Source: Vampirovibrionaceae bacterium NZW_1234 (GTDB taxonomy: Bacteria; Cyanobacteriota; Vampirovibrionia; Vampirovibrionales; JAGQHJ01). From it: a DNA stretch of 64,000 nt. The notes below the pieces were generated by a model, which worked only from the letters and a program-made list of their open reading frames with translations, searched no databases and was not told the DNA's origin. The stretch is taken from NCBI GenBank assembly GCA_041697335.1, contig JBGUGD010000002.1, positions 1 to 64,000 of the forward strand. The letters are read 5' to 3'. The translations under genes and the position numbers were made by a program. Positions 1 through 64,000 of this stretch are shown here, one piece after another (positions within the stretch are counted from its first letter, which is position 1; the number at the start of each line of letters is the position of its first letter).

Positions 1-124
1 TTTCCCGCTACGACCAATTTAGAAAACTGTCTGTGCGTTACGAGCGGAACCCTTACCATTACAAAGCCTATTGGTACTTGGCTGGAGCCGTTTTAAACCT
101 CTCTCGATTAACGGGATAAGCTCT
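1..124 (+). mobile_element. 3' end of an IS5-family insertion sequence (transposase C-terminus 3..119 plus probable right end)
   Basis: Frame 3 reads SRYDQFRKLSVRYERNPYHYKAYWYLAGAVLNLSRLTG* (TAA 117-119), matching the IS5-type FRRLxxRYER...Y.A...LA tail. It is followed by ...GGGATAAGCTC|TA, typical of an IS5 terminal IR and TA-containing target. Not in the ORF track. Confidence 0.8.
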
Positions 125-291
125 AATGTTTGTGAAGTGGCTATATGCTTGATGTCGGCAGTGTTATATGGCTGATACGAGCAAACTTGTTTTATCTGAT
201 GGATACAATCTATCGCTATACAGTCTTTCTGCTTTTTGCTATGCTTTATCGCAATACACACGATTTGGGGAATACTAGGGAGCGGTTCAGG

Positions 292-648
292 ATGATTACC
301 ATTACACCGGTTCGGTTTCTATCTCAGGCGGGGAATTTGACGGTATCGCCCAAGAAGCAAGTTGTTCAGATGCTTCAAAAAAATCAGGTGCCTCATATTA
401 AAGCGATTCAAGGTTTCTCAGCCCATACCATTGTTGTTTGGGTAGAGCCGGATCAGTACGACACTGTTATTCAGAAGATGAATTCATTAGGGCATGCGTT
501 TGATCCGCCTGGTCCACTGGAGACTTTGAATGAGTTCAAATTAAAAGGCACGATGACTCTTGTTGCGATTACACCAGAAAAGAGTCCAGCCCCTTATTTT
601 GATTATGGCATTCCCGATGAGAAGCAAGCTGAGCTTTACCAACCATAG
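292..648 (+). CDS. hypothetical protein (short leader MITITPVRFLS)
   Basis: ORF 145..648; GGGAG RBS precedes ATG at 292; upstream part looks non-coding. Confidence 0.6.
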   Translation: MITITPVRFLSQAGNLTVSPKKQVVQMLQKNQVPHIKAIQGFSAHTIVVWVEPDQYDTVIQKMNSLGHAFDPPGPLETLNEFKLKGTMTLVAITPEKSPAPYFDYGIPDEKQAELYQP

Positions 649-778
649 CCTTGTCAATCATCCTGCTTCTTAATGCGCTCAGGCAATGTTTTTTCGAGGG
701 TGTCTAGTCTTTTGTCCTTCTCACCGCTTCTTTGGTCTATGACACCTCCGAGGGATCTCAGGAGGAACATAATTTGTT

Positions 779-1240
779 ATGGTTGTAATCTCGTGTTGGG
801 ACGAGAGAGTAAGAGAAGTATTACGCTGTCGAGGAGGACGAATGCTGTACCCGTCTACACATGTATGTTCTGCGGATAAAACGAATTGTCCTTCAACATT
901 GGGTCACATCGAATCGGTTTTAATCAAAGAAGTTCCAATATCCTTTATGACCCGGGTGTTTACGTTGGAAGATATGCCGGGGTATGAGCGACAACGGCAT
1001 ATGGCAGGTTATTTATCGATTGCTCATTATTTTATTCAGCTTTTGGAGGCTAAGATGATTTCTCCTCAAAGCTGTTTGCTACTCCCATCGCTTCATAGCC
1101 TAACCCGATTTTTTACGGCGCCGACGTTGGATGTACAGAAAGCCTTTCAACATCTCCGGAATCTTGGATTGGACTATATGATGCCAGGCTATTATGGCCA
1201 TATCTCACTCTGGGTTAAGTCTTGGCCATTAACGAGCTGA
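779..1240 (+). CDS. GntR-like winged-helix domain protein (paralog of 19490 and 19998 genes)
   Basis: AGGAGG RBS; C-terminal IAHYF...LLPSLHSLTRFF...DVQKAFQHLRNLGLDY resembles the GntR HTH LPSxRxLAxxFxxSxxTVxxAxxxL pattern. Confidence 0.65.
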   Translation: MVVISCWDERVREVLRCRGGRMLYPSTHVCSADKTNCPSTLGHIESVLIKEVPISFMTRVFTLEDMPGYERQRHMAGYLSIAHYFIQLLEAKMISPQSCLLLPSLHSLTRFFTAPTLDVQKAFQHLRNLGLDYMMPGYYGHISLWVKSWPLTS

Positions 1241-1550
1241 TAATATAAAACTTTCCAGAGAGTAACGTTCGCGTTCTGTTTCATGTGCAAGCCATGAGGT
1301 CCAATGATGAGGATCAAATGTGGCTTCGACAGGAATGACCCCAGGTGTGCCTTTTGGTGTATCCGGGGTCTTATTATTTGTATCGGACGAGAAAAGATTG
1401 GCAGAATCATTGCTAGGTGTTTTGAACGATGTTCTCATCGTCGCCCTTGATGTCATGCGTGTGACAATTATGTTGGGTTTTATTTAGAACGCGTCAATGA
1501 AGACCGTGCTGGTTAACAAAGCGTGTTTTAGCTTTGCTTAAAACTGAAAT

Positions 1551-3980
1551 TCACGCAATTTTTCCGCGAGGCTTTAAGGGACGTCGCCCAGCTTTAAGCG
1601 CTTTAGGAGTTACTTTTTTAGCGTCTTTGGTTGTGCTGGTTCTAGTCTGTTCGGCTCGGATTTCTTGGACGATATCTTGAATTAAATCCGCACAGGTTTT
1701 CCCTGTTGGGTCCATAACCACTTGAATTGGTATTAAGTGACGGGATTTTTGTGCGTCTAAGATTTTACTGTCTCGAAGAACCGCTTCGTTTTGTCGTAAA
1801 GTCTGGTAAATTTTCTTTGGATCGGTTTCTCTCTGACCCTGGATGTTAACAGCCAGTTTGCTATCAAGCTCCACACCGGGAAAGCTCAAATGCCCTCCTG
1901 CAGCAGCACCATGCCCGCCCCCGTTAAACAGCGATGCGAGTAATGCCGCATGCGATGTACCTTCGGCCGAGCGGAAGGAAAAACGCAAGCTGTTTTGGGA
2001 GGCGATTTCCAGTTTTTCATCCAGCTCTCCTTGCTTGCGATCCTGGCAAATCAGTACGGCAATGTTGTCGTTCTTTTTGTCCCGGCGAGAATCGCCGCGC
2101 ATGTCACTCATCACGGGATTAAATTTAAACGACGCGTAAATATCGCCCAAATTAAATTCCGGGTCTACCAGACGTGCTTGTTGGCATACCTGATCCATGT
2201 CGTCATAGCTGACTTGCAAAATACCCAAATCTAATTTGTCGTTTTCGATTTTACCTGCCTCGGCATGGGCCATCATGAGTTCATAAGCCGATTTATGAGA
2301 GTCCTGGTTGAGCAGTTTTTCATCAGGCAGTTCAAAAACCAGTTGTTCCCGTAACCACTTTTTACTGATACGGCCGTCCGTCAGGGCCATAAGCCACTTG
2401 GCCAGTCCTTCAGGCCTAAAATTGGGGCGGCTTTCAACCGGTTTGGTCATATCTTCCGGTGTCAAATTCGCAGTGCGATTGAACGATCCGGTGTCCGTAT
2501 ACATTCCCGTAACCAGGCCTGCGACAAAAGCTTCCAATTGTGCTCGCTGAGCAGGGGTTGTAATAAGATTTTGCCTTGATTCTTTGGAACCGAGCGTATT
2601 CAATAACGGCATTCGACTCGTGAGGGCGGCAATCATCTGAGCGGCGGCGGCAACAGTATCTGCGACCCATGCCTGATTTTTTTGATCTGCCGCGTCCATG
2701 TCCAGTCCGGTATCAGGCGCGGCGTGCATCCACTCCATCCGTTTATGAGGATGGTGATCAATGTAGATGATCTCCTTGGCCCGATCTAAATAGGGCTTAA
2801 ATTTGCTGGTAAAACGCTTGGGCGTTGGAATGTCCAGAAGTACGACCACATCATATTCAGCATCCTTGTCCAAGAGATTGGCTGGATTGCTGAGGAGGGC
2901 CAGCTCGTCCTTCAGGGCCTTGATCTGGTTGGCTCGGTGGGGATCGGGAGCGCCGGCCAAGGTATTCAATTCTTGTAGAGTTTGTTGAATGGCGGTAATT
3001 CGCTCCGGGTTATAAGGTCGTTTAATCTCATCAACCCCGGGCAGTTTGTGACGAAACAGACCCGGGATTTTATCATCGACGGCACAGTCTACCTGCTTCG
3101 TGGGGTCCATTAACTGAATGGCGCCTTTAAGGCCGGTTACGCAGCCTAGGGTGTCTCCGTCGGGTTTGCTATGGCCAATTAACAATATGCGCTTTGCCTG
3201 GGGATTGGTCAGCTTGTTGACGATGGTTTGAATGACAGTATTCATTTTCTGGGCCGCTGCTTCACCATGGGTTTGGGCTTCGTGAGCCAGGATGTCTTGA
3301 AGAATCTGTTCCGGAGAACTGACGGGTTGATAGAGCAGAACATCTTTCCGACACTCGGGATCATTTAGCACTTTCTTAAAGGCGTCTTGAACGGCTTTGA
3401 TTTTAGTCGCATCTTTTCCGTCATAAATGAGGTTGACCCGTAAGCCAATGGTTTCTGCACCTTTACTATTTCCGGCAATAACGTTGGAGAGTTCAAAACG
3501 GAATTTCTTGTGATCTTGCACCAGGACATCAATGATATGCTCGGCGACACTATTGGGGACACGCCCTAAGGCACCATGACCGGGGGCAATCAGGGTAATC
3601 TCGTTTTGTCCGAACTTGTACTCTAACTGTTGTCCATCTTTCCAGTCGCTGTCGGCCAATGTATTAATCGGGCCGGGGCGATTATTGGAACCGTACAGGG
3701 CCTGATTTCGGCTGACACCGACAACCTTCATTTGAATGGCCGGTGGGCTGTTGTCCGGGCTAAAGGGAAAGGTCGTTTGGGTAACGACGTGGGTTGTGTT
3801 ACCTTGCTGGCCAAAAAAGACTACCCGACCCTGATTTGCCCTAGGTCTGCCAGGGGTAGTTGTAAACGCATCGATACCCAGATGTGGCGTTTGCCTTATT
3901 GCAACAGTGTTCAATGTTGGTGACATGCCCGGAAATGGTCTTGCCACCCATGGCGATGTCTGTAACTCGGCTAATTTCAC
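1551..3980 (-). CDS. DHH/DHHA1 phosphoesterase (NrnA-like) with N-terminal HIRAN-like domain and low-complexity leader
   Basis: Motifs GHSKPDGDTLG, LLDIP, YIDHH, GMYTDTGSF, SFRS, GGGHGAAAGG; N-terminal KVVGVS...ALGRVPNSVAE resembles HIRAN. Confidence 0.85.
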   Translation of the reverse strand: MKLAELQTSPWVARPFPGMSPTLNTVAIRQTPHLGIDAFTTTPGRPRANQGRVVFFGQQGNTTHVVTQTTFPFSPDNSPPAIQMKVVGVSRNQALYGSNNRPGPINTLADSDWKDGQQLEYKFGQNEITLIAPGHGALGRVPNSVAEHIIDVLVQDHKKFRFELSNVIAGNSKGAETIGLRVNLIYDGKDATKIKAVQDAFKKVLNDPECRKDVLLYQPVSSPEQILQDILAHEAQTHGEAAAQKMNTVIQTIVNKLTNPQAKRILLIGHSKPDGDTLGCVTGLKGAIQLMDPTKQVDCAVDDKIPGLFRHKLPGVDEIKRPYNPERITAIQQTLQELNTLAGAPDPHRANQIKALKDELALLSNPANLLDKDAEYDVVVLLDIPTPKRFTSKFKPYLDRAKEIIYIDHHPHKRMEWMHAAPDTGLDMDAADQKNQAWVADTVAAAAQMIAALTSRMPLLNTLGSKESRQNLITTPAQRAQLEAFVAGLVTGMYTDTGSFNRTANLTPEDMTKPVESRPNFRPEGLAKWLMALTDGRISKKWLREQLVFELPDEKLLNQDSHKSAYELMMAHAEAGKIENDKLDLGILQVSYDDMDQVCQQARLVDPEFNLGDIYASFKFNPVMSDMRGDSRRDKKNDNIAVLICQDRKQGELDEKLEIASQNSLRFSFRSAEGTSHAALLASLFNGGGHGAAAGGHLSFPGVELDSKLAVNIQGQRETDPKKIYQTLRQNEAVLRDSKILDAQKSRHLIPIQVVMDPTGKTCADLIQDIVQEIRAEQTRTSTTKDAKKVTPKALKAGRRPLKPRGKIA

Positions 3981-4234
3981 TCGCTATGGTCCCCAGTTTA
4001 CCCAACCCAGTGAATTTAAATTATGCTCCCAGAATTCGATGGGACTCATTATGCCATGAGTGATCGTTTTTATAAATCATTGTTGCCCTTTCGGCGTTAT
4101 GATTCTTAACAGGGCAATCTGTAATGAGGCACCGGTCGCTTGTTCAGGGGGATGTCGGTAAGCATTGAGCATTGGGGGTGTCAGGTGTAAAATGACGGTC
4201 ACACGGATAGAAGACCAAGCGAGGTGTGCAGGCG

Positions 4235-5104
4235 ATGCTTACGGGACAAAAGATCGGTTTGGAAGATGCGCTAGTCGATATTTTGAACAAGGCGCGTCGA
4301 GGGTTGAGCGTGTCAGTGGAAGAGTTGGCCGAGCGGGCCGATGTTTCAGTGGACCAGGTTAATCAGGTGCTTCAAGGTGCGATGGACCTGGTTTTAATCA
4401 AAAAGCTGGCCTATGTCTTGAACCTTCATCCGGACTCACTGGTGGATTTAGCTCAAGACAATTGGTATCCCAATGAGGTTAAATCCTTTCCCGGATTTGC
4501 GATGTTTACTACAGTCTTTGGAGATATGACTGTGAATGCTTACCTGGTGTGGGATCCTGTGACCAAAGAAGCTGCGTCGTTTGATACCGGAAGTTCCTGT
4601 GAGCCGATGTTGGCGCTGATTCGCGAACATGGACTGACCTTGAAGCGAATTTTTATTACGCATACCCATTTGGATCACTTGGCTGATCTTGATCGTTTAC
4701 AGGACGCGTCGCCTGAAGCCATTAGTTATGGCTCAGCTGTGGAAAACCCGTTGGGCTTGAGGCCGGTTTCTCATGGGGTTGGCTTTGTTCTGGGTTCGCT
4801 ATTAATTCGCATTCTGGGGACGTCGGGGCATACACCCGGTGGGCTGAGTTATTTTATTGAAGGGCTGACTCATCCATTGGTCATGGTCGGTGATGCTCTG
4901 TTTGCCGGATCCATGGGCGGGGCGGCCTATGCCTATCAGGAGGCACTTAAGAACAACCGGGAGCGGGTACTGACGTTGCCAGAGAACACGATAATTTGCC
5001 CAGGCCATGGGCCGTTAAGCACAGTCGCCCAAGAGCGCTTGCATAATCCCTTCTTTCCTGAATTTAAATCTATACCGACACAACGAGGAGTATCACAATC
5101 ATGA
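4235..5104 (+). CDS. MBL-fold metallo-hydrolase with N-terminal HTH-like region
   Basis: THTHLDH, GHTPG, GDALF, PGHGP motifs; N-terminal ARRGLSVSVEELAERADVS HTH-like. Confidence 0.9.
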   Translation: MLTGQKIGLEDALVDILNKARRGLSVSVEELAERADVSVDQVNQVLQGAMDLVLIKKLAYVLNLHPDSLVDLAQDNWYPNEVKSFPGFAMFTTVFGDMTVNAYLVWDPVTKEAASFDTGSSCEPMLALIREHGLTLKRIFITHTHLDHLADLDRLQDASPEAISYGSAVENPLGLRPVSHGVGFVLGSLLIRILGTSGHTPGGLSYFIEGLTHPLVMVGDALFAGSMGGAAYAYQEALKNNRERVLTLPENTIICPGHGPLSTVAQERLHNPFFPEFKSIPTQRGVSQS

Positions 5105-6003
5105 CGAAACCTTCCATTGGCGTTGTTGGCCTGGGACGTATGGGGGCCAATATGGCTCGACGGCTCCATGACTGTGGTTATCCTGTGAAGGGCTTGTTTG
5201 ATGTTTCATCTGCTTTGGCAGAGACGTTGGCCGAAGAGTTAGGTTTGACTTCGAGCCCATCTCTTGCGGACGTCACTCGTAATTGTGATGTTGTTATTAC
5301 GGTGGTTCCTGATGACAAGGCCATGGAGGTAATTTACTTCAGCTCAGAGGACAATTTGCTAATGCATGCCCGGGGAACATTATTTATTAACTGCGCCACG
5401 ATTACCCCGGAGGTTCATGTGGCGGTGAAGGCCAAGGCGGATGAGATTGGGGCCGACGTATTGGAATGTCCCATGGCCTCCAGTATTCCTCAGGCTCGAA
5501 ATGGGACACTCTATTTGATGTGTGCGGGAGACTATTCGGTCTATGAAAAAGCCCTGCCAGTACTGCAATCTTTGGCGTCTCAAACGGTTTATACCGGTGA
5601 GGCGGGCACAGCAGCTCAACTTAAAGCCTTGGTGAATATGGTCATGAACATCAATACTGCTGCACTGGCTGAGGGGTTGGGGTTGGCTTCGGCGCTGGGC
5701 TTCGATTTGAATTTGGTCCGTCAGGTTTTTTCTCAAACTGGTGCCAATTCTCGGGTGTTGGAGACCGATGGTGAGGATATGCAGAACCGGGATCATGAGA
5801 CGTATTTCTCGGCCGCCCACGCAGCCAAGGACAGTGGTATTGCTCTTGCACTGGGTGAAGCCGCAGGGTTGCCAATGGCCTTAGCACGTTCTACCAAGCG
5901 GATGTACGATGAAATGGTCCGGTGTGGGTTGGGCGACCTTGATAAATCCGGTGTTTCCGAGTTGACCTTCAAGGAGCGTCAACCCGAGATGTGCCAGCTT
6001 TAA
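5101..6003 (+). CDS. NAD(P)-dependent oxidoreductase, 3-hydroxyisobutyrate dehydrogenase family
   Basis: GVVGLGRMGANMARRL, KALVN, AAKD motifs; ATGA overlap with upstream gene. Confidence 0.9.
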   Translation: MTKPSIGVVGLGRMGANMARRLHDCGYPVKGLFDVSSALAETLAEELGLTSSPSLADVTRNCDVVITVVPDDKAMEVIYFSSEDNLLMHARGTLFINCATITPEVHVAVKAKADEIGADVLECPMASSIPQARNGTLYLMCAGDYSVYEKALPVLQSLASQTVYTGEAGTAAQLKALVNMVMNINTAALAEGLGLASALGFDLNLVRQVFSQTGANSRVLETDGEDMQNRDHETYFSAAHAAKDSGIALALGEAAGLPMALARSTKRMYDEMVRCGLGDLDKSGVSELTFKERQPEMCQL

Positions 6004-6076
6004 AAATCCGCTGTCAACAGTAAAGTATCAGGGGCGTTAATCTGGTTGTGATTAAACGACTCATAGGAATTTTACA

Positions 6077-6949
6077 GTGCCTGTCTTGAGTAGGACCCGA
6101 GATCCATGGTATTTGAGATCAGCTCACCCGTCTGATCTCAATTTGCGCTTTGGTGTTTCATCATCACATTCAGAGCCTGACCATCAGGGGATGGTGCCGG
6201 TTTATCAAGAGCCGGATATTTACGATGCCTCTATCCCAGCGGGTCGGCGTTATGATCAGGATTTTTACTGTGAAGAGGTTCGGCCCATTAAGGATCCTAT
6301 TTTGGAAGTCACGGCGGGGACCGGGCGTATTACAATTCCCATGGCTCAGCAGGGCAACGATGTCACCGGCTTGGATCTGTCGGCGGCCATGTTGGCAAAG
6401 GCTGCCGAGAAAGCTGGAAAGGCCGGTGTTAACGTCCACTGGGTGCAGGCCGATGCGTCTTGTTTTGATTTAAATCGTCGGTTTGGGCGAATTCTGGTTC
6501 CTGCCAGTGGTCTTTGTCTTCTGCCGGATGCCGATCATGTAAGACGATTTTTGCAGTGTGCCCGACGTCATATTTTGCCGAACGGAAAGCTGGTGATGGA
6601 TTTAGTGCCGCCCACTTCGCCGATCGCACATTTGCCCAAGCATCTGACTCACGTGTCCCACACGTATTCATTGCCTCAAGGAGGAGGCGCTGTGGAGGTC
6701 ATTCAGCAGGATTTTGATCATCGCTCTGATGGCAGCTGGTTTACCTATACGTCTGCACATCGGCATCGAGCCAGTGGGGCTATTTTGAGGAAAGATAAAT
6801 TTACCTTTCGTCTGTATGAGCCAAACACCCTAAAATCAATGTTGGATGAGGCCGGATTTGTGGTGGAAGGTGAATATGGCGATTTTTCGAAAGCACCATT
6901 CCTGCCTGATTCCTGGCACCATATTCTCATATGTGGCACCAAAGGCTAA
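6077..6949 (+). CDS. class I SAM-dependent methyltransferase with RFG leader
   Basis: ILEVTAGTGRI, VTGLDLSAAML, WVQADA motifs; LRFG at aa 23-26. Confidence 0.85.
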   Translation: MPVLSRTRDPWYLRSAHPSDLNLRFGVSSSHSEPDHQGMVPVYQEPDIYDASIPAGRRYDQDFYCEEVRPIKDPILEVTAGTGRITIPMAQQGNDVTGLDLSAAMLAKAAEKAGKAGVNVHWVQADASCFDLNRRFGRILVPASGLCLLPDADHVRRFLQCARRHILPNGKLVMDLVPPTSPIAHLPKHLTHVSHTYSLPQGGGAVEVIQQDFDHRSDGSWFTYTSAHRHRASGAILRKDKFTFRLYEPNTLKSMLDEAGFVVEGEYGDFSKAPFLPDSWHHILICGTKG

Positions 6950-7024
6950 GCCGGACAGCTACCCATTCTGTATTAGGACAGGTACACTGGAGAAAGTGTT
7001 AACGATAAGAAGACAATAAATCAG

Positions 7025-7483
7025 GTGAAACTTTGGGTTGATGCCGATGCCTGCCCTGGCGTGGTGAAAGAGATTATTTTAAAGGCGGCTCTCAAGCGTC
7101 AGGTGGAAACTGTGTTTGTTGCCAATAAAAAAATCCTGGTTCCGGATGTGCCGCATATTTCTGTTATACACGTGCCTGCTGGGCCGGATGTGGCCGACCA
7201 GGTGATTGCCGAAAAGGCCGAGCCCGGAGATTTGGTCATTACCCAGGATGTTCCTTTGGCAGCTATTTTGGTGCCTTTGGGCATTGGTGTGATGAGCTTT
7301 CATGGGACGTTGTTTACGGAAGCCAATATTGGTGAACGTTTGTCTGTTCGAAATTTTTACCATGAGCTTCGTAACAACGGGGTTCAGACCGGTGGCCCTA
7401 AACCCTTTAGTGACAAGGACAAGCAGCAGTTTGCGAATACCTTTGATCAGCAGTTGACCAAGCGTCTGATGGCCTCACACTAG
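7025..7483 (+). CDS. YaiI/YqxD family protein (DUF188)
   Basis: MKLWVDADACP start, ITQDVPLAA, GGPKPF...FAN. Confidence 0.92.
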   Translation: MKLWVDADACPGVVKEIILKAALKRQVETVFVANKKILVPDVPHISVIHVPAGPDVADQVIAEKAEPGDLVITQDVPLAAILVPLGIGVMSFHGTLFTEANIGERLSVRNFYHELRNNGVQTGGPKPFSDKDKQQFANTFDQQLTKRLMASH

Positions 7484-7621
7484 CTTTTACAAATATTCAT
7501 AGAAATATCGCTTCCAACAATTTCAAAAGTTTATACACTTTATTTGATTTGAAATTTGATGGCATCATGGCCTTCACGTGAGCCATTCCATTGAAATCAA
7601 ATTTAAATGACGGAGTGAACT

Positions 7622-8329
7622 ATGAGTAACGTTTCATTTTCCAATGCATCACACGTTCGATTTGCTTCTATTGCAACCCCCAGCCCATCTTCGTATGCGG
7701 TTAAAGCATTTCCCCCAGAAGGTAGTGGTCCTAAGACCAGTGTTTGGGTGCCATCGAAAAACCCGAAGAAGCCTTTTATTGCCTGGAATCATTTAAGCGG
7801 CAGTGTGGTCCACGCGCTTACCGTGTTTAAAGATGAACAAAACCGCTTTTTTGCTCGATTTTTGGTGCAAAACCGACCGGCAATGGGAAATATAGATACA
7901 GTTGAGGCACCTGCTGGAAAATATGGTGATTCTGATCCCAATGAAACGGCTGAAGATGCCGCCGGACGTGAGTTGACTGAAGAAACCGGCTTGGTGGCCA
8001 AAAAAGTGATGATGCTGTCGGATGACGTTGAGGGCTCTCAGCATGGCGCGTCTATTGCGACTTCTCCTGGGATTACGAACGAGCGCAAAGCATTTGCCTT
8101 GATCCTTGCTGAGAAAGTAGGAGGCAAACAGGCTCTGACCGAAAGCGAAAAACAGCAGAATGTGCGCCAGTTGGATGTGCCTTTGTCCACGATATTAAGC
8201 CCCCGCAAGTTTAAGGCTTGGTTGTCAACGATGAAATCCACAGGCAAGCTGGTGGGTGTTGATATTCCTACTTTGCGCGGTTTGTTGCCTGCCAGAGCGG
8301 AATTGAAGCGATTCTTGACGAGTATCTAG
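7622..8329 (+). CDS. Nudix hydrolase with S-rich leader (VRFA)
   Basis: Nudix box E.PAG...ETAEDAAGRELTEETGL and SPGITNE. Confidence 0.85.
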   Translation: MSNVSFSNASHVRFASIATPSPSSYAVKAFPPEGSGPKTSVWVPSKNPKKPFIAWNHLSGSVVHALTVFKDEQNRFFARFLVQNRPAMGNIDTVEAPAGKYGDSDPNETAEDAAGRELTEETGLVAKKVMMLSDDVEGSQHGASIATSPGITNERKAFALILAEKVGGKQALTESEKQQNVRQLDVPLSTILSPRKFKAWLSTMKSTGKLVGVDIPTLRGLLPARAELKRFLTSI

Positions 8330-8347
8330 ACTGGCAAAGCTCGATGG

Positions 8348-9469
8348 TTAAGGAGCGGGCTTCATACATTCACAGACACAGTTGAAGAGACCGGGAGGAA
8401 CCAATGCTGCTCGATGAGCGGTAGGGTTTGCCAAAATGGCGGCTACCCGGTCTTTTTCTTCGGTCGGGACGGGCATCTTATCCAGATAGGTTAAAAATTG
8501 GGAGCGAGTATCTGGGTGATGATGCGCATGACGTTTTAACTCAAAATTGGTGCGGAAGAACGTGTCTTCGGTCCGGCTATGGCACTGAATACAGTGGATG
8601 GGCCGAAGCTCGTCGGGAAGTATCTTGCCTCTTGGATTCGCTGGCGCAACATCTCCTTTGGTCGTGTAATAACTAACGGGGAAGACCGAGACAATATTGC
8701 CGTCCTTTACCTTGGCCTGAAAGGAAGCTCCGATAAAGCCGCGCTCAACATTCGGGCCAAGAGGCTCGGTTTCAACCAGGAGCCGGAAAGCATCATTCAC
8801 ATTACCGTCTTCTGCGTTGACAATTTCAAAACGTTTTCGCTGGGGGTTGTAATCCATAAAGGTGATCAGTGCGACCCGACGAATGTCAGGACTATTGGGA
8901 TTAGCGCTGACGTTAACCTTGTAACGGTAAACAATCGGAAGGCCGCGGCCACCATCCATTGTGAATTCTTCCCAGTTGGGGTTGGAATGACCGGATCCTA
9001 ACACGACTGCAACGTTTTTATTTCTCGGATTTAGTACGGCTTGGAGGGTTGGAATGAGTTCCTCTTGGAGTTTCTGGTTGAAAGCGGTCTGGGTTTTGGC
9101 CAGCTCGGCTTCATTTTTTTGTTCTGCTAAGTCGTTAATCCGGTTGGTCCAGGTCACAAATTCATCGTAGCTCAAGCGTTTTCCAGGGCAGCAGGTTATG
9201 GGTTCGTCCAGAGTGTTAAGGGAGGCTGCCTTGGGACGAGCTTGCTGCGGTGCCTGAAAGACCATCGGCAGAGTCCATGGAAGTGTTACAGTTCCTGCAG
9301 CCACTGCTGCCCAGAGACCTGCTTTAAGTTTATTACCCGAAAACCGTAGCGTCTCTGGTGTCACTGTTTGGGTTTGGCGGGTCTGTCGTATCACAGGCGT
9401 TTGAGGAGGATGCGGAAATGCTGAGCGTCGTGTACGGTCCATCAGCCTGCCCGGGCAGGAAAGTCGCAT
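8348..9469 (-). CDS. membrane-anchored protein with one CxxCH heme-c motif and RFSG leader
   Basis: GGGAG RBS before ATG 9469; LRFSG then hydrophobic segment; CIQCH near C-terminus. Confidence 0.7.
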   Translation of the reverse strand: MRLSCPGRLMDRTRRSAFPHPPQTPVIRQTRQTQTVTPETLRFSGNKLKAGLWAAVAAGTVTLPWTLPMVFQAPQQARPKAASLNTLDEPITCCPGKRLSYDEFVTWTNRINDLAEQKNEAELAKTQTAFNQKLQEELIPTLQAVLNPRNKNVAVVLGSGHSNPNWEEFTMDGGRGLPIVYRYKVNVSANPNSPDIRRVALITFMDYNPQRKRFEIVNAEDGNVNDAFRLLVETEPLGPNVERGFIGASFQAKVKDGNIVSVFPVSYYTTKGDVAPANPRGKILPDELRPIHCIQCHSRTEDTFFRTNFELKRHAHHHPDTRSQFLTYLDKMPVPTEEKDRVAAILANPTAHRAALVPPGLFNCVCECMKPAP

Positions 9470-9672
9470 GATATCTCCCAAGAGTATTCCTCACATTAGA
9501 TTGTGTTTAGCGTATGCAAAAAGTCCTGGTACAACAAGTGCTTGTTGATTCGTATTGCAATGAGACGTGTTTTGGAGGGTTCTGTTATTGCTTGCTGAGG
9601 TGTAAATGATGCTCTCGCCAGGTTTTTACTTTTCTTTTATGATGTGCCGGTATATGAGCTGAAAGATGTGAA

Positions 9673-10290
9673 ATGAGAGTTGATATGAAACCCATTGCCT
9701 CTGTTGGATCTCTAGTCCCCACCTCGTCTCCTCGCATGGGGACCGTAGTCAAGTTACGCTTTGTTGAGGCTCAGACCGGACAACCCGTCCCTTTAACCAC
9801 CAAGCCCACCAGTAAAGATCCGGTAGATCGGCATGGGGAATTTTCACGCTCAGTTTTGGGAGCCTTTCAGCGAGTGCTTCACAATCATACCAAGCGTCCC
9901 GGGGTGTCCATGCCGATAGGTGTGCCAAATGGTGTGAGAGACCAATTAATTGGGATTTTTGCCGATGCCCAGCGCCAAATCAGGCTATGGCAAGAGGCTC
10001 ATGAGCCTGTTAGGGAAGCCATTCTGAAAGCCCTGCCTGATTTGAAGCCCCGCAATGAAGGCGGCCCTTTGATGCATGATCTGCCGGCAGGGTTTCCGGC
10101 GAAGGGTTCTCCGGAAGCCCTCTTATTGACCGGTAAGGATTTTGTTCGGATTTCATGGACCGAGGAGTCAAAGAAAGCTCAGGAATATGCTCGCTTAATG
10201 GCAGACCCGGCCACGAAGACGGCCACCGTAAAGGTACGACATACGACGGAACCCAACCCCATGATTGTTGGGTTTCAGTTGGATGCTTAG
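9673..10290 (+). CDS. hypothetical protein (S/P-rich leader, PRMG)
   Basis: 205-aa ORF filling the intergenic space; no recognisable domain. Confidence 0.65.
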   Translation: MRVDMKPIASVGSLVPTSSPRMGTVVKLRFVEAQTGQPVPLTTKPTSKDPVDRHGEFSRSVLGAFQRVLHNHTKRPGVSMPIGVPNGVRDQLIGIFADAQRQIRLWQEAHEPVREAILKALPDLKPRNEGGPLMHDLPAGFPAKGSPEALLLTGKDFVRISWTEESKKAQEYARLMADPATKTATVKVRHTTEPNPMIVGFQLDA

Positions 10291-10312
10291 CTGGTTTGAA
10301 TTCTAGGTAGAG

Positions 10313-11200
10313 CTAGCCTCGAAATCCTTGCGTTCTGGCATAAGCCACTTTAAGACGATTAATGAGATGGGGATGGGTCGAGAAGATCTCTGAAAACCAA
10401 CTCCAGAAGCCGCTATCTGCTTTGGCGTTTTGGAGGAAGACTTCGATGTTAACCTGGCGGAACAAATGTTTGCCTGCGGCAAGAGCCATTAGACCGTCGA
10501 TGGCGCCGTTAGGAACGAAGGCCATAGCGTATCGATCGCAGGTGTATTCACAACCTCGGGAGTAAGCTTGTCCAAGGAAGGGGATAAAATTGGCTGGAGC
10601 CGTTAAGATCTTTTTCCAGAGGCTCGTATGTCCCCGCTTGTGGTGTGCAAATTCATGGCTAATGACAAAGGCTACAGCGTCCTCGCCTTTGGCGTAGGCC
10701 ATCTCCATAATGTCTGCATAGAGAATCATAAAGTTGCGCCCGGCGAAACGGGTTGCAAAAGCATTTAATGCCCCACCCGCTTGCATCAAGTACATGTCAG
10801 GCATTTGATCCAGTTGCATCCGGGTGGCCAATTGTTGGGCGGTTTCATACATTTCAGGAAACTGCTGGGGCGTAATTTTAACGCCGTTCCCCTTGATCAT
10901 TCCGATAAAGTAGCCATGCATGACCAGTGAAGTCAATAAAATCAAGCCAACAATGAACACAAAGACCATAAACCCAGCCAGTTGTTGGGTAACTGCCGCA
11001 GCAAAAGTGAGGTAGTACAGTACACTGATGGTGCAGGAGATCCAAAAATAAACAGTTTCTCTTGGATGAACCAGATTATCGTGTTGCTGGATACTGGGTT
11101 GAAGGCGTGGAGTGGTTGCCTGAGTGCTTTGTGGTGTTGTGCTTTGGGGCGCTCGTTCACTTTCTCGAAGCGCTCGAAGGGCTTTTAGATGATCCGTCAC
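10313..11200 (-). CDS. M48 family (HtpX/Ste24-like) zinc metalloprotease
   Basis: Two TM segments, NAFA, HEFAH, EYTCDR, STHP..RL motifs. Confidence 0.9.
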   Translation of the reverse strand: MTDHLKALRALRESERAPQSTTPQSTQATTPRLQPSIQQHDNLVHPRETVYFWISCTISVLYYLTFAAAVTQQLAGFMVFVFIVGLILLTSLVMHGYFIGMIKGNGVKITPQQFPEMYETAQQLATRMQLDQMPDMYLMQAGGALNAFATRFAGRNFMILYADIMEMAYAKGEDAVAFVISHEFAHHKRGHTSLWKKILTAPANFIPFLGQAYSRGCEYTCDRYAMAFVPNGAIDGLMALAAGKHLFRQVNIEVFLQNAKADSGFWSWFSEIFSTHPHLINRLKVAYARTQGFRG

Positions 11201-11276
11201 ATCATTCTCCTCATGCCGGATTAAACCATAGATACTTTAGCTATCGGTGGAATCTCTGAAAACTTGTCTCGATTAG

Positions 11277-13415
<2,139 letters not shown>

Positions 13416-13550
13416 CGTTCTGTAACGATCCGCTCTCGGCTCAGGCAATTTCGTCGATTGAGGACGTTCATTGGTGAGTCACACACTGTGTTTTGTGTAC
13501 ACTGTATCACGTGCTAATCGTATGGTAGATGGGATGAAGGGACCAAGCAT

Positions 13551-15176
13551 ATGTTAACTGTTTCTTCAATGCCGCGTGTTTCACCACCGGCACTTCATAG
13601 TCAGTATCACAGCCCCCAACGCCAGGCTCAAACGCCTCGCTTTGGCACAGAGAATACCCAAAATTCAAGCGGCTCCCGTTTGAGAACAGGGATTAAAGCT
13701 CTCTTGGCCTTGCTGGTTGCTGGGGGCGGTGGTTCTTATGTCTATACCACAAATCAAGCCACGCAAGACCGTTTGGATAAGCAACAAGCGGCCATTGTTA
13801 AGACGACAGATCAACTGTCACAAACAGAAGGGCGATTGGCAGAGCTAACGGATGCCCATCAGAAGAAAATGTTAGAACTAGAAGATGCCCGTACTCAGCT
13901 AACCAACCTACAGTCGGGGGCGGTTACACGTGCTCAGGAACTTGAAGCTGCTCGTCAACGACTCGCTCAGCTGACAGCGGAGGTGGCCGAGAAAGAAGCT
14001 GCGCTTAAACGTGCCCAGGCTGCTTATGCTTCCCGCACTGATGCTGCCATAAAAGATTTACAGGAAACCTCGAATATCGATAACGTCCGCCAGCGCCTGG
14101 TGCCATTGGCCAAGCAAGGGGCCCTTCACGTCGAATCCAATGGTGCACCCATCAGTAATACAGGCACAGTCACCATTCTCAAAGTGCGTGACAAATTATT
14201 TTTAGTCTCAAATCACCATGTTTCCAGTCCCCTTAGTCGGGCCGTGATGCCAGAGCCCTTCAAGATGACAGGGGCAGATGGGTTGACCTTTACAACCAAG
14301 CTGAAATACTCGGATCCTGAATTGGATCTCGCTTTTTTTGAAGTGCCTAAGGCGAAGGAAGCTGAATTGATGAAGCGGGCCCTGCCATTGGCGTCAACGG
14401 ATGGTGGTGCCAATTGGTTAGTGGATGGGTCCACTGTTTTTGCCGTGGGCAATCCGGCAGGTATGAAAAATATTCTGACCAGCGGTGTGGCTCAGCTTTA
14501 TACGCCAAAAGAGGGGGAACCTGAGCGAACCGCTTATCCTGTTATGATTCAGACCGATGCGGCCTTGAGCCCAGGAAACTCCGGTGGCCCGTTATTGAAT
14601 CTAAAAGGGCAAGTCGTGGGCATTAATCAGAGTGTTACTTCAGATGACAAAGGCAGTATTGTTCCCGGGCTAAACTTTGCTGTTCCGGCAGATGCGGTTT
14701 TAAGCTCTCTGATAGCCAATAAAGAACTGAAAGCTGAAAACCCGGCCCAGGAACGACTCGTTGTTCAGCATGCCCAGATCTACAAGCAAGCCGCTCGTCG
14801 GGCCAACCTCAATGCATTGGTCAACAAAATGATTGTCGACATGGTCCCTGCTGAGGTGATTACCGGTATCAATTCATCCAAGACTGGTGGTGGTGTGCAG
14901 GCACTTACGAAACACCTTGTCGCGGATCACTTGATGAAAGAGGGCAAGCAAATCCGGGAAAAATATGGTGTGGATGTTACTGATCTGATGGATACGCCCA
15001 TTGATAAGCATTCCAAAGCCATGCTTGACCGGGTAAGGCCTTTGATGGATGACCTACTCTCATCTCATGGTGTACCGCAGCGAAAGGCACCACCGGCTCC
15101 CCCTGCAAAGAAGGAGGAAACTCTGCCTCCACCCCGGGTGGTAGAGGAGTTGCCCCCGCCAAAGTCTGAAGAATAA
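13551..15176 (+). CDS. S1C trypsin-like serine protease with RFG leader, TM segment and coiled coil
   Basis: SNHHV, DLA, IQTDAALSPGNSGGPL triad motifs; TPRFG at aa 28-32; no PDZ domain evident. Confidence 0.9.
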   Translation: MLTVSSMPRVSPPALHSQYHSPQRQAQTPRFGTENTQNSSGSRLRTGIKALLALLVAGGGGSYVYTTNQATQDRLDKQQAAIVKTTDQLSQTEGRLAELTDAHQKKMLELEDARTQLTNLQSGAVTRAQELEAARQRLAQLTAEVAEKEAALKRAQAAYASRTDAAIKDLQETSNIDNVRQRLVPLAKQGALHVESNGAPISNTGTVTILKVRDKLFLVSNHHVSSPLSRAVMPEPFKMTGADGLTFTTKLKYSDPELDLAFFEVPKAKEAELMKRALPLASTDGGANWLVDGSTVFAVGNPAGMKNILTSGVAQLYTPKEGEPERTAYPVMIQTDAALSPGNSGGPLLNLKGQVVGINQSVTSDDKGSIVPGLNFAVPADAVLSSLIANKELKAENPAQERLVVQHAQIYKQAARRANLNALVNKMIVDMVPAEVITGINSSKTGGGVQALTKHLVADHLMKEGKQIREKYGVDVTDLMDTPIDKHSKAMLDRVRPLMDDLLSSHGVPQRKAPPAPPAKKEETLPPPRVVEELPPPKSEE

Positions 15177-15199
15177 ATTTTACTGCTAATGCTTTTAGT

Positions 15200-15235
15200 C
15201 CCTCGTCTGCTCTTGCAGCAGACGAGGGCGTTTTT
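15200..15235 (+). terminator. intrinsic terminator of the serine protease gene
   Basis: CCCTCGTCTGCT-cttgc-AGCAGACGAGGG followed by cgTTTTT. Confidence 0.8.
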
Positions 15236-15471
15236 CCGATACTTAGTATCTGATAGTGATAAGCGGTTGCTAACAGCATAGTGTAACGTTTATCGTGTGC
15301 TGAAGACGTCGTCTCGATAGGGGTACAGTGATACGATAGGAGGGTAGCTGTATGGGGGGCAGCTGACATATTTTGATACATATTCCTTCAGATTTTGTGC
15401 ATGTGAACCGATACGCATGAGGTCCTTCTCAAAGAAGGGATTTCATTGTCTGGGAATGACAGGAGACGGCC

Positions 15472-15681
15472 ATGGGCGAATATGAGTTGACGCCGGTCAA
15501 ACTAGCATTGTCTTTACCGCTCACTTCGGGTGTGAATGAGGCCTTAAGTGAGACGATGAATGTAGAGCAGGTAACCTCAACCCTTGAGGTACTGGCCGAT
15601 CATTTGGCTGCTTTGGGGTACAACCCAACCAGTGCCAGCATAAAACCTCGTATGAGTGTTCAGGCTTACGTTCAGTCCTAA
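15472..15681 (+). CDS. small hypothetical protein
   Basis: AGGAG RBS, ATG, protein-like composition. Confidence 0.65.
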   Translation: MGEYELTPVKLALSLPLTSGVNEALSETMNVEQVTSTLEVLADHLAALGYNPTSASIKPRMSVQAYVQS

Positions 15682-15710
15682 TTATTTTTGCTGAATTGAT
15701 GCTGCACAAG

Positions 15711-15911
15711 TTAGCAGTTTGGTACACATTCACCAGGTTTGGGGGCAGGTGCTCTTTTCGGAGCGGGCTCCGTTGGGGCCGTGACAGGTAATCTGTTGGG
15801 TTTGCTGGGAGCCGGGGCGGGCTGTGTTGCTGGTTTATCTTCTTTGGGTTTTGTGGGTGTCTTTGTTGGTGCGGTTGTCGTGCCGAAACGAAACGGAGAT
15901 ATGAACATCAT
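15711..15911 (-). CDS. small Pro/Thr/Lys-rich protein with FRFG leader
   Basis: AAAGGAG RBS; MMFISPFRFGTTTAPTKTP...ECVPNC; starts 14 bp after the stop of the upstream gene. Confidence 0.7.
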   Translation of the reverse strand: MMFISPFRFGTTTAPTKTPTKPKEDKPATQPAPAPSKPNRLPVTAPTEPAPKRAPAPKPGECVPNC

Positions 15912-15925
15912 TGACCTTGTCTCCT

Positions 15926-18220
15926 TTATTCACTGATTTTGTCTTTGTTCTCAGGTTCTCGAGGAGGCTCGAGAAAAACGAGTTCTGCCCGACGGTTAAT
16001 GCCGGTTTGTATAAATTTGACCCAGGCACTCTCAGCCGTGAGTGGCTCAGCAGCATCATCACCTTGCAAGGTACCTTCCAAATGGTTGGCAATCTGTCGG
16101 CAGTGAGGCTCGGTTAATTCCAGTGTGGTAAAAGGCTTGTGTGGCGGATAGTCGGGGTGGACAAATGCCAGTAAAGGCGGTGGGCTCGGCTCCCAGTTCT
16201 CCCGATGAAGAAAGGCCCACTCACGCAGTTTCTGCATGCTCGGGGTAAATCCCTGGCTTTGATCTCCGATGAAGACGTTTCGTTTATTAAAGGCCTCGGT
16301 GTCGAACTTCCAGCGACGGTAGTTGTCTTTGACTTGCATTAGTTGGTTTTTTAAAGCTGTCATGGCTCTCACCGGTCCTGATGTTTTGTATAGCTCTGGG
16401 GTAAGGACATGCTGAAAACCCATTGCCTCTATCTCCTGGGGGGCAAACGTCTTGAGCGCAGAGGCGGTCAATGGTTCCTTTTGCCAATAAGCCGGATGGG
16501 CCATGGTGTCTCTGCCAAATTGGGGAGATGAGTTCCGAATGATGAGGGTCCCGTAATCTGGATGACTGGCGAGTAAATAACCTTGGCGAAATTCGATGAC
16601 TGTGTCCATGTCTACACCTGCATCTTTCTTACGAGATTTGCTCAGTAAGAAGCCTTTCCCAAAGCGTCGATGCTCCGGTGAGTCCAAGCGCTCGATGGGA
16701 TCAAATCCGTAGCATTTAAAGATGCTCTCGGAACCGCCCTTGGCGTCATAGCGCCAACTTCGGAAATTATGGGTGAGCAGGCCGATGTCCGACCAGAGTT
16801 GAATCATTGGTGGGGTACTTTCACGGACATCGTGGGCAATAAAGCGTGTAATGCTGGTGAGGCTCGCAATTGTTTGATGCAATAGTTTGCGTCTTAGTTC
16901 AGGAGCTTCTTCTGAGCCAGGATGACGTAATAAAAGCATCAGCTCAGCCTCATTAGGGTGGTGGCCTTTCAATGAATTGGTGATGAAGCGGGTTTCGTTC
17001 TCGGCCTCTACGGCATCCAAGTATTGTAGTATGGGGTTGATGTCGTCAGAGGCCAGCCAATGAGGGATTAGTTTGATTAGGGCCGACTCATCCTGATTGA
17101 AGAGGTTAACAAAGGCGTTGTCCTCGTCGCTTGATGACGCTGACGTCAGGCGTTTTTCGATTTCGGCATAGCGGGCATAGTGACCTTGTGACAAATATTC
17201 AGCCAGCCCTTCGACCCGCTCTTCTGTAGGCGGAGTGGGATGGTTCTTGAGCCAGCCTAATGCTAAGGAGGCTAATCCTTTGAATAGGGATTCTTGTGTA
17301 GAGACAGGTTTTGTAAGTACAGTCTTTATGTCTCTCTCCCATTGATCATCTGGCATCGGCTGTATGGTCAGATGGCGCAAAAGGGCCAACATGGGCATGA
17401 TTTGGAAGGATTTCTCAAGATGCATCATCTCGGGTTCTGTTTTGGCCCGGGCGAGTATTCGACTTACGGTCTTCCAACGCCTGTCTGAAATGGACTCGGC
17501 CAGAGTCGGGTCAAAAAACCATCGATTCAAGAGGCCCAGAAATGATCTGGCGTGTGGGTCTTTGAAGAGCTGGGTGACAGCATCCAATGCTTCACCATAA
17601 TGCGGTTTTGTTTGAAGGGTTTTCACAATAAGTTGTGATGCTTCTACAGGTGTCGGGGGTGCTCCTGGATGGTTGATACCCTCGCTATACCAGTATCCGG
17701 TCTTGTTAACAAGTTGTTGTAACGTCTTTAAGGTGATTTCAAGCTGACGTAGTGAGGAAATCGACTTTATAAGTTTGGGGATTTCTTCTTCGAACAGACT
17801 CTGGCGCATGTGCCAGCCATCTGTGCCTTCTGGTAAAGCCCCGGCCAACTTTGAAAGCTGACTGAAGACGGGTAAGAAGGCCTTGCGGCTTAAAGCTGGT
17901 TGATGGATACAAGCCTCCACCAGAGGATGATCATGGTTTAGCGGCGGATAGTTGCTGAGATGTTTTTTGAGGCTGGATTGGTTCAGCGCGCTTAAAATGG
18001 AACGGGATTTCCACCAGCGTTGCATATGTTGCCATAGGTTACTTGATGGCTTTGTTGTACTTCTGGAAAGACTGTCGCCAAAGCGCGTACCGGAAAACGA
18101 ATCTGATAATGTTTTTGAGACACAAGATAATGGCCCTGGCCATGAGGCGTAAGGTCTTTCTATTATTACTCCCATGGTAGGATTTTTGGGTAAAACCTGC
18201 ACTACAGGCCCCCTTCCCAA
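15926..18220 (-). CDS. large hypothetical protein with TRFG leader (start may be 18175)
   Basis: 764-aa ORF, helical-looking, no recognisable catalytic motif. Confidence 0.8.
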   Translation of the reverse strand: MGRGPVVQVLPKNPTMGVIIERPYASWPGPLSCVSKTLSDSFSGTRFGDSLSRSTTKPSSNLWQHMQRWWKSRSILSALNQSSLKKHLSNYPPLNHDHPLVEACIHQPALSRKAFLPVFSQLSKLAGALPEGTDGWHMRQSLFEEEIPKLIKSISSLRQLEITLKTLQQLVNKTGYWYSEGINHPGAPPTPVEASQLIVKTLQTKPHYGEALDAVTQLFKDPHARSFLGLLNRWFFDPTLAESISDRRWKTVSRILARAKTEPEMMHLEKSFQIMPMLALLRHLTIQPMPDDQWERDIKTVLTKPVSTQESLFKGLASLALGWLKNHPTPPTEERVEGLAEYLSQGHYARYAEIEKRLTSASSSDEDNAFVNLFNQDESALIKLIPHWLASDDINPILQYLDAVEAENETRFITNSLKGHHPNEAELMLLLRHPGSEEAPELRRKLLHQTIASLTSITRFIAHDVRESTPPMIQLWSDIGLLTHNFRSWRYDAKGGSESIFKCYGFDPIERLDSPEHRRFGKGFLLSKSRKKDAGVDMDTVIEFRQGYLLASHPDYGTLIIRNSSPQFGRDTMAHPAYWQKEPLTASALKTFAPQEIEAMGFQHVLTPELYKTSGPVRAMTALKNQLMQVKDNYRRWKFDTEAFNKRNVFIGDQSQGFTPSMQKLREWAFLHRENWEPSPPPLLAFVHPDYPPHKPFTTLELTEPHCRQIANHLEGTLQGDDAAEPLTAESAWVKFIQTGINRRAELVFLEPPREPENKDKISE

Positions 18221-18455
18221 CCGTCATTATCTTCCTTTTGTATGTTTATAAAAATAACACAAAAGCAAGTCTGGCTCATAAAGTGTTTCGAGACGTAAAG
18301 TCCGATTCAGAATGGATATGCTCAGAAGGAATCGAGGATGGGTTTGGCCAGCTGGGGGTTAACAGCCAAAGCCCCACTCAGTTTTTTGGCATCAGGGATG
18401 CAAGCAAAATGTTGAGCGGGACTCTCAGCTAGAGAAATGGGGAAAATTGATCTGA

Positions 18456-18938
18456 TTAGGATAAGGAGGAGCTTAGCGATAGGTTAATTTGATCCAGGTG
18501 GCTAATTTCCAGGGACGGCGCTTCGCTGTTGTTGTAGACCAAGACCGGCTGTTTTGCATATTTGAAGACATCATGGCTTACACTTCCAAAGAGCATGTTG
18601 GCTAAGCCAGTGCGACCATGGGAGCCAAGAATGATCTGGTCAATGTTCTGCTCGTTGGCATACTTGCATATTTCTTCTGCGGCCCCACCTACACGGTAGT
18701 CTGTCTTAACGGTATTGAATCCTGCTTGGAATAACTGGGTCTGGGCCTTTTTAAGAACCTCTTGCGTGGCTTCAATTTCGTATTCATACCCTATGTAAGC
18801 CACTTCCGGTGTTGTCGGAATATAGTGGGCAACGCACAACAGGTAAATTTCCGCTTGGACTTTGTCTAAAAATCCGGCCGCCCACGTTAGCGTTTGGGTT
18901 GCACATGGGGAACCATCAATGGGCAGTAAGATTTTCAT
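18456..18938 (-). CDS. universal stress protein (UspA family)
   Basis: MKILLPIDGS...IILGSHGRTGL...GSVS; AGGAG RBS before ATG 18938. Confidence 0.93.
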   Translation of the reverse strand: MKILLPIDGSPCATQTLTWAAGFLDKVQAEIYLLCVAHYIPTTPEVAYIGYEYEIEATQEVLKKAQTQLFQAGFNTVKTDYRVGGAAEEICKYANEQNIDQIILGSHGRTGLANMLFGSVSHDVFKYAKQPVLVYNNSEAPSLEISHLDQINLSLSSSLS

Positions 18939-19186
18939 TGGTTTTGCTCCTGTAGCTAAGCCTTTTTTGACCCTGATTGTTAACAATACTTATACCTTCG
19001 CATGGTAAGAGCCCTTACTGAATTCGACATGGGCTTATTAGACAAATGGATAATGCCCTGGCTATGCCATTGGTGAATCTAGCAGACTTGGGAAACAGAT
19101 AGGCTGATACTATGCCCTAAAACGCAAGGACCTGAAAAATCCAGGAATTTTCGGAAAGCTGGAACGGTCCGTGAGGAAATCCACTC

Positions 19187-19489
19187 ATGATAAACGACAT
19201 CCGGTTCTACCCCACACGATCTTACTCGCAATTTGCGATTCGCCCTGTTGAACCCGTGGCTCGGCGCCAGCCCCATGCGGGAGACAATCGGTGTCTGGAT
19301 TTACGAAAGCCGTGTCCGAAAGAATCGGAGCATCCGCCAGAAACCCATCATCATTTTCGGGATTGTATGGCGATGTTTTTGAGGCAAGCCAATTCCACAA
19401 CCTTTGACGCCGATTTGATTGGCCTGGATCGCTGGGAACCTAATCGGCAGATGACACAATCGGATCAAATGTACTGGAGGAGCAGATAA
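19187..19489 (+). CDS. small hypothetical protein, first gene of putative operon
   Basis: GAGGA RBS; stop directly abuts ATG of the next gene. Confidence 0.55.
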   Translation: MINDIRFYPTRSYSQFAIRPVEPVARRQPHAGDNRCLDLRKPCPKESEHPPETHHHFRDCMAMFLRQANSTTFDADLIGLDRWEPNRQMTQSDQMYWRSR

Positions 19490-19975
19490 ATGACATCACT
19501 GATTGATCAAGGTCCATCGCCTGATGATGTAACAACGTTGTGTACTGCGCAATTGCCGACGCTGAAGTTCCATGAGTGGGCGCCTATTTCGGATCAAATT
19601 GCACAGTATTTTAAAGATCTGCTCCATAACCAAGTATCGCCGCAGCCTCGCTCTTGGGTTCATTTGCCCTCGATTATTGAGCTAGCCAATTTCTTCAATT
19701 GTTGTGAAATGGATGTGTTTGATGCGTTGTATGCGCTTAAGCAGGAGCAATACGCTTACGAAATGTTTGGGATTGATGGTCCGATTCACCTGTGTGACCC
19801 ACTACGACGTGTAAAAGCCCATGTGAAGCCCTTACCACGGTTTCGAAAAGACTGGCTAAAGTCTCTGCACGATGCTCGCAAAAAGCATTCGGTGGAGCAG
19901 CGTTTTTCACAGTGGGACCCAACAAAGTTTGCGATGGCCTTGCTGGCCTTGGTGATAAACCTGTTTCCTCAGTAA
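19490..19975 (+). CDS. GntR-like winged-helix domain protein
   Basis: QIAQYF...LPSIIELANFF...DVFDALYALKQEQY; GGAGGAG RBS. Confidence 0.7.
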   Translation: MTSLIDQGPSPDDVTTLCTAQLPTLKFHEWAPISDQIAQYFKDLLHNQVSPQPRSWVHLPSIIELANFFNCCEMDVFDALYALKQEQYAYEMFGIDGPIHLCDPLRRVKAHVKPLPRFRKDWLKSLHDARKKHSVEQRFSQWDPTKFAMALLALVINLFPQ

Positions 19976-19997
19976 TGAATGAAAAGGATCTTTGGCC

Positions 19998-20357
19998 ATG
20001 CCTGATGAGCAAATTCACGTAAGTCTTGATGCCTGTATCCCTCTTCCAAAGGATATGGGCAACGTGACTTGGACAAGCTACTCCATTGCAAGTCAGTTGG
20101 AGTCCGCTTTAGACAAGCATGGCATTCATCAAGGCAAGCTTATTCGCTTGCCGTCTATTATGGCATTGGCGAAGGGTTTTCGCTCTAATCATCTGGACAT
20201 TCACGATGCGTTCCAATTGTTGCGCTCCAGTGGTTACGATTACCGCCTTGGGCGTATGGATGATCCTATTGTCTTTTGGGACCCGGCAGCATTGCCGGCC
20301 ATGATGCCTATTCAGCTGCCTCAACAGCATGCAAAATATCAGCCCGAAGAGACATAG
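19998..20357 (+). CDS. GntR-like winged-helix domain protein
   Basis: SIASQL...LPSIMALAKGF...DIHDAFQLLRSSGYDY; AAAGGA RBS. Confidence 0.7.
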   Translation: MPDEQIHVSLDACIPLPKDMGNVTWTSYSIASQLESALDKHGIHQGKLIRLPSIMALAKGFRSNHLDIHDAFQLLRSSGYDYRLGRMDDPIVFWDPAALPAMMPIQLPQQHAKYQPEET

Positions 20358-20423
20358 ATATATCCATTCTTCCTCTCCGGAGTCAATTTTGTTTTGATGT
20401 CAACATAAGGAGGACCCTCTGTT

Positions 20424-20969
20424 ATGAAGCTTTATGCACAGCATATTATGACGACTGACCTGATTGTGGCTCGCCCGGAAATGCAATGCGATGAGGTAGC
20501 CAGTCTCTTGATCGAGAATCGGATCAGTGGCGCACCTGTCGTCGATAGCCGCGGTGCGTTGTTGGGTGTGGTTTCCATGACCGATATTCTGAAGTCTGGC
20601 ATTAGCTACTATGGCTCCAGTGCCTATTTTGAGGAGCAACAAATCGATCGCCTGTTGGCGCAAGAGGGATTGCATCTGGAACCCTTAACGGCCGGCTTTG
20701 TTTCTGACTTCATGAGTCGGGATGTGTGTACCGTTCATCCCAATACCCCTGTCGAGGCCGTTGCCAAACTGATGTCGGAAAATCGAGTTCACCGTGTCAT
20801 TGTTGTCAATGAGTCCACCAACGAGCCGATTGGGCTTATTTCCACCTTCGATTTGCTGAAACTGATTGCCACGTGTGATACCCTTGAGTCAGAATTGGAT
20901 GCCTGTGGCAGCTGGTATTCCCGTAAGTTCAGCCAAATGAAATACGAGACCATTCCTACGTTAAAATAG
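20424..20969 (+). CDS. CBS-pair domain protein
   Basis: ISGAPVVD...GVVSMTD and VHRVIVV...GLISTFDLL. Confidence 0.92.
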   Translation: MKLYAQHIMTTDLIVARPEMQCDEVASLLIENRISGAPVVDSRGALLGVVSMTDILKSGISYYGSSAYFEEQQIDRLLAQEGLHLEPLTAGFVSDFMSRDVCTVHPNTPVEAVAKLMSENRVHRVIVVNESTNEPIGLISTFDLLKLIATCDTLESELDACGSWYSRKFSQMKYETIPTLK

Positions 20970-20972
20970 GAC

Positions 20973-22604
20973 ATGCCACCCCAAAGGCCCTGTCTGCTTT
21001 TTCCTTCCGAAGAGGTTCTTGTGACGCTCAATCCAACTCAGTCTGAAACGTTATACCAAAGCCTTGTTCAGAGCATCCAGGATGTCGCCTTAATTGTTTT
21101 GGATAAGTCTGGGCGGATCTTGTTCTGGAATCCTGGAGCGGTCTCGTTGACAGGCTATTCGGCCGAACAGATGCTTGGACAGCCGTTCTCTACACTTTGT
21201 GTGGATGATAGCTTTGAAGACAGCATGTTTTCCATGATATTGCGTCAGTCAGAGCTGGCAGGGCGTTTCGAGACCGAATGTGAGCATCGGCGAGCCGATG
21301 GTTCTTGCTTTTGGGCCGTTGTGTCCATTGTTCCATTAACCCCATCAGCTGAGCATGACGATGGGTTTGTGGTGACGATGCGCAACATCACCAAGCGTCG
21401 TTCAGCCGAGGATGAGCTGCATCGGACCCTAAAAGAGCTGTCGGATATTAAGCATGCGATAGATGAGTCAGCGATTGTGGCTATTACCGATAAGCATGGC
21501 ATTATTACTTATGTCAATGATACCTTCTGTCGGATTTCCAAATATTCGCGGGAAGAGCTGATCGGGAAAACCCATCGTCTGATTAACTCCAATTACCATC
21601 CCTCTGGTTTCTTCGAAAAAATGTGGCGCGACATCAACCAGGGGAAAATTTGGCGCGGCGAAGTCCGCAACCAGGCCAAAGACGGTACTATTTACTGGGT
21701 GGATACTACCATTGTTCCCTTTTTGGATGACCAGGGGCAACCGTATCAATATATTGCCATCCGCAGTGAAATTACGAACCGCAAGCGTGTGGAGGCTGAA
21801 ATTCGGCAACTTAATGAGGAAATGGAACAACGGATTTACCTCAGAACAGCTGAGCTAGAACAGGCGAATCTCAAACTATCGGAAACGCTTGCACAATTGC
21901 AGGAAAGCGAGAAGCTCAGAACTGCTTTTGTCTCCGCGTTGACTCATGACTTGCGGACCCCGCTTGTGGCGCAGCAGAGGGCGCTGGAAATACTCCAGAG
22001 TAATCACGATAAGCTTCCTGAAAAGTTGGCTGTTCTGGTCCAACGCCTGGAAGGCAGTAATACGGGTCTTCTGGAAATGGTGAACCTGCTCCTTGAGACG
22101 TATCAGTATGAGGCGGGGCAAATTAATCTGTTATGGTCAGAGGTTGATTTGGTCAATCTTGTGCAAGACTGCTTTGAATCTGTGTCGACGCTGGCTGAGG
22201 TCAAACAGATTAAACTGATAAACGATCTGCCTCAGACTTTGCCAACAGTGGCCGGGGATGCATATCACCTCAAGCGCGTGGTCATGAATCTGCTTGGAAA
22301 TGCCTTGGAAAACATTGGGCCGGGAAGTTCGATTATGATTAAGGCTCAGGAAGCCCAGGATGAAGTTCAATTGTTAGTCCAGGACAACGGCCCCGGCATT
22401 GACCCGGAGATGTTACCTCATCTGTTTAAGCGCTATTACATTGGTGATCAGACCCGCAAGAAAATTGGCACGGGGTTAGGTCTTTATATTTGCAAGATGA
22501 TTATGACCCAGCACGAGGGGACCATTGAGGCTGACAGTGTTCTGGGGCAAGGTACTTGTTTTAAGCTCACATTATCCAAACATCGAAAGGAACCTGCTCA
22601 ATGA
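20973..22604 (+). CDS. soluble PAS-PAS sensor histidine kinase (start may be GTG 21021)
   Basis: Two PAS/PAC domains, THDLRTPL H-box, NLLGNA, DNGPGI, GTGLGL. Confidence 0.95.
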   Translation: MPPQRPCLLFPSEEVLVTLNPTQSETLYQSLVQSIQDVALIVLDKSGRILFWNPGAVSLTGYSAEQMLGQPFSTLCVDDSFEDSMFSMILRQSELAGRFETECEHRRADGSCFWAVVSIVPLTPSAEHDDGFVVTMRNITKRRSAEDELHRTLKELSDIKHAIDESAIVAITDKHGIITYVNDTFCRISKYSREELIGKTHRLINSNYHPSGFFEKMWRDINQGKIWRGEVRNQAKDGTIYWVDTTIVPFLDDQGQPYQYIAIRSEITNRKRVEAEIRQLNEEMEQRIYLRTAELEQANLKLSETLAQLQESEKLRTAFVSALTHDLRTPLVAQQRALEILQSNHDKLPEKLAVLVQRLEGSNTGLLEMVNLLLETYQYEAGQINLLWSEVDLVNLVQDCFESVSTLAEVKQIKLINDLPQTLPTVAGDAYHLKRVVMNLLGNALENIGPGSSIMIKAQEAQDEVQLLVQDNGPGIDPEMLPHLFKRYYIGDQTRKKIGTGLGLYICKMIMTQHEGTIEADSVLGQGTCFKLTLSKHRKEPAQ

Positions 22605-23320
22605 TGACCTCTGATCCTGTGACTGCTGCGATTCCTATTATAATTGCCGAAGACCACGAGTTGGCTCGTTATGGCCTGGTTTTAGCCTTGGAAGACAAAG
22701 GACGTTTTAAAGTTGTTGCGGAAGCCGAGAACGGTGCACAAGCTGTGGAGCTGGCTCAGCAGCATCAACCCCAAATTATTCTGATGGACATTGGGATGCC
22801 TGTGAAGGATGGGATTTCGGCTACTAGAGAAATTAAAACCGCTTTGCCGGATATCAAGGTTATCATGCTAACCTCCCGAAAAGAGAATGAAGAAATATAC
22901 GCTAGCCTTGCTGCAGGGGCAGACGCCTACTGTATGAAAGACATTAAAATCGAGCGACTGTCCCAGGTTCTGGAAATGGTCTTAGAAGGGGCCATGTGGA
23001 TTGATCCTGCCATTGCACGTGTGATTATGGAAGCAATGCCTGGTACTGAGGCTCAAGCCCAAGCGCAACAAGAACCCTCAAAGCCGACACAGACGAGAAA
23101 ACAATATAATGCGGATCTGACGGATCGGGAAAAGCAGGTGCTTCAGTTGATTGTCGATGGCAAGAGCAACAAAGAAATTGCACAGATCCTGGAAGTGACG
23201 ACCCATACGGCAAAGGCACATGTGTGTAACATTATTCAAAAACTTGCTGTTGATGATCGGACTCAAGTGGCTGTGAAAGCCCTTCGGGACGGGCTTGTTG
23301 AACCCTCAAAATCTTCTTAA
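22601..23320 (+). CDS. NarL/FixJ family response regulator
   Basis: REC domain (EDH, MDIGMP) plus LuxR HTH LTDRE...GKSNKEIA. Confidence 0.96.
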
Positions 23321-23358
23321 TCTTATCTGGATCTGGCATATTTTGGAGTATTGATACA

Positions 23359-24363
23359 ATGAAAGTAGCTGTTTTTAGTACAAAGCCTTATGATAGAACC
23401 TTTTTTACGGCGGCGAATCAATCATCCCATCACGAATTGGTCTTTTTTCAGCCGCACTTGTCCATGGAGACCGTTTCCTTGGCGGCTGGGTTTGAAGCGG
23501 TTTGTGTGTTTGTGAATGATACCGTTTCTGCCGAGGTTTTGGGGGCGTTGAAAAACTTAGGTGTCAGACTGGTGGCGTTGCGTTGTGCCGGGTTTAACAA
23601 TGTTGACTTGGAAACCGCCCGAACGCTGGGGATAACGGTTGTACGCGTTCCGGCATATTCTCCTTATGCTGTGGCTGAGCATACTGTAGGGTTAATGATG
23701 GCGCTCAATCGAAAACTCCATCGTGCCTATAACCGGATTCGAGAAGGCAACTTTGCCTTGGATGGCTTGATGGGCTTTGATATGCATGGCAAGACCGTGG
23801 GGATTATCGGGACCGGTAAAATAGGTCGTGTCACTGCAGGCATTTTAAAAGGTTTCGGTTGCCGGGTGCTGGCATATGATCTCTATCCCAACCCGGACTA
23901 TGCTTCAGAGCTGGGGTTTTCTTATGTTTCTTTTGACGACTTGCTGAAGGCCTCGGATATTGTTTCCTTGCATTGCCCGTTAACCCCTCAAACGCGCCAT
24001 TTGATTGATGCTGCTGCAATTGCCAAGATGAAAGATGGGGTCATGCTGATTAATACCAGTCGTGGCGCTATTATGGATGCTCGGGCCCTTATCCAAGGCC
24101 TAAAATCAGGTAAAATTGGTCATCTTGGCTTAGATGTCTATGAGGAAGAGGCGGATCTGTTTTTTGAGGATTTGTCCTGCCAAATTATCCAAGATGACAT
24201 TTTCATGCGCCTTCTGACATTTCCAAATGTCTTAATTACTGGGCACCAGGCTTTCTTTACACAAGAGGCCGTCAACAATATTGTGGATGTGACGCTGGCC
24301 AATATCACCGAGTTTGAGCGCGACCAGCAATGTCAGAACGATGTGTTGAAATCCTTGGTATAA
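23359..24363 (+). CDS. ldhA: D-lactate dehydrogenase / D-2-hydroxyacid dehydrogenase
   Basis: [40 protein letters not shown]. Confidence 0.93.
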
Positions 24364-24478
24364 CAGGTAGCGCACTCCGTTCCTACTGGAAAACGGCTTT
24401 GTCTTTTGTAGGATAGGGTTGTCATTATGAGGAGTTTATGACATCATGGCCCCCTAGGTTGGGGAGGGTCATTATCGT

Positions 24479-26347
24479 ATGGATGTCAATGTATCTCCTG
24501 TTTCTGCTCGCCCAGTGACGAGCCATCGGGCTGGTTTATCCGTGGTCTCGCCTTATGCTGTGCACGCATCTTTGTGTCGATTCTCAGGAAACAACGAGGA
24601 TAAGCCTCAGGCTGCAAAGCCTAAGAATGAGTCGACATTAGCTAAAAAGGCTTTTATTTCTGGGGCTGTCATCAGTAATGTTGCTATTGGTGTAGGCGGC
24701 TGGTTTTTTCCTCCTTTGTGGGCAGGTTATCTGGTGACCGGTCCGCTGACCGCGTTGGGGGTCTACGACTGCCTGCAGCGAAAGCATCCGCTTCGCTACA
24801 ACTATCCTTTGTTGGCACGGATGCGTTGGATGTTGGAAAGCATTCGTCCGGAGATTCGTCAGTATTTTATTGAAGATGATACTACCGGCAAGCCTTTCTC
24901 TCGAGATCAGCGTGAAACCGTATACAAGCGAGCCAAATTAGATACGGATACGGTTGCTTTTGGGACAAAGTTAGATGTAAACGAAGTTGGCGTTGAATAT
25001 GTGACGCATTCAATTGCCGCTAAGAAAGCCATTAAGGAGGATATTCGGGTCACCATCGGTGGGCCTGATTGCAAACAGCCTTACAGTGCTTCTATTTTCA
25101 ATATCTCAGCCATGAGTTACGGTGCTTTAAGCAAAAATGCCATTCTGGCTTTAAACCGGGGAGCCAAGATGGGCAATTTTTATCACAACACAGGTGAGGG
25201 CAGTATCAGTCCTTACCATTTTGGACAGGATGTAAATATCGAAGAGCCAGGCTTTGATTATGTTCAATTCCTCGAGAAAATGCGTCAAGCTCCGCCTGAT
25301 GTGGCCAAGACCATGGGCGATCTCTGCTGGCAAATAGGGACCGGTTATTTTGGATGCCGTAACCCGGATGGCAGCTTTAATTTTGAACGGTATCAGGCCT
25401 TAGCGACACTGCCGAACGTTAAAATGATCGAATTAAAATTGTCTCAAGGGGCAAAGCCGGGCCATGGTGGGATTCTTCCTGCGGCCAAAGTAACGAATGG
25501 CATTGCTAAAATTCGCTTGGCTGTCATTGGTCAGGATATTATTTCCCCGGAAAGCCATTCTGCTTTTTCGACACCGATAGAGATGCTGCAGTTTATCAAA
25601 AAACTGCGTGAGCTGTCTGGAGGCAAGCCCGTCGGGTTCAAGCTGTGTGTTGGTAATAAGCATGAGTTTATTGCCGTATGCAAGGCCATGGTGGATACGG
25701 GGATTACACCCGACTTTATTACCGTGGATGGATCTGAGGGGGGCACCGGGGCTGCTCCTCGTGAGTTTGCAGACTCGATGGGCATGCCGTTAAATGATGC
25801 CCTGGTTTTTGTTCAGAACGTTTTGGTGGGCATGAATTTGCGCAATCGTATTAAGATCATCGCTGGCGGTAAGATCATCAATGGCTATGATATTCTTTCC
25901 AAAGTTGCCCGTGGTGCGGATGTTCTGAATTCAGCCCGGGGTATGATGTTTGCCTTGGGATGTATTCAGGCATTGGAGTGTAACAAGAATACCTGCCCCA
26001 CAGGGGTTGCTACTCAAAATCAGGCCTTGGTCAATGGGTTGGATCCGGCGGACAAGAGCGTTCGAGTCTATAATTTCCAGCATCAGACCGTCAAAAACGT
26101 GAAGGAACTTTTAGCTGCGATGGGGTTGAAGCATACATCCCAAATCAAACCATGGCATGTACAGAAACGCGTGACGATATCTGAAATTCGCAATTTATCA
26201 CAAATTTATGAGTTTATTCAGCCTGGTGCGTTGTTAGAGGGTAAAGTTCCGACTTCTCTTGTGAATGAGTGGAATCACGCAGATCCTAAAACGTTTGACT
26301 CCTCTCCGGAAGGATCTCTCTGGAAGCCTGCCTTAACTGCTGCCTAG
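24479..26347 (+). CDS. FMN-binding glutamate synthase family protein with RFSG leader
   Basis: SAMSYGALS, NTGEG, KLSQGAKPGHGG, DGSEGGTGAAP, CIQALECNKNTCPTGV. Confidence 0.92.
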   Translation: MDVNVSPVSARPVTSHRAGLSVVSPYAVHASLCRFSGNNEDKPQAAKPKNESTLAKKAFISGAVISNVAIGVGGWFFPPLWAGYLVTGPLTALGVYDCLQRKHPLRYNYPLLARMRWMLESIRPEIRQYFIEDDTTGKPFSRDQRETVYKRAKLDTDTVAFGTKLDVNEVGVEYVTHSIAAKKAIKEDIRVTIGGPDCKQPYSASIFNISAMSYGALSKNAILALNRGAKMGNFYHNTGEGSISPYHFGQDVNIEEPGFDYVQFLEKMRQAPPDVAKTMGDLCWQIGTGYFGCRNPDGSFNFERYQALATLPNVKMIELKLSQGAKPGHGGILPAAKVTNGIAKIRLAVIGQDIISPESHSAFSTPIEMLQFIKKLRELSGGKPVGFKLCVGNKHEFIAVCKAMVDTGITPDFITVDGSEGGTGAAPREFADSMGMPLNDALVFVQNVLVGMNLRNRIKIIAGGKIINGYDILSKVARGADVLNSARGMMFALGCIQALECNKNTCPTGVATQNQALVNGLDPADKSVRVYNFQHQTVKNVKELLAAMGLKHTSQIKPWHVQKRVTISEIRNLSQIYEFIQPGALLEGKVPTSLVNEWNHADPKTFDSSPEGSLWKPALTAA

Positions 26348-26498
26348 TCTTAGGGAATGCTTTGGTAAACCACTGGCATGTTCTTCTTACGCAGTTTTTT
26401 AGACTGGACACCGGTTTAGATTTATTTGTTTGCCATATTGTTTTCAACGGACATGTGTCAAAAAATGCTGTGGCAATAGTTTAGTATGTTATCTATAG

Positions 26499-26530
26499 GC
26501 TGATATGTCGCCCTAGGGCGACATATCAGC
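26499..26530. repeat. perfect 32-bp palindrome
   Basis: GCTGATATGTCGCCCTAGGGCGACATATCAGC equals its own reverse complement. Confidence 0.95.
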
Positions 26531-26765
26531 GGCAATCTTGCCAAGGATGAGGACTCATATTTCTGTTTGCTTTTAACATAGCGTTCAGACACGGTCTGTC
26601 TGCTTTAAGCTGACAAACTGCCTGGGTGTGGGAGATGTTTGTATATAAGAATCACCCATCAGGGGAGGGGACTACGGACAGAATCTATCTATAATTAAAT
26701 TATTCCTTGCATACACAGATTTTATTTACATCAACAGAGCGTTACAAAAGGGGTTGCAGTTTAAA

Positions 26766-26797
26766 GCGGGTCTGAAACAGACCCGCCTTTTCTTTTT
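26766..26797. terminator. intrinsic terminator hairpin, possibly bidirectional
   Basis: GCGGGTCTG-aaa-CAGACCCGC followed by CTTTTCTTTTT; short A run on the left. Confidence 0.75.
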
Positions 26798-26812
26798 CTA
26801 TTGACGCTGGCC

Positions 26813-27592
26813 TTAGGCGTCGCTTGCCGTGGCTTGTTCCTGCAAATCCTCTAAAGCTTTCTCCAGTGTTGCCAAATCCGCACCTTTTAACGTTTTGAGC
26901 CCGGTGATAGCCTGAATTTCATCTTTCGACAGCTTCAGGTCTTTTTGGATTTGAGCAATACGGTTGAGATAGCTTTTGGCTTGGCTGGCTTCGCTCGGCT
27001 CTTCGCTTGGAGGCTCTGAGGAATGAGGTGTTGTGTTAACCGGAGGTGTCAGGAGTGTATCGTTCCCTGCCTGGTCCATTTCCTCGTGCGAGTACAGGCC
27101 GCTGAGATCTTCGGGAAAGGCCATCCGTAACGCAGCAACTTCGGCACATTTCTTCAGCATCTGCTCTGGCATTCTGAGCCAAAGAGCGGTGTCGCTGCCA
27201 TACTCGGCCAAAGATACCTCTTCGTAGGCTGGGTGCTCCCAGTCCTCGCGCCAGACTCTTGCCCAGGCGTACAAGTGCCCGGCTTCGTCTCGCTTGGTAC
27301 CTCGTTCAATCCCTCTTAATTTGCCAGTTCTGTTCGCAATCAAGCGGAAACCGTCAATCCCAGTCTGCACCGTACCCGTTTCTACCCAGCGATCGCCTCG
27401 CTTCTGCCGCCGTTTGATGAAGTGGATTTGTTTCAACAGCGGATTTAAGCCTCGGGCTTTTGCAGTGTAGAGAAATAGCTGTAATTCCTCTGGCGTTGCA
27501 TTTTGGGCAACGGTCTGCTGGATCAGCGCCAGTTCGCTCTCGCTCCAGTCGGCTTTTTTCACTTCTGGAGCTGTGGATGTTTCGTTTTTCAT
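26813..27592 (-). CDS. bet: phage-type single-strand annealing recombinase (Bet/RecT family)
   Basis: FLY.AK.RGLNPL.KQIHF, QTGIDGFRLIA, W..MP..ML.KCAE..ALR.AFP..LSGLY..EEM. Confidence 0.9.
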   Translation of the reverse strand: MKNETSTAPEVKKADWSESELALIQQTVAQNATPEELQLFLYTAKARGLNPLLKQIHFIKRRQKRGDRWVETGTVQTGIDGFRLIANRTGKLRGIERGTKRDEAGHLYAWARVWREDWEHPAYEEVSLAEYGSDTALWLRMPEQMLKKCAEVAALRMAFPEDLSGLYSHEEMDQAGNDTLLTPPVNTTPHSSEPPSEEPSEASQAKSYLNRIAQIQKDLKLSKDEIQAITGLKTLKGADLATLEKALEDLQEQATASDA

Positions 27593-27798
27593 CGAGTCAA
27601 TCCTCGTTTTTCTCTGACTTCGTCTTCTTCGTTTTTCCCTAATTTGCTAAGGGGCTCATAACGTCGAGAATTCTCTCGTAGCGATAGTATGAAGCACATT
27701 CGACTAAAAGTCATTAGCACAAACTGTGTTTATTTTGTTTTTATAAATTTAAGGAAAGAAAAGAGTTCGCTTCGCTTGCGTGTTAGGAGAGTATCGCC

Positions 27799-29145
27799 GT
27801 GGATGCTAAGATTTCAAATTTGTCTCGTGTGGAAAATCCTCAAAGAGGAGTTGTTGTGCCTCAGGGAGGCGGAACAGGAGCTGAACGAAAACTTCGGCCT
27901 GAATTTATTCTGACAAATGCGGGCTCCTCCCAAACAAGTACTACTGTTTCAACGACTACTCAGGAGGCGAGCCTGCTTGCTCAGTTGCAAAATCTCGTTG
28001 CTGCTCTTACATCCCTGGTTAACCAAGTTGGAAATGGACAGCAGGGAGCAACCACTGAAGGAGGCGCTCAGCTGACTAATCCATCTCCAACCCAAACGGA
28101 TGGAGGAGTGGATAGCAATACCACAACTCCCGCGACGCAAACGCCCCCAATCCAAACCACTGGCGGGCAAGGTAATGAACAAGTAACTTTGCCTCCGGCA
28201 CAAGGAACAGGAACAGCTCAGCAGGTTTTTGTCCAAGACCCCGATACCGCAGTCAGCAATCCGGCAGGACCTGGAAAGGCATCTTTTACCATTGCTCGTG
28301 ATGCCAACGGTGTGGTGACCTATCAGGTGACCGGTCAAAGTGAAGGCCAGCGAGGGACGAATCCGATTCGATATAATTTACGTACCGTGGAGAATGCCGA
28401 AAGCAACGATATCAGTTTGCAGGTTTCCAAGCAAGTGCAGTCGGCAAAGGGGCCAGAAGAATTTAAATCGGATCTGCGTTTTGTAGATCGCTTGGATGGG
28501 ACCCAAAATGTTTCATTTCAAGGGGCTTACTCCGGTTTTGATGTAGACGGCAAGCCAACCAAAATTCAAGCGTCCTTGTCCGATACCCGGTTGCCCAAGT
28601 TTCCTTCGGAAGATGAGCTCGCCAATTGGAGAATTCTCTCTGACCAAGTGATCCGGGAGTCTGTTCAGGATACCTCTCAGACAAGGGGGGCTGTGCGGTC
28701 TTCAACACAACAAGTTCGTCAACTGACTTATCAGGGGCCAGGTGGAGAAACCCTTGATAGAGCCTTTATCGTACCCGATCCCAATAAGCCCAATGAAGGT
28801 ATTCTCACTCGTGAAACGATGAATTCAACATCCAATGGCAATCGGGCAGCCGTAACCCGCAATTACGATGCCCAAGGGACGGTCCAAGGGTCGGATATTC
28901 GTGTAACCAATGCGAAAAATGAGCAATTCAACTTCAAGATTTCCAACCAGGGCGTTCTGGAGAATGCCAGTGTGACTAGTGGTAATACAACTGCCAATTT
29001 TATGGAAGGTGTTCCTTTGGGAATTCCCAAAGTTGCCAAAGACACCCTTCAGCCTCAGGAAACGGCTCAAACCCAGGACGTAATGTCACAATTTCGACGG
29101 CCAATTCCTAGGAGCCAAGGGAATACTGGAAGAATAATGAGATAG
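27799..29145 (+). CDS. Gly/Gln/Thr-rich, Cys-free hypothetical protein, probably extracellular
   Basis: AGGAG RBS before GTG; low-complexity N-terminal half. Confidence 0.8.
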   Translation: MDAKISNLSRVENPQRGVVVPQGGGTGAERKLRPEFILTNAGSSQTSTTVSTTTQEASLLAQLQNLVAALTSLVNQVGNGQQGATTEGGAQLTNPSPTQTDGGVDSNTTTPATQTPPIQTTGGQGNEQVTLPPAQGTGTAQQVFVQDPDTAVSNPAGPGKASFTIARDANGVVTYQVTGQSEGQRGTNPIRYNLRTVENAESNDISLQVSKQVQSAKGPEEFKSDLRFVDRLDGTQNVSFQGAYSGFDVDGKPTKIQASLSDTRLPKFPSEDELANWRILSDQVIRESVQDTSQTRGAVRSSTQQVRQLTYQGPGGETLDRAFIVPDPNKPNEGILTRETMNSTSNGNRAAVTRNYDAQGTVQGSDIRVTNAKNEQFNFKISNQGVLENASVTSGNTTANFMEGVPLGIPKVAKDTLQPQETAQTQDVMSQFRRPIPRSQGNTGRIMR

Positions 29146-29345
29146 CTTTGCTGATTTGGTCATGAGAGGTGACTTTTGTCTCACAACTATCCTTACCTGG
29201 CTCTTTAGGCATGCTGATGGGAAAGAACGTAAATAAATGTAAAAGTATATCTCTTTGTTATCAATTCTGGATATCTATTTTTTTTTATTTAAGTGTCAGA
29301 TACGAAGTGGATTGATGGAACGGACCATCAACAAGGAGATGTGAT

Positions 29346-29984
29346 ATGACTGTCGGAATGGCAGGGTACAATATGGCAGGATACAATGCGGGATACGGGC
29401 CGATGATGCCCGGTGGTGGCATGATGCCTGGTGCGGCAACGCCTCGACCGATGTATGTCAACATGCCAGTGGTACAGCAAACACCCCCGCCCGCGTTTGA
29501 CATGATGACCATGATGATGATGCTCTTTATGATCATGGGGCGTAGAAAAAGCTCAACGTCTCCAACAACACCAACCGAAAGTGTGAAACGCCAGCTGGCC
29601 CGTCAAGAAGCCGATGGTACGGTTAAACAGGTTAAAACCCAAGCGGGCTTCAACCAACAGGTGACACAAGCCAATGGTACTGTTGTGGTGGTCTTTGCAG
29701 CCCCGTGGTGCCATAACTGCAATGAAATTAAGCCAGAATTGAATAATACGGCCACAGTCGCCAAGAATCGCGTGAAGTTTGTCGAAGCGGTGATATGGGA
29801 TGAAAATAACCCGGCCAATGCCGAAATGCAGGCTTTGGCGACGCAGTACAATATTCAAGGTACGCCCACGGTACTTGTAATGCGAGACGGGCAGGTCCTA
29901 AAACGAGGCGTGGGTAAGGCAGAAGCGCTTGCCATCCTCAACGAAGCCAAAATTGATTCCGGGCACTATACGCTCCCGGCATAG
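29346..29984 (+). CDS. thioredoxin-fold protein with Met/Gly/Pro-rich N-terminal extension
   Basis: FAAPWCHNC active site, YNIQGTPT; AAGGAG RBS. Confidence 0.88.
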   Translation: MTVGMAGYNMAGYNAGYGPMMPGGGMMPGAATPRPMYVNMPVVQQTPPPAFDMMTMMMMLFMIMGRRKSSTSPTTPTESVKRQLARQEADGTVKQVKTQAGFNQQVTQANGTVVVVFAAPWCHNCNEIKPELNNTATVAKNRVKFVEAVIWDENNPANAEMQALATQYNIQGTPTVLVMRDGQVLKRGVGKAEALAILNEAKIDSGHYTLPA

Positions 29985-30026
29985 CATTCCAAATTTATAA
30001 ACACACACACATTTCACACACATATT

Positions 30027-30065
30027 AAAGCCGATGGCGCTCTTGTGCGCATCGGCTTTTTTTTT
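30027..30065. terminator. bidirectional terminator between thioredoxin and pfpI-like genes
   Basis: AAAGCCGATG...CATCGGCTTT plus long T run. Confidence 0.85.
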
Positions 30066-30084
30066 ATTTTCCAGGTCGGTGGAA

Positions 30085-30624
30085 CTATGCAGGTACTTTG
30101 CTAAGCTGGTTGGCGACTTCGTGAGCAAAGGGAGTTGCAGCATGGGGACCGTTGGAGGTCACAATGGACCCATCCACGACCACATCCTGTTTAATATAAT
30201 GGGCACCAGCTTTTTCAAATTCCGCAACCGATTCGGGCATTTCCCAGACGGTTGCTTTTTTGCCATCTAAGACACCTGCCTTGGCCAGAACGACTCCAGA
30301 GAGACAAATGGCAGAAATAACCTTGCTTTGTCGTGCAAAGTCTTGGGTCAGGGTACGCAGGGTTTCGTTCTCCCAAAGGTATTCCGGGGAACCCATACCA
30401 CCAACAACCACTAGCGCATCGAATTGGGAGGCATTCTGAGATTCAAGGGTCTGCGTCACGTCTACGGATTTTCCTAACATTCCTTTTGCAAGACCTGTCT
30501 GGGTGCTGGCCACGGTGACAGACCATTGGCGCTCCTGGGTAAAGTGTTGATAAGGTTCAAAAAATTCTTCATCTCGAAAATCCTGAGGGGCAATGACCAT
30601 AAGGATATTTTTGCTGCTTGTCAT
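30085..30624 (-). CDS. DJ-1/PfpI family protein
   Basis: FRDEE, VVGGMG, AICLSG, VTSNGP; start at ATG 30624 with AAAGGA RBS. Confidence 0.92.
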   Translation of the reverse strand: MTSSKNILMVIAPQDFRDEEFFEPYQHFTQERQWSVTVASTQTGLAKGMLGKSVDVTQTLESQNASQFDALVVVGGMGSPEYLWENETLRTLTQDFARQSKVISAICLSGVVLAKAGVLDGKKATVWEMPESVAEFEKAGAHYIKQDVVVDGSIVTSNGPHAATPFAHEVANQLSKVPA

Positions 30625-30761
30625 AAGGCTTCGTCCTTTCGATTGAGGGTCTCTCTCCAACCCGGATACACAATATCCACAGGGAATCCGGTATTTGCTC
30701 ATGATAGCGTAAACCCTGTGCCAGCGCAAAGTCAGCCCTCATTAGGCACCTGAGGTTGGAC

Positions 30762-30890
30762 AAAAAAGAAAAATCCCAGCTTCAGCCGGGACTCAAGCAC
30801 CTGGTTGGACCAGGTGATATGGTTAGCACAGTCATTACAATAAAACAGACATCATGTTGGATCAACACTTGATTCCAAATCATGAGCGTG
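30762..30890 (-). ncRNA. candidate structured small RNA
   Basis: Three consecutive hairpins ending in a GC hairpin plus U tract on the minus strand; no ORF. Confidence 0.35.
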
Positions 30891-30998
30891 TAATAGCTCA
30901 GGTGGCTAGCAGCTTTTGCGCAGATGTTGTCCTGTCGGGTTACCCCGGTTAGGATCGCTTGCTATAATAACGTTCAATGTGTGGCTCAGGATGGTTGT

Positions 30999-31619
30999 AT
31001 GGCTATGATGGTTCGTCAATGGTTGTCCCTGGCTTTGTTGAGTAGCGTTTTAATGGTTGGGTTTGGTTGCGAAAGGCCGACGAGTCCCAAGGTTCCCACC
31101 CAAAAATTAATGTCTACGATTATTGCAGATTATAGTTGGACTGGGAAAGATGCGTTCTCTGTTCGCCATCACTATGTGATGACCTACAACGATGCCCGAA
31201 AGAGTTATGCGGTTGAAGGCAACCTGGTACGTGTGCCGGTCGGATACAACGGCCCGGAAGAAAAACGAATTCATCGTGTAGAAGTCTCGTCCATTCTTGT
31301 TCGAGGGCTTCTAGAGGCTGTTGAACAAGACAAATGGTTCCCCACTATCCGTCCAGCCGAGGTTGTCGATCACCCCGATGATTATCCAAATCGGAGCGTG
31401 ATCTTTCAGTCTGAGCCAAAACAGGTTGCCTTTGAACTTCGTTCCACTTCCAATTCGCCTAAGGGATCGCCCTGGAACCTTTATAAGGAGAAGGATATCA
31501 TTCTTATGAGTGAGGCCAATGCTACTTCAGATGCTGTGGAACGTCTTTTTAGGGCTATCCAGCCCGAAGATCCCCAATGGACTCCGGCATTAAAATACAC
31601 AAAAGCGACAGCCCGCTGA
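30999..31619 (+). CDS. putative lipoprotein
   Basis: Signal peptide ending LMVGFG-C. Confidence 0.75.
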   Translation: MAMMVRQWLSLALLSSVLMVGFGCERPTSPKVPTQKLMSTIIADYSWTGKDAFSVRHHYVMTYNDARKSYAVEGNLVRVPVGYNGPEEKRIHRVEVSSILVRGLLEAVEQDKWFPTIRPAEVVDHPDDYPNRSVIFQSEPKQVAFELRSTSNSPKGSPWNLYKEKDIILMSEANATSDAVERLFRAIQPEDPQWTPALKYTKATAR

Positions 31620-31633
31620 TCACAGATACCGGA

Positions 31634-32779
31634 TCATTGTATAAGTGACCCCGCCCCACAAGCGTCAACGACAATCGAAACGGCTGGTGCCCGACCGTGT
31701 GTTCGTTGTTGAGCCTGGTTGAAGTTGCGGATCATTGTTTTAAAGTCGTTTTCAAATAAGGCTTCCGAACCAATACTTAAGACGCCCATTAAGCCGCCTT
31801 CGCGTTTCTGTAGTGCTGTGGATACGTGTTTGTCCGGCAAGGCAGCTCCTTCGCCGACATAATAAATCAGCACCTCGTCCGGGTTGTCCTGACAGTGACG
31901 TTTCAATGCATCTGCCAGATCCTTGGAGCGAGGTAGGTTTAGAACGATTAGGTTGGCTGGTTGCCCGGGGCGATTATCTTCATGTAAGCCATAGGATTTC
32001 GCCATCGTCTGTCGAACCAGATTAATATCATGAACATTGGCATCGTAGGAGTTTTCGCCAGAATCATTTAGTCCAGAGCCAATGATTAAAAACGCTTTTC
32101 GGTTTTTAGTTTCCGATTTTACAAAACTGTTTTTGCCTTCCGGAGAATGCACCGGTTGTGTTCTCCCGAATACACTGTCGGTATTAACCTGGTTAAAGGC
32201 TTCGCTCAGTGAGGAGTGCTCTTCAAGGGCGGCCATAAGCCTGGGTGTAAATATTCCACGCTGTTGAAGCACCGAAATTCGGGATTGTGCCCCTTGTTGT
32301 ACGGCGGCATAAACCCGGACATTCTCCGGCCAGGGGTTTGGGTGTTCTGAACGGCTCATCAATTCTCCAGGCTTGGTCGGAAACGCTCGGGACAAATCTC
32401 CACCAAGCACCTTAATACCGCCAACAAGAGCCAGGCTGGAACTCAGAATGATGGTCATACCCAGGATGCGGCGTTTCAAAAAAGATCGCAGCCGTGTTCC
32501 AAAGGGTTTGTTCTTTTCTTCCAGGTACTCTTGATAGGTTTGTTGCGGAATAATGGGCATGCCCATGGCAATCCATCGCTTGAAGCTTTGCCACCGTCCT
32601 GTTGGTGTTTCTGTTGGGGGGGAAGGCAGGTTTTTTCCAAAGCGGATGGTACCCTCTCGAGGGATAAGGGCGTCTATATTCATTGACAGATCAGTTTGAT
32701 AAGGCGCAATAGGCTTTTGCCCCTGCCTTTTCTGTGGGGATTCCACGGATAAGGCACGGGTTGTGTCAACGATAAGCAT
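31634..32779 (-). CDS. caspase-like (C14/hemoglobinase fold) protein with RFG leader and TM segment; catalytic His position is Glu
   Basis: KAFLIIG, EVLIYYVGEG (usually YxSGHG), IVVDACGAG. Confidence 0.75.
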   Translation of the reverse strand: MLIVDTTRALSVESPQKRQGQKPIAPYQTDLSMNIDALIPREGTIRFGKNLPSPPTETPTGRWQSFKRWIAMGMPIIPQQTYQEYLEEKNKPFGTRLRSFLKRRILGMTIILSSSLALVGGIKVLGGDLSRAFPTKPGELMSRSEHPNPWPENVRVYAAVQQGAQSRISVLQQRGIFTPRLMAALEEHSSLSEAFNQVNTDSVFGRTQPVHSPEGKNSFVKSETKNRKAFLIIGSGLNDSGENSYDANVHDINLVRQTMAKSYGLHEDNRPGQPANLIVLNLPRSKDLADALKRHCQDNPDEVLIYYVGEGAALPDKHVSTALQKREGGLMGVLSIGSEALFENDFKTMIRNFNQAQQRTHGRAPAVSIVVDACGAGSLIQ

Positions 32780-33060
32780 CGTCCCAACCTCGATACTCCC
32801 AATGTAATGCTTGTTTTAAAATAAAAATAGATTTTTTGCAAGCCCTTATCTTAGGTATGTAACAGATTGTCACAAGACGGTCTTGCCCCTTGTGCTTGTG
32901 TTTATTTCTGTTGTGTCCATGATATTACGGCTGTCGATGCTGAATTTATGCGAGGATAGGGGTTTTTTCCGATAAAAAGCAATGGTAAAATAAGAATGGA
33001 TCAATTAGAGGAAACGTTGTTACACCGTTCTTATCATCAACCGTTAACCAAGCAGTAGGG

Positions 33061-33762
33061 GTGGACATGGCACGTGTAATTTATACCCGTACGGGTGACA
33101 AAGGTGATACCAGTCTGGCCTGTGGTAGCAGGCTTCCGAAGGATGACCTTCGTATTGAAGCCTACGGCACGCTGGATGAGCTTTCCAGTATTCTGGGCGT
33201 TGTTTCTTCCCTGCTTCACAAGATGAATAAAAAGGAACGCCAGCGTTGGGCCGGTCAGCAAGCCTTGATTGAATGGATCCAGGAAAAACTCTTCACGGTT
33301 TCCAGCATGATTGCGACTGCAAATCTGCCGGCCAGTACCATGCCTGTTGTCGAAGAAGCCGACGTCCTGCTTTTGGAGCAGCACATTGATGGCATGGAGC
33401 AGGATTTGCCTGAATTGCGCAATTTTATTCTGCCCGGTGGCAGTGAATTGGTGAGTTTTCTCCATTTGGCCCGCACGGTGTGCCGTCGAGCTGAGCGGAT
33501 TTGTACGTCCTTGGATCGTGAGGCTCCTTTAAATCCTGTGATCCTGCCATTCCTCAATCGCCTCAGCGATGATCTGTTTGTGATGGCACGCTGGTTCTGC
33601 TATGTCCGGGGCGAGGAAGAAAAAATCTGGATGGGTCGAAAAGCACCCGAAACCCATCAAAGCAAAGGGCGTGCCCGGCAGGATTTGGTGGAAAAGCTGT
33701 TGAAGCAGGAAGACGGGATTGAACAACTGACCTTATTCCAGCCTTCGGATGAATCTGCCTAA
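33061..33762 (+). CDS. cob(I)alamin adenosyltransferase, PduO type
   Basis: IYTRTGDKGDT, AYGTLDEL, FILPGG, ARTVCRRAER, LNRLSD. Confidence 0.95.
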   Translation: MDMARVIYTRTGDKGDTSLACGSRLPKDDLRIEAYGTLDELSSILGVVSSLLHKMNKKERQRWAGQQALIEWIQEKLFTVSSMIATANLPASTMPVVEEADVLLLEQHIDGMEQDLPELRNFILPGGSELVSFLHLARTVCRRAERICTSLDREAPLNPVILPFLNRLSDDLFVMARWFCYVRGEEEKIWMGRKAPETHQSKGRARQDLVEKLLKQEDGIEQLTLFQPSDESA

Positions 33763-33975
33763 GCTCTTTAATCATTTTTTAACGCAGCTCTTCTTCTCAT
33801 CTTGTTTTTATATAAACAATAGATCTGATGAGACGAGTATGAGCAAGGGCATAGGTATCGAAATGGCTTTAAATTGATGTCTGGTCTGTGTCTGGCAATA
33901 ACACAAGTTGATAAGCCTGCTGAATAAGCATGTTTTTAAGCATTGAGTTAGAGCAAGATTGAGTTAGGACTGGGC

Positions 33976-34088
33976 GATGTTGATTGAGAGGCTCTCGTTT
34001 CCGAGGACCTTCTCTTGACACATCCACGCAAAAAGTCGGTCACTCTGGAAGCGCGGCAACTTTTTCCGGAAGCCGACTTTTTGTTTTG
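33976..34088 (+). ncRNA. candidate two-hairpin structured RNA element
   Basis: Stem GATGT..GAGAGG..CTCG/CGAG..CCTTCTC..ACATC, then CAAAAAGTCGG/CCGACTTTTTG stem and T-rich tail. Confidence 0.35.
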
Positions 34089-34144
34089 TCGAAAATTACC
34101 GACACAGGCAATTTGTCCTATGGACGGGCTCGGCTATAGTCTCA

Positions 34145-34301
34145 AATATAGTCTTGAATCGCCTGCACATGAGTGCTTGAGGCATTAAAAAACTCTGATC
34201 CAGACGGACGGAGGGGTTTAGGTATTTCGAACTTGATTGACGAATACACACAGTAAACCGTTATTTTCTAAAACAGACCTGTCCCCAGCAGGTTTTTTTT
34301 T
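34145..34301 (+). ncRNA. candidate small RNA with own promoter and terminator
   Basis: TTGTCC-16-TATAGT upstream, several internal hairpins, ACCTG/CAGGT stem plus T9. Confidence 0.45.
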
Positions 34302-34386
34302 GCTCCGGGCTGATAGCCCAACAGAGGCTTTGAGGATTAAGATTTTGTTCTGCAAATTGCTTTGAACGGTTCATCGTATTGCGAAA

Positions 34387-34418
34387 AGCCCGCTTGGATT
34401 TAAGAGTCCAAGCGGGCT
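34387..34418 (-). terminator. intrinsic terminator of the repeat-peptide gene
   Basis: AGCCCGCTTGGA-tttaagag-TCCAAGCGGGCT with A run on the left. Confidence 0.85.
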
Positions 34419-34440
34419 GAAAAGGTGTAATTGGTTTAAT

Positions 34441-34770
34441 TTACTTTCGAGGCTGTAGCCCTGGGGGCGTCAGATGACCACTGGCGTCCATTATTGGAAA
34501 ATTAAAGGGCTGATCTGAATTACTTCTCCAGCGAGCGCTATTGGGATCTCGAATCGGAGGCATGCCCGGTGGTGTCAGTGATCCGTCGGCGTCCATTATT
34601 GGAAAATTAAAGGGCTGAGTTGTATTATTACTCCAACGGGCGCAGTTGGGATCACGAATGGGTAACGCCCCAGGTGGGGTTATAGAGCCATCCGCATCCG
34701 TCACTAAATGCGTGGATGGTGAGATCGGTTGTGTACCCACGCGCGGACCTTGTGCTGTAATTCCAACCAT
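34441..34770 (-). CDS. 109-aa protein made of about 2.4 tandem 35-aa repeats
   Basis: AAGGGGAG RBS; repeats DADGS(I/L)TPPG..PIRDPN.ARW....QPFNFPIM; own terminator. Confidence 0.85.
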   Translation of the reverse strand: MVGITAQGPRVGTQPISPSTHLVTDADGSITPPGALPIRDPNCARWSNNTTQPFNFPIMDADGSLTPPGMPPIRDPNSARWRSNSDQPFNFPIMDASGHLTPPGLQPRK

Positions 34771-35078
34771 GGCGATTTTCTCCCCTTAATTCATTTATTA
34801 ACCAGTGTACGATGTGCTCAGTTATATAAAGTCCAATTTTGAAGGGTCTGTGTTGCTTTTTAAAGAACTGTCGCCAAAGTTGTATTTTTAAGCAAAGCGT
34901 TTACATTCCTAAACCCGGATGGCATTGGACAATTTGGATTTTTAGTGGGGAATAAATGGGCAAAGGATTGTAACACTTCAGGCGTGTAACTGAAGGTTAA
35001 GCACCTCTGGCTCGACACGACGGAATCAAGAATCGGGATAACGTGTTGGTCAGCCTTGGTTTGAAAGGAGATTTGTAC

Positions 35079-35228
35079 ATGATTCCAGAAGTTGTTCGGG
35101 GAGATTTTTTGCATGACATGTTGGAGCCGCATCGGGTCACTTTGGCAAAGTCGGTGCCTTCGTTGCAGTGGGATGTGAAGATCGTATTAATGCGAGAGAC
35201 CCTGGAAGCGCTCTACTATCAAAATTAG
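35079..35228 (+). CDS. small hypothetical protein (49 aa)
   Basis: AAAGGAG RBS before ATG 35079. Confidence 0.5.
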   Translation: MIPEVVRGDFLHDMLEPHRVTLAKSVPSLQWDVKIVLMRETLEALYYQN

Positions 35229-35447
35229 ACCGAAATGTCAGCTATATACGGGTATTTAGGCTTGTCCACTGCCCGTTTTTCAATTGCCTGTGATATGGAG
35301 ATCGCAGGCAATCGTATTTTTTAGCGTTCAAGATGTACGTTTTCAAAAAGACTGTCAAAAATATCGTTTTACCGGGTTTAGTGTGAGCGAGATGCACTGT
35401 ACCTAACTGTTCACCTTGTGGTGAACCAGACGATTGGAAGAACTATT

Positions 35448-37070
35448 ATGCATTGCCCCAAAATACGTTTTGGATACACACTGACTTATGAAGGCTTAAC
35501 CCGCAAGGAATTGGCGGCCAGTGTTCAACAATGCGGTTTCGATCGATTTGAGTCGGCCAAAGCCGCACTGTTGGTTCAGGATGAGGATTACGAGAATATG
35601 CGCCAGTTCTGGTCCTGGTATCCTCGGGCCGATTTGGTTCGGGACACCATGATACGAACCATTGAGCAAAGTGCGCAATCTGGAGAATTACGGTTAAACG
35701 CAGACACCATGATGCGTCAGTTTCGATGTTCCGAACAGGAATTAAGCCTGGTGCTTTCAACCTATCGGCAACTGGCTAAAGGCCAAGGATATGTTATGGC
35801 GCCATTTTTATTCGATGAATCGACTAACAGTTGGACGACGCGTTTTCGTAAAGCCAATTCCGGGAACCTGCCGGCGTTTAATTTGAAAGTATACCAGGCC
35901 TTAAAGCGTTATTTGTTTGAAGAACGTAAACGTTCCGGTGTGTCCGTCAATTTGCCGCTATCCTTCGGCGAGATTTTAAACCGGCCGGGCCAAAAAATAA
36001 CCATTGAGGCGGATGGGGATATGGCTGAGTTGACGGCCGGAAGCCGTGGAGAATTGTGGGTTCGTGGCAAAGGGCAGAATAATACGGTTGCTATTCTCGA
36101 TAATACAATACAGGGTGAGCAGATTACGCCCTTGTTTGAATCCATGCGTCTGCTTTCCCCCAACGATAAGATCATTGTGGGAAACCGTATTTTGGTTGTA
36201 AAGCCTGATATGAAGCTGGACTTGTACAGCAATAATGCCACGATGCTGAAGCAATTATTTCCCAAAGGGATTGCATATGAATCATTCCAGCAGAATAACA
36301 TTGGAGACTGTTATTTATTGTCCTCCCTGGATGCCCTGGCCAAAAATCCCATGGGGGAAGCCGTGCTGGCCCGTATGATTCAGGCTGGGAAGAACGGGGG
36401 CTGGGAAGTTGAATTTCCCGATGGGGAAATGATTGAAGTGACACCGCAGGATTTGCGTCGCTACTGGCTCTCGGATCAACAGGAGTATCGGATGCCGGTG
36501 CGTGGCTGTTTGGGATGGCAAATCTTGGAGCGGGCGTTTGGCAAACGCTTAAAAAGCCAGGATGCCGATGGGGGGCAGGTGAAGAACCACCATACGCTGT
36601 TGGCGCTTGAGAACGCGTATAAACATACCAATGGTCGATATGACTTTGGACACCGGGTCCTGCACGAGATGACCGGTTGGCAAAAGTACTTTGTCCGAAC
36701 GCCAAAAGAGGATCAGCTCCATTTGGACCATCAACCCTATGCCAAGGACGACTTCTTTAGAATCCTGGATCAAATTGGCTCTCGTCCTGAATCTTTTGTT
36801 GCTACGGCCAATACGCCTTCATATAGGCATGCCCGTTTTCACATTCCGAATCCAAATGGACGCACCCGATACTTTATGGATGCGCAAGGCCAGTTTATGA
36901 CCAGTCACGTGTATTCCATCCGGCGCATCGATCCGGCGACCAAGACGGTCACTCTTGTGAATCCGTGGGACACATCAAAACCGATTGGTCTGTCCTATGA
37001 GGATTTTTACGATATGTTTGCCTCGATTTCCTATGTCGAAGTACCCACCCACGAGATGGTTCTTAAATAA
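35448..37070 (+). CDS. calpain-like (C2) cysteine protease with IRFG leader
   Basis: QNNIGDCYLLSSL, SHVYSI, LVNPWD catalytic triad motifs. Confidence 0.88.
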   Translation: MHCPKIRFGYTLTYEGLTRKELAASVQQCGFDRFESAKAALLVQDEDYENMRQFWSWYPRADLVRDTMIRTIEQSAQSGELRLNADTMMRQFRCSEQELSLVLSTYRQLAKGQGYVMAPFLFDESTNSWTTRFRKANSGNLPAFNLKVYQALKRYLFEERKRSGVSVNLPLSFGEILNRPGQKITIEADGDMAELTAGSRGELWVRGKGQNNTVAILDNTIQGEQITPLFESMRLLSPNDKIIVGNRILVVKPDMKLDLYSNNATMLKQLFPKGIAYESFQQNNIGDCYLLSSLDALAKNPMGEAVLARMIQAGKNGGWEVEFPDGEMIEVTPQDLRRYWLSDQQEYRMPVRGCLGWQILERAFGKRLKSQDADGGQVKNHHTLLALENAYKHTNGRYDFGHRVLHEMTGWQKYFVRTPKEDQLHLDHQPYAKDDFFRILDQIGSRPESFVATANTPSYRHARFHIPNPNGRTRYFMDAQGQFMTSHVYSIRRIDPATKTVTLVNPWDTSKPIGLSYEDFYDMFASISYVEVPTHEMVLK

Positions 37071-37104
37071 GGCTATTTCTTGGAGCAGACGAATCAGACT
37101 GTGC

Positions 37105-37716
37105 TTATCGGTGTTGATACCAGCCGGGGTCGCTGTTGGGGTTGCCTCCGGTATAGGGCAGGATGGTTCCATCTACAAGGGTAATGGTTTTCCCGGGCGG
37201 CAAGGTGCCTCGTGTGTGGACGCGCCCATGGACATCAAGAACCAGGGTTACGGCTTTACCGGTGCTGTCTGCCCGATGTGAGACTCGGCCGTCAGGATCC
37301 AGGTCGAGGACCAGAACGTTGTCAACATCGTTCCGAAAACGTTGATCCGGAAAATGGATAATCGCGCCACTGGGTGTCCGATAACAGTATTCACCCTTTC
37401 CGTTGCACAGAACACGACCAGAGACGGCGGGACTGTAGTCTACTTTGGCGCCGGTGTCTCGTTTGAATTTAAACGCTGATTCCATGAGGGTTGAAAGGCG
37501 TGTTTCTCCATCTTTCAACCGGTTTTCCCGGACGAGAGTGCCATAATGGTTTTTAATTGAATCGATATCGTCTTGAACGGCTGCGTATTGGTAATGTTGA
37601 AGCCGGACCATGGCCATCGGCGGAATGGCAAAGGCCGCAATCAGCCCAAGCAGCGCCACGCCTGAGACGACTTCAAGCAGGTTGAACCCTAAAAAACGTT
37701 GGTGCATGTGAACCAT
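37105..37716 (-). CDS. prepilin-type (type IV pilin/T2SS pseudopilin) protein
   Basis: G|FNLLEVVSGVALLGLIAAFAIP N-methylation motif. Confidence 0.85.
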   Translation of the reverse strand: MVHMHQRFLGFNLLEVVSGVALLGLIAAFAIPPMAMVRLQHYQYAAVQDDIDSIKNHYGTLVRENRLKDGETRLSTLMESAFKFKRDTGAKVDYSPAVSGRVLCNGKGEYCYRTPSGAIIHFPDQRFRNDVDNVLVLDLDPDGRVSHRADSTGKAVTLVLDVHGRVHTRGTLPPGKTITLVDGTILPYTGGNPNSDPGWYQHR

Positions 37717-37802
37717 TCCATGTCAGTGCGCTACGGGGGATATCGTCCAGATTTTAAAAATCTGTAACATCCTGAAACCCTCGGGCATCCAAGCAATTTG
37801 AA

Positions 37803-39974
37803 TTACTGAGAAAAGCGCATGGTGAGCGAGATTCGCTTGCGGGGAATGTCGACTTCAAGAACCTTCACCCGAACAATATCGCCGGTTTTGACGACGGCAT
37901 GCGGGTCTTTTACAAAAGTATCCGCCAGCATGGAGATATGAACAAGGCCATCCTGATGCACCCCGATGTCAACAAAGGCCCCAAAATTGGTCACATTGGT
38001 GACAACACCCTCCAGAACCATGTCCGGTTTCAGGTCGCTTAGGGTTTCCACTCCCTCTTTAAAGCTGGCCGTTCTGAATTCGGGCCGGGGATCCCGGCCG
38101 GGTTTATCGAGTTCCGACAGGATGTCCTGGACGGTAGGAAGACCAAATGTGGTGTCGGTAAACTGAGCGGGGTTAAGGCTTTTTAGAAAAGCGGTATCTC
38201 CCATAATGGCCTTAATGTCTCGCCCGGATGCTTTAACAATCCGCTCAACCACGGGGTAGGCCTCGGGATGGACGGCAGAGGCATCCAGGGGATTCGAGCC
38301 GTTCATAATGCGAAGAAACCCGGCACTTTGTTCAAAGGCTTTCGGACCCAGTTTCGGGACTTTTTTCAGACTGTCCCGGTTGGGAAAAGGACCATGTTGG
38401 TTTCGGTAATCGACAATGGACTTTGCCAGACTTTTTGAGAGGCCTGAAACATAGGTCAACAGAGACGGCGAGGCCATGTTGACATCCACGCCCACGGCAT
38501 TCACACAATCCTCCACCACGGTGTCCAGCATTTGCGAGAGTTGGGTTTGATTTACATCGTGCTGGTACTGCCCAACCCCAATGGCCTTGGGATCAATTTT
38601 AACCAGCTCGGCCAGGGGATCTTGCAGGCGGCGGGCGATGGAGACGGCTCCCCGGAGTGAGACATCCAGATTGGGGAGTTCTTCCGTGGCCAAGGCCGAT
38701 GCCGAGTAGACCGAGGCTCCAGCTTCGGACACCACCATCTTGGTCAGCTTTAGGTCAGGCTGTTGTTTGATGAGATCCTGTGCCAAACGCTCCGTTTCTC
38801 GGGAGGCCGTGCCATTGCCGATGCTAATTAACGAGACTCCATGGGTTTTTGCCAATGTGGCCAAGGTTGTAAGGGATTGTTGCCATTGGTTTTGCGGGGG
38901 GTGAGGATAGATCGTCGCGGTTGCCAGCAATTGGCCGGTTGGGTCAATGACGGCTACCTTGACACCGGTTCTGAGGCCCGGATCCAACCCCATCACAGTT
39001 TTGGGGCCCGCAGGGGCAGATAAAAGCAGGTTTTTGAGATTGCGGGCAAATACCCGAATGGCTTCTTCTTCGGCTTGGTCTTTTAGTTGATTGATGAGTT
39101 CCGTTTCCAGATGCGGTAACAGCTTGCTGCGCCAGCACTCCGAAACAGCTTCCAGAAGCCAGTTGTCGGCAGGGCGATGACGTTGCTCAATTCTGAATTT
39201 GCGGGCAATGCGTCCCTCAATTTGAGCGGTTGCTTCGGCTAACCGATCGTCGGAAGCGGGTTGGATACTCAGTTTCAAGATGGATTCCTGACGCCCCCGT
39301 AAAATGGCCAATGCCCGATGTGAAGGGACTTTGTTGAGGGGCTCACTATAGTCAAAGTAGTCGGAAAACTTGGCGCCGGCTTCTTTTTTGCCTCGCATCA
39401 CCGTGGCCGTCAGAATTCCAAAGCGCCAGAGTTGGGTCCGGAAGGCGCCTACGAGTTCCGCATCTTCAGACATCATTTCCATCAAAATTTCTGTGGCGCC
39501 GTTCAGAGCGGCCTTGGCGTCGGGAATGTCTTTCTCTGGGTTGATAAACCGAGATGCAACCTGCTCCGGCACGTGCGTCGGGTTTTGTAGAAGCGATAGT
39601 GCCAGCGGCTCCAAACCTGCTTCCCGAGCCACTTGGGCTTTGGTACGTCGTTTGGGCTTATAGGGCAAGTACAGATCTTCCAGGCGAGCTTTGGTGTCGG
39701 CGTTCAGAAGAGCCTCTCTTAATTCCGGCGTGAGTTTGCCCAGGGATTCAATGCTTTGTAAGATAGCTTCCCGACGTTTTTCCAGATCTCGCAAATAGGT
39801 TAGCCGCTCTTCCAGGGTGCGAAGCTGCTCATCCGTTAAATTGCCGGTGGCCTCTTTTCGGTACCGGGCAATAAAGGGAACGGTCGCGCCGTCATCCAGA
39901 AGCTGAACGGCGGCATTGACCTGTTGATGTCGGACGTTCAGCTCCTGAGCCAGTTGCTCGAAGACAGACTTCAT
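37803..39974 (-). CDS. tex: Tex family RNA-binding transcriptional accessory protein
   Basis: [28 protein letters not shown]-terminal S1 domain. Confidence 0.97.
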
Positions 39975-40159
39975 TGAGCGTAGCTACCCTCGAGCCAGAC
40001 GTGACGTGTCAGGGGGTCGGTCTTGACGATGGCCCATTGTAGAATATGGGCGTTCTCCGGTAGCTGGCTTTTTGCCAGGCTTTCAACCATGGCAATGGTG
40101 GGCGGGAACTGCTCCACTGGGCCGGTAATCTGAAAACTTTCGACGAGTTGGTAGGCCAT
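39971..40159 (-). CDS. small hypothetical protein between glmS and tex
   Basis: ATGA overlap with tex start; 14 bp after glmS stop. Confidence 0.6.
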
Positions 40160-40173
40160 GGGTCACTCGAGGG

Positions 40174-42027
40174 CTATTCCACGGTGACGCTCTTGGCCAG
40201 GTTACGAGGCTGATCCACGTCTTTGCCCAGGTATTCGGCAATGTAATAGGACAGGAGCTGGAGCGGAATAACCTGTAAAATGGGGGACAACAGTTCTTCC
40301 ACGTCGGGAATCAGCATCACATCCTCGAAGGTGTCACAAACATCGGCGGGGACCTCGCCACAGTTTACCCCAATAACCTTGGCGTCACGAGCTTTGGCCT
40401 CCTGGCAATTGGAAATCATCTTGTCGTAGACAATGCCCTTGGTCAGTAGCGCTACAACCGGGATGGATTCATCTAGCATGGCAATGGGACCATGCTTTAA
40501 CTCACTGGCAGAGTAGCCTTCGGCATGAATGTAGCTGATTTCCTTAAGCTTAAGAGCGCCTTCCAGTGCAACCGGGTAGTTGATCCCCCGAGCCATAAAG
40601 ATCATGTCCCGGACATTGCCGTACTTCCGGGCAATAGCCTGGATATTTTCGGAATTGTGCAGCACGTTTTCCACCAGGGCCGGGAGGCGTTGCAGCCCTG
40701 CTTTGATCTCTCTCAAACGTTCCGGGGGGGCCGTGTTACGCTGCTCTGCCAGGTAGAGGCCCAACAGGTAGAAAACGATGACTTGTGCCGTAAAGCTTTT
40801 GGTGGCACAAACACTGACTTCAAGACCGGCACGGACCGGCAGCACCAAATTGGCTTCGCGGGCAATGGTGGATTCTTCCCGGTTGGTGATGGCCAGAACC
40901 AACGCTCCTTTTTCCTTGCATTGGCGCAGGGCGGTGATTGTGTCTGCCGTTTCGCCCGACTGAGAGATAGCAACCACCAGGGTTTTTTCATTCACAATGG
41001 GGTTCCGGTAACGGAATTCTCCAGCAGATTCCACATCGACCGGGATACGGACCAGATCTTCAATGAAGTAGCGGCCAACCATGCCGGCATGAAACGAGGT
41101 GCCACAGGCCACGACGGAAATGCGTTCGACATGAGCCAGACGTTGGAGAAGCTCGGAGTCGCTAAACAAAGCCACAGGCTCTTCGGGTGTAATCAAACGA
41201 CCGCTCAGGGAGTTGCGAACCACGTCGGGCTGCTCATAGATCTCCTTGAGCATATAGTGCTTGTAGCCTTTTTTGTCCATAATCAAGCTATTGCCGGTAA
41301 TGGTTTCAATTGCAGGTTGCACAGGCTCCCCGCGGAAGTTGATGACTCGGAAGCCGTCGGTTGATAACTCAACAATTTCGCCATCTCGGAGGTAAGCGAC
41401 ATTACGGGTGTGCTCGACCAGGGCGACCACGTCGCTGCCAAGGAACATTTCGCCTTCACCGACACCCACCACCAGGGGAGCATGATTTCGAATGCCGTAT
41501 AGCTTGTCGGGCTGGCGTTTGTCCAGGATAACCATGGCATAAGCGCCGACCAGGCGTTGGGTCACTTTCTGCAAGACTTTCAGAAAGTCCGGTTCGGTTT
41601 TGCTGATTTCGGAAATCAAGTGCACGACGCATTCGGTATCGGTGTTGGAGAGAAACTTGTAGCCTTTTTGAGTCAGCTCATCCCGGATAATACCGTAGTT
41701 TTCGACAATGCCGTTATGAATCAAGGCAATGTTGCCATCGTTGCTGACGTGAGGGTGGGCATTCTGATCGGTGGGAGCGCCATGGGTGGCCCAACGGGTA
41801 TGGCCCATGCCAATGTGGGTTGCGTGTCCGTTTTCTGAGAACACGGTTTCAGGCAGGCGGTTGCGTAAATTAATCAGTTTACCTGAGGCTTTGTAAACGT
41901 TGAGCTGGTCTTCGTCCAGGAAGGCGACGCCAGCCGAATCATAACCCCGGTATTCCAAATGCTGGAGGCTGTCCAAGATAACCGGAACAATCGATTTTTT
42001 ACCAAGATAACCAACGATACCGCACAT
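40174..42027 (-). CDS. glmS: glutamine--fructose-6-phosphate transaminase (isomerizing)
   Basis: MCGIVG, EYRGYDSAG, HTRWATHG, SQSGETAD, PRNLAKSVTVE. Confidence 0.99.
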   Translation of the reverse strand: MCGIVGYLGKKSIVPVILDSLQHLEYRGYDSAGVAFLDEDQLNVYKASGKLINLRNRLPETVFSENGHATHIGMGHTRWATHGAPTDQNAHPHVSNDGNIALIHNGIVENYGIIRDELTQKGYKFLSNTDTECVVHLISEISKTEPDFLKVLQKVTQRLVGAYAMVILDKRQPDKLYGIRNHAPLVVGVGEGEMFLGSDVVALVEHTRNVAYLRDGEIVELSTDGFRVINFRGEPVQPAIETITGNSLIMDKKGYKHYMLKEIYEQPDVVRNSLSGRLITPEEPVALFSDSELLQRLAHVERISVVACGTSFHAGMVGRYFIEDLVRIPVDVESAGEFRYRNPIVNEKTLVVAISQSGETADTITALRQCKEKGALVLAITNREESTIAREANLVLPVRAGLEVSVCATKSFTAQVIVFYLLGLYLAEQRNTAPPERLREIKAGLQRLPALVENVLHNSENIQAIARKYGNVRDMIFMARGINYPVALEGALKLKEISYIHAEGYSASELKHGPIAMLDESIPVVALLTKGIVYDKMISNCQEAKARDAKVIGVNCGEVPADVCDTFEDVMLIPDVEELLSPILQVIPLQLLSYYIAEYLGKDVDQPRNLAKSVTVE

Positions 42028-42090
42028 AATGCACCTTACACGTGTCGCTACTTCAGAGGGGGGTGGATCGCCTCATGCGTCCTTTCTTAC

Positions 42091-42119
42091 ATTATGGGAG
42101 AAGGATCCGGCCTGTGCAA
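42091..42119 (-). promoter_or_regulatory. sigma70-type promoter of glmS
   Basis: Minus strand TTGCAC-17 bp-CATAAT about 65 bp upstream of the ATG. Confidence 0.6.
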
Positions 42120-42542
42120 TCCTGAACTTCTGTAGGCCAATGAAAAAGAAACATAAAGTAAAATTGCGTCGTTCGTATATTACCTAACTTAGCCAATTTG
42201 TGGGACTGTTGGGGCATCGTTTTCCGAGGGAAAGCGTGCAAATTTGTAACAGTTTGTCACGGCCTTTGGGGATGTTGGAGAATTTTTGGCCTGCCAGGGT
42301 TTAATTCATATACAGTTGTTCCATGACCATAGGCGTGTGGGGAACCTACCGAGGTTTGACCCGTCATTTGGATCAGTCCGTTTGGACGTGGTTATTGAAT
42401 GATGACTGCTGAGATGATGACCTGTTCAGACACATTGCCTTTCAAGGGAATCGTTTTACAATGCTGTATAGCAGGACCTTTATCCAGTGCAGGCATCTGA
42501 AATCACCCTTCTGCTATCCTGGAAAATTAGAGGATTAATGAG

Positions 42543-43199
42543 ATGCAAGTGAAACGCCAGGGAAGTCGATCCATCCTTAGGATGCTTATGACGAATCAGT
42601 ATTGTTCTTTTGGTCGTCGCGTTGCCCTTATCTTGGGCATATTGCTGGTTACTTCGCCCGGGGTTGTTCTGGCGGAATCAGTGGTTTCCGTGACGCCACC
42701 GGCTACCGAAGTCGCTGCTCCAGCTTCAGGTGGTGTGGCCATGATGAGTATTGTTGGTCCCGCCGGAGTAGTCGAGCAATTGCAAGCCATTCATCGCCTG
42801 GGTCAGAGTGTTTCCAAGGAGTCCTTGGCCGGGTTGGTTTCGGCTCTGGATTCGTCCTATCCGCTGGCACGTCGAAAAGCCTCCTCTACTTTGTTGGAGT
42901 CCATTAAACTGGTTGAACCCGAGGAAAAGCGCTGGCTGGTGGTGGCGTTGGCCGATGCGTTACGGAACTCCGATGTGATGGTGCGCAAGAATATTGTTCG
43001 CCTGATGGCTGTTGCCGGTGTGCCCGAGGCCAATCAGGCCCTGCGACAGTTCTTTCAGCATTCGGATAAGCCATCTCAGCTGACGGCGGTTGAGGCCCTG
43101 TCTTCCAGTCAAGGTCCCTACCGTCAGGCCCTGGGGTTGGTGACCCAGATCTCGCCCTATGAAGAAGTCCGCCAGGCTGCTTCCGCTGAACTGAAGTAA
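42543..43199 (+). CDS. exported HEAT-repeat protein
   Basis: Signal peptide (VVLA-E) and LxDxxxxVRxxA-type helical repeats. Confidence 0.75.
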   Translation: MQVKRQGSRSILRMLMTNQYCSFGRRVALILGILLVTSPGVVLAESVVSVTPPATEVAAPASGGVAMMSIVGPAGVVEQLQAIHRLGQSVSKESLAGLVSALDSSYPLARRKASSTLLESIKLVEPEEKRWLVVALADALRNSDVMVRKNIVRLMAVAGVPEANQALRQFFQHSDKPSQLTAVEALSSSQGPYRQALGLVTQISPYEEVRQAASAELK

Positions 43200-43325
43200 G
43201 CTGATTGCTCTGAATTGCCCTGCTGGACTGGCTCTTTCGTCAATTGACGCCTGTCCTGTTGATTGGTTTTGGTACAATGGCGTCAGAGTAGCTCCCGGCA
43301 AATATGGAATTGAGGCAGGTTAATC

Positions 43326-44717
43326 ATGTGGACATTTCTGCTACATGCATTTGGTAAGCGGGTTTGGGCGTGGCTGTTTATTATTGTGGTCGGCTTGCTG
43401 GTGCTTTTTGCACCGAGTCCGTTTGCCAACAGCCAGTCAAACACGGCATCCGAGGTTTTGGTCCTGACCCTGAACGATGAAGTGGTTTCTCCCATCACCG
43501 CAGACTATATTCGCCGGGGTCTACAGCAAGCCAGTGAACGCCAGGCCAAGGCGGTCGTGATTCAGTTGGATACCCCCGGGGGCTTACTGGCATCAACCCA
43601 TGAGATTGTCAAACAAGAGTTGAATGCGGCTGTGCCGGTCATTGTGTATGTTGCTCCTGCCGGGGCGCGGGCCGGGTCGGCTGGAGTCTTTATTACCCTG
43701 GCGGCACATGTAGCGGCTATGGCCCCTTCGACACGGATTGGTGCGGCGCACCCGGTGGATGTCAATGGAAAGTGGCCCAGTGGCCCGGAGGGAGAAAAAG
43801 GCGCAGCCGGGGAGGAAAGTGTCATGAGCCAGAAGGTTCTGAATGACACCGTGGCCGGTATCCGGGCCATTGCCAAGGCTCGGGGGCGAAACGAGGATTT
43901 TGCCGTTCGGGCGGTCACCAAAAGCGTTTCGCTGACTGCCGAGGAGGCGCAAAAAGAAGGCGTGGTCGATCTGGTGGCCGAGAGCCTGCCCTCGCTGCTG
44001 ACGGCCCTGGAGGGGCGAACGGTTACGGTTCAAGGCAAGTCGCAGGTGCTTCAGCTGGAATCGGCCAGGGTTGTTGACTACACGTTTTCCACCCGGGAGC
44101 GTTTTCTCGGGATCCTGACCCATCCCTTTCTGGCCTATATTTTGTTGATGATAGGCTTTTACGGACTCTTGTTCGAAGTGACTCATCCGGGGATTCTGTT
44201 CCCGGGGATTGCCGGGGCCATCTGTTTGATTCTCGCTTTGATTGGGATGCAGACTCTGCCCGTGAACCTGGGGGGACTGGGCTTGATTGGCTTGGGCTTG
44301 ATCCTGTTTATTGCGGAAGTCTTTACGCCGGCATTCGGTGCTTTGTTTACCGGGGGATTTGTAGCCGTGGTGCTTGGCACGCTATTCCTGTACCAGTCTG
44401 AGGACCCCTACCTGCGTCAACTGGCTCCTGTTATGACCGTGGTTTCTTCCCTCCTTGCAGGGTTTACCGGGTTGGTGCTCTGGAAGATCATGAAGGCAAG
44501 GCGAATTAAGGCCAAGGACCCGTATCAGAAAATGATTGGGCAGTTGGGACGGGTGACCCTGGCTATTGAGCCCAGTCGACCGGGTAAAGTTAAAGTGTAT
44601 GGGGAAACCTGGGATGCCGAGGCTGAGGAGGCCCTGTCTGAAGGCGTAGAAGTCAAGGTGGTTGAGGTGAATCCCCAAGACCACCGGGTGTTAAAAGTTG
44701 TTCGCTATACTGTCTGA
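43326..44717 (+). CDS. nfeD: NfeD family membrane-bound serine protease
   Basis: LDTPGG, AGSAG, IGAAHP, TM block and C-terminal OB fold. Confidence 0.95.
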
Positions 44718-44734
44718 TAGAGGAGACCATTCTC

Positions 44735-45496
44735 ATGGAGTTTTTATTTGGCCTGCCCATCTTGTTTGTGCCGGTTATTCTGTTCTTTTTGCTGAGCTGG
44801 ATCCGGGTTTTAAGCGAGTATGAGCGGGGAGTTGTCTTCCGTTTGGGGCGGATTATGGGCCAGCCTTATGGCCCCGGGTTGATATTGCTGTTCGCACCCC
44901 CGTTTGTGGACCGGATGGTCAAGATCGACCTGCGGACCGTGACCCTGGATGTCCCACCCCAGGATGTCATTACCCGGGACAACGTGTCCATCAAGGTGAA
45001 TGCTGTTGTCTACTATCGTGTTCTGGACCCTATTACAGCGGTTACCGAGATCGAAGACTACCACTATGCAACCTCCCAGATGTCCCAGACCACACTGCGA
45101 AGTGTGGTGGGTCAGGCCGAGCTGGATACGATTCTGGCTGAGCGGGACAAGATTAGCCATACGATTCAGGGAATCCTGGATGAGCAGACCAATGCGTGGG
45201 GGATCAAAGTGGCGAACGTCGAGATCAAGAACGTAGACCTTCCCCCGGATATGCAACGCGCCATGGCACGTCAGGCGGAAGCCGAGCGGGAGCGTCGGGC
45301 GAAGATCATTAGTGCTGAAGGGGAGTTTCAGGCCGCTGAGAAGCTGGTTCAGGCTGCCGATATGATGAGTGCCCATCCAATGGCCTTGCAAATGCGTTAC
45401 CTGCAAACCATGGTGGAAGTGGGTTCCGAGAAGAACACGACCATTTTCTTCCCGCTGCCCATCGATATCCTGAGCAGTTTCATGAACAAGAAGTAG
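44735..45496 (+). CDS. SPFH/slipin (stomatin-like) protein
   Basis: [35 protein letters not shown]; canonical partner of nfeD. Confidence 0.96.
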
Positions 45497-45513
45497 TCGA
45501 TTTAACAGGAATT

Positions 45514-45553
45514 TGCCCCCGGCCATCGATCTTCGTGGCGGGGGCATTTTTTT
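45514..45553. terminator. terminator between slipin and the AvrB-like gene
   Basis: TGCCCCC..GCCA/TGGC.GGGGGCA hairpin followed by T7. Confidence 0.7.
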
Positions 45554-45561
45554 ATGAGGGT

Positions 45562-46437
45562 CTAGTAGTGCGGGTGTGTTTCAAAGAGCTGGGCGTAGTT
45601 TTGCGTGAACGACTCCAGCGGGGTGACCAGGGCTTCCAGATCGGGGGCCAGGCCCGCTCGCCAAGGGCCTGTTTTAATGCCTGCGGCGTCCAGAAGGACT
45701 CTGCTTGCCATATCGGCAATACCTGCCGAGCCTCTCTGAAAAGGCATGGCTTGGACCATAAGCCAATGAAACCGGGCAACGTTTTCAAGGGTTTGATGCA
45801 GGACATGGGGTGTTCTGGGTTGGCCTCTTAGCTGATGAATTTGATGATAAACCTGGTTTAAGGCGGCCAAGGCCAGCGGTAGTTGTTGCGGTGGCATCCA
45901 TTGCCATGCCAATCCATGGGGGGTTCGCAAGGTTTGGGTTAGGTGTAGTCTGGTGCCCCCAACGTTCACAGTCATCACATGGTTGGGACGATTGCCAAGG
46001 AGGGATTGGGCTCGATGTGCATACGGCTGATAGCGTCCCTGGATGGGTTGAGGCGGGGTATTGGTATTGACAGACCGGAATTGGCCGAATTGATGCCAAG
46101 CCTGGGTATTATAATAGCCGTTGTCCTTAGGTTGAATTTGAGGATGCGGGTAGGCCTCGGCTGCTTTGTAGCCATGGTAATGGTGTGCCAGATAGCCGAG
46201 GAGGGATTCGGCACTGCGAAACTGATTCAGGCGAGTGACCGCTTGATGAATGACTTGATTCATGGCACTGGCCCAGAACGTATCCTGTCTGAAACCAGGC
46301 ATCCGAATCAGGAGGCGATTGGGGTCTGTGCTTCGTACTGTGAATACCGGGGATGCGCTTTGTGCAGGCACTGAAGACCAACCGTGCGGGAACCAGGTCC
46401 GCTGGTAATGACTCGGTTGAACTCCGATGGCCGACAT
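45562..46437 (-). CDS. AvrB/AvrC-like Fido-fold protein
   Basis: HWLMVQAMPFQRGSAG...PDLEALVTPLESF..NY..LFE C-terminus; GGGGAG RBS before ATG 46437. Confidence 0.75.
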   Translation of the reverse strand: MSAIGVQPSHYQRTWFPHGWSSVPAQSASPVFTVRSTDPNRLLIRMPGFRQDTFWASAMNQVIHQAVTRLNQFRSAESLLGYLAHHYHGYKAAEAYPHPQIQPKDNGYYNTQAWHQFGQFRSVNTNTPPQPIQGRYQPYAHRAQSLLGNRPNHVMTVNVGGTRLHLTQTLRTPHGLAWQWMPPQQLPLALAALNQVYHQIHQLRGQPRTPHVLHQTLENVARFHWLMVQAMPFQRGSAGIADMASRVLLDAAGIKTGPWRAGLAPDLEALVTPLESFTQNYAQLFETHPHY

Positions 46438-46602
46438 ACGATGCTTGACTCCCCTGGTCGATGGTTCCCCTTGCTTTCGCACAAAACCCCCTCAAGCGGG
46501 ATTTGTGACAGCCGGTTTTTGAGAAAGGACTTAACTTGCTGTCGGATGTCGCGTCCCCCTCGGAACGTTAGAATGGAGGGACCACAACCGAGGAGGGAAA
46601 TC

Positions 46603-47592
46603 ATGGGGCTTCAGGCACAATACGATGCCATTGTGTTGGGGACAGGTCCTGCTGGGGTGACGGCGGGAATCTATCTGGCCAGGTTTCAATTGAAGACGGC
46701 GATTATTGGAAACCCCTGTCGAGGGGTCGCCGAGGATAGCGGGAATCCGGAAACCATTCCGGTGGTCTATCACAATGTTCCCGGTTTCCCGGAAGGGATT
46801 TCATGCTCTGCCTTTGTGGAACGCGGGCTTCAACAAGCAAAAGAAGAAGGCTGTACCGTGATCTGGGATGACGTAATAGCCCTGTCTCAGACCTCCCACC
46901 AGCACTTTATCGTTCAAGGCGAAAAGAGCCTTTATACGGGGCAAGCCATTTTCTATGCCTTGGGTCTGCGTCATGGGTGGCCCACGTTTTCCGGCTCCAA
47001 TCACTATGTGGGCCATGGGGTGTATCTGGCGGTGGACGCCAATGCTTGTGAGGCATCCGGTGCCCAGGCCGCAATCATTGGCCATGATGATTATTCGGCC
47101 GTAGAGGCGATTCGTCTTCATTCGTTTGCCGAGCGGGTCTTCCTTTTAGCCGATGGGCAGCCCCTGGAGCTTTCGGACGAGGTGGCCGACGTGTTGTCGG
47201 ACTTGGGTATTGACGTCATTCCCGATGCTATTCTCGCGCTTCAGGGAGATGGGCAGCGCCTGACGCATATTGACTTTGTGGGTGGGCGTCGTGAGGCGAT
47301 TTCTGTTGTCTTTTTGCCCGAGCATTGGCTTCAACCCCAGAGCCAGCTGGCCCGGCAGCTGGGAGTGACGGTGGATGCACAGGGCTACATTCAGGTGAAT
47401 GAGCGCTTTGAGACCAATATCGGCAACGTTTATGCCATGGGCGATGTGACGTCACGCGGGCCGGAGCAGGTGATTACCGCTTGTTACCATGGGATGCAGG
47501 CGGCATGGGCTTTTTATGAAGGACGTTTCCACGAGCAGATGTACCAGTTGCTTCGGCGGGGACGTCGGGTGGTGTCTCGCAATTTGGTCTAG
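46603..47592 (+). CDS. thioredoxin-reductase-like NAD(P)/FAD oxidoreductase
   Basis: GTGPAG.TAG, HNVPGFP, TNIGNVYAMGD; GGAGG RBS; CxxC absent. Confidence 0.88.
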   Translation: MGLQAQYDAIVLGTGPAGVTAGIYLARFQLKTAIIGNPCRGVAEDSGNPETIPVVYHNVPGFPEGISCSAFVERGLQQAKEEGCTVIWDDVIALSQTSHQHFIVQGEKSLYTGQAIFYALGLRHGWPTFSGSNHYVGHGVYLAVDANACEASGAQAAIIGHDDYSAVEAIRLHSFAERVFLLADGQPLELSDEVADVLSDLGIDVIPDAILALQGDGQRLTHIDFVGGRREAISVVFLPEHWLQPQSQLARQLGVTVDAQGYIQVNERFETNIGNVYAMGDVTSRGPEQVITACYHGMQAAWAFYEGRFHEQMYQLLRRGRRVVSRNLV

Positions 47593-50150
47593 GCCTTGGG
47601 CTTGAGCCGGGCGGCCTTGAAGTCGAAGACATGCGGAATCAGCTCTTCATAGCGGCTGACGGGGATAATGGTCAGATGCTCCCGTAGGGATTTGGGGATG
47701 GGGATTTCGAAGCGACCCTCGATGATCTTGGTCTTCGTCGCGTTGATGTTGCCCCGGGGCACAATGACAGTGGTTGCACCGGCCTGGAGGGCTGCGGACA
47801 TTTTGTGGAGCAATCCCCCGATTTCGCCCACATGGCCCAGCTGAGAGAGTGTCCCCGTCATGGCCACGTCGCCTCGTACGGGGATTTTTGTCAGGGCACT
47901 GAGCATGGACGTGGCGTAGGTGATTCCGGCGCTCGGGCCGTCCGAAGGGCCACAGCTGTTTTCACCGCCATCATCCACGGCAATCTGGACCAAACGTTTC
48001 TCGGGAATAATGCTGTCGACGCCCATGCGTTGGCTCAGGCGTTCCTGGCTATTAAGGAGGTATTGCAGGGATTTTCGTACCGACTCCCATTCGGAGTGAC
48101 CGATCATCCCGGTGGATTGGGTCAGCTTGACCCGGCTGTGGCCTTTGATGGGAACCAGGTTGACGGTGGCATCAATGGGATCCATGCTGCCCCCCATTTC
48201 CGAGGCCCCCAGCGCATTGGTGCGGCCCACCTGGCTGGGTTGGGCCCGGTAATACCGGGGTGGGTCTCCAATCAAGGCTTTCAGGTTCTCGGCCCTGATT
48301 CGGAAAGGCTTTTTCGGGTTGCGGCCCTGCATTTCAATCCGATAGGCAATCTTTGAGGCGATGGTGTTGATGACGTCATTGGCCTTGCGCATGCCCGATT
48401 CCTGGGTGTATTTGTGCAAAATGGCATTCAGGGCATCGTCCTCAAAGACGATTTGCCGCTCCGACAGTTTGTATTCACTCAGGATTTTGGGGATGGTGAA
48501 CTTGCGCAGGATTGCGAACTTCTCTTCCGACGTGTAGCCGGGGAGCTGAATGATGTGCATCCGATCCTGGAGGCCAGGCGGGATTTTAGAGATGTCATTG
48601 GCGGTACAGATGAACAGGGCTCGGGACAGGTCGTAGGTACCCAGGTATTCATCCTGGAACGATTTGTTTTGGGTCGGATCCAGGATCTCCATCAGGGCTG
48701 CCGGTAACTCTTTGCCACTCATCTTGTCGATTTCATCGAGCATGATGACCGGGTTGGTGGTTCCGGTTTTGATGATCCCCTGGATCAGGCGGCCCGGTTC
48801 GGCGCCAATATAGACTTTTCGCTCGCCCCGCAGTTCAGCGACGTCTTTCTTACCAGCCATCGACAGCTTGAAGAACTTGCGATTCGTGGCTTCGGCAATG
48901 GCCTCGCCCAGGCTGGTTTTTCCAATGCCGTAGGGACCCACAAAACAGATGACCTTGCCGCTGGGCGGAAGATCATGGCGTGCCCGGCGGGCGGTGACAG
49001 CCATGAATTCCTTGATTTTCATCTTGGCCTGTTCCAGGCCGTAAAGACGTTCATTGAGGACCCGGGCCACCCGTCTCGGGTTGATGGGCTCGGCCGGGCT
49101 GTGGATTAGCGGCAGGCGGAAGAGCTTTTTCAGGTACTCGTCGGTGTTCTTGAAGTGTTCGCTGGGATCATCGAATTCATCGGGCATGGCATGCTTGTAG
49201 TCGGCCAGCTTGGCCTTTAGTTCCCGGATCTGCTCATCATTCAGGACTCGTCTCTCCTTGGGTGCCTTGTTCATGGCATCCAGCAGAGACTCCCAGCTAT
49301 CCAACTGCTGTTGAAAGACGGTGCCGTTGTCATCATCATCCTCGTCGTCGTCATCGTCATCCTCGTCGTCATCAATGTCGTCGACATTCACGAGTTCGTC
49401 CAGGGCATTGTACTTCTTGGCCAGGTCCGAAAAGAAGCTGCTGGCTTGTTTGAACTCTTTGTCAATGCCCTTGTCGGTGCTGCTGCTGAGGCGTAAAAAC
49501 AGCAGGAAGTCGAAACCCTTGGCATCGGTACCGTGGGTTTTGACAAATTGCGTCAACAGCTTGCGAAGCTCCGGGGAAAAGCGGATCTTGTCGTGGACAT
49601 CGGTTTGTCCGGGCATGGTCTGGACAGCCTGAGCCAGGGTCTTGCGGCTGTTGGAAAAGAGTTCCCAGACCTGATCCCGGTTGGGATATTCGTCCATGTC
49701 ATCGTCTTTCAGTACGGTATGCAACGCTCTGAAGGTGGAAGCCAGGACGGGGTTTCCTTGGAGATTGTCACTATCGGCATTGAAGCGGACTTCCTGGGTG
49801 GCTCGGGTGGCCGTTTTCATCAGTCCCAACAAGAGATGGGTTGTCGTAATGACGGGCAAATGGTGTTTCAGAAAGCGTTTGTCGGCTTTGGGGCGGGCGC
49901 CTTTGAGAATCCAGGTCTGCACCACGCTGGGAAGGCTGTCGAAGAGCTGGCTGTCGGTCATGGTTTTTCCGGCAGGCTTGAGTCGCCCGAAGAGTGGCGC
50001 CTGTGGATAATGGATGCCTACGGGCGGAGACTGTCCCTGTAACTGTCCGGGAGTCTGGGCGGGTTGTCGGTTGGCTCGGTAGGCCAATGCCGGGTTGGCT
50101 CCAAGGGGGAACCCCTGGCGCGATGCCGGTGTTATCAATTGAATGTCCAT
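47589..50150 (-). CDS. Lon-type ATP-dependent protease with atypical N-terminus
   Basis: GPYGIGKTS Walker A, MLDEIDK Walker B, DGPSAG Ser and GGLLHK Lys; acidic tract; PLFG leader. Confidence 0.9.
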   Translation of the reverse strand: MDIQLITPASRQGFPLGANPALAYRANRQPAQTPGQLQGQSPPVGIHYPQAPLFGRLKPAGKTMTDSQLFDSLPSVVQTWILKGARPKADKRFLKHHLPVITTTHLLLGLMKTATRATQEVRFNADSDNLQGNPVLASTFRALHTVLKDDDMDEYPNRDQVWELFSNSRKTLAQAVQTMPGQTDVHDKIRFSPELRKLLTQFVKTHGTDAKGFDFLLFLRLSSSTDKGIDKEFKQASSFFSDLAKKYNALDELVNVDDIDDDEDDDDDDEDDDDNGTVFQQQLDSWESLLDAMNKAPKERRVLNDEQIRELKAKLADYKHAMPDEFDDPSEHFKNTDEYLKKLFRLPLIHSPAEPINPRRVARVLNERLYGLEQAKMKIKEFMAVTARRARHDLPPSGKVICFVGPYGIGKTSLGEAIAEATNRKFFKLSMAGKKDVAELRGERKVYIGAEPGRLIQGIIKTGTTNPVIMLDEIDKMSGKELPAALMEILDPTQNKSFQDEYLGTYDLSRALFICTANDISKIPPGLQDRMHIIQLPGYTSEEKFAILRKFTIPKILSEYKLSERQIVFEDDALNAILHKYTQESGMRKANDVINTIASKIAYRIEMQGRNPKKPFRIRAENLKALIGDPPRYYRAQPSQVGRTNALGASEMGGSMDPIDATVNLVPIKGHSRVKLTQSTGMIGHSEWESVRKSLQYLLNSQERLSQRMGVDSIIPEKRLVQIAVDDGGENSCGPSDGPSAGITYATSMLSALTKIPVRGDVAMTGTLSQLGHVGEIGGLLHKMSAALQAGATTVIVPRGNINATKTKIIEGRFEIPIPKSLREHLTIIPVSRYEELIPHVFDFKAARLKPKA

Positions 50151-50336
50151 TGCTCCCCCATCAGGACGTGATCCTGCATGCTCATATCCCACTCACCCAC
50201 GTGCTTACGCTTCCATTGATTCGGACTACTTATAGCAACTCCGCCCAACGTGTGCAAGGGATTGTAATCAAACGTTACCGCCGAATCCGAATGCCGGGTC
50301 AGGCGCTTAGGGTGTTTACCCCCACTGGAAGGCAAA

Positions 50337-50528
50337 ATGGAGAAAGAGGAGTGCGCAGAGCCCTTCACAGCAGAGGGCAATGAAGATGGCCTTATTGAGC
50401 TTGGGCATGAGGACCTCCGGTCACTGCTGTCGCGTGCCATTATCCGACTTGGGGGCGTCGGGCGTTTGAGCGGAATAATAGTGAGTAGCGCTTTGGTTTT
50501 GGTACTCATTGTTCTATACCCTGCTTGA
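50337..50528 (+). CDS. possible small membrane protein
   Basis: GGAAGG before ATG; C-terminal hydrophobic helix. Confidence 0.4.
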   Translation: MEKEECAEPFTAEGNEDGLIELGHEDLRSLLSRAIIRLGGVGRLSGIIVSSALVLVLIVLYPA

Positions 50529-50570
50529 GGATGGATTAAACCTGAGGTGTCGCTGAAGTCGAGGGAGGCC

Positions 50571-51521
50571 TCAACTGGGTAGCGATGGGGGGCCAAGGAG
50601 GTGAGTTCGCCATTTGGGGCGCCCATAATACGCAAGATAGCGCTCGGTCAGGGGAATGTTTTCCTGATGCAGAAGGAAGGCCGTATCTATCATGGGTGGG
50701 TGCGAGCTGACCAGATTTTTTCCAGAAACATGCTGGAGCACCTGGAGCCATTGATCGGCATAGATGAGTGCCGTTTCCCGGTAGGCTTCATCCAGGAGCT
50801 TTTTATCACGGGCGTTGGTTTTTACATTCGGCATGATGTCGAAGTCCAGGAGTTTGAGGCGGCGCATTTGCGGGTGATAGTAGCAGTTGCGAAGCACCAC
50901 CTCCAGGATGTCGTCGGTTTCGTTTTTGCCCTTCAGGGGGCGGCGCATGTAGTAAATGGTGGTCGGGTCAAAGAAGATGTTGAACCTGTCGGCCAGGGGT
51001 TTGGCCTGAGGTGTCAGGAAATGGTTTTTGGCTTCATGAAACCGATTCTTTCGAAGCAGGCTGAGGCCTTTGTCCAGAAAGGCTCTAAGCTGGGTTTCGC
51101 CGTGGTGGTCCCGAATCGGGATGACCACTTCATCCATGCCCAAGGTCAGCTGGTCTCCCGGGCGAAGGTCATAAGGCTGATTCAAGGCCAGAATCAGCCC
51201 GTTGATACTGCAACTGACCTCGTCCGAGAGGGCCGTAAACTGGAGAACGCCTTGTCGGGTTCGCCGAATACGTCCTTGAAGCTGGGGAAGGTTTCCTTCG
51301 GACAGGTTGATGTCGCAGCCATAATCGCCCACTGTCCGGGCTGGTGCGCCGGGACGGAGATTGGCCAGGAGGTCGGCGACCTCGTCGGGGCTGAAGCGAT
51401 TGTCCGACTGGAAGCGAGGGCCCAACTTTTGACGTTGGGCAGGTGTTGGCGATCCGGGCTTCAGTGTCGAAGCCCGGGCCTGGTGTGTCCAAGCCGACTG
51501 AAATCCCAGGTGAATCCTCAC
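50571..51521 (-). CDS. hypothetical protein with degenerate FHA-like domain (true gene at the 3' end of the 1338-aa ORF)
   Basis: GGGGG RBS before GTG 51521; VG..GCDINL...SING....DLRPGDQLTLG FHA-like pattern; leader ends PRFQS. Confidence 0.7.
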   Translation of the reverse strand: MRIHLGFQSAWTHQARASTLKPGSPTPAQRQKLGPRFQSDNRFSPDEVADLLANLRPGAPARTVGDYGCDINLSEGNLPQLQGRIRRTRQGVLQFTALSDEVSCSINGLILALNQPYDLRPGDQLTLGMDEVVIPIRDHHGETQLRAFLDKGLSLLRKNRFHEAKNHFLTPQAKPLADRFNIFFDPTTIYYMRRPLKGKNETDDILEVVLRNCYYHPQMRRLKLLDFDIMPNVKTNARDKKLLDEAYRETALIYADQWLQVLQHVSGKNLVSSHPPMIDTAFLLHQENIPLTERYLAYYGRPKWRTHLLGPPSLPS

Positions 51522-51776
51522 GCCGTCAACCCCCAGCACTAAAATAGGTAAGTCTATATAAACACCGGCAAAGAGGCCTGTAAAGTCCCAGCATTGGGGA
51601 CCCCAAGGATCCCCCGCTCTCGGGTGGTACACCCATGGATCAATACCCCGCTCCTGTCGGATTGACCGATAGGTGGGGGAGGAAATGGATCGGGGGATTA
51701 ATGTGTTTGATGTATATAAAATATATGATAAAAATATGAAGCAGGTAACCGAGAGACCGCCTTGAAGGAGACACCG

Positions 51777-51953
51777 ATGCCTAAATTCACCAATCGAAAC
51801 AGCAGCCTCGTCATTTACAAGATTAAAGGCACCAACCAGTACTACCTGAAGACCTTTGGCCAGGAAATGTCCTTTACCCGTGAAGAAGATGCACAACGCT
51901 TTGCCCGCTACCTGACAAAGTCCGATATGCAGTTTGATGTTCAGCTGGTCTAA
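51777..51953 (+). CDS. small hypothetical protein (58 aa)
   Basis: AAGGAG RBS; AT-rich promoter region upstream; protein-like composition. Confidence 0.7.
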   Translation: MPKFTNRNSSLVIYKIKGTNQYYLKTFGQEMSFTREEDAQRFARYLTKSDMQFDVQLV

Positions 51954-52202
51954 AAGATGGGTATGCCTGGGGGGGAGGCTCTTTTGGGAGGAGGTGCTTT
52001 TTACTTTCCCCGGGCTTGATATCATTTGGGGATGCACCGGATAAGTCTCGTTACAGTTTTGTAACGCTTTGAGCCAAAAGGATTCACTCAATCCAGTGTT
52101 CACGCTAAGATGCGCATAAATTAAAGTCACTATTTCATGTGAATGAAATAGGGCTGAATCTGTAACCCGCTGCTTGTTAGAAAGAGACGATACGAGAGTC
52201 TG

Positions 52203-53687
52203 GTGTTTTCCTACCCGTCCAGTTACCCGTCCACGACGTGGACTTATTCGGCCCCTATGCCCGGTAATTCTTATTCCGGCGTGTCCTACTATGGTGCTTA
52301 TCCCGCAGCCGGTTCGGGGAGCTATGCCTATGGGTATTCGCCAAGCTGGATGTCCACCCCGCAGCCGGTGAGTGATGCTTACGTGAAACGATCTGAAATG
52401 CCCAATCGAGCGTCTCGCCCTACGGTACTCGATCTGCCGCCCATGGATAGCGATTTTCTGGCCTCGCTGATGCGTCGTGATTCGGATACGCCCGTGGTAT
52501 CGCACAGAACCAAGGTCAAGGCCCCCAGCAACGAGGAAATTCTGAGCCGCCGCCGTCAAATCCAGGAAGATCAGTCCGAGAAGAAAGGGATGGGGATTAA
52601 GACGGCACTGATGGTTGTTCCGTCGCTGATTCTGGGGATGGGATTGATTGGCTACCACATGTTTCGCAACCACACGCGGGAGGTTAAATTCGTGCCCGCA
52701 GATGACACCAAGGTGCCGAAAATTAAGCGGGTTCCTGAAAAGACCGTTGTGGCGGGCAGCGACAATTCGCCTGCCTGGACGCATTTCTCCGATCCGGCCC
52801 TGGCCGCCCAAGCCACCGGCATGTCTCTGGAACAGTTGAAGTCGATGACCACTCCCAAGTGGGAAAATGACTCCCTGGTGTTGAAATATGACATTCCCAT
52901 GTACCGCCAGCGGGATTATAAAGTGGCTGACAAGCCGCCGGGATGGTTTAAGGCGCTTCAGGCCGATACGTCCAGGCCCGATCATTTGAAGATGGGGGAT
53001 GTGGAGATGGTTCCCCTGTATGTGATTGCCCGCAAGGATTCGCTCACCACGGTAGGGCCGGTGGATGCGGAATTCATGAAGGATATCCAGGCCTCGGTGT
53101 GCAATGGTCTGGAGTGTCAGTTGTCGACCCAGCAGTTTATGTCGGTGCTGAATGAGCATGTGGCCGAGCGCTACAGCCAGGTCGCCGGGTCGATTGTGGC
53201 GGAAATCGATGAGATGTCCACACGCATCAATCGCAATGAGACAGCCTTGATTCCGGATCATGCCTCGAAGGTGACCCGGCAAATCCAGACCCTGAACAAG
53301 GGGCTTCAGGCACAAAATGCCCAAATGACCCAAATCCACGAGTTGTCCAGGCAGGTGCCCTTTGTTCCCGATAATCTGGTGGAGCAGTGGCAGTTTGGTG
53401 CCGATAAGCTGGATGACCGTTTTACGAAGCTTCGGACCCAATTGCACGAAACCAGCAACGCTTGCTACAATGCCCTGTCGGTGGAACAGAATCGGGGGCT
53501 GAAGAACCTGTCGCTGTTTCTGTTGATTCCGACCCTGACCGGGATGGTTGCCAGCTTGTATGGAATGAACGTTCCCTTGCCCGGGGGCAATGATAGCAGG
53601 ACTCTGCCTGTGGTGGCCTTTGGTGTTCCACTTCTGGCCTGGGGGCTGACCACGTTGCTGGGCCGGAAATTGAACGCCCCTCACTGA
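52203..53687 (+). CDS. CorA-like Mg2+ transporter with Tyr/Ser/Pro-rich N-terminal extension and extra TM helix
   Basis: C-terminal PTLTGMVASLYGMNVPLP (GMN signature) plus second TM. Confidence 0.8.
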   Translation: MFSYPSSYPSTTWTYSAPMPGNSYSGVSYYGAYPAAGSGSYAYGYSPSWMSTPQPVSDAYVKRSEMPNRASRPTVLDLPPMDSDFLASLMRRDSDTPVVSHRTKVKAPSNEEILSRRRQIQEDQSEKKGMGIKTALMVVPSLILGMGLIGYHMFRNHTREVKFVPADDTKVPKIKRVPEKTVVAGSDNSPAWTHFSDPALAAQATGMSLEQLKSMTTPKWENDSLVLKYDIPMYRQRDYKVADKPPGWFKALQADTSRPDHLKMGDVEMVPLYVIARKDSLTTVGPVDAEFMKDIQASVCNGLECQLSTQQFMSVLNEHVAERYSQVAGSIVAEIDEMSTRINRNETALIPDHASKVTRQIQTLNKGLQAQNAQMTQIHELSRQVPFVPDNLVEQWQFGADKLDDRFTKLRTQLHETSNACYNALSVEQNRGLKNLSLFLLIPTLTGMVASLYGMNVPLPGGNDSRTLPVVAFGVPLLAWGLTTLLGRKLNAPH

Positions 53688-53784
53688 TTGAACGCTTAAG
53701 CCCGGATAGTGATCCCCGTTTCTGTCGAGGCAAGTTTGTGCTACAGTTAAGCAGATGTAATGCTCACAACCAAGGAGCCCCCTG

Positions 53785-54003
53785 ATGTTTATGCCTGTTT
53801 CTTTTCCATTGTTTTTAGGTTCGCCGATGGAAGTTGGTTTGGTTTTTCTTGTGGTGCTGATTCTGTTCGGCCCGGGTAAGTTGCCGGAAGTCTTCCGCTC
53901 CTTGGGTGAAGGGGTTCGCAAGTTTAAAGAAGCCTCCAACGGTAATCTGGAAACCACCCCGACAGTACCGACCCTGCCTCGTTCAGACGAGCCGAAGGCG
54001 TAG
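53785..54003 (+). CDS. tatA: twin-arginine translocase TatA/TatE
   Basis: LILFGPGKLPE..RSLGEG.RKFK. Confidence 0.93.
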   Translation: MFMPVSFPLFLGSPMEVGLVFLVVLILFGPGKLPEVFRSLGEGVRKFKEASNGNLETTPTVPTLPRSDEPKA

Positions 54004-54008
54004 GGGTT

Positions 54009-54833
54009 TTGATGAGTTCGGCTCATCGCTTTTGTTTTGCTTTGGCGCTGCTGGCACTGATTCTGGGTGGAATGCCCGTGTCCCTGAGTGCGGCAGAACC
54101 CGTCGGTCAGTCTGCTCCGGCACCGAGACCCGAAGTGGGTGTTTCTATTGAGGAGTCTGGCTCGAATCCTCAGTTGGGGGCCTACTATGAGCAATTCGCT
54201 GCTGAAGTGCGTCGACGCTGGCAGATTCCCACGGGCAATGTGCCTCTGCGGCTTCGGTTGCAAGGGTATGTGACGCACTTGGGGGAAGCTCAAAATGTTG
54301 AAGTCGTGGAGACTACAGGCGTCCCGGTTGTAGATAAAGCTGCCATTAGAGCTTTTGAGCAAGCCGCTTCGGTGAGGCCCCTGCCCTCGGCTTTTGCGGG
54401 TGACCGGCAGTTCATACGTCTGACGATGGTTACCTCGCCGTCGGACGTGGATACGGCTAAGCCGGTTAAAGCCGTCAATTTTGATCCGTTCCTGGCCGAC
54501 TTGAACAAGCGGGTGTAAAAACACTGGTTTCCCCAAGCCCGGCCCAACCAGCGGAAAAAGGGTGTCTTCAAGCTGACGGTCGGGCATGACGGGACCTTGA
54601 AACAGGTTCAGGTGGAAGAGTCCTTTGGTTCTGAAGAGGCCGATGCCGAGGCCATGGCCGCCTTCAAGAAGGCCTCGCCCTACAGTCCCTTGCCCAGTGA
54701 GTATACTGCCGAGAACCTGACCATTGATTTTGAACTCAGCTATGATATCAACTCCAAAGTGATGGATGACAAACCCCGAAAATCCACCGCTAAACGCCCT
54801 CCAGCCCGGAAGGGTGGGCGGGGGAAGCGGTAG
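54009..54833 (+). pseudogene. double TonB C-terminal domain protein interrupted by in-frame TAA at 54516-54518
   Basis: ...FLADLNKRV*KHWFPQ...FKLTVGHDGTLKQVQVEES...ASPYSPLP continues in frame as a second TonB_C domain. Confidence 0.8.
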
Positions 54834-54835
54834 GG

Positions 54836-55060
54836 CGCGATTTTTTTTGGGCTGATTTTCCGCGTTTTTCCGCTTTTTTACGCGTGGGGTTTTGGGGTTA
54901 AACTCAGGTGGGGACTTGGTTTTGGGTGGTTTTTACGGGAAGCCGAAACACGCGGTTTTTGCGCGTGTTTTTGGCCGATTCACGCGCGTTTCACGCGGGA
55001 TTTCGCGTGATTTTGCGGATTTACGCGTCAAACACGCGTGAATCACGCGCCATTTACGCG
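54836..55060. repeat. helically phased CGCG cores alternating with T/A tracts, containing a 21-bp imperfect inverted repeat
   Basis: CGCG at 54951, 54962, 54983, 54994, 55004, 55024, 55035, 55046, 55057; arms 54977-54997 and 55024-55044. Confidence 0.8.
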
Positions 55061-55594
55061 TGGGGGTGGCTTGGATTGTAAAACTTGGTTTCATATGACG
55101 TTGTAAGTTGAGGGTAATGGATATAAATATTATATACCAAAAAGGCGAAAATCTTCTGGCTCTTAGGAAATTCTTAATAATCCGTGTGGAAATCCTTTCT
55201 GGGACTGGGGAATTTCTTTTATATGGTGATGTTGACTTTTCCTGGAGAGGATGTTCGGAATATCGTCTTCGAATGCCCGAGGCATAAAAAAACCTCCCGG
55301 TTGGGGGAGGTGGTTTGAACCCAAGTAATTTTGGGTTTGATAAAACCAGTATCGACCGGTTTTTTGAAAACTTTAGGGCCAAGGCCGATTTTTTTGAAAA
55401 GCCGGAAAAAATAGACCAAAAGGGCTTGGATAATCGGATGATTTCGGAAAAGCCATCATGGATATTCCAAAGTGAAAGGAGGCTGGAGGGCAGTGAATGA
55501 ACTTCTATTCAGAGTTGAATGACTGGGTGAATGGTGGACGTGGGCGTGGGTTTTTGCTAATGATAGGGGAGAAAGAGACGAATGGAGAAAGCAT

Positions 55595-56107
55595 ATGACC
55601 ACGACAGCGGGCGTCACCATTTTAGAACTGACCGGCCATATTATTGATTCCCTGACCCTGGCCAAGGTCATCGACAAAATCCAGGCGGCTGGGTTTGATT
55701 ATCAAATCAACGACATTCAGATCGGCCAATATAAAACCGATCCCTCTACAGTCCACTTTTCCCTGTGGACCCAGGACAATCCCGAGTTTGAAGCCTTGCT
55801 CGACGAATTAAGAGCCTATGGGGCTGAATCGGTTTCGGAAACCAATGTGTCACTCGCCCCATGTCCTGCTGATGGTGTGCTTCCCAAAGGCGCCTATACC
55901 CGCAAAAACCCGCCGATTCAGATTCAATGCATGAACGAGTGGCTGTCCGTGGAAAGCCAAGCCGGTGAGTTGGCCATTGTGGTTGATACCGCAAGTAAAA
56001 GTGCGTTGCTGAAAAACGTGCAAGACATTAAAGCCGGTGACTCTGTTGTGGTGGGTCATGCCGGGGTTCGGGTCATGCCGATGCTGAAGGCAGGCGCCCA
56101 TGTCTAA
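55595..56107 (+). CDS. LOR/SDH-type (TIGR00300 N-terminal / ArgZ middle) domain protein
   Basis: ELTGHIIDS..L.KV.D.I, PADGVLP, GD.VVVGHAGVRV. Confidence 0.75.
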   Translation: MTTTAGVTILELTGHIIDSLTLAKVIDKIQAAGFDYQINDIQIGQYKTDPSTVHFSLWTQDNPEFEALLDELRAYGAESVSETNVSLAPCPADGVLPKGAYTRKNPPIQIQCMNEWLSVESQAGELAIVVDTASKSALLKNVQDIKAGDSVVVGHAGVRVMPMLKAGAHV

Positions 56108-56954
56108 TCTGTCTCAGCAGTATTTTGTTCCGACCAGTCCGCTGAAGGATACCTCCCGGCCGCATATTCTGATGAGTCCGCCGGACTACTTTACCGTCGA
56201 ATACGCGATTAATCCGTGGATGACCCAGGGGGCTGCCGATACGGATTTGGCCAAGACCCAGTGGGAGGCCCTGTATAAGGCCATTACCGAAAAGGCCGGG
56301 GCTTCGGTTCATATTCTGGATCCGGTCCAGGGGCTTCCTGATTTGGTCTTTACCGCCAATGCCGCATTTGTCTACAAGGACACCGCCATTATTGCCCATT
56401 ACAAGTTCGCCGAGCGCCAGCCGGAAGAGCCCTTCTGCGAAGCCTGGTTCAAGAAAAACGGCTACCGGACCATCACCATGCCCGAAGACATGTTTTTTGA
56501 AGGGGCCGGCGATGCCCTCATCTGGCAGGATCGGGTGTTTGCCGGGTACAAGACCCGGACGGATATTTTATCGCATCACATGATTACCCGGGAAACCGGC
56601 CTGCCGGTCTTGTCCATGGAACTCATCGATCCGCGGTTCTATCACATTGACGTGTGCATCTGCCCCTTGTACAACGGCTACTTTATTTATTATCCCGATG
56701 CCTTTGACGATTACGGCAAACGCGTGATTGAAGCCAATGTGCCCGCAGACAAGCTGATTCCCGTGACCGGTGAAGAAGCTTACAAGTTTGCCTGCAATGC
56801 GGTGAACATTAACGACACTGTGATCTTTAACCAGGGCTCCGACCGCCTGGCTGGGGAGCTGACCGAGCGCGGCTTCCAGGTGATTCAGGTGGATCTGAGC
56901 GAGTTTTTAAAAGCCGGGGGCTCGTCCAAGTGCCTCACCCTTCGGGTGGCGTAA
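56100..56954 (+). CDS. amidinotransferase-fold enzyme (arginine dihydrolase/dimethylarginase-like)
   Basis: LMSPPDYF.V.Y.INPWM, PDLVFTAN, FEGAGD, FYHID, KAGGSSKCLTL. Confidence 0.9.
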   Translation: MSNLSQQYFVPTSPLKDTSRPHILMSPPDYFTVEYAINPWMTQGAADTDLAKTQWEALYKAITEKAGASVHILDPVQGLPDLVFTANAAFVYKDTAIIAHYKFAERQPEEPFCEAWFKKNGYRTITMPEDMFFEGAGDALIWQDRVFAGYKTRTDILSHHMITRETGLPVLSMELIDPRFYHIDVCICPLYNGYFIYYPDAFDDYGKRVIEANVPADKLIPVTGEEAYKFACNAVNINDTVIFNQGSDRLAGELTERGFQVIQVDLSEFLKAGGSSKCLTLRVA

Positions 56955-57237
56955 CCGCTTTTAGGTCATTCTAAACGCATTCTCTCTTCTTTTATAAAAG
57001 TCTTTCCGTCGGTTTTCCGCCGATGTCATCTGTGCTTTTGTCCGTTAAAACTGTCGTTTGGCGAAATGTCGGGTCGGCGACAAATTAATGTCGCGTCATA
57101 AACCGGTCTGTTTTTTATTTAGATTGTTTTTATATTTGTACAAAGGGTTATAAATCGGTTTCTCACTCACAACCCGCTAAAAACCCTCTGGGACAGTACT
57201 AGGACAGACAACGACATTTTGCTGGGAGGCTTTTGAT

Positions 57238-57885
57238 ATGACAACATCACGGATTGCCCCGATGGCTTCGGGGTTGGTTTGGAACGTACCTGTTCGTTCG
57301 GAAACCCTGAATGTGGTAGAAAATAATAATTTGCCTGTGGCGAATTTTGATTTTTCGAAACCGTATCAGGAATTTGGGACCGAGGATTTTCCTCTGGTGA
57401 CCAATGATGCTCCTCCAGGGACGATTACAAAATCCGGTTTTGCGGGTCCTGTAGCGTTGGCAAGTAATCCGGGTAGTGCTGCATCAGCACGTCGCTCGGA
57501 TGGTCCGGGTATTGAAAACGGTACCAAGATTGACTTGGGTAACTTCTGGCCGGATGATCTGAACTCCGTTCTGGCGAAACCGAAATTGGTGGTGGATTTA
57601 AAAGACGTCGGCAATATCGGAAATATGGTCACCAAGATTGGTATTAACGGCGATGTCCCAGGACAAGGGAACAAGACTTTCAACCTGTTGGAGTTCAAGG
57701 GTTTTAACTGGGGTCCGGAGTCTTTCCAGCGCAAGGCATTGGGTCTTGGCCTAGACATCGGCAAGGATGTATTAAGCCAGTTTTCTTCTCCAGGTAATGC
57801 GATTGATTTTATTAAAAATACAGTCAACAACCCACAGAAAGCACTGGTAGAAATGCTGCTTCGGGTTTCCAAACAGGAAGCATAG
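57238..57885 (+). CDS. hypothetical protein, paralog of 58069 gene
   Basis: GGGAGG RBS; shares ALASN, F.L.EF.G and KA..G..IG motifs with the next gene. Confidence 0.8.
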   Translation: MTTSRIAPMASGLVWNVPVRSETLNVVENNNLPVANFDFSKPYQEFGTEDFPLVTNDAPPGTITKSGFAGPVALASNPGSAASARRSDGPGIENGTKIDLGNFWPDDLNSVLAKPKLVVDLKDVGNIGNMVTKIGINGDVPGQGNKTFNLLEFKGFNWGPESFQRKALGLGLDIGKDVLSQFSSPGNAIDFIKNTVNNPQKALVEMLLRVSKQEA

Positions 57886-58068
57886 ATTTTTCATTCACAT
57901 CGCTTCTTCATTTCATCGCTCCTGCTGTTATTGACAACCTAATCCCCTAGAGTGGACCAAGGCTTTACCCTCAAAGCCTTGGTCCCCAATCAGGAACGCA
58001 TTGGCCGAAGCGGAATAAAAAAGAAAGCATGACGTTAGACAATCGATTAATGATTATTAGGAGGCATT

Positions 58069-58620
58069 ATGGCACTTTCATCTGTAGTATTGGACCCTAT
58101 TCGTAAGACAGGTATTTTTAACGCACCTGCGCCCACAATTCGCCCGTACTATGAAGTTCCCCTGGATAAGTACACCAAGGACAATGTCATTCTGGACAGT
58201 GTTATTAAAAACCCTTCAATCTTAGCGTTGGCATCCAACAATGGCTCTTGGGATCCGGATAAATTTTTTGGTCATGTGACGCTTGGGGCAGATATCGGTA
58301 CGCGCCTGACCGGCAGAGAACGTCAAGAATTCACATTGTTTGAATTCAGTGGTCTGACCGGCAATGGTTCTACCCGTCGAGATCCGGATACGGGCAGACT
58401 GTATCACGTTGATTCGCTGGAACAGAAAGCCGAAAAAATTGGTACGGCCATCGGGGTTGGCGTTGGAAAGACGGCTATGACAACGGCGACATCCCTTCCG
58501 ACGATTGCCAGTAACCCCGGCAGAATGAAAGAGATTCTGACCGGCGGCATTAACGGGGCTGTTGGCGATGTGATGGAAGCTATCGGTTTACCTCGCGGCC
58601 GATTTGGAATCGCCGGTTAA
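58069..58620 (+). CDS. hypothetical protein, paralog of 57238 gene
   Basis: AGGAGG RBS; shared motifs as above. Confidence 0.8.
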   Translation: MALSSVVLDPIRKTGIFNAPAPTIRPYYEVPLDKYTKDNVILDSVIKNPSILALASNNGSWDPDKFFGHVTLGADIGTRLTGRERQEFTLFEFSGLTGNGSTRRDPDTGRLYHVDSLEQKAEKIGTAIGVGVGKTAMTTATSLPTIASNPGRMKEILTGGINGAVGDVMEAIGLPRGRFGIAG

Positions 58621-58676
58621 TCGCATTCATCTGAGCGTTTCAATCGTAATTTAGAACAGACAGTGGAGGTTTTACT

Positions 58677-59408
58677 ATGACAAACATTCGTCCTGCAGAT
58701 AAAAGCGTTTACGTGGCGCCATCCGTTAACGGCTCGCTGATACCGAAGCCGCCTGTGGTTGCCACACCGGATAACCTGGTTTCCAATAATTTCAATAACA
58801 GTCAGGCATGTGATTTCTTATATCGAGTATTGATGCCATTGCCAAATATCGATTCGAACGCCGGTATCGTGGGTACCGTTGCAACCGTCTCCGGTCTGAG
58901 ATCGGTTTATTCAGCCGGTGCTGCCGTCGTGGATGGCGGGTCAAATCCTGACGCGAGAAATTCCGAAATTGTGGGAGATACCCTGGGTGCATTTAATCCA
59001 ATGGGGAAAGCCATTGCGGTCGTTGCCCTTGGTGGCGCCTATGGTTTAAGAGCCTTTCCGGGTATCACCGCAGATCCCAAAGGGACGACCAATGAGCTGG
59101 GTGGCAAGGTTTATCCCGGGAATCAGCCGGTTCAATCGGATTCAGCAAATGGAAAAGCGCTTCCACCGAAACCGGATGAAAAAGGAAGTGTCGTGCCAAA
59201 GCCGGCCCCAGAGCCCAAAAGTAAGTCAGCTTTGTTTGATAGTGCAGATCAAGGCGCTATGGCACCCAAACCGACAGAAAAAATTGTACTCGTAAAGCCG
59301 GTTGCATACGAAAATTCCACAATAGCACCCGGTGGTTCAAAGTATCTCGAAAAGGCCACGTCCTCCGATGATTATCGACGTGATGACAGACGTGTTGGTG
59401 CAAAGTAA
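58677..59408 (+). CDS. hypothetical protein with Gly/Ala/Val-rich hydrophobic core and Pro/Lys-rich tail
   Basis: GGAGG RBS; AGIVGTVATVSG...GKAIAVVALGGAYG. Confidence 0.8.
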   Translation: MTNIRPADKSVYVAPSVNGSLIPKPPVVATPDNLVSNNFNNSQACDFLYRVLMPLPNIDSNAGIVGTVATVSGLRSVYSAGAAVVDGGSNPDARNSEIVGDTLGAFNPMGKAIAVVALGGAYGLRAFPGITADPKGTTNELGGKVYPGNQPVQSDSANGKALPPKPDEKGSVVPKPAPEPKSKSALFDSADQGAMAPKPTEKIVLVKPVAYENSTIAPGGSKYLEKATSSDDYRRDDRRVGAK

Positions 59409-59431
59409 TCTGAGCGCAACCTGAGACAGGT

Positions 59432-59473
59432 ATACATCCTCCTTTGAGCAAAGCCGAAGGAGGATGTATTTTT
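59432..59473 (+). terminator. intrinsic terminator ending the three-gene cluster
   Basis: ATACATCCTCCTT...AAGGAGGATGTAT plus TTTT. Confidence 0.85.
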
Positions 59474-59637
59474 AGCGGAGTTAGTTGATTTATTGAGAAT
59501 GATACACGGCCTGTGCATGTGAAGAAATGAAACAGTTTACCTCTCGGTAGGTTGGCTTAAATTGCGGCTGGGAATAACGAGTGTGGAGACATGTAAAACC
59601 TGCTGCGACATATCAATCTGTTCAACAAAGACTGTGA

Positions 59638-60786
59638 GTGGACTCGATGATGGGGGCGATGATGATGAGAGAATTGGCGCGAGCATTTTTGTCCTGTTTC
59701 ACTAGAGTGACGCAAATCCGTCCCCCGGGGCAACGGGGGCAGGCGGTGATTCAGACCGTCGGGCTTTTGTTTGTAACCCTGTTTGTCGGTGCCTTGGCCA
59801 TTGACACGGGGTTTTATTTTGCACGACATCAAGGCATGCGAAATGCATCGGAGGCCGCCGCCCTGGCCGCGACTTCGGAATTGTTCCGGACACAGGCCTC
59901 AAGTATTAGTTTGCGGCAATCAGCGGCTCGAAATGCGGCACGGACCTTGTCTCAGCAGAATATGAACAACCAGCTCAATGACGCCGACATCGAGTTTGGG
60001 TATGTGAATCCACAAGGCTCTTATAACGCCAGCACGTTTCTGACGCCGACCTCTAACAAGGCCTTTGCTGCCACGGGTGGATACAATGCGGTTCGTGTTA
60101 CGGTGCGGGCCGCCCAAGGGCAGGCCAATAGCGCTGTTCCAACCTTGTTTGCCAAACTCTTTGGAATTAACAGCGTCAATGCCGCTGCCCGGACCGTGGC
60201 GATTTATGGTGGTGCGGCTTCCAGTGTGGGGGGCTTGCGCCCGGTTTATATGTGTCAGGCCGCCTGGGATTATGCCCAGAATAATTTTGGGGATGCAACG
60301 ATTCCCGTGGTTCGTTTTTATGGCGAGACCCTGATGGTGAACGGAAACACCGTGAATGCGGCAAACAGTTGCGGTAATCTGGGGCCCGGCAACTGGGGCT
60401 TGGCCGACCTGGACAATGGCAATGGGGCGGTCGGGGCAAGCACCGTCCGTAATTGGTTTGCCAATGGCTATGACGGTCAGGTCATTGTGGGACAATGGTA
60501 TGATGCTCAGCCCGGAAATTCCATCAATGCTTACAGTTCGGAATTAAGCGCTCTGCAAAATGCCGGAACCGTCATTACCATTCCACTTTACAGCCAGACC
60601 CGGGGCAATGGATCCAATGCCGAATACCGGGTGTCGAGCATTGCGGGATTTGTCATTACCAATTTTCAATCGACCGGCAGCAATCGCTTTATCGAAGGCT
60701 ATTTTCGCCGGGCGCTTTGCCATAATTGTACTCTGGGCAATCCACCCATCAGTGGCGCGTTGACCCGGATTCGGATGGTTAATTAG
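59638..60786 (+). CDS. TadG-like pilus assembly protein (Tad domain)
   Basis: RG|QAVI..VGLL....GALAIDTG......MRNASEAAALAA; VPTLFAKLFG; GNWG. Confidence 0.85.
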   Translation: MDSMMGAMMMRELARAFLSCFTRVTQIRPPGQRGQAVIQTVGLLFVTLFVGALAIDTGFYFARHQGMRNASEAAALAATSELFRTQASSISLRQSAARNAARTLSQQNMNNQLNDADIEFGYVNPQGSYNASTFLTPTSNKAFAATGGYNAVRVTVRAAQGQANSAVPTLFAKLFGINSVNAAARTVAIYGGAASSVGGLRPVYMCQAAWDYAQNNFGDATIPVVRFYGETLMVNGNTVNAANSCGNLGPGNWGLADLDNGNGAVGASTVRNWFANGYDGQVIVGQWYDAQPGNSINAYSSELSALQNAGTVITIPLYSQTRGNGSNAEYRVSSIAGFVITNFQSTGSNRFIEGYFRRALCHNCTLGNPPISGALTRIRMVN

Positions 60787-60793
60787 TTTATCT

Positions 60794-61420
60794 CTACCGG
60801 GTGTCGATGTCCCAGGCCACCTGCTCCAGGAAGCCTGAGCCCAGAAATACGCAGAATTTTTCACCCTTGGGCGTCAAGTCGAGGGTGGGGGTTTTTGACC
60901 AATGCCAGAATCCGGGTCGGCGGATCGTGATGAAACCCAGCGCCTCCAGATCCTGGAGCGCCCGTTGAAACCCGGTATCAGTCATGGTTTTCAGCGGGAC
61001 CGGATCCGCACCCAGTTCCGGACGTAGGTAGGGTGAGGTGTCTGAAAGCCGGTGGCGCAGATTGGGGGTGACGGGAATGGGGCTTTTGTTGAATTTCTGG
61101 ATTCGGGCCACATCCAGAACCGCCATGACCACCGGGAGCGAGACGCCCTCATGCTGGATCCGGGCCAGCTCTTTCAGGCGCTTAAAGGCGCTCATCAGGC
61201 TTTCGCCGGTCGGGAAGAAATGGCGCTGCTGATGGCGGGGCGCCGTTGGATCGTTGTGACGGGGTGAGAACGGATCGGCATGGTCCACGAGCTTGGGAAG
61301 TGTGCCGAATCGCATGGCGTGGGTTTTTACCGATTTCGACAGGTCCGATCCCAAAGCGGGGGACCCGGATATCGGCCTCAGGGGTGGGCGGGTTTGTAGG
61401 GCAAAGGGGGACAGTCGCAT
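60794..61420 (-). CDS. hypothetical protein with MRFG leader and C-terminal wHTH-like segment
   Basis: AAGGAG RBS; FQRALQDLEALGFI...LTPKG. Confidence 0.7.
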   Translation of the reverse strand: MRLSPFALQTRPPLRPISGSPALGSDLSKSVKTHAMRFGTLPKLVDHADPFSPRHNDPTAPRHQQRHFFPTGESLMSAFKRLKELARIQHEGVSLPVVMAVLDVARIQKFNKSPIPVTPNLRHRLSDTSPYLRPELGADPVPLKTMTDTGFQRALQDLEALGFITIRRPGFWHWSKTPTLDLTPKGEKFCVFLGSGFLEQVAWDIDTR

Positions 61421-61433
61421 CGGTCAGGTCTCC

Positions 61434-64000
61434 TTAGCGCTGTGAAATAGAGAGTTGCACCGGTGCTGGGTTAGGGTTCCCGGCATGGGGCAAGGCCTTG
61501 GCCTGCAACACATAAGTGTGAGGGCTGCCTCCGTTGCCGGCGACAATGCCGCCGAGGGCGACCTGCTCCTGGTGGCCTTGGGGTTGCTTGAGGATGACTT
61601 GCACCTGGAGCGCTGCTTTTTCATCGAAGGGCTCATTCTTCACCACTCGGAATCCCGTCTGGGGGTTATAGCCGTAAACCAGATCGGCCCGTTCTTTTTT
61701 CAGCTTTTGAAGCTGGTCATAGCCGTTCCAGTAATTTTCGGCGGCTTCCTGATAAGTGCGGTACAGGTTGACCTGGGTGGCCTGGGTTAATACAAAGGAT
61801 TCCCAGAGCGAATTTTCCACCCCCTGGTAATAGGCCTTTACGGCGGTTTTTAATGCGTCTTTAATTAAGGATGACCCCAGCCCTCCGGCCGAGTAAGCCT
61901 CTCGCTGGCCCAGTTGCATCAAGCGCCGGCGATGTTGGTTCAACTTTTCCCCCTGGGCCTTTAGGGCCTCGGCGCCGATGCCGGGTTGGCCCATCATGCG
62001 GGCAAATTGAAGGCGGTCGCTTTGGGCAAAGCGACGGGCCAGATTGACGCCAAGGGTCTGGTTGCCCAGTTCTCGACCGTGCCGGGTAAGGCCGTCTTCG
62101 ATGGTTCTATAAATGGCTGTTTTGGCCACCTCGGCTGTGGTTAATGGATTGGACGTGCCTGCGCCAAGTTGTGTGTTGGCTTCATAAAGACCGTCCTGGT
62201 AAACGAAGTTTTCCGAATCCAGGACGCCGGAGGCATCTTCCAGGCCATATTGGACTCCGGCCATGGCTACTTTGTGCAAGGTCTCAATGAGAGCACCTGC
62301 CGGGCCTCCGCGTCCCCAGCCTTCGACAAAGACTTCGTAGGCATTTAGGCCAAAGTCAACGGCTGCGTTGGCCCGAGCTGTGTCCATGATGGCTCCGTTG
62401 TTGTGGACCAGATCGGTGAGGGTGGCCCAGACCCCATTGCCCTGGCTTACCGAGTCGCCATGAAGAATCGACAGGGTGTCAGAAGCTTGCTGGGCCTTGG
62501 CTTTGAAGTCAGCAAAGATGCTGTCCTTGGTTTCCTTGAGATGGCGCACGGCATCCGTCATCTTTTGGATTTCCTGATCTTTTTTCTGAAGCTCCTCGAA
62601 TGGGCCTCGCCATTCGGCCTGGTAGACCGGTTGCTGATTGGCCAGGACCTGAACCTGCTCAACAAACGGGGTGCCATTGGCATCAAGCTGACGTTTCTGG
62701 GTTTCTATCTGGAACCATTCGTCCTTGGTGGTATCGATATCTCGTAAGGTTGCAGCCAATAAATTATTGGCGATGTCGAGTTCACTGATGGCATGGGTTT
62801 CCTGTTTGCGAAGCGCCCAAAATTGATCGGTCAGGTTGTCGAGGGTTTGGCGGGCTTGTGCAATCTCGGCGGAGCGGTCCGGCAAGGGCGGTAATTTCTC
62901 TTTCAAGGCGGCCTCTATCCGGGCGAGCTGTTCTTTGAGGCTGTCCAAAGTCGCAATGAGTCGGGTGGCTTGTTGGCCCCGGTTTTGAGGAGGGAGCGCC
63001 AGAATCTGGTCTTCGGTTTGTTTGATGGACTGGGCGACGAAGTCTCGCTGCTGAACAAGCGTACGAGCATTTGCCGGGATTTCCCGCGGGGGGTTCTCCA
63101 GGTCGTTCAGAATTTTTCGCTGGGCAATAATCCGCTGATCCAGGGCCTGCTTTTGGGATTTGACCGCCTCGGCCTGGTTGAAAGCATGTTGAACCCGGGT
63201 GAGTTGCTCTGAAGCCACACGCTTGAGGCTTTCCATTTTTCGCTCCATGTCCAGGCTCTCGCGTTGTAGATCGAACATTCGGTTTTGCCATTCCCGTTGA
63301 TCCAGGGAAATGCCTTGGATGGTGTATTTTTTCAGCGGCTCTTCGGAGGTCTGGTTTAATGCTGGCGGGGTGTCCTGGCATGCAGTCAGGGGGTCTTCTT
63401 TTCGGCTGGCAGTCCAGTCGCCGCCAGTGGATTTGTCACCATAGCCCCAGGTGCCTCGCAAGGACTTCCCGTCTTCAGACAGCCGGAAGATCACGCCGCC
63501 GGAATCACTGGACCCGGCATAGGAAGGGTATTCGGCCCAGCGGCCGGTGAAGGTTTTTCCGTCAGCAGACATGGTCCCGCTGAGACGGCCTTTGTCATGA
63601 ACATAGGTTCCAGTGACTCTGTTGCCAGAAGTTTGTAACTCCATATCGCCCCAATTCGTGCTCCACTTACCGCTAAAGGCTGTGGCTGTTTCCGAGGGGG
63701 CTTGCGCGTCAAGAGGAATAACCCGGACGTTATCGATCAGCGCACCGTAATAGTCTCCGGTATTGTTGAGGCTGATAAATTTGAGGGTGGTGTTAGCACT
63801 GTTGGCGGTGAACTCCAGGGATTCGGTTTTCCAGTTGAGATCTCGGCCATGGGTAAACACGCGAGAGGCGTTGCCCACTTGGACGGAGATGCGCTTGATG
63901 TCCGGTGGCCCCGCGTTGTTTCCGGCCATTGAGAACGTCAGTTTGTAACGCTTGCCGGGTTGGGTCTGAAAGGTTTGGGACACAATACCAAAGCCGGGCG
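61434..64000 (-). CDS. large multidomain protein, 5'-truncated by window: DUF642/galactose-binding-like domain, beta-barrel-like domain, long coiled coil
   Basis: Frame stays open to 64000 (PGFGIVSQTF..PGKRYKLTFSMAGN...YGALIDNV), then FSGKWSTNWG..TGTY..GRLSG, then heptad-rich region. Confidence 0.8.
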   Translation of the reverse strand, partial: PGFGIVSQTFQTQPGKRYKLTFSMAGNNAGPPDIKRISVQVGNASRVFTHGRDLNWKTESLEFTANSANTTLKFISLNNTGDYYGALIDNVRVIPLDAQAPSETATAFSGKWSTNWGDMELQTSGNRVTGTYVHDKGRLSGTMSADGKTFTGRWAEYPSYAGSSDSGGVIFRLSEDGKSLRGTWGYGDKSTGGDWTASRKEDPLTACQDTPPALNQTSEEPLKKYTIQGISLDQREWQNRMFDLQRESLDMERKMESLKRVASEQLTRVQHAFNQAEAVKSQKQALDQRIIAQRKILNDLENPPREIPANARTLVQQRDFVAQSIKQTEDQILALPPQNRGQQATRLIATLDSLKEQLARIEAALKEKLPPLPDRSAEIAQARQTLDNLTDQFWALRKQETHAISELDIANNLLAATLRDIDTTKDEWFQIETQKRQLDANGTPFVEQVQVLANQQPVYQAEWRGPFEELQKKDQEIQKMTDAVRHLKETKDSIFADFKAKAQQASDTLSILHGDSVSQGNGVWATLTDLVHNNGAIMDTARANAAVDFGLNAYEVFVEGWGRGGPAGALIETLHKVAMAGVQYGLEDASGVLDSENFVYQDGLYEANTQLGAGTSNPLTTAEVAKTAIYRTIEDGLTRHGRELGNQTLGVNLARRFAQSDRLQFARMMGQPGIGAEALKAQGEKLNQHRRRLMQLGQREAYSAGGLGSSLIKDALKTAVKAYYQGVENSLWESFVLTQATQVNLYRTYQEAAENYWNGYDQLQKLKKERADLVYGYNPQTGFRVVKNEPFDEKAALQVQVILKQPQGHQEQVALGGIVAGNGGSPHTYVLQAKALPHAGNPNPAPVQLSISQR

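Follow-up and report, generated by a model that had tools for sequence, protein, structure and literature searches.

A recurrent N-terminal Arg-Phe-Gly leader on unrelated proteins of a Vampirovibrionaceae bacterium: a candidate sorting or export tag

Leaders in the analysed stretch

The window (that is, the whole 64-kb stretch of DNA that was analysed) holds 52 ORFs, and nine of them begin with a leader that ends in Arg-Phe-Gly (RFG) or, in two cases, in RFSG (Table 1). These nine leaders had been named in the preliminary description, and all were found at the places claimed. The variant endings listed with them (VRFA, PLFG, VFFG, VRFLS, PRMG, PRVG and PRFQS) could likewise be located in the window, and the housekeeping genes said to lack the motif did lack it, the core genes of the window being without the tag. 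Seven RFG and two RFSG were thus seen within the first 70 residues of the 52 ORFs, against about 0.7 RFG expected, because in protein interiors RFG occurs at about 0.2 per 1000 residues.

Table 1. Leaders and promoter-like box in the window (coordinates of the whole stretch)
Feature	Position	Strand	ORF	Remarks
SAM-methyltransferase leader	6077..6154	+	6077-6949	ends LRFG; RFG codons 6146-6154
377-aa CxxCH protein leader	9335..9481	-	8348-9481	ends LRFSG (9335-9346), then hydrophobic stretch
Promoter-like box	13445..13470	+		GCAATTT-N14-GTTCA; 81-106 nt 5' of protease start codon
Trypsin-like protease leader	13551..13646	+	13551-15176	ends PRFG (13638-13646)
66-aa Pro/Thr/Lys-rich micro-ORF start	15882..15911	-	15711-15911	MMFISPFRFG; RFG codon coordinates derived by hand from ORF start
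764-aa orphan leader	18077..18220	-	15926-18220	ends TRFG (18077-18085)
Glu_synthase-domain protein leader	24479..24589	+	24479-26347	ends CRFSG (24578-24589), then transmembrane segments
381-aa ORF leader	32636..32779	-	31634-32779	ends IRFG (32636-32644)
Calpain-like protein leader	35418..35474	+	35418-37070	ends IRFG (35466-35474)
208-aa orphan leader	61304..61420	-	60794-61420	ends MRFG (61304-61312)

In the methyltransferase the Pfam domain begins only at residue 74-75, and in the protease the Trypsin_2 domain spans residues 212-358; FRFG occupies residues 7-10 of the micro-ORF. The CxxCH protein gave no significant Pfam family and the 764-aa and 208-aa orphans gave none, although a paralogue of the former orphan, also with a leader, is encoded on contig C13. 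An orthologue of the Glu_synthase-domain protein from a related genome (G003, 60% identity) shows PRLTFAG at the corresponding position. Two labels given earlier were weakened: the 381-aa ORF, described as caspase-like, had no Pfam match and keeps that name through a language-model lead only (score 0.90), and the calpain assignment was upheld by a marginal Peptidase_C2 match (E 2.5e-5; 23.9 bits against a cut-off of 23.8). The calpain-like protein has two leader-bearing paralogues elsewhere in the genome.

The tag across the genome and its relatives

For the genome-wide counts we used 3167 ORFs from a crude caller (longest ORF, greedy choice), so some frames are spurious and start codons are rough estimates, many of them over-extended. 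In this set RFG occurred 179 times in residues 2-60, with 32-39 expected, and of the tripeptides found 15 times or more near the N-terminus it was the most over-represented; PRF and VRF came next, with LRF lower down. The proposed N-terminal excess over chance was also borne out by [VLIP]RFG, seen 131 times in the first 70 residues against 10.0 expected (Poisson P ~1e-95). The density of RFG was 1.12, 1.12 and 0.65 per 1000 residues in the first three 20-residue bins and 0.15-0.35 later, while the five permutations of R, F and G stayed at 0.05-0.33 in every bin. We estimate that 40-50 of the 193 N-terminal RFG are attributable to chance, and the "carriers" include at least one spurious frame, which runs antisense over flhB2.

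The enrichment was confined to frame 0 (27-44 matches per 30-nt bin, as opposed to 4-20 in the other two frames), and the motif is encoded by varying synonymous Arg, Phe and Gly codons in roughly genome-like proportions. Each position appeared constrained: before FG only R was enriched, between R and G only F, and after RF most strongly G (4-fold each). With preferences for S at -2, for V, L, I or P at -1 and for a small or polar residue at +1, the motif can be written [S/A/P]-[V/L/I/P]-R-F-G, with the weaker forms RF(S/Q)G and RF[S/A], and its usual distance from the N-terminus is 5-30 residues. The 20 residues upstream of it contain 2.8% D, 2.2% E, 10.6% P and 10.3% S, against a background of 5.2, 5.9, 5.5 and 6.2%, respectively.

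That the tag sits on unrelated proteins was confirmed by BLAST clustering, in which 192 carriers fell into 169 clusters. Pfam domains start past the leader, at residue 23 in MDH, 60 in PRPP synthetase, 61 in ECH and 75 in the methyltransferase. Proteases and metabolic enzymes are among the carriers, as previously stated, and they include extra copies whose leaderless paralogues occur in the same genome (MDH, PRPP synthetase, GMP kinase, FtsH, Lon, ClpB, M16 peptidase and NTP-transferase). Judged from sequence, the leader is a translated add-on under amino-acid-level selection, with carriers amounting to about one protein in twenty. No Pfam family was found for 47 of 72 carriers, against 46 of 110 neighbouring non-carriers; the domains that were recognized comprise Ank, HEAT, EF-hand, calpain-like and Exo_endo_phos. 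At least one transmembrane segment was predicted for 14% of carriers and 30% of other ORFs. Some carriers are ordinary-looking inner-membrane proteins in which the tag sits just ahead of the first transmembrane segment, on the cytoplasmic side. In the FtsH paralogue this segment begins 14 residues past RFG, and a tag acting at the cytoplasmic face therefore fits as well as export.

Carriers tend to lie side by side (35 adjacent pairs, compared with 13.1 ± 3.4 and a maximum of 26 in 1000 shuffles), and no recurrent neighbour family was found beside them. The heptamer GCAATTT was present upstream of 26 of 172 carriers and of 119 of the 2995 remaining ORFs (p 3e-8, with 814 heptamers compared). 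The effect was orientation-specific, the reverse orientation preceding 5 carriers and 127 others. The element extends to GCAATTT-N12-16-GTTTW and is shown by only ~15% of carriers. In the related genome G004, seven of nine evaluable box matches lie ahead of ORFs whose N-terminus carries [RHQS]F[SQ]?G; in G003, only 1-2 of 7 precede a leader-like ORF. No enrichment of sigma-28-type promoters was seen upstream of carriers, and the box was absent upstream of the type III genes examined. The tag is thus linked in part to a shared promoter-like element.

Relatives were sampled at 100-400 kb each, and within these samples [VLIP]RFG was seen in the first 70 residues 9 times against 1.8 expected in G004, 8 against 0.7 in G003, 7 against 0.6 in G024 and 2 against 0.9 in G008, whereas G005 and G049 had none (1.0 and 0.3 expected). 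All three genomes sampled from the family had the tag in abundance, a sister family had it less often, and two other samples did not show it; among the sampled genomes, it is thus restricted to a clade. Where orthologues could be compared, the tag was kept while its flanks diverged: this was so for an Exo_endo_phos protein shared with G004 and for an orthologue pair with G003 in which RFQG faces RFSG. In a family of 429-aa proteins, RFG is kept in three genomes of two families, and other genomes have RFQG, TFTG, SFKG or TFQG at its position.

Known signals and export machinery

The leader had been held not to be a Sec, Tat or lipoprotein signal, and our tests agreed. A hydrophobic N-terminus, defined by a 19-residue window that begins before residue 40 and has a Kyte-Doolittle value of at least 1.6, was present in 1% of carriers and 18% of other ORFs (1.3% of 159 and 17.6% of 3008, respectively). 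The Tat motif, S-R-R-x-F-L-K, serves a non-Sec route and resembles the tag in bringing Ser, Arg and Phe close together near the N-terminus. However, the tag has a single Arg, preceded by V, L, P or I rather than by R, no hydrophobic segment at a fixed distance and a negative mean hydropathy past the motif. A lipobox was dismissed on the missing hydrophobic N-terminus and on the scarcity of Cys (0.5-0.7% of residues around the motif). Type IV prepilin leaders did not fit either, as RGF is not N-terminally enriched (0.14-0.25 per 1000 residues, as in the interior) and no hydrophobic stretch follows the motif; nor did the double-glycine leaders cut by C39 peptidases, the residue before Gly being an invariant Phe and RFGG being rare (12 in the first 60 residues). 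When 27 N-terminal segments of 70 residues were compared with NCBIfam, 22 had no match, three had chance matches (E 0.06-0.22) and two matched via the start of the enzyme domain only. We found no earlier description of this Arg-Phe-Gly tag.

Short N-terminal motifs on a large and diverse repertoire of a single lineage are also known as RxLR in oomycetes and PEXEL in Plasmodium, and the presumed effector role of the carriers adds to the likeness. Those eukaryotic motifs follow a Sec signal peptide, PEXEL being a protease site in the ER, whereas the bacterial leader has no signal peptide. The export signals of injectisome effectors are Ser/Pro-rich and acid-poor over the first ~50 residues and have no hydrophobic core, and this composition was found in the leaders. 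A further parallel is the HrpL regulon of Pseudomonas syringae, for which an hrp-box promoter on type III effector genes is described (PMC3879358). There, as here, unrelated and often orphan proteins are doubly marked, by a promoter element and by a Ser/Pro-rich, acid-poor N-terminus. The P. syringae signals, however, have no fixed residue motif, whereas R-F-G is nearly invariant here and the box sequence differs; the export gates of this genome are of the flagellar type, and no injectisome was found among the gate and secretin genes examined.

The genome, 94.75% complete, was then considered for possible routes. A type IV secretion route, one of those put forward earlier, failed: VirB4 (PF03135) was found in none of five genomes of the family, this one included, and the TraG/VirD4-type coupling protein (PF12696) had no match in this genome. 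Neither TssC of type VI secretion nor a contractile sheath was found. Accessory export of the SecA2 type was discarded, as none of 49 genomes of the order has more than one SecA_DEAD match (47, including this one, have a single match and the other two have zero). Two secretins are encoded, one of them inside a Tad pilus cluster.

Proposed sorting or export, and the alternatives

We take the tag to be a lineage-specific sorting or export tag, with a Sec-independent route as its likeliest destination, and put the probability of this reading at roughly 0.45. A cytoplasmic machine would probably read the tag during or after translation and would sort some 130-190 mostly soluble and partly co-regulated proteins out of the cytoplasmic pool, most likely towards a Sec-independent export or translocation route; the export role itself is what we infer from the features of the leader and its carriers. 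Since the carrier enzymes need ATP or cofactors, their destination must be a cytoplasm-like space. The cargo may be an effector-like arsenal of proteases, AAA+ unfoldases, nucleotide and redox enzymes and proteins with eukaryote-type repeats that would act in a place supplied with ATP, for instance inside a prey or host cell, and the route may run through one of the two flagellar-type type III export gates of the genome.

To our knowledge, bacteria seldom mark proteins by the hundred, and unrelated ones at that, with a fixed-motif N-terminal tag, and every case so far has led to a machine for transport or sorting. The lineage is uncultured, and what is known of how it lives comes from a single cultured predator of algae. 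As the tag is visible in the sequence itself, it provides a ready list of ~130-190 candidate cargo proteins, unusual ones in that they include extra FtsH, Lon, ClpB, M16 peptidase, MDH, PRPP synthetase and GMP kinase; together with the promoter-like box, it makes the sorting question testable. A bolder version, which we find doubtful, is that the non-photosynthetic cyanobacteria of this order possess an undescribed Sec-independent translocation route, with a hydrophobic-Arg-Phe-Gly tag, its own promoter box and perhaps a re-purposed second flagellar-type gate, devoting ~5% of the proteome to an arsenal for the interior of prey or host, FtsH, Lon and ClpB paralogues and duplicated metabolic enzymes included. 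If this were true, related Phe-centred tags in other orders would indicate a class-wide system.

A narrower form of the sorting reading, suggested by analogy and in our view unlikely, holds that it is specifically one FlhA/FlhB/FliPQR set that exports the tagged proteins. This genome has two full gate sets, with two homologues each of FlhA, FlhB, FliP/Q/R, FliI and FliF; set A is on contig C2 and set B is spread over contigs C8, C29 and C32. Four carriers adjoin the set-B fliOPQR genes on C8, and flhB2 adjoins a gene for a diverged FliA/WhiG-like sigma factor. In addition, early flagellar subunits are described as unchaperoned, with short, discrete N-terminal signals of their own that include a key phenylalanine: a hydrophobic signal and a gate-recognition motif that docks at FlhB-C (PMC8983047). 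A short N-terminal tag with a key Phe, in a genome with flagellar-type gates, bears some likeness to them. Yet the gate-recognition motif F-x-x-x-hydrophobic was not recovered, F+4 being most commonly Leu (12%, 1.2-fold) and then T, S or P, and more than 130 carriers are far above any flagellar substrate set. Both gate sets accompany flagellar rod, FliF and FliH genes, and the rod proteins have no RFG; flagellin genes are present, and at least one set therefore builds a real flagellum. The missing sigma-28 promoter enrichment also speaks against this route. As for the suggested co-occurrence of tag and flagellar type III secretion, it did not hold: of 31 genomes in the order, 30 have both FlhA types, and these include the family in whose sample the tag is missing, so that the flagellar gates do not follow the distribution of the tag. 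FlhA was found in none of seven genomes of family f5. Should one of the gates prove to be the route after all, the flagellar export apparatus would have been re-used a second time, and independently, for delivering proteins.

Leaving export aside, the tag might be a conditional degron or processing site, a possibility to which we give a similarly low weight. N-terminal Phe is a bacterial N-degron. An endopeptidase (an Arg-specific orthocaspase, or a trypsin- or calpain-like enzyme) would cut at or beside R-F-G, and a cut after Arg would expose Phe for ClpS/ClpAP, removing or activating a co-regulated, stage-specific set together. The tight residue specificity on both sides of the motif would suit a protease, caspase-, calpain- and trypsin-like proteins are encoded in the genome, carriers either are soluble or, where a transmembrane segment is present, have the tag on its cytoplasmic side, and the shared box points to stage-specific expression. 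The cleavage is, however, itself putative, and the argument is circular because the candidate proteases are themselves carriers. It is also hard to explain why extra, leader-bearing housekeeping copies would be kept merely for degradation, and the content in orphans and eukaryote-type domains suits cargo better than a degradation set.

It is quite unlikely, in our estimate, that the tag simply docks proteins to a pole, an attachment organelle, a chaperone or a condensate, with no membrane crossing. Such a role would be in keeping with a short linear motif inside an N-terminal tail that is acid-poor and looks disordered, with its occurrence both on soluble proteins and just before the first transmembrane segment of membrane proteins, and with the lack of a dedicated injection system among the T4SS, T6SS and sheath markers searched. 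Against it, no candidate hub was found, the carriers have no recurrent neighbour family, and ~5% of the proteome in 169 unrelated families is a lot for a single docking site.

An artefact, be it through chance, through in-frame reading of untranslated upstream DNA or through common descent of the N-termini, is highly improbable: over-extended starts, the antisense frame over flhB2 and the share of RFG expected by chance would favour it, but the frame specificity with synonymous codon use, the Poisson probability, the unrelated clusters and the orthologue conservation do not, and in the MDH paralogue no Met, Val or Leu lies between RFG and the start of the Rossmann fold, so that no ATG, GTG or TTG start is present there.

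The RFG leader, its translation and its carriers

The preliminary description had proposed that at least nine ORFs of the window share an N-terminal secretion or targeting leader. Translation of each named ORF returned all nine exact leaders (LRFG, LRFSG, PRFG, FRFG, TRFG, CRFSG, IRFG, IRFG and MRFG) at the residues reported, and the variant leaders listed with them were likewise present. Pfam agreed on the identity of the methyltransferase, trypsin-like protease, Glu_synthase domain, Nudix, DHH and Lon proteins, as well as on LigA, LdhA, the PduO-type adenosyltransferase, USP, YaiI and the response regulator. The "calpain" label was backed by a Pfam match, albeit a marginal one; for the "caspase-like" label there was no Pfam match, its only basis being a language-model lead.

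The NZW_1234 genome comprises 3.70 Mb in 41 contigs (94.75% complete), and contig C34 opens with the 64-kb window. ORFs were called across the whole genome without a gene caller: among open frames of 90 residues or more, the longest were chosen greedily, large overlaps being avoided, and the resulting 3167 ORFs cover 87% of the DNA. The N-terminal excess of RFG above chance held genome-wide. Counts in the first three 20-residue bins were 71, 71 and 41 (1.12, 1.12 and 0.65 per 1000 residues), against 0.15-0.35 per 1000 residues further along; the five permutations of R, F and G occurred at 0.05-0.33 per 1000 residues in all bins. When all tripeptides occurring 15 or more times at N-termini were ranked in an unbiased way, RFG came first, with 179 seen versus 39 predicted by the protein-interior rate and 32 by the composition of N-termini. 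Next came PRF and VRF, and lower down LRF, RFS and IRF. Of the extended form [VLIP]RFG, the first 70 residues contained 131 instances (10.0 expected; Poisson P ~1e-95) and the remainder of the ORFs 38, while for S[VLIP]RFG the figures were 38 versus 2, a 65-fold rate ratio.

The motif proved specific at each position: Arg alone was enriched ahead of FG, Phe alone between R and G, and Gly chiefly after RF, 4-fold in each case, with Ser, Ala and Gln after RF enriched 2-fold. Position -2 is preferentially Ser (22%, 3.4-fold) and position -1 is V, L, P or I (65% together); a small or polar residue (S, A, Q, N) follows the motif at +1, and Pro is more frequent than usual from +8 to +10. The 20 residues ahead of the motif contain few acidic residues (D 2.8%, E 2.2%) and much Pro and Ser; downstream the composition is normal. 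Many carriers have a leader of just 3-12 residues. Composition and hydropathy around the motif revealed no hydrophobic segment at a constant distance from it, and carrier C-termini showed no marked difference in composition, apart from Lys at 1.4-fold.

The nucleotide pattern (CGN/AGR)-TTY-GGN showed enrichment in a single frame, that of the downstream ORF (27-44 per 30-nt bin, versus 4-20 in the other two frames), and the synonymous codons for the Arg, Phe and Gly of the motif were used in roughly genome-like proportions. What is selected is therefore the peptide rather than an element of the DNA or RNA, which rules out an untranslated motif. Of 172 carriers, 131 have a start codon ahead of the motif that is in frame and accompanied by a Shine-Dalgarno-like sequence; the median distance from the nearest such start to the Arg is 16 residues (quartiles 8 and 29). 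The MDH paralogue with the leader lacks Met, Val and Leu between RFG (residues 10-12) and the beginning of the Rossmann fold (residue 23), so that no ATG, GTG or TTG start can lie there.

The 192 carriers fall into 169 BLAST clusters, hence common descent does not explain the tag. They are mostly soluble: at least one TM segment was predicted in 14% of them (30% of other ORFs), at least four in none (6%), and a hydrophobic N-terminus was present in 1% (18%). Of the 72 carriers scanned, 47 had no Pfam family assigned, versus 46 of the 110 non-carriers at these loci. Among those assigned were proteases and ATPases (FtsH-like protease, Lon, ClpB-like ATPase, M16 peptidase, trypsin-like protease), metabolic enzymes (MDH, PRPP synthetase, guanylate kinase, enoyl-CoA hydratase, NDP-sugar transferase), Nudix, isochorismatase, acyltransferase, alpha/beta hydrolase and Exo_endo_phos nuclease/phosphatase proteins, and EF-hand, HEAT and ankyrin proteins. 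Two or three of the assigned carriers, such as a chorismate synthase with an internal RFG, look like background. The carrier enzymes are additional copies: MDH, PRPP synthetase, guanylate kinase, FtsH, Lon, ClpB, M16 and NTP-transferase are also encoded elsewhere in the genome as paralogues without a leader, and alignments between the two forms start past the leader.

Carriers are also clustered, with 35 adjacent pairs; 1000 shuffles gave 13.1 ± 3.4 and never more than 26. The genes beside them in this genome revealed no recurrent family that could be a cognate chaperone or the like; the largest neighbour families appear, from their N-terminal sequences, to resemble a membrane sensor-type protein and ABC ATPases. 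A homologue search with a 268-aa carrier matched only the query itself.

An upstream box and the distribution of the leader

Among heptamers within 250 nt ahead of ORF starts, GCAATTT was the most enriched, preceding 26 of 172 carriers versus 119 of 2995 other ORFs (p 3e-8 over 814 heptamers tested); in reverse orientation it was not enriched (5 carriers, 127 others). In the aligned sites of this promoter-like box, GGCAATTT is followed by about 7 nt, TGA and, at 12-16 nt past the heptamer, an element resembling GTTTATTA; most sites are situated 20-135 nt ahead of the longest-ORF start. One box precedes the trypsin-like protease gene of the window; across the window overall, GCAATTT was not over-represented (16 seen, 17.7 expected). 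Many box-bearing non-carriers have variant leaders such as RFQG, RFSS, RFAA, AFG and KFG. Sigma-28-type promoters were not enriched upstream of carriers, the strict pattern being found in 1 of 172, versus 6 of 2995 others.

In sampled DNA of relatives we searched for the stricter pattern GCAATTT-N12-16-GTTTW and judged the ORFs after matches by eye. There were 10 matches in 268 kb of G004 and 7 in 274 kb of G003, both from the family of NZW_1234 (f1), and, in 400 kb each, 1 in G005 (family f2), 2 in G024 and 4 in G008 (both family f3). An ORF with an N-terminal RFG, RFQG, HFG, HFQG, HFSG, QFG or SFG followed 7 of the 9 evaluable matches in G004, and an eighth led to RFK. The link was weak in G003, where the 7 matches comprised one RFA, one RPFIG and 5 misses. 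Given the box enrichment and the pairing in G004, at least part of the tagged set looks co-regulated.

NZW_1234 is the sole member of its genus; f1 comprises it and four other genomes, and the order 49 genomes in three families. The same ORF caller was applied to 100-400 kb from each of six relatives, with the expected number of [VLIP]RFG in the first 70 residues taken from protein interiors. The leader was in excess in G004 (9 seen, 1.8 expected, P 1e-4), G003 (8 and 0.7, P 7e-7) and G024 (7 and 0.6, P 4e-6). Two were seen in G008 (0.9 expected) and none in G005 (1.0 expected) or in the mere 100 kb of G049, from another family of the class (0.3 expected). In G024, SF[KG] was also raised in the first 70 residues (19 seen, 8.0 expected), which may represent a Ser-Phe-Lys/Gly form of the leader. 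The N-terminal tripeptides WMG, QWN, VCD and CDS recur 6-8 times each in the G005 sample, which points to a repeated paralogous N-terminus, possibly of a mobile-element protein family.

Between orthologues, the motif is kept and its flanks have diverged. The Exo_endo_phos protein has ...SIRFGSSG in NZW_1234 and ...KLRFGDNG in G004, and a 305-aa protein has PPRFQGS and, in G003, ACRFSGE. A 429-aa family, present in 25 of 49 genomes, carries RFG in NZW_1234, G045 and G014, RFQG in G030, TFTG, SFKG or TFQG in other f3 members, and SRFGQ farther upstream in one f2 genome. All four f1 copies of the 268-aa family retain the Arg, where two f3 copies have His or Gln. The variation before Phe indicates that the tag is centred on Phe-Gly and that f1 has a fixed Arg at its first position.

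Possible function and candidate routes

Our results show that the tag is real, translated, selected and clade-restricted, and that the tagged set consists of partly co-regulated, clustered, effector-like and mostly soluble proteins, many of which need ATP or cofactors. The most economical reading is a sorting tag for a putative Sec-independent route into a cytoplasm-like destination, e.g. a prey or host cell. There are two serious rivals, namely that the tag marks a conditional degron or processing site, or that it is a cytoplasmic docking motif. Type III effectors of Pseudomonas syringae follow compositional rules in their N-terminal export signals. A promoter box coupled to an N-terminal signal, as seen here, has a parallel in the HrpL regulon of that species (PMC3879358). 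The literature searched on the motif, on Vampirovibrio effectors, on Vampirovibrionales and on Melainabacteria secretion yielded no description of the RFG motif, and no curated NCBIfam model matched the leader.

As to the route of such a sorting tag, the genome encodes two complete, divergent sets (A and B) of flagellar-type type III gate genes, listed in the table below. Identities between the paralogues are 37% for FlhA, 34% for FlhB, 43% for FliP and 51% for FliI, and the NPTH autocleavage motif of FlhB1 reads NPIH in FlhB2. With f2 included, 30 of 31 genomes in the order encode both types of FlhA, and thus the gates do not track the tag; FlhA is found in 0 of 7 genomes of family f5, another lineage of the class. 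The box heptamer was not seen ahead of the flhB2 and flhA2 operons. When the FlhB2 C-domain and a leader of 60 residues were modelled as a complex, no answer was obtained (score 0.00, without controls), which weighs neither way. The flagellar gate-recognition motif is FxxxPhi (PMC8983047), and the residue profile around Phe shows that the tag is not this motif.

Type IV secretion, raised in the preliminary description, was set aside together with T6SS and contractile-sheath routes: VirB4 was found in none of the five f1 genomes, with matches only in genus g20 of f3, and neither a TraG/VirD4 domain, TssC nor a phage-type sheath was found in the 94.75% complete genome. A second SecA was set aside as well, there being no more than one SecA per genome across the order. 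Also encoded in the genome are flagellins, a Tad pilus cluster and a second secretin.

Locations of the box, the type III gate genes and other features in NZW_1234
Feature	Location	Strand	Remark
Promoter-like box	window 13445-13470		ahead of the protease gene, leader ending PRFG
RecT-family recombinase	window 26813-27592	-	amid unrelated genes
306-aa protein	window 45562-46482	-	matches Pfam AvrB_AvrC; without RFG leader
Long open frames	window 50571-54587	both	GC-rich; minus: 1338 aa; plus: 313 and 494 aa
ArgZ-like / LOR-SDH N-domain protein and DDAH-type amidinotransferase-fold enzyme	window 55595-56954	+	two neighbouring genes
Tad_C-domain protein	window 59638-60786	+	
Full Tad/Flp pilus cluster	C2, 140-150 kb		TadE, RcpC, secretin, TadZ-like, TadA, TadB
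Set A: fliPQR-flhB-flhA + fliI, fliF, flgC	C2, 99-104 kb and 180-186 kb		
Set B: fliOPQR	C8, 66-68.5 kb		
Set B: flhB2	C29, 178.7-179.8 kb		adjoins diverged FliA/WhiG-like sigma factor gene
Set B: flgBC-fliF-fliH-flhA2-fliI	C32, 8-21 kb		

Other features of the window

The last 80 residues of the 306-aa protein match the C-terminal end of AvrB_AvrC (E 7.8e-19), whose members are type III avirulence proteins from plant pathogens. The 1338-aa minus frame, a putative gene, matched no Pfam family, and its last 316 residues correspond to the ORF previously labelled "FHA-like". The RecT-family recombinase gene may be a mobile-element or prophage remnant. The adjacency of the ArgZ-like and DDAH-type genes suggests an arginine-catabolic pair.
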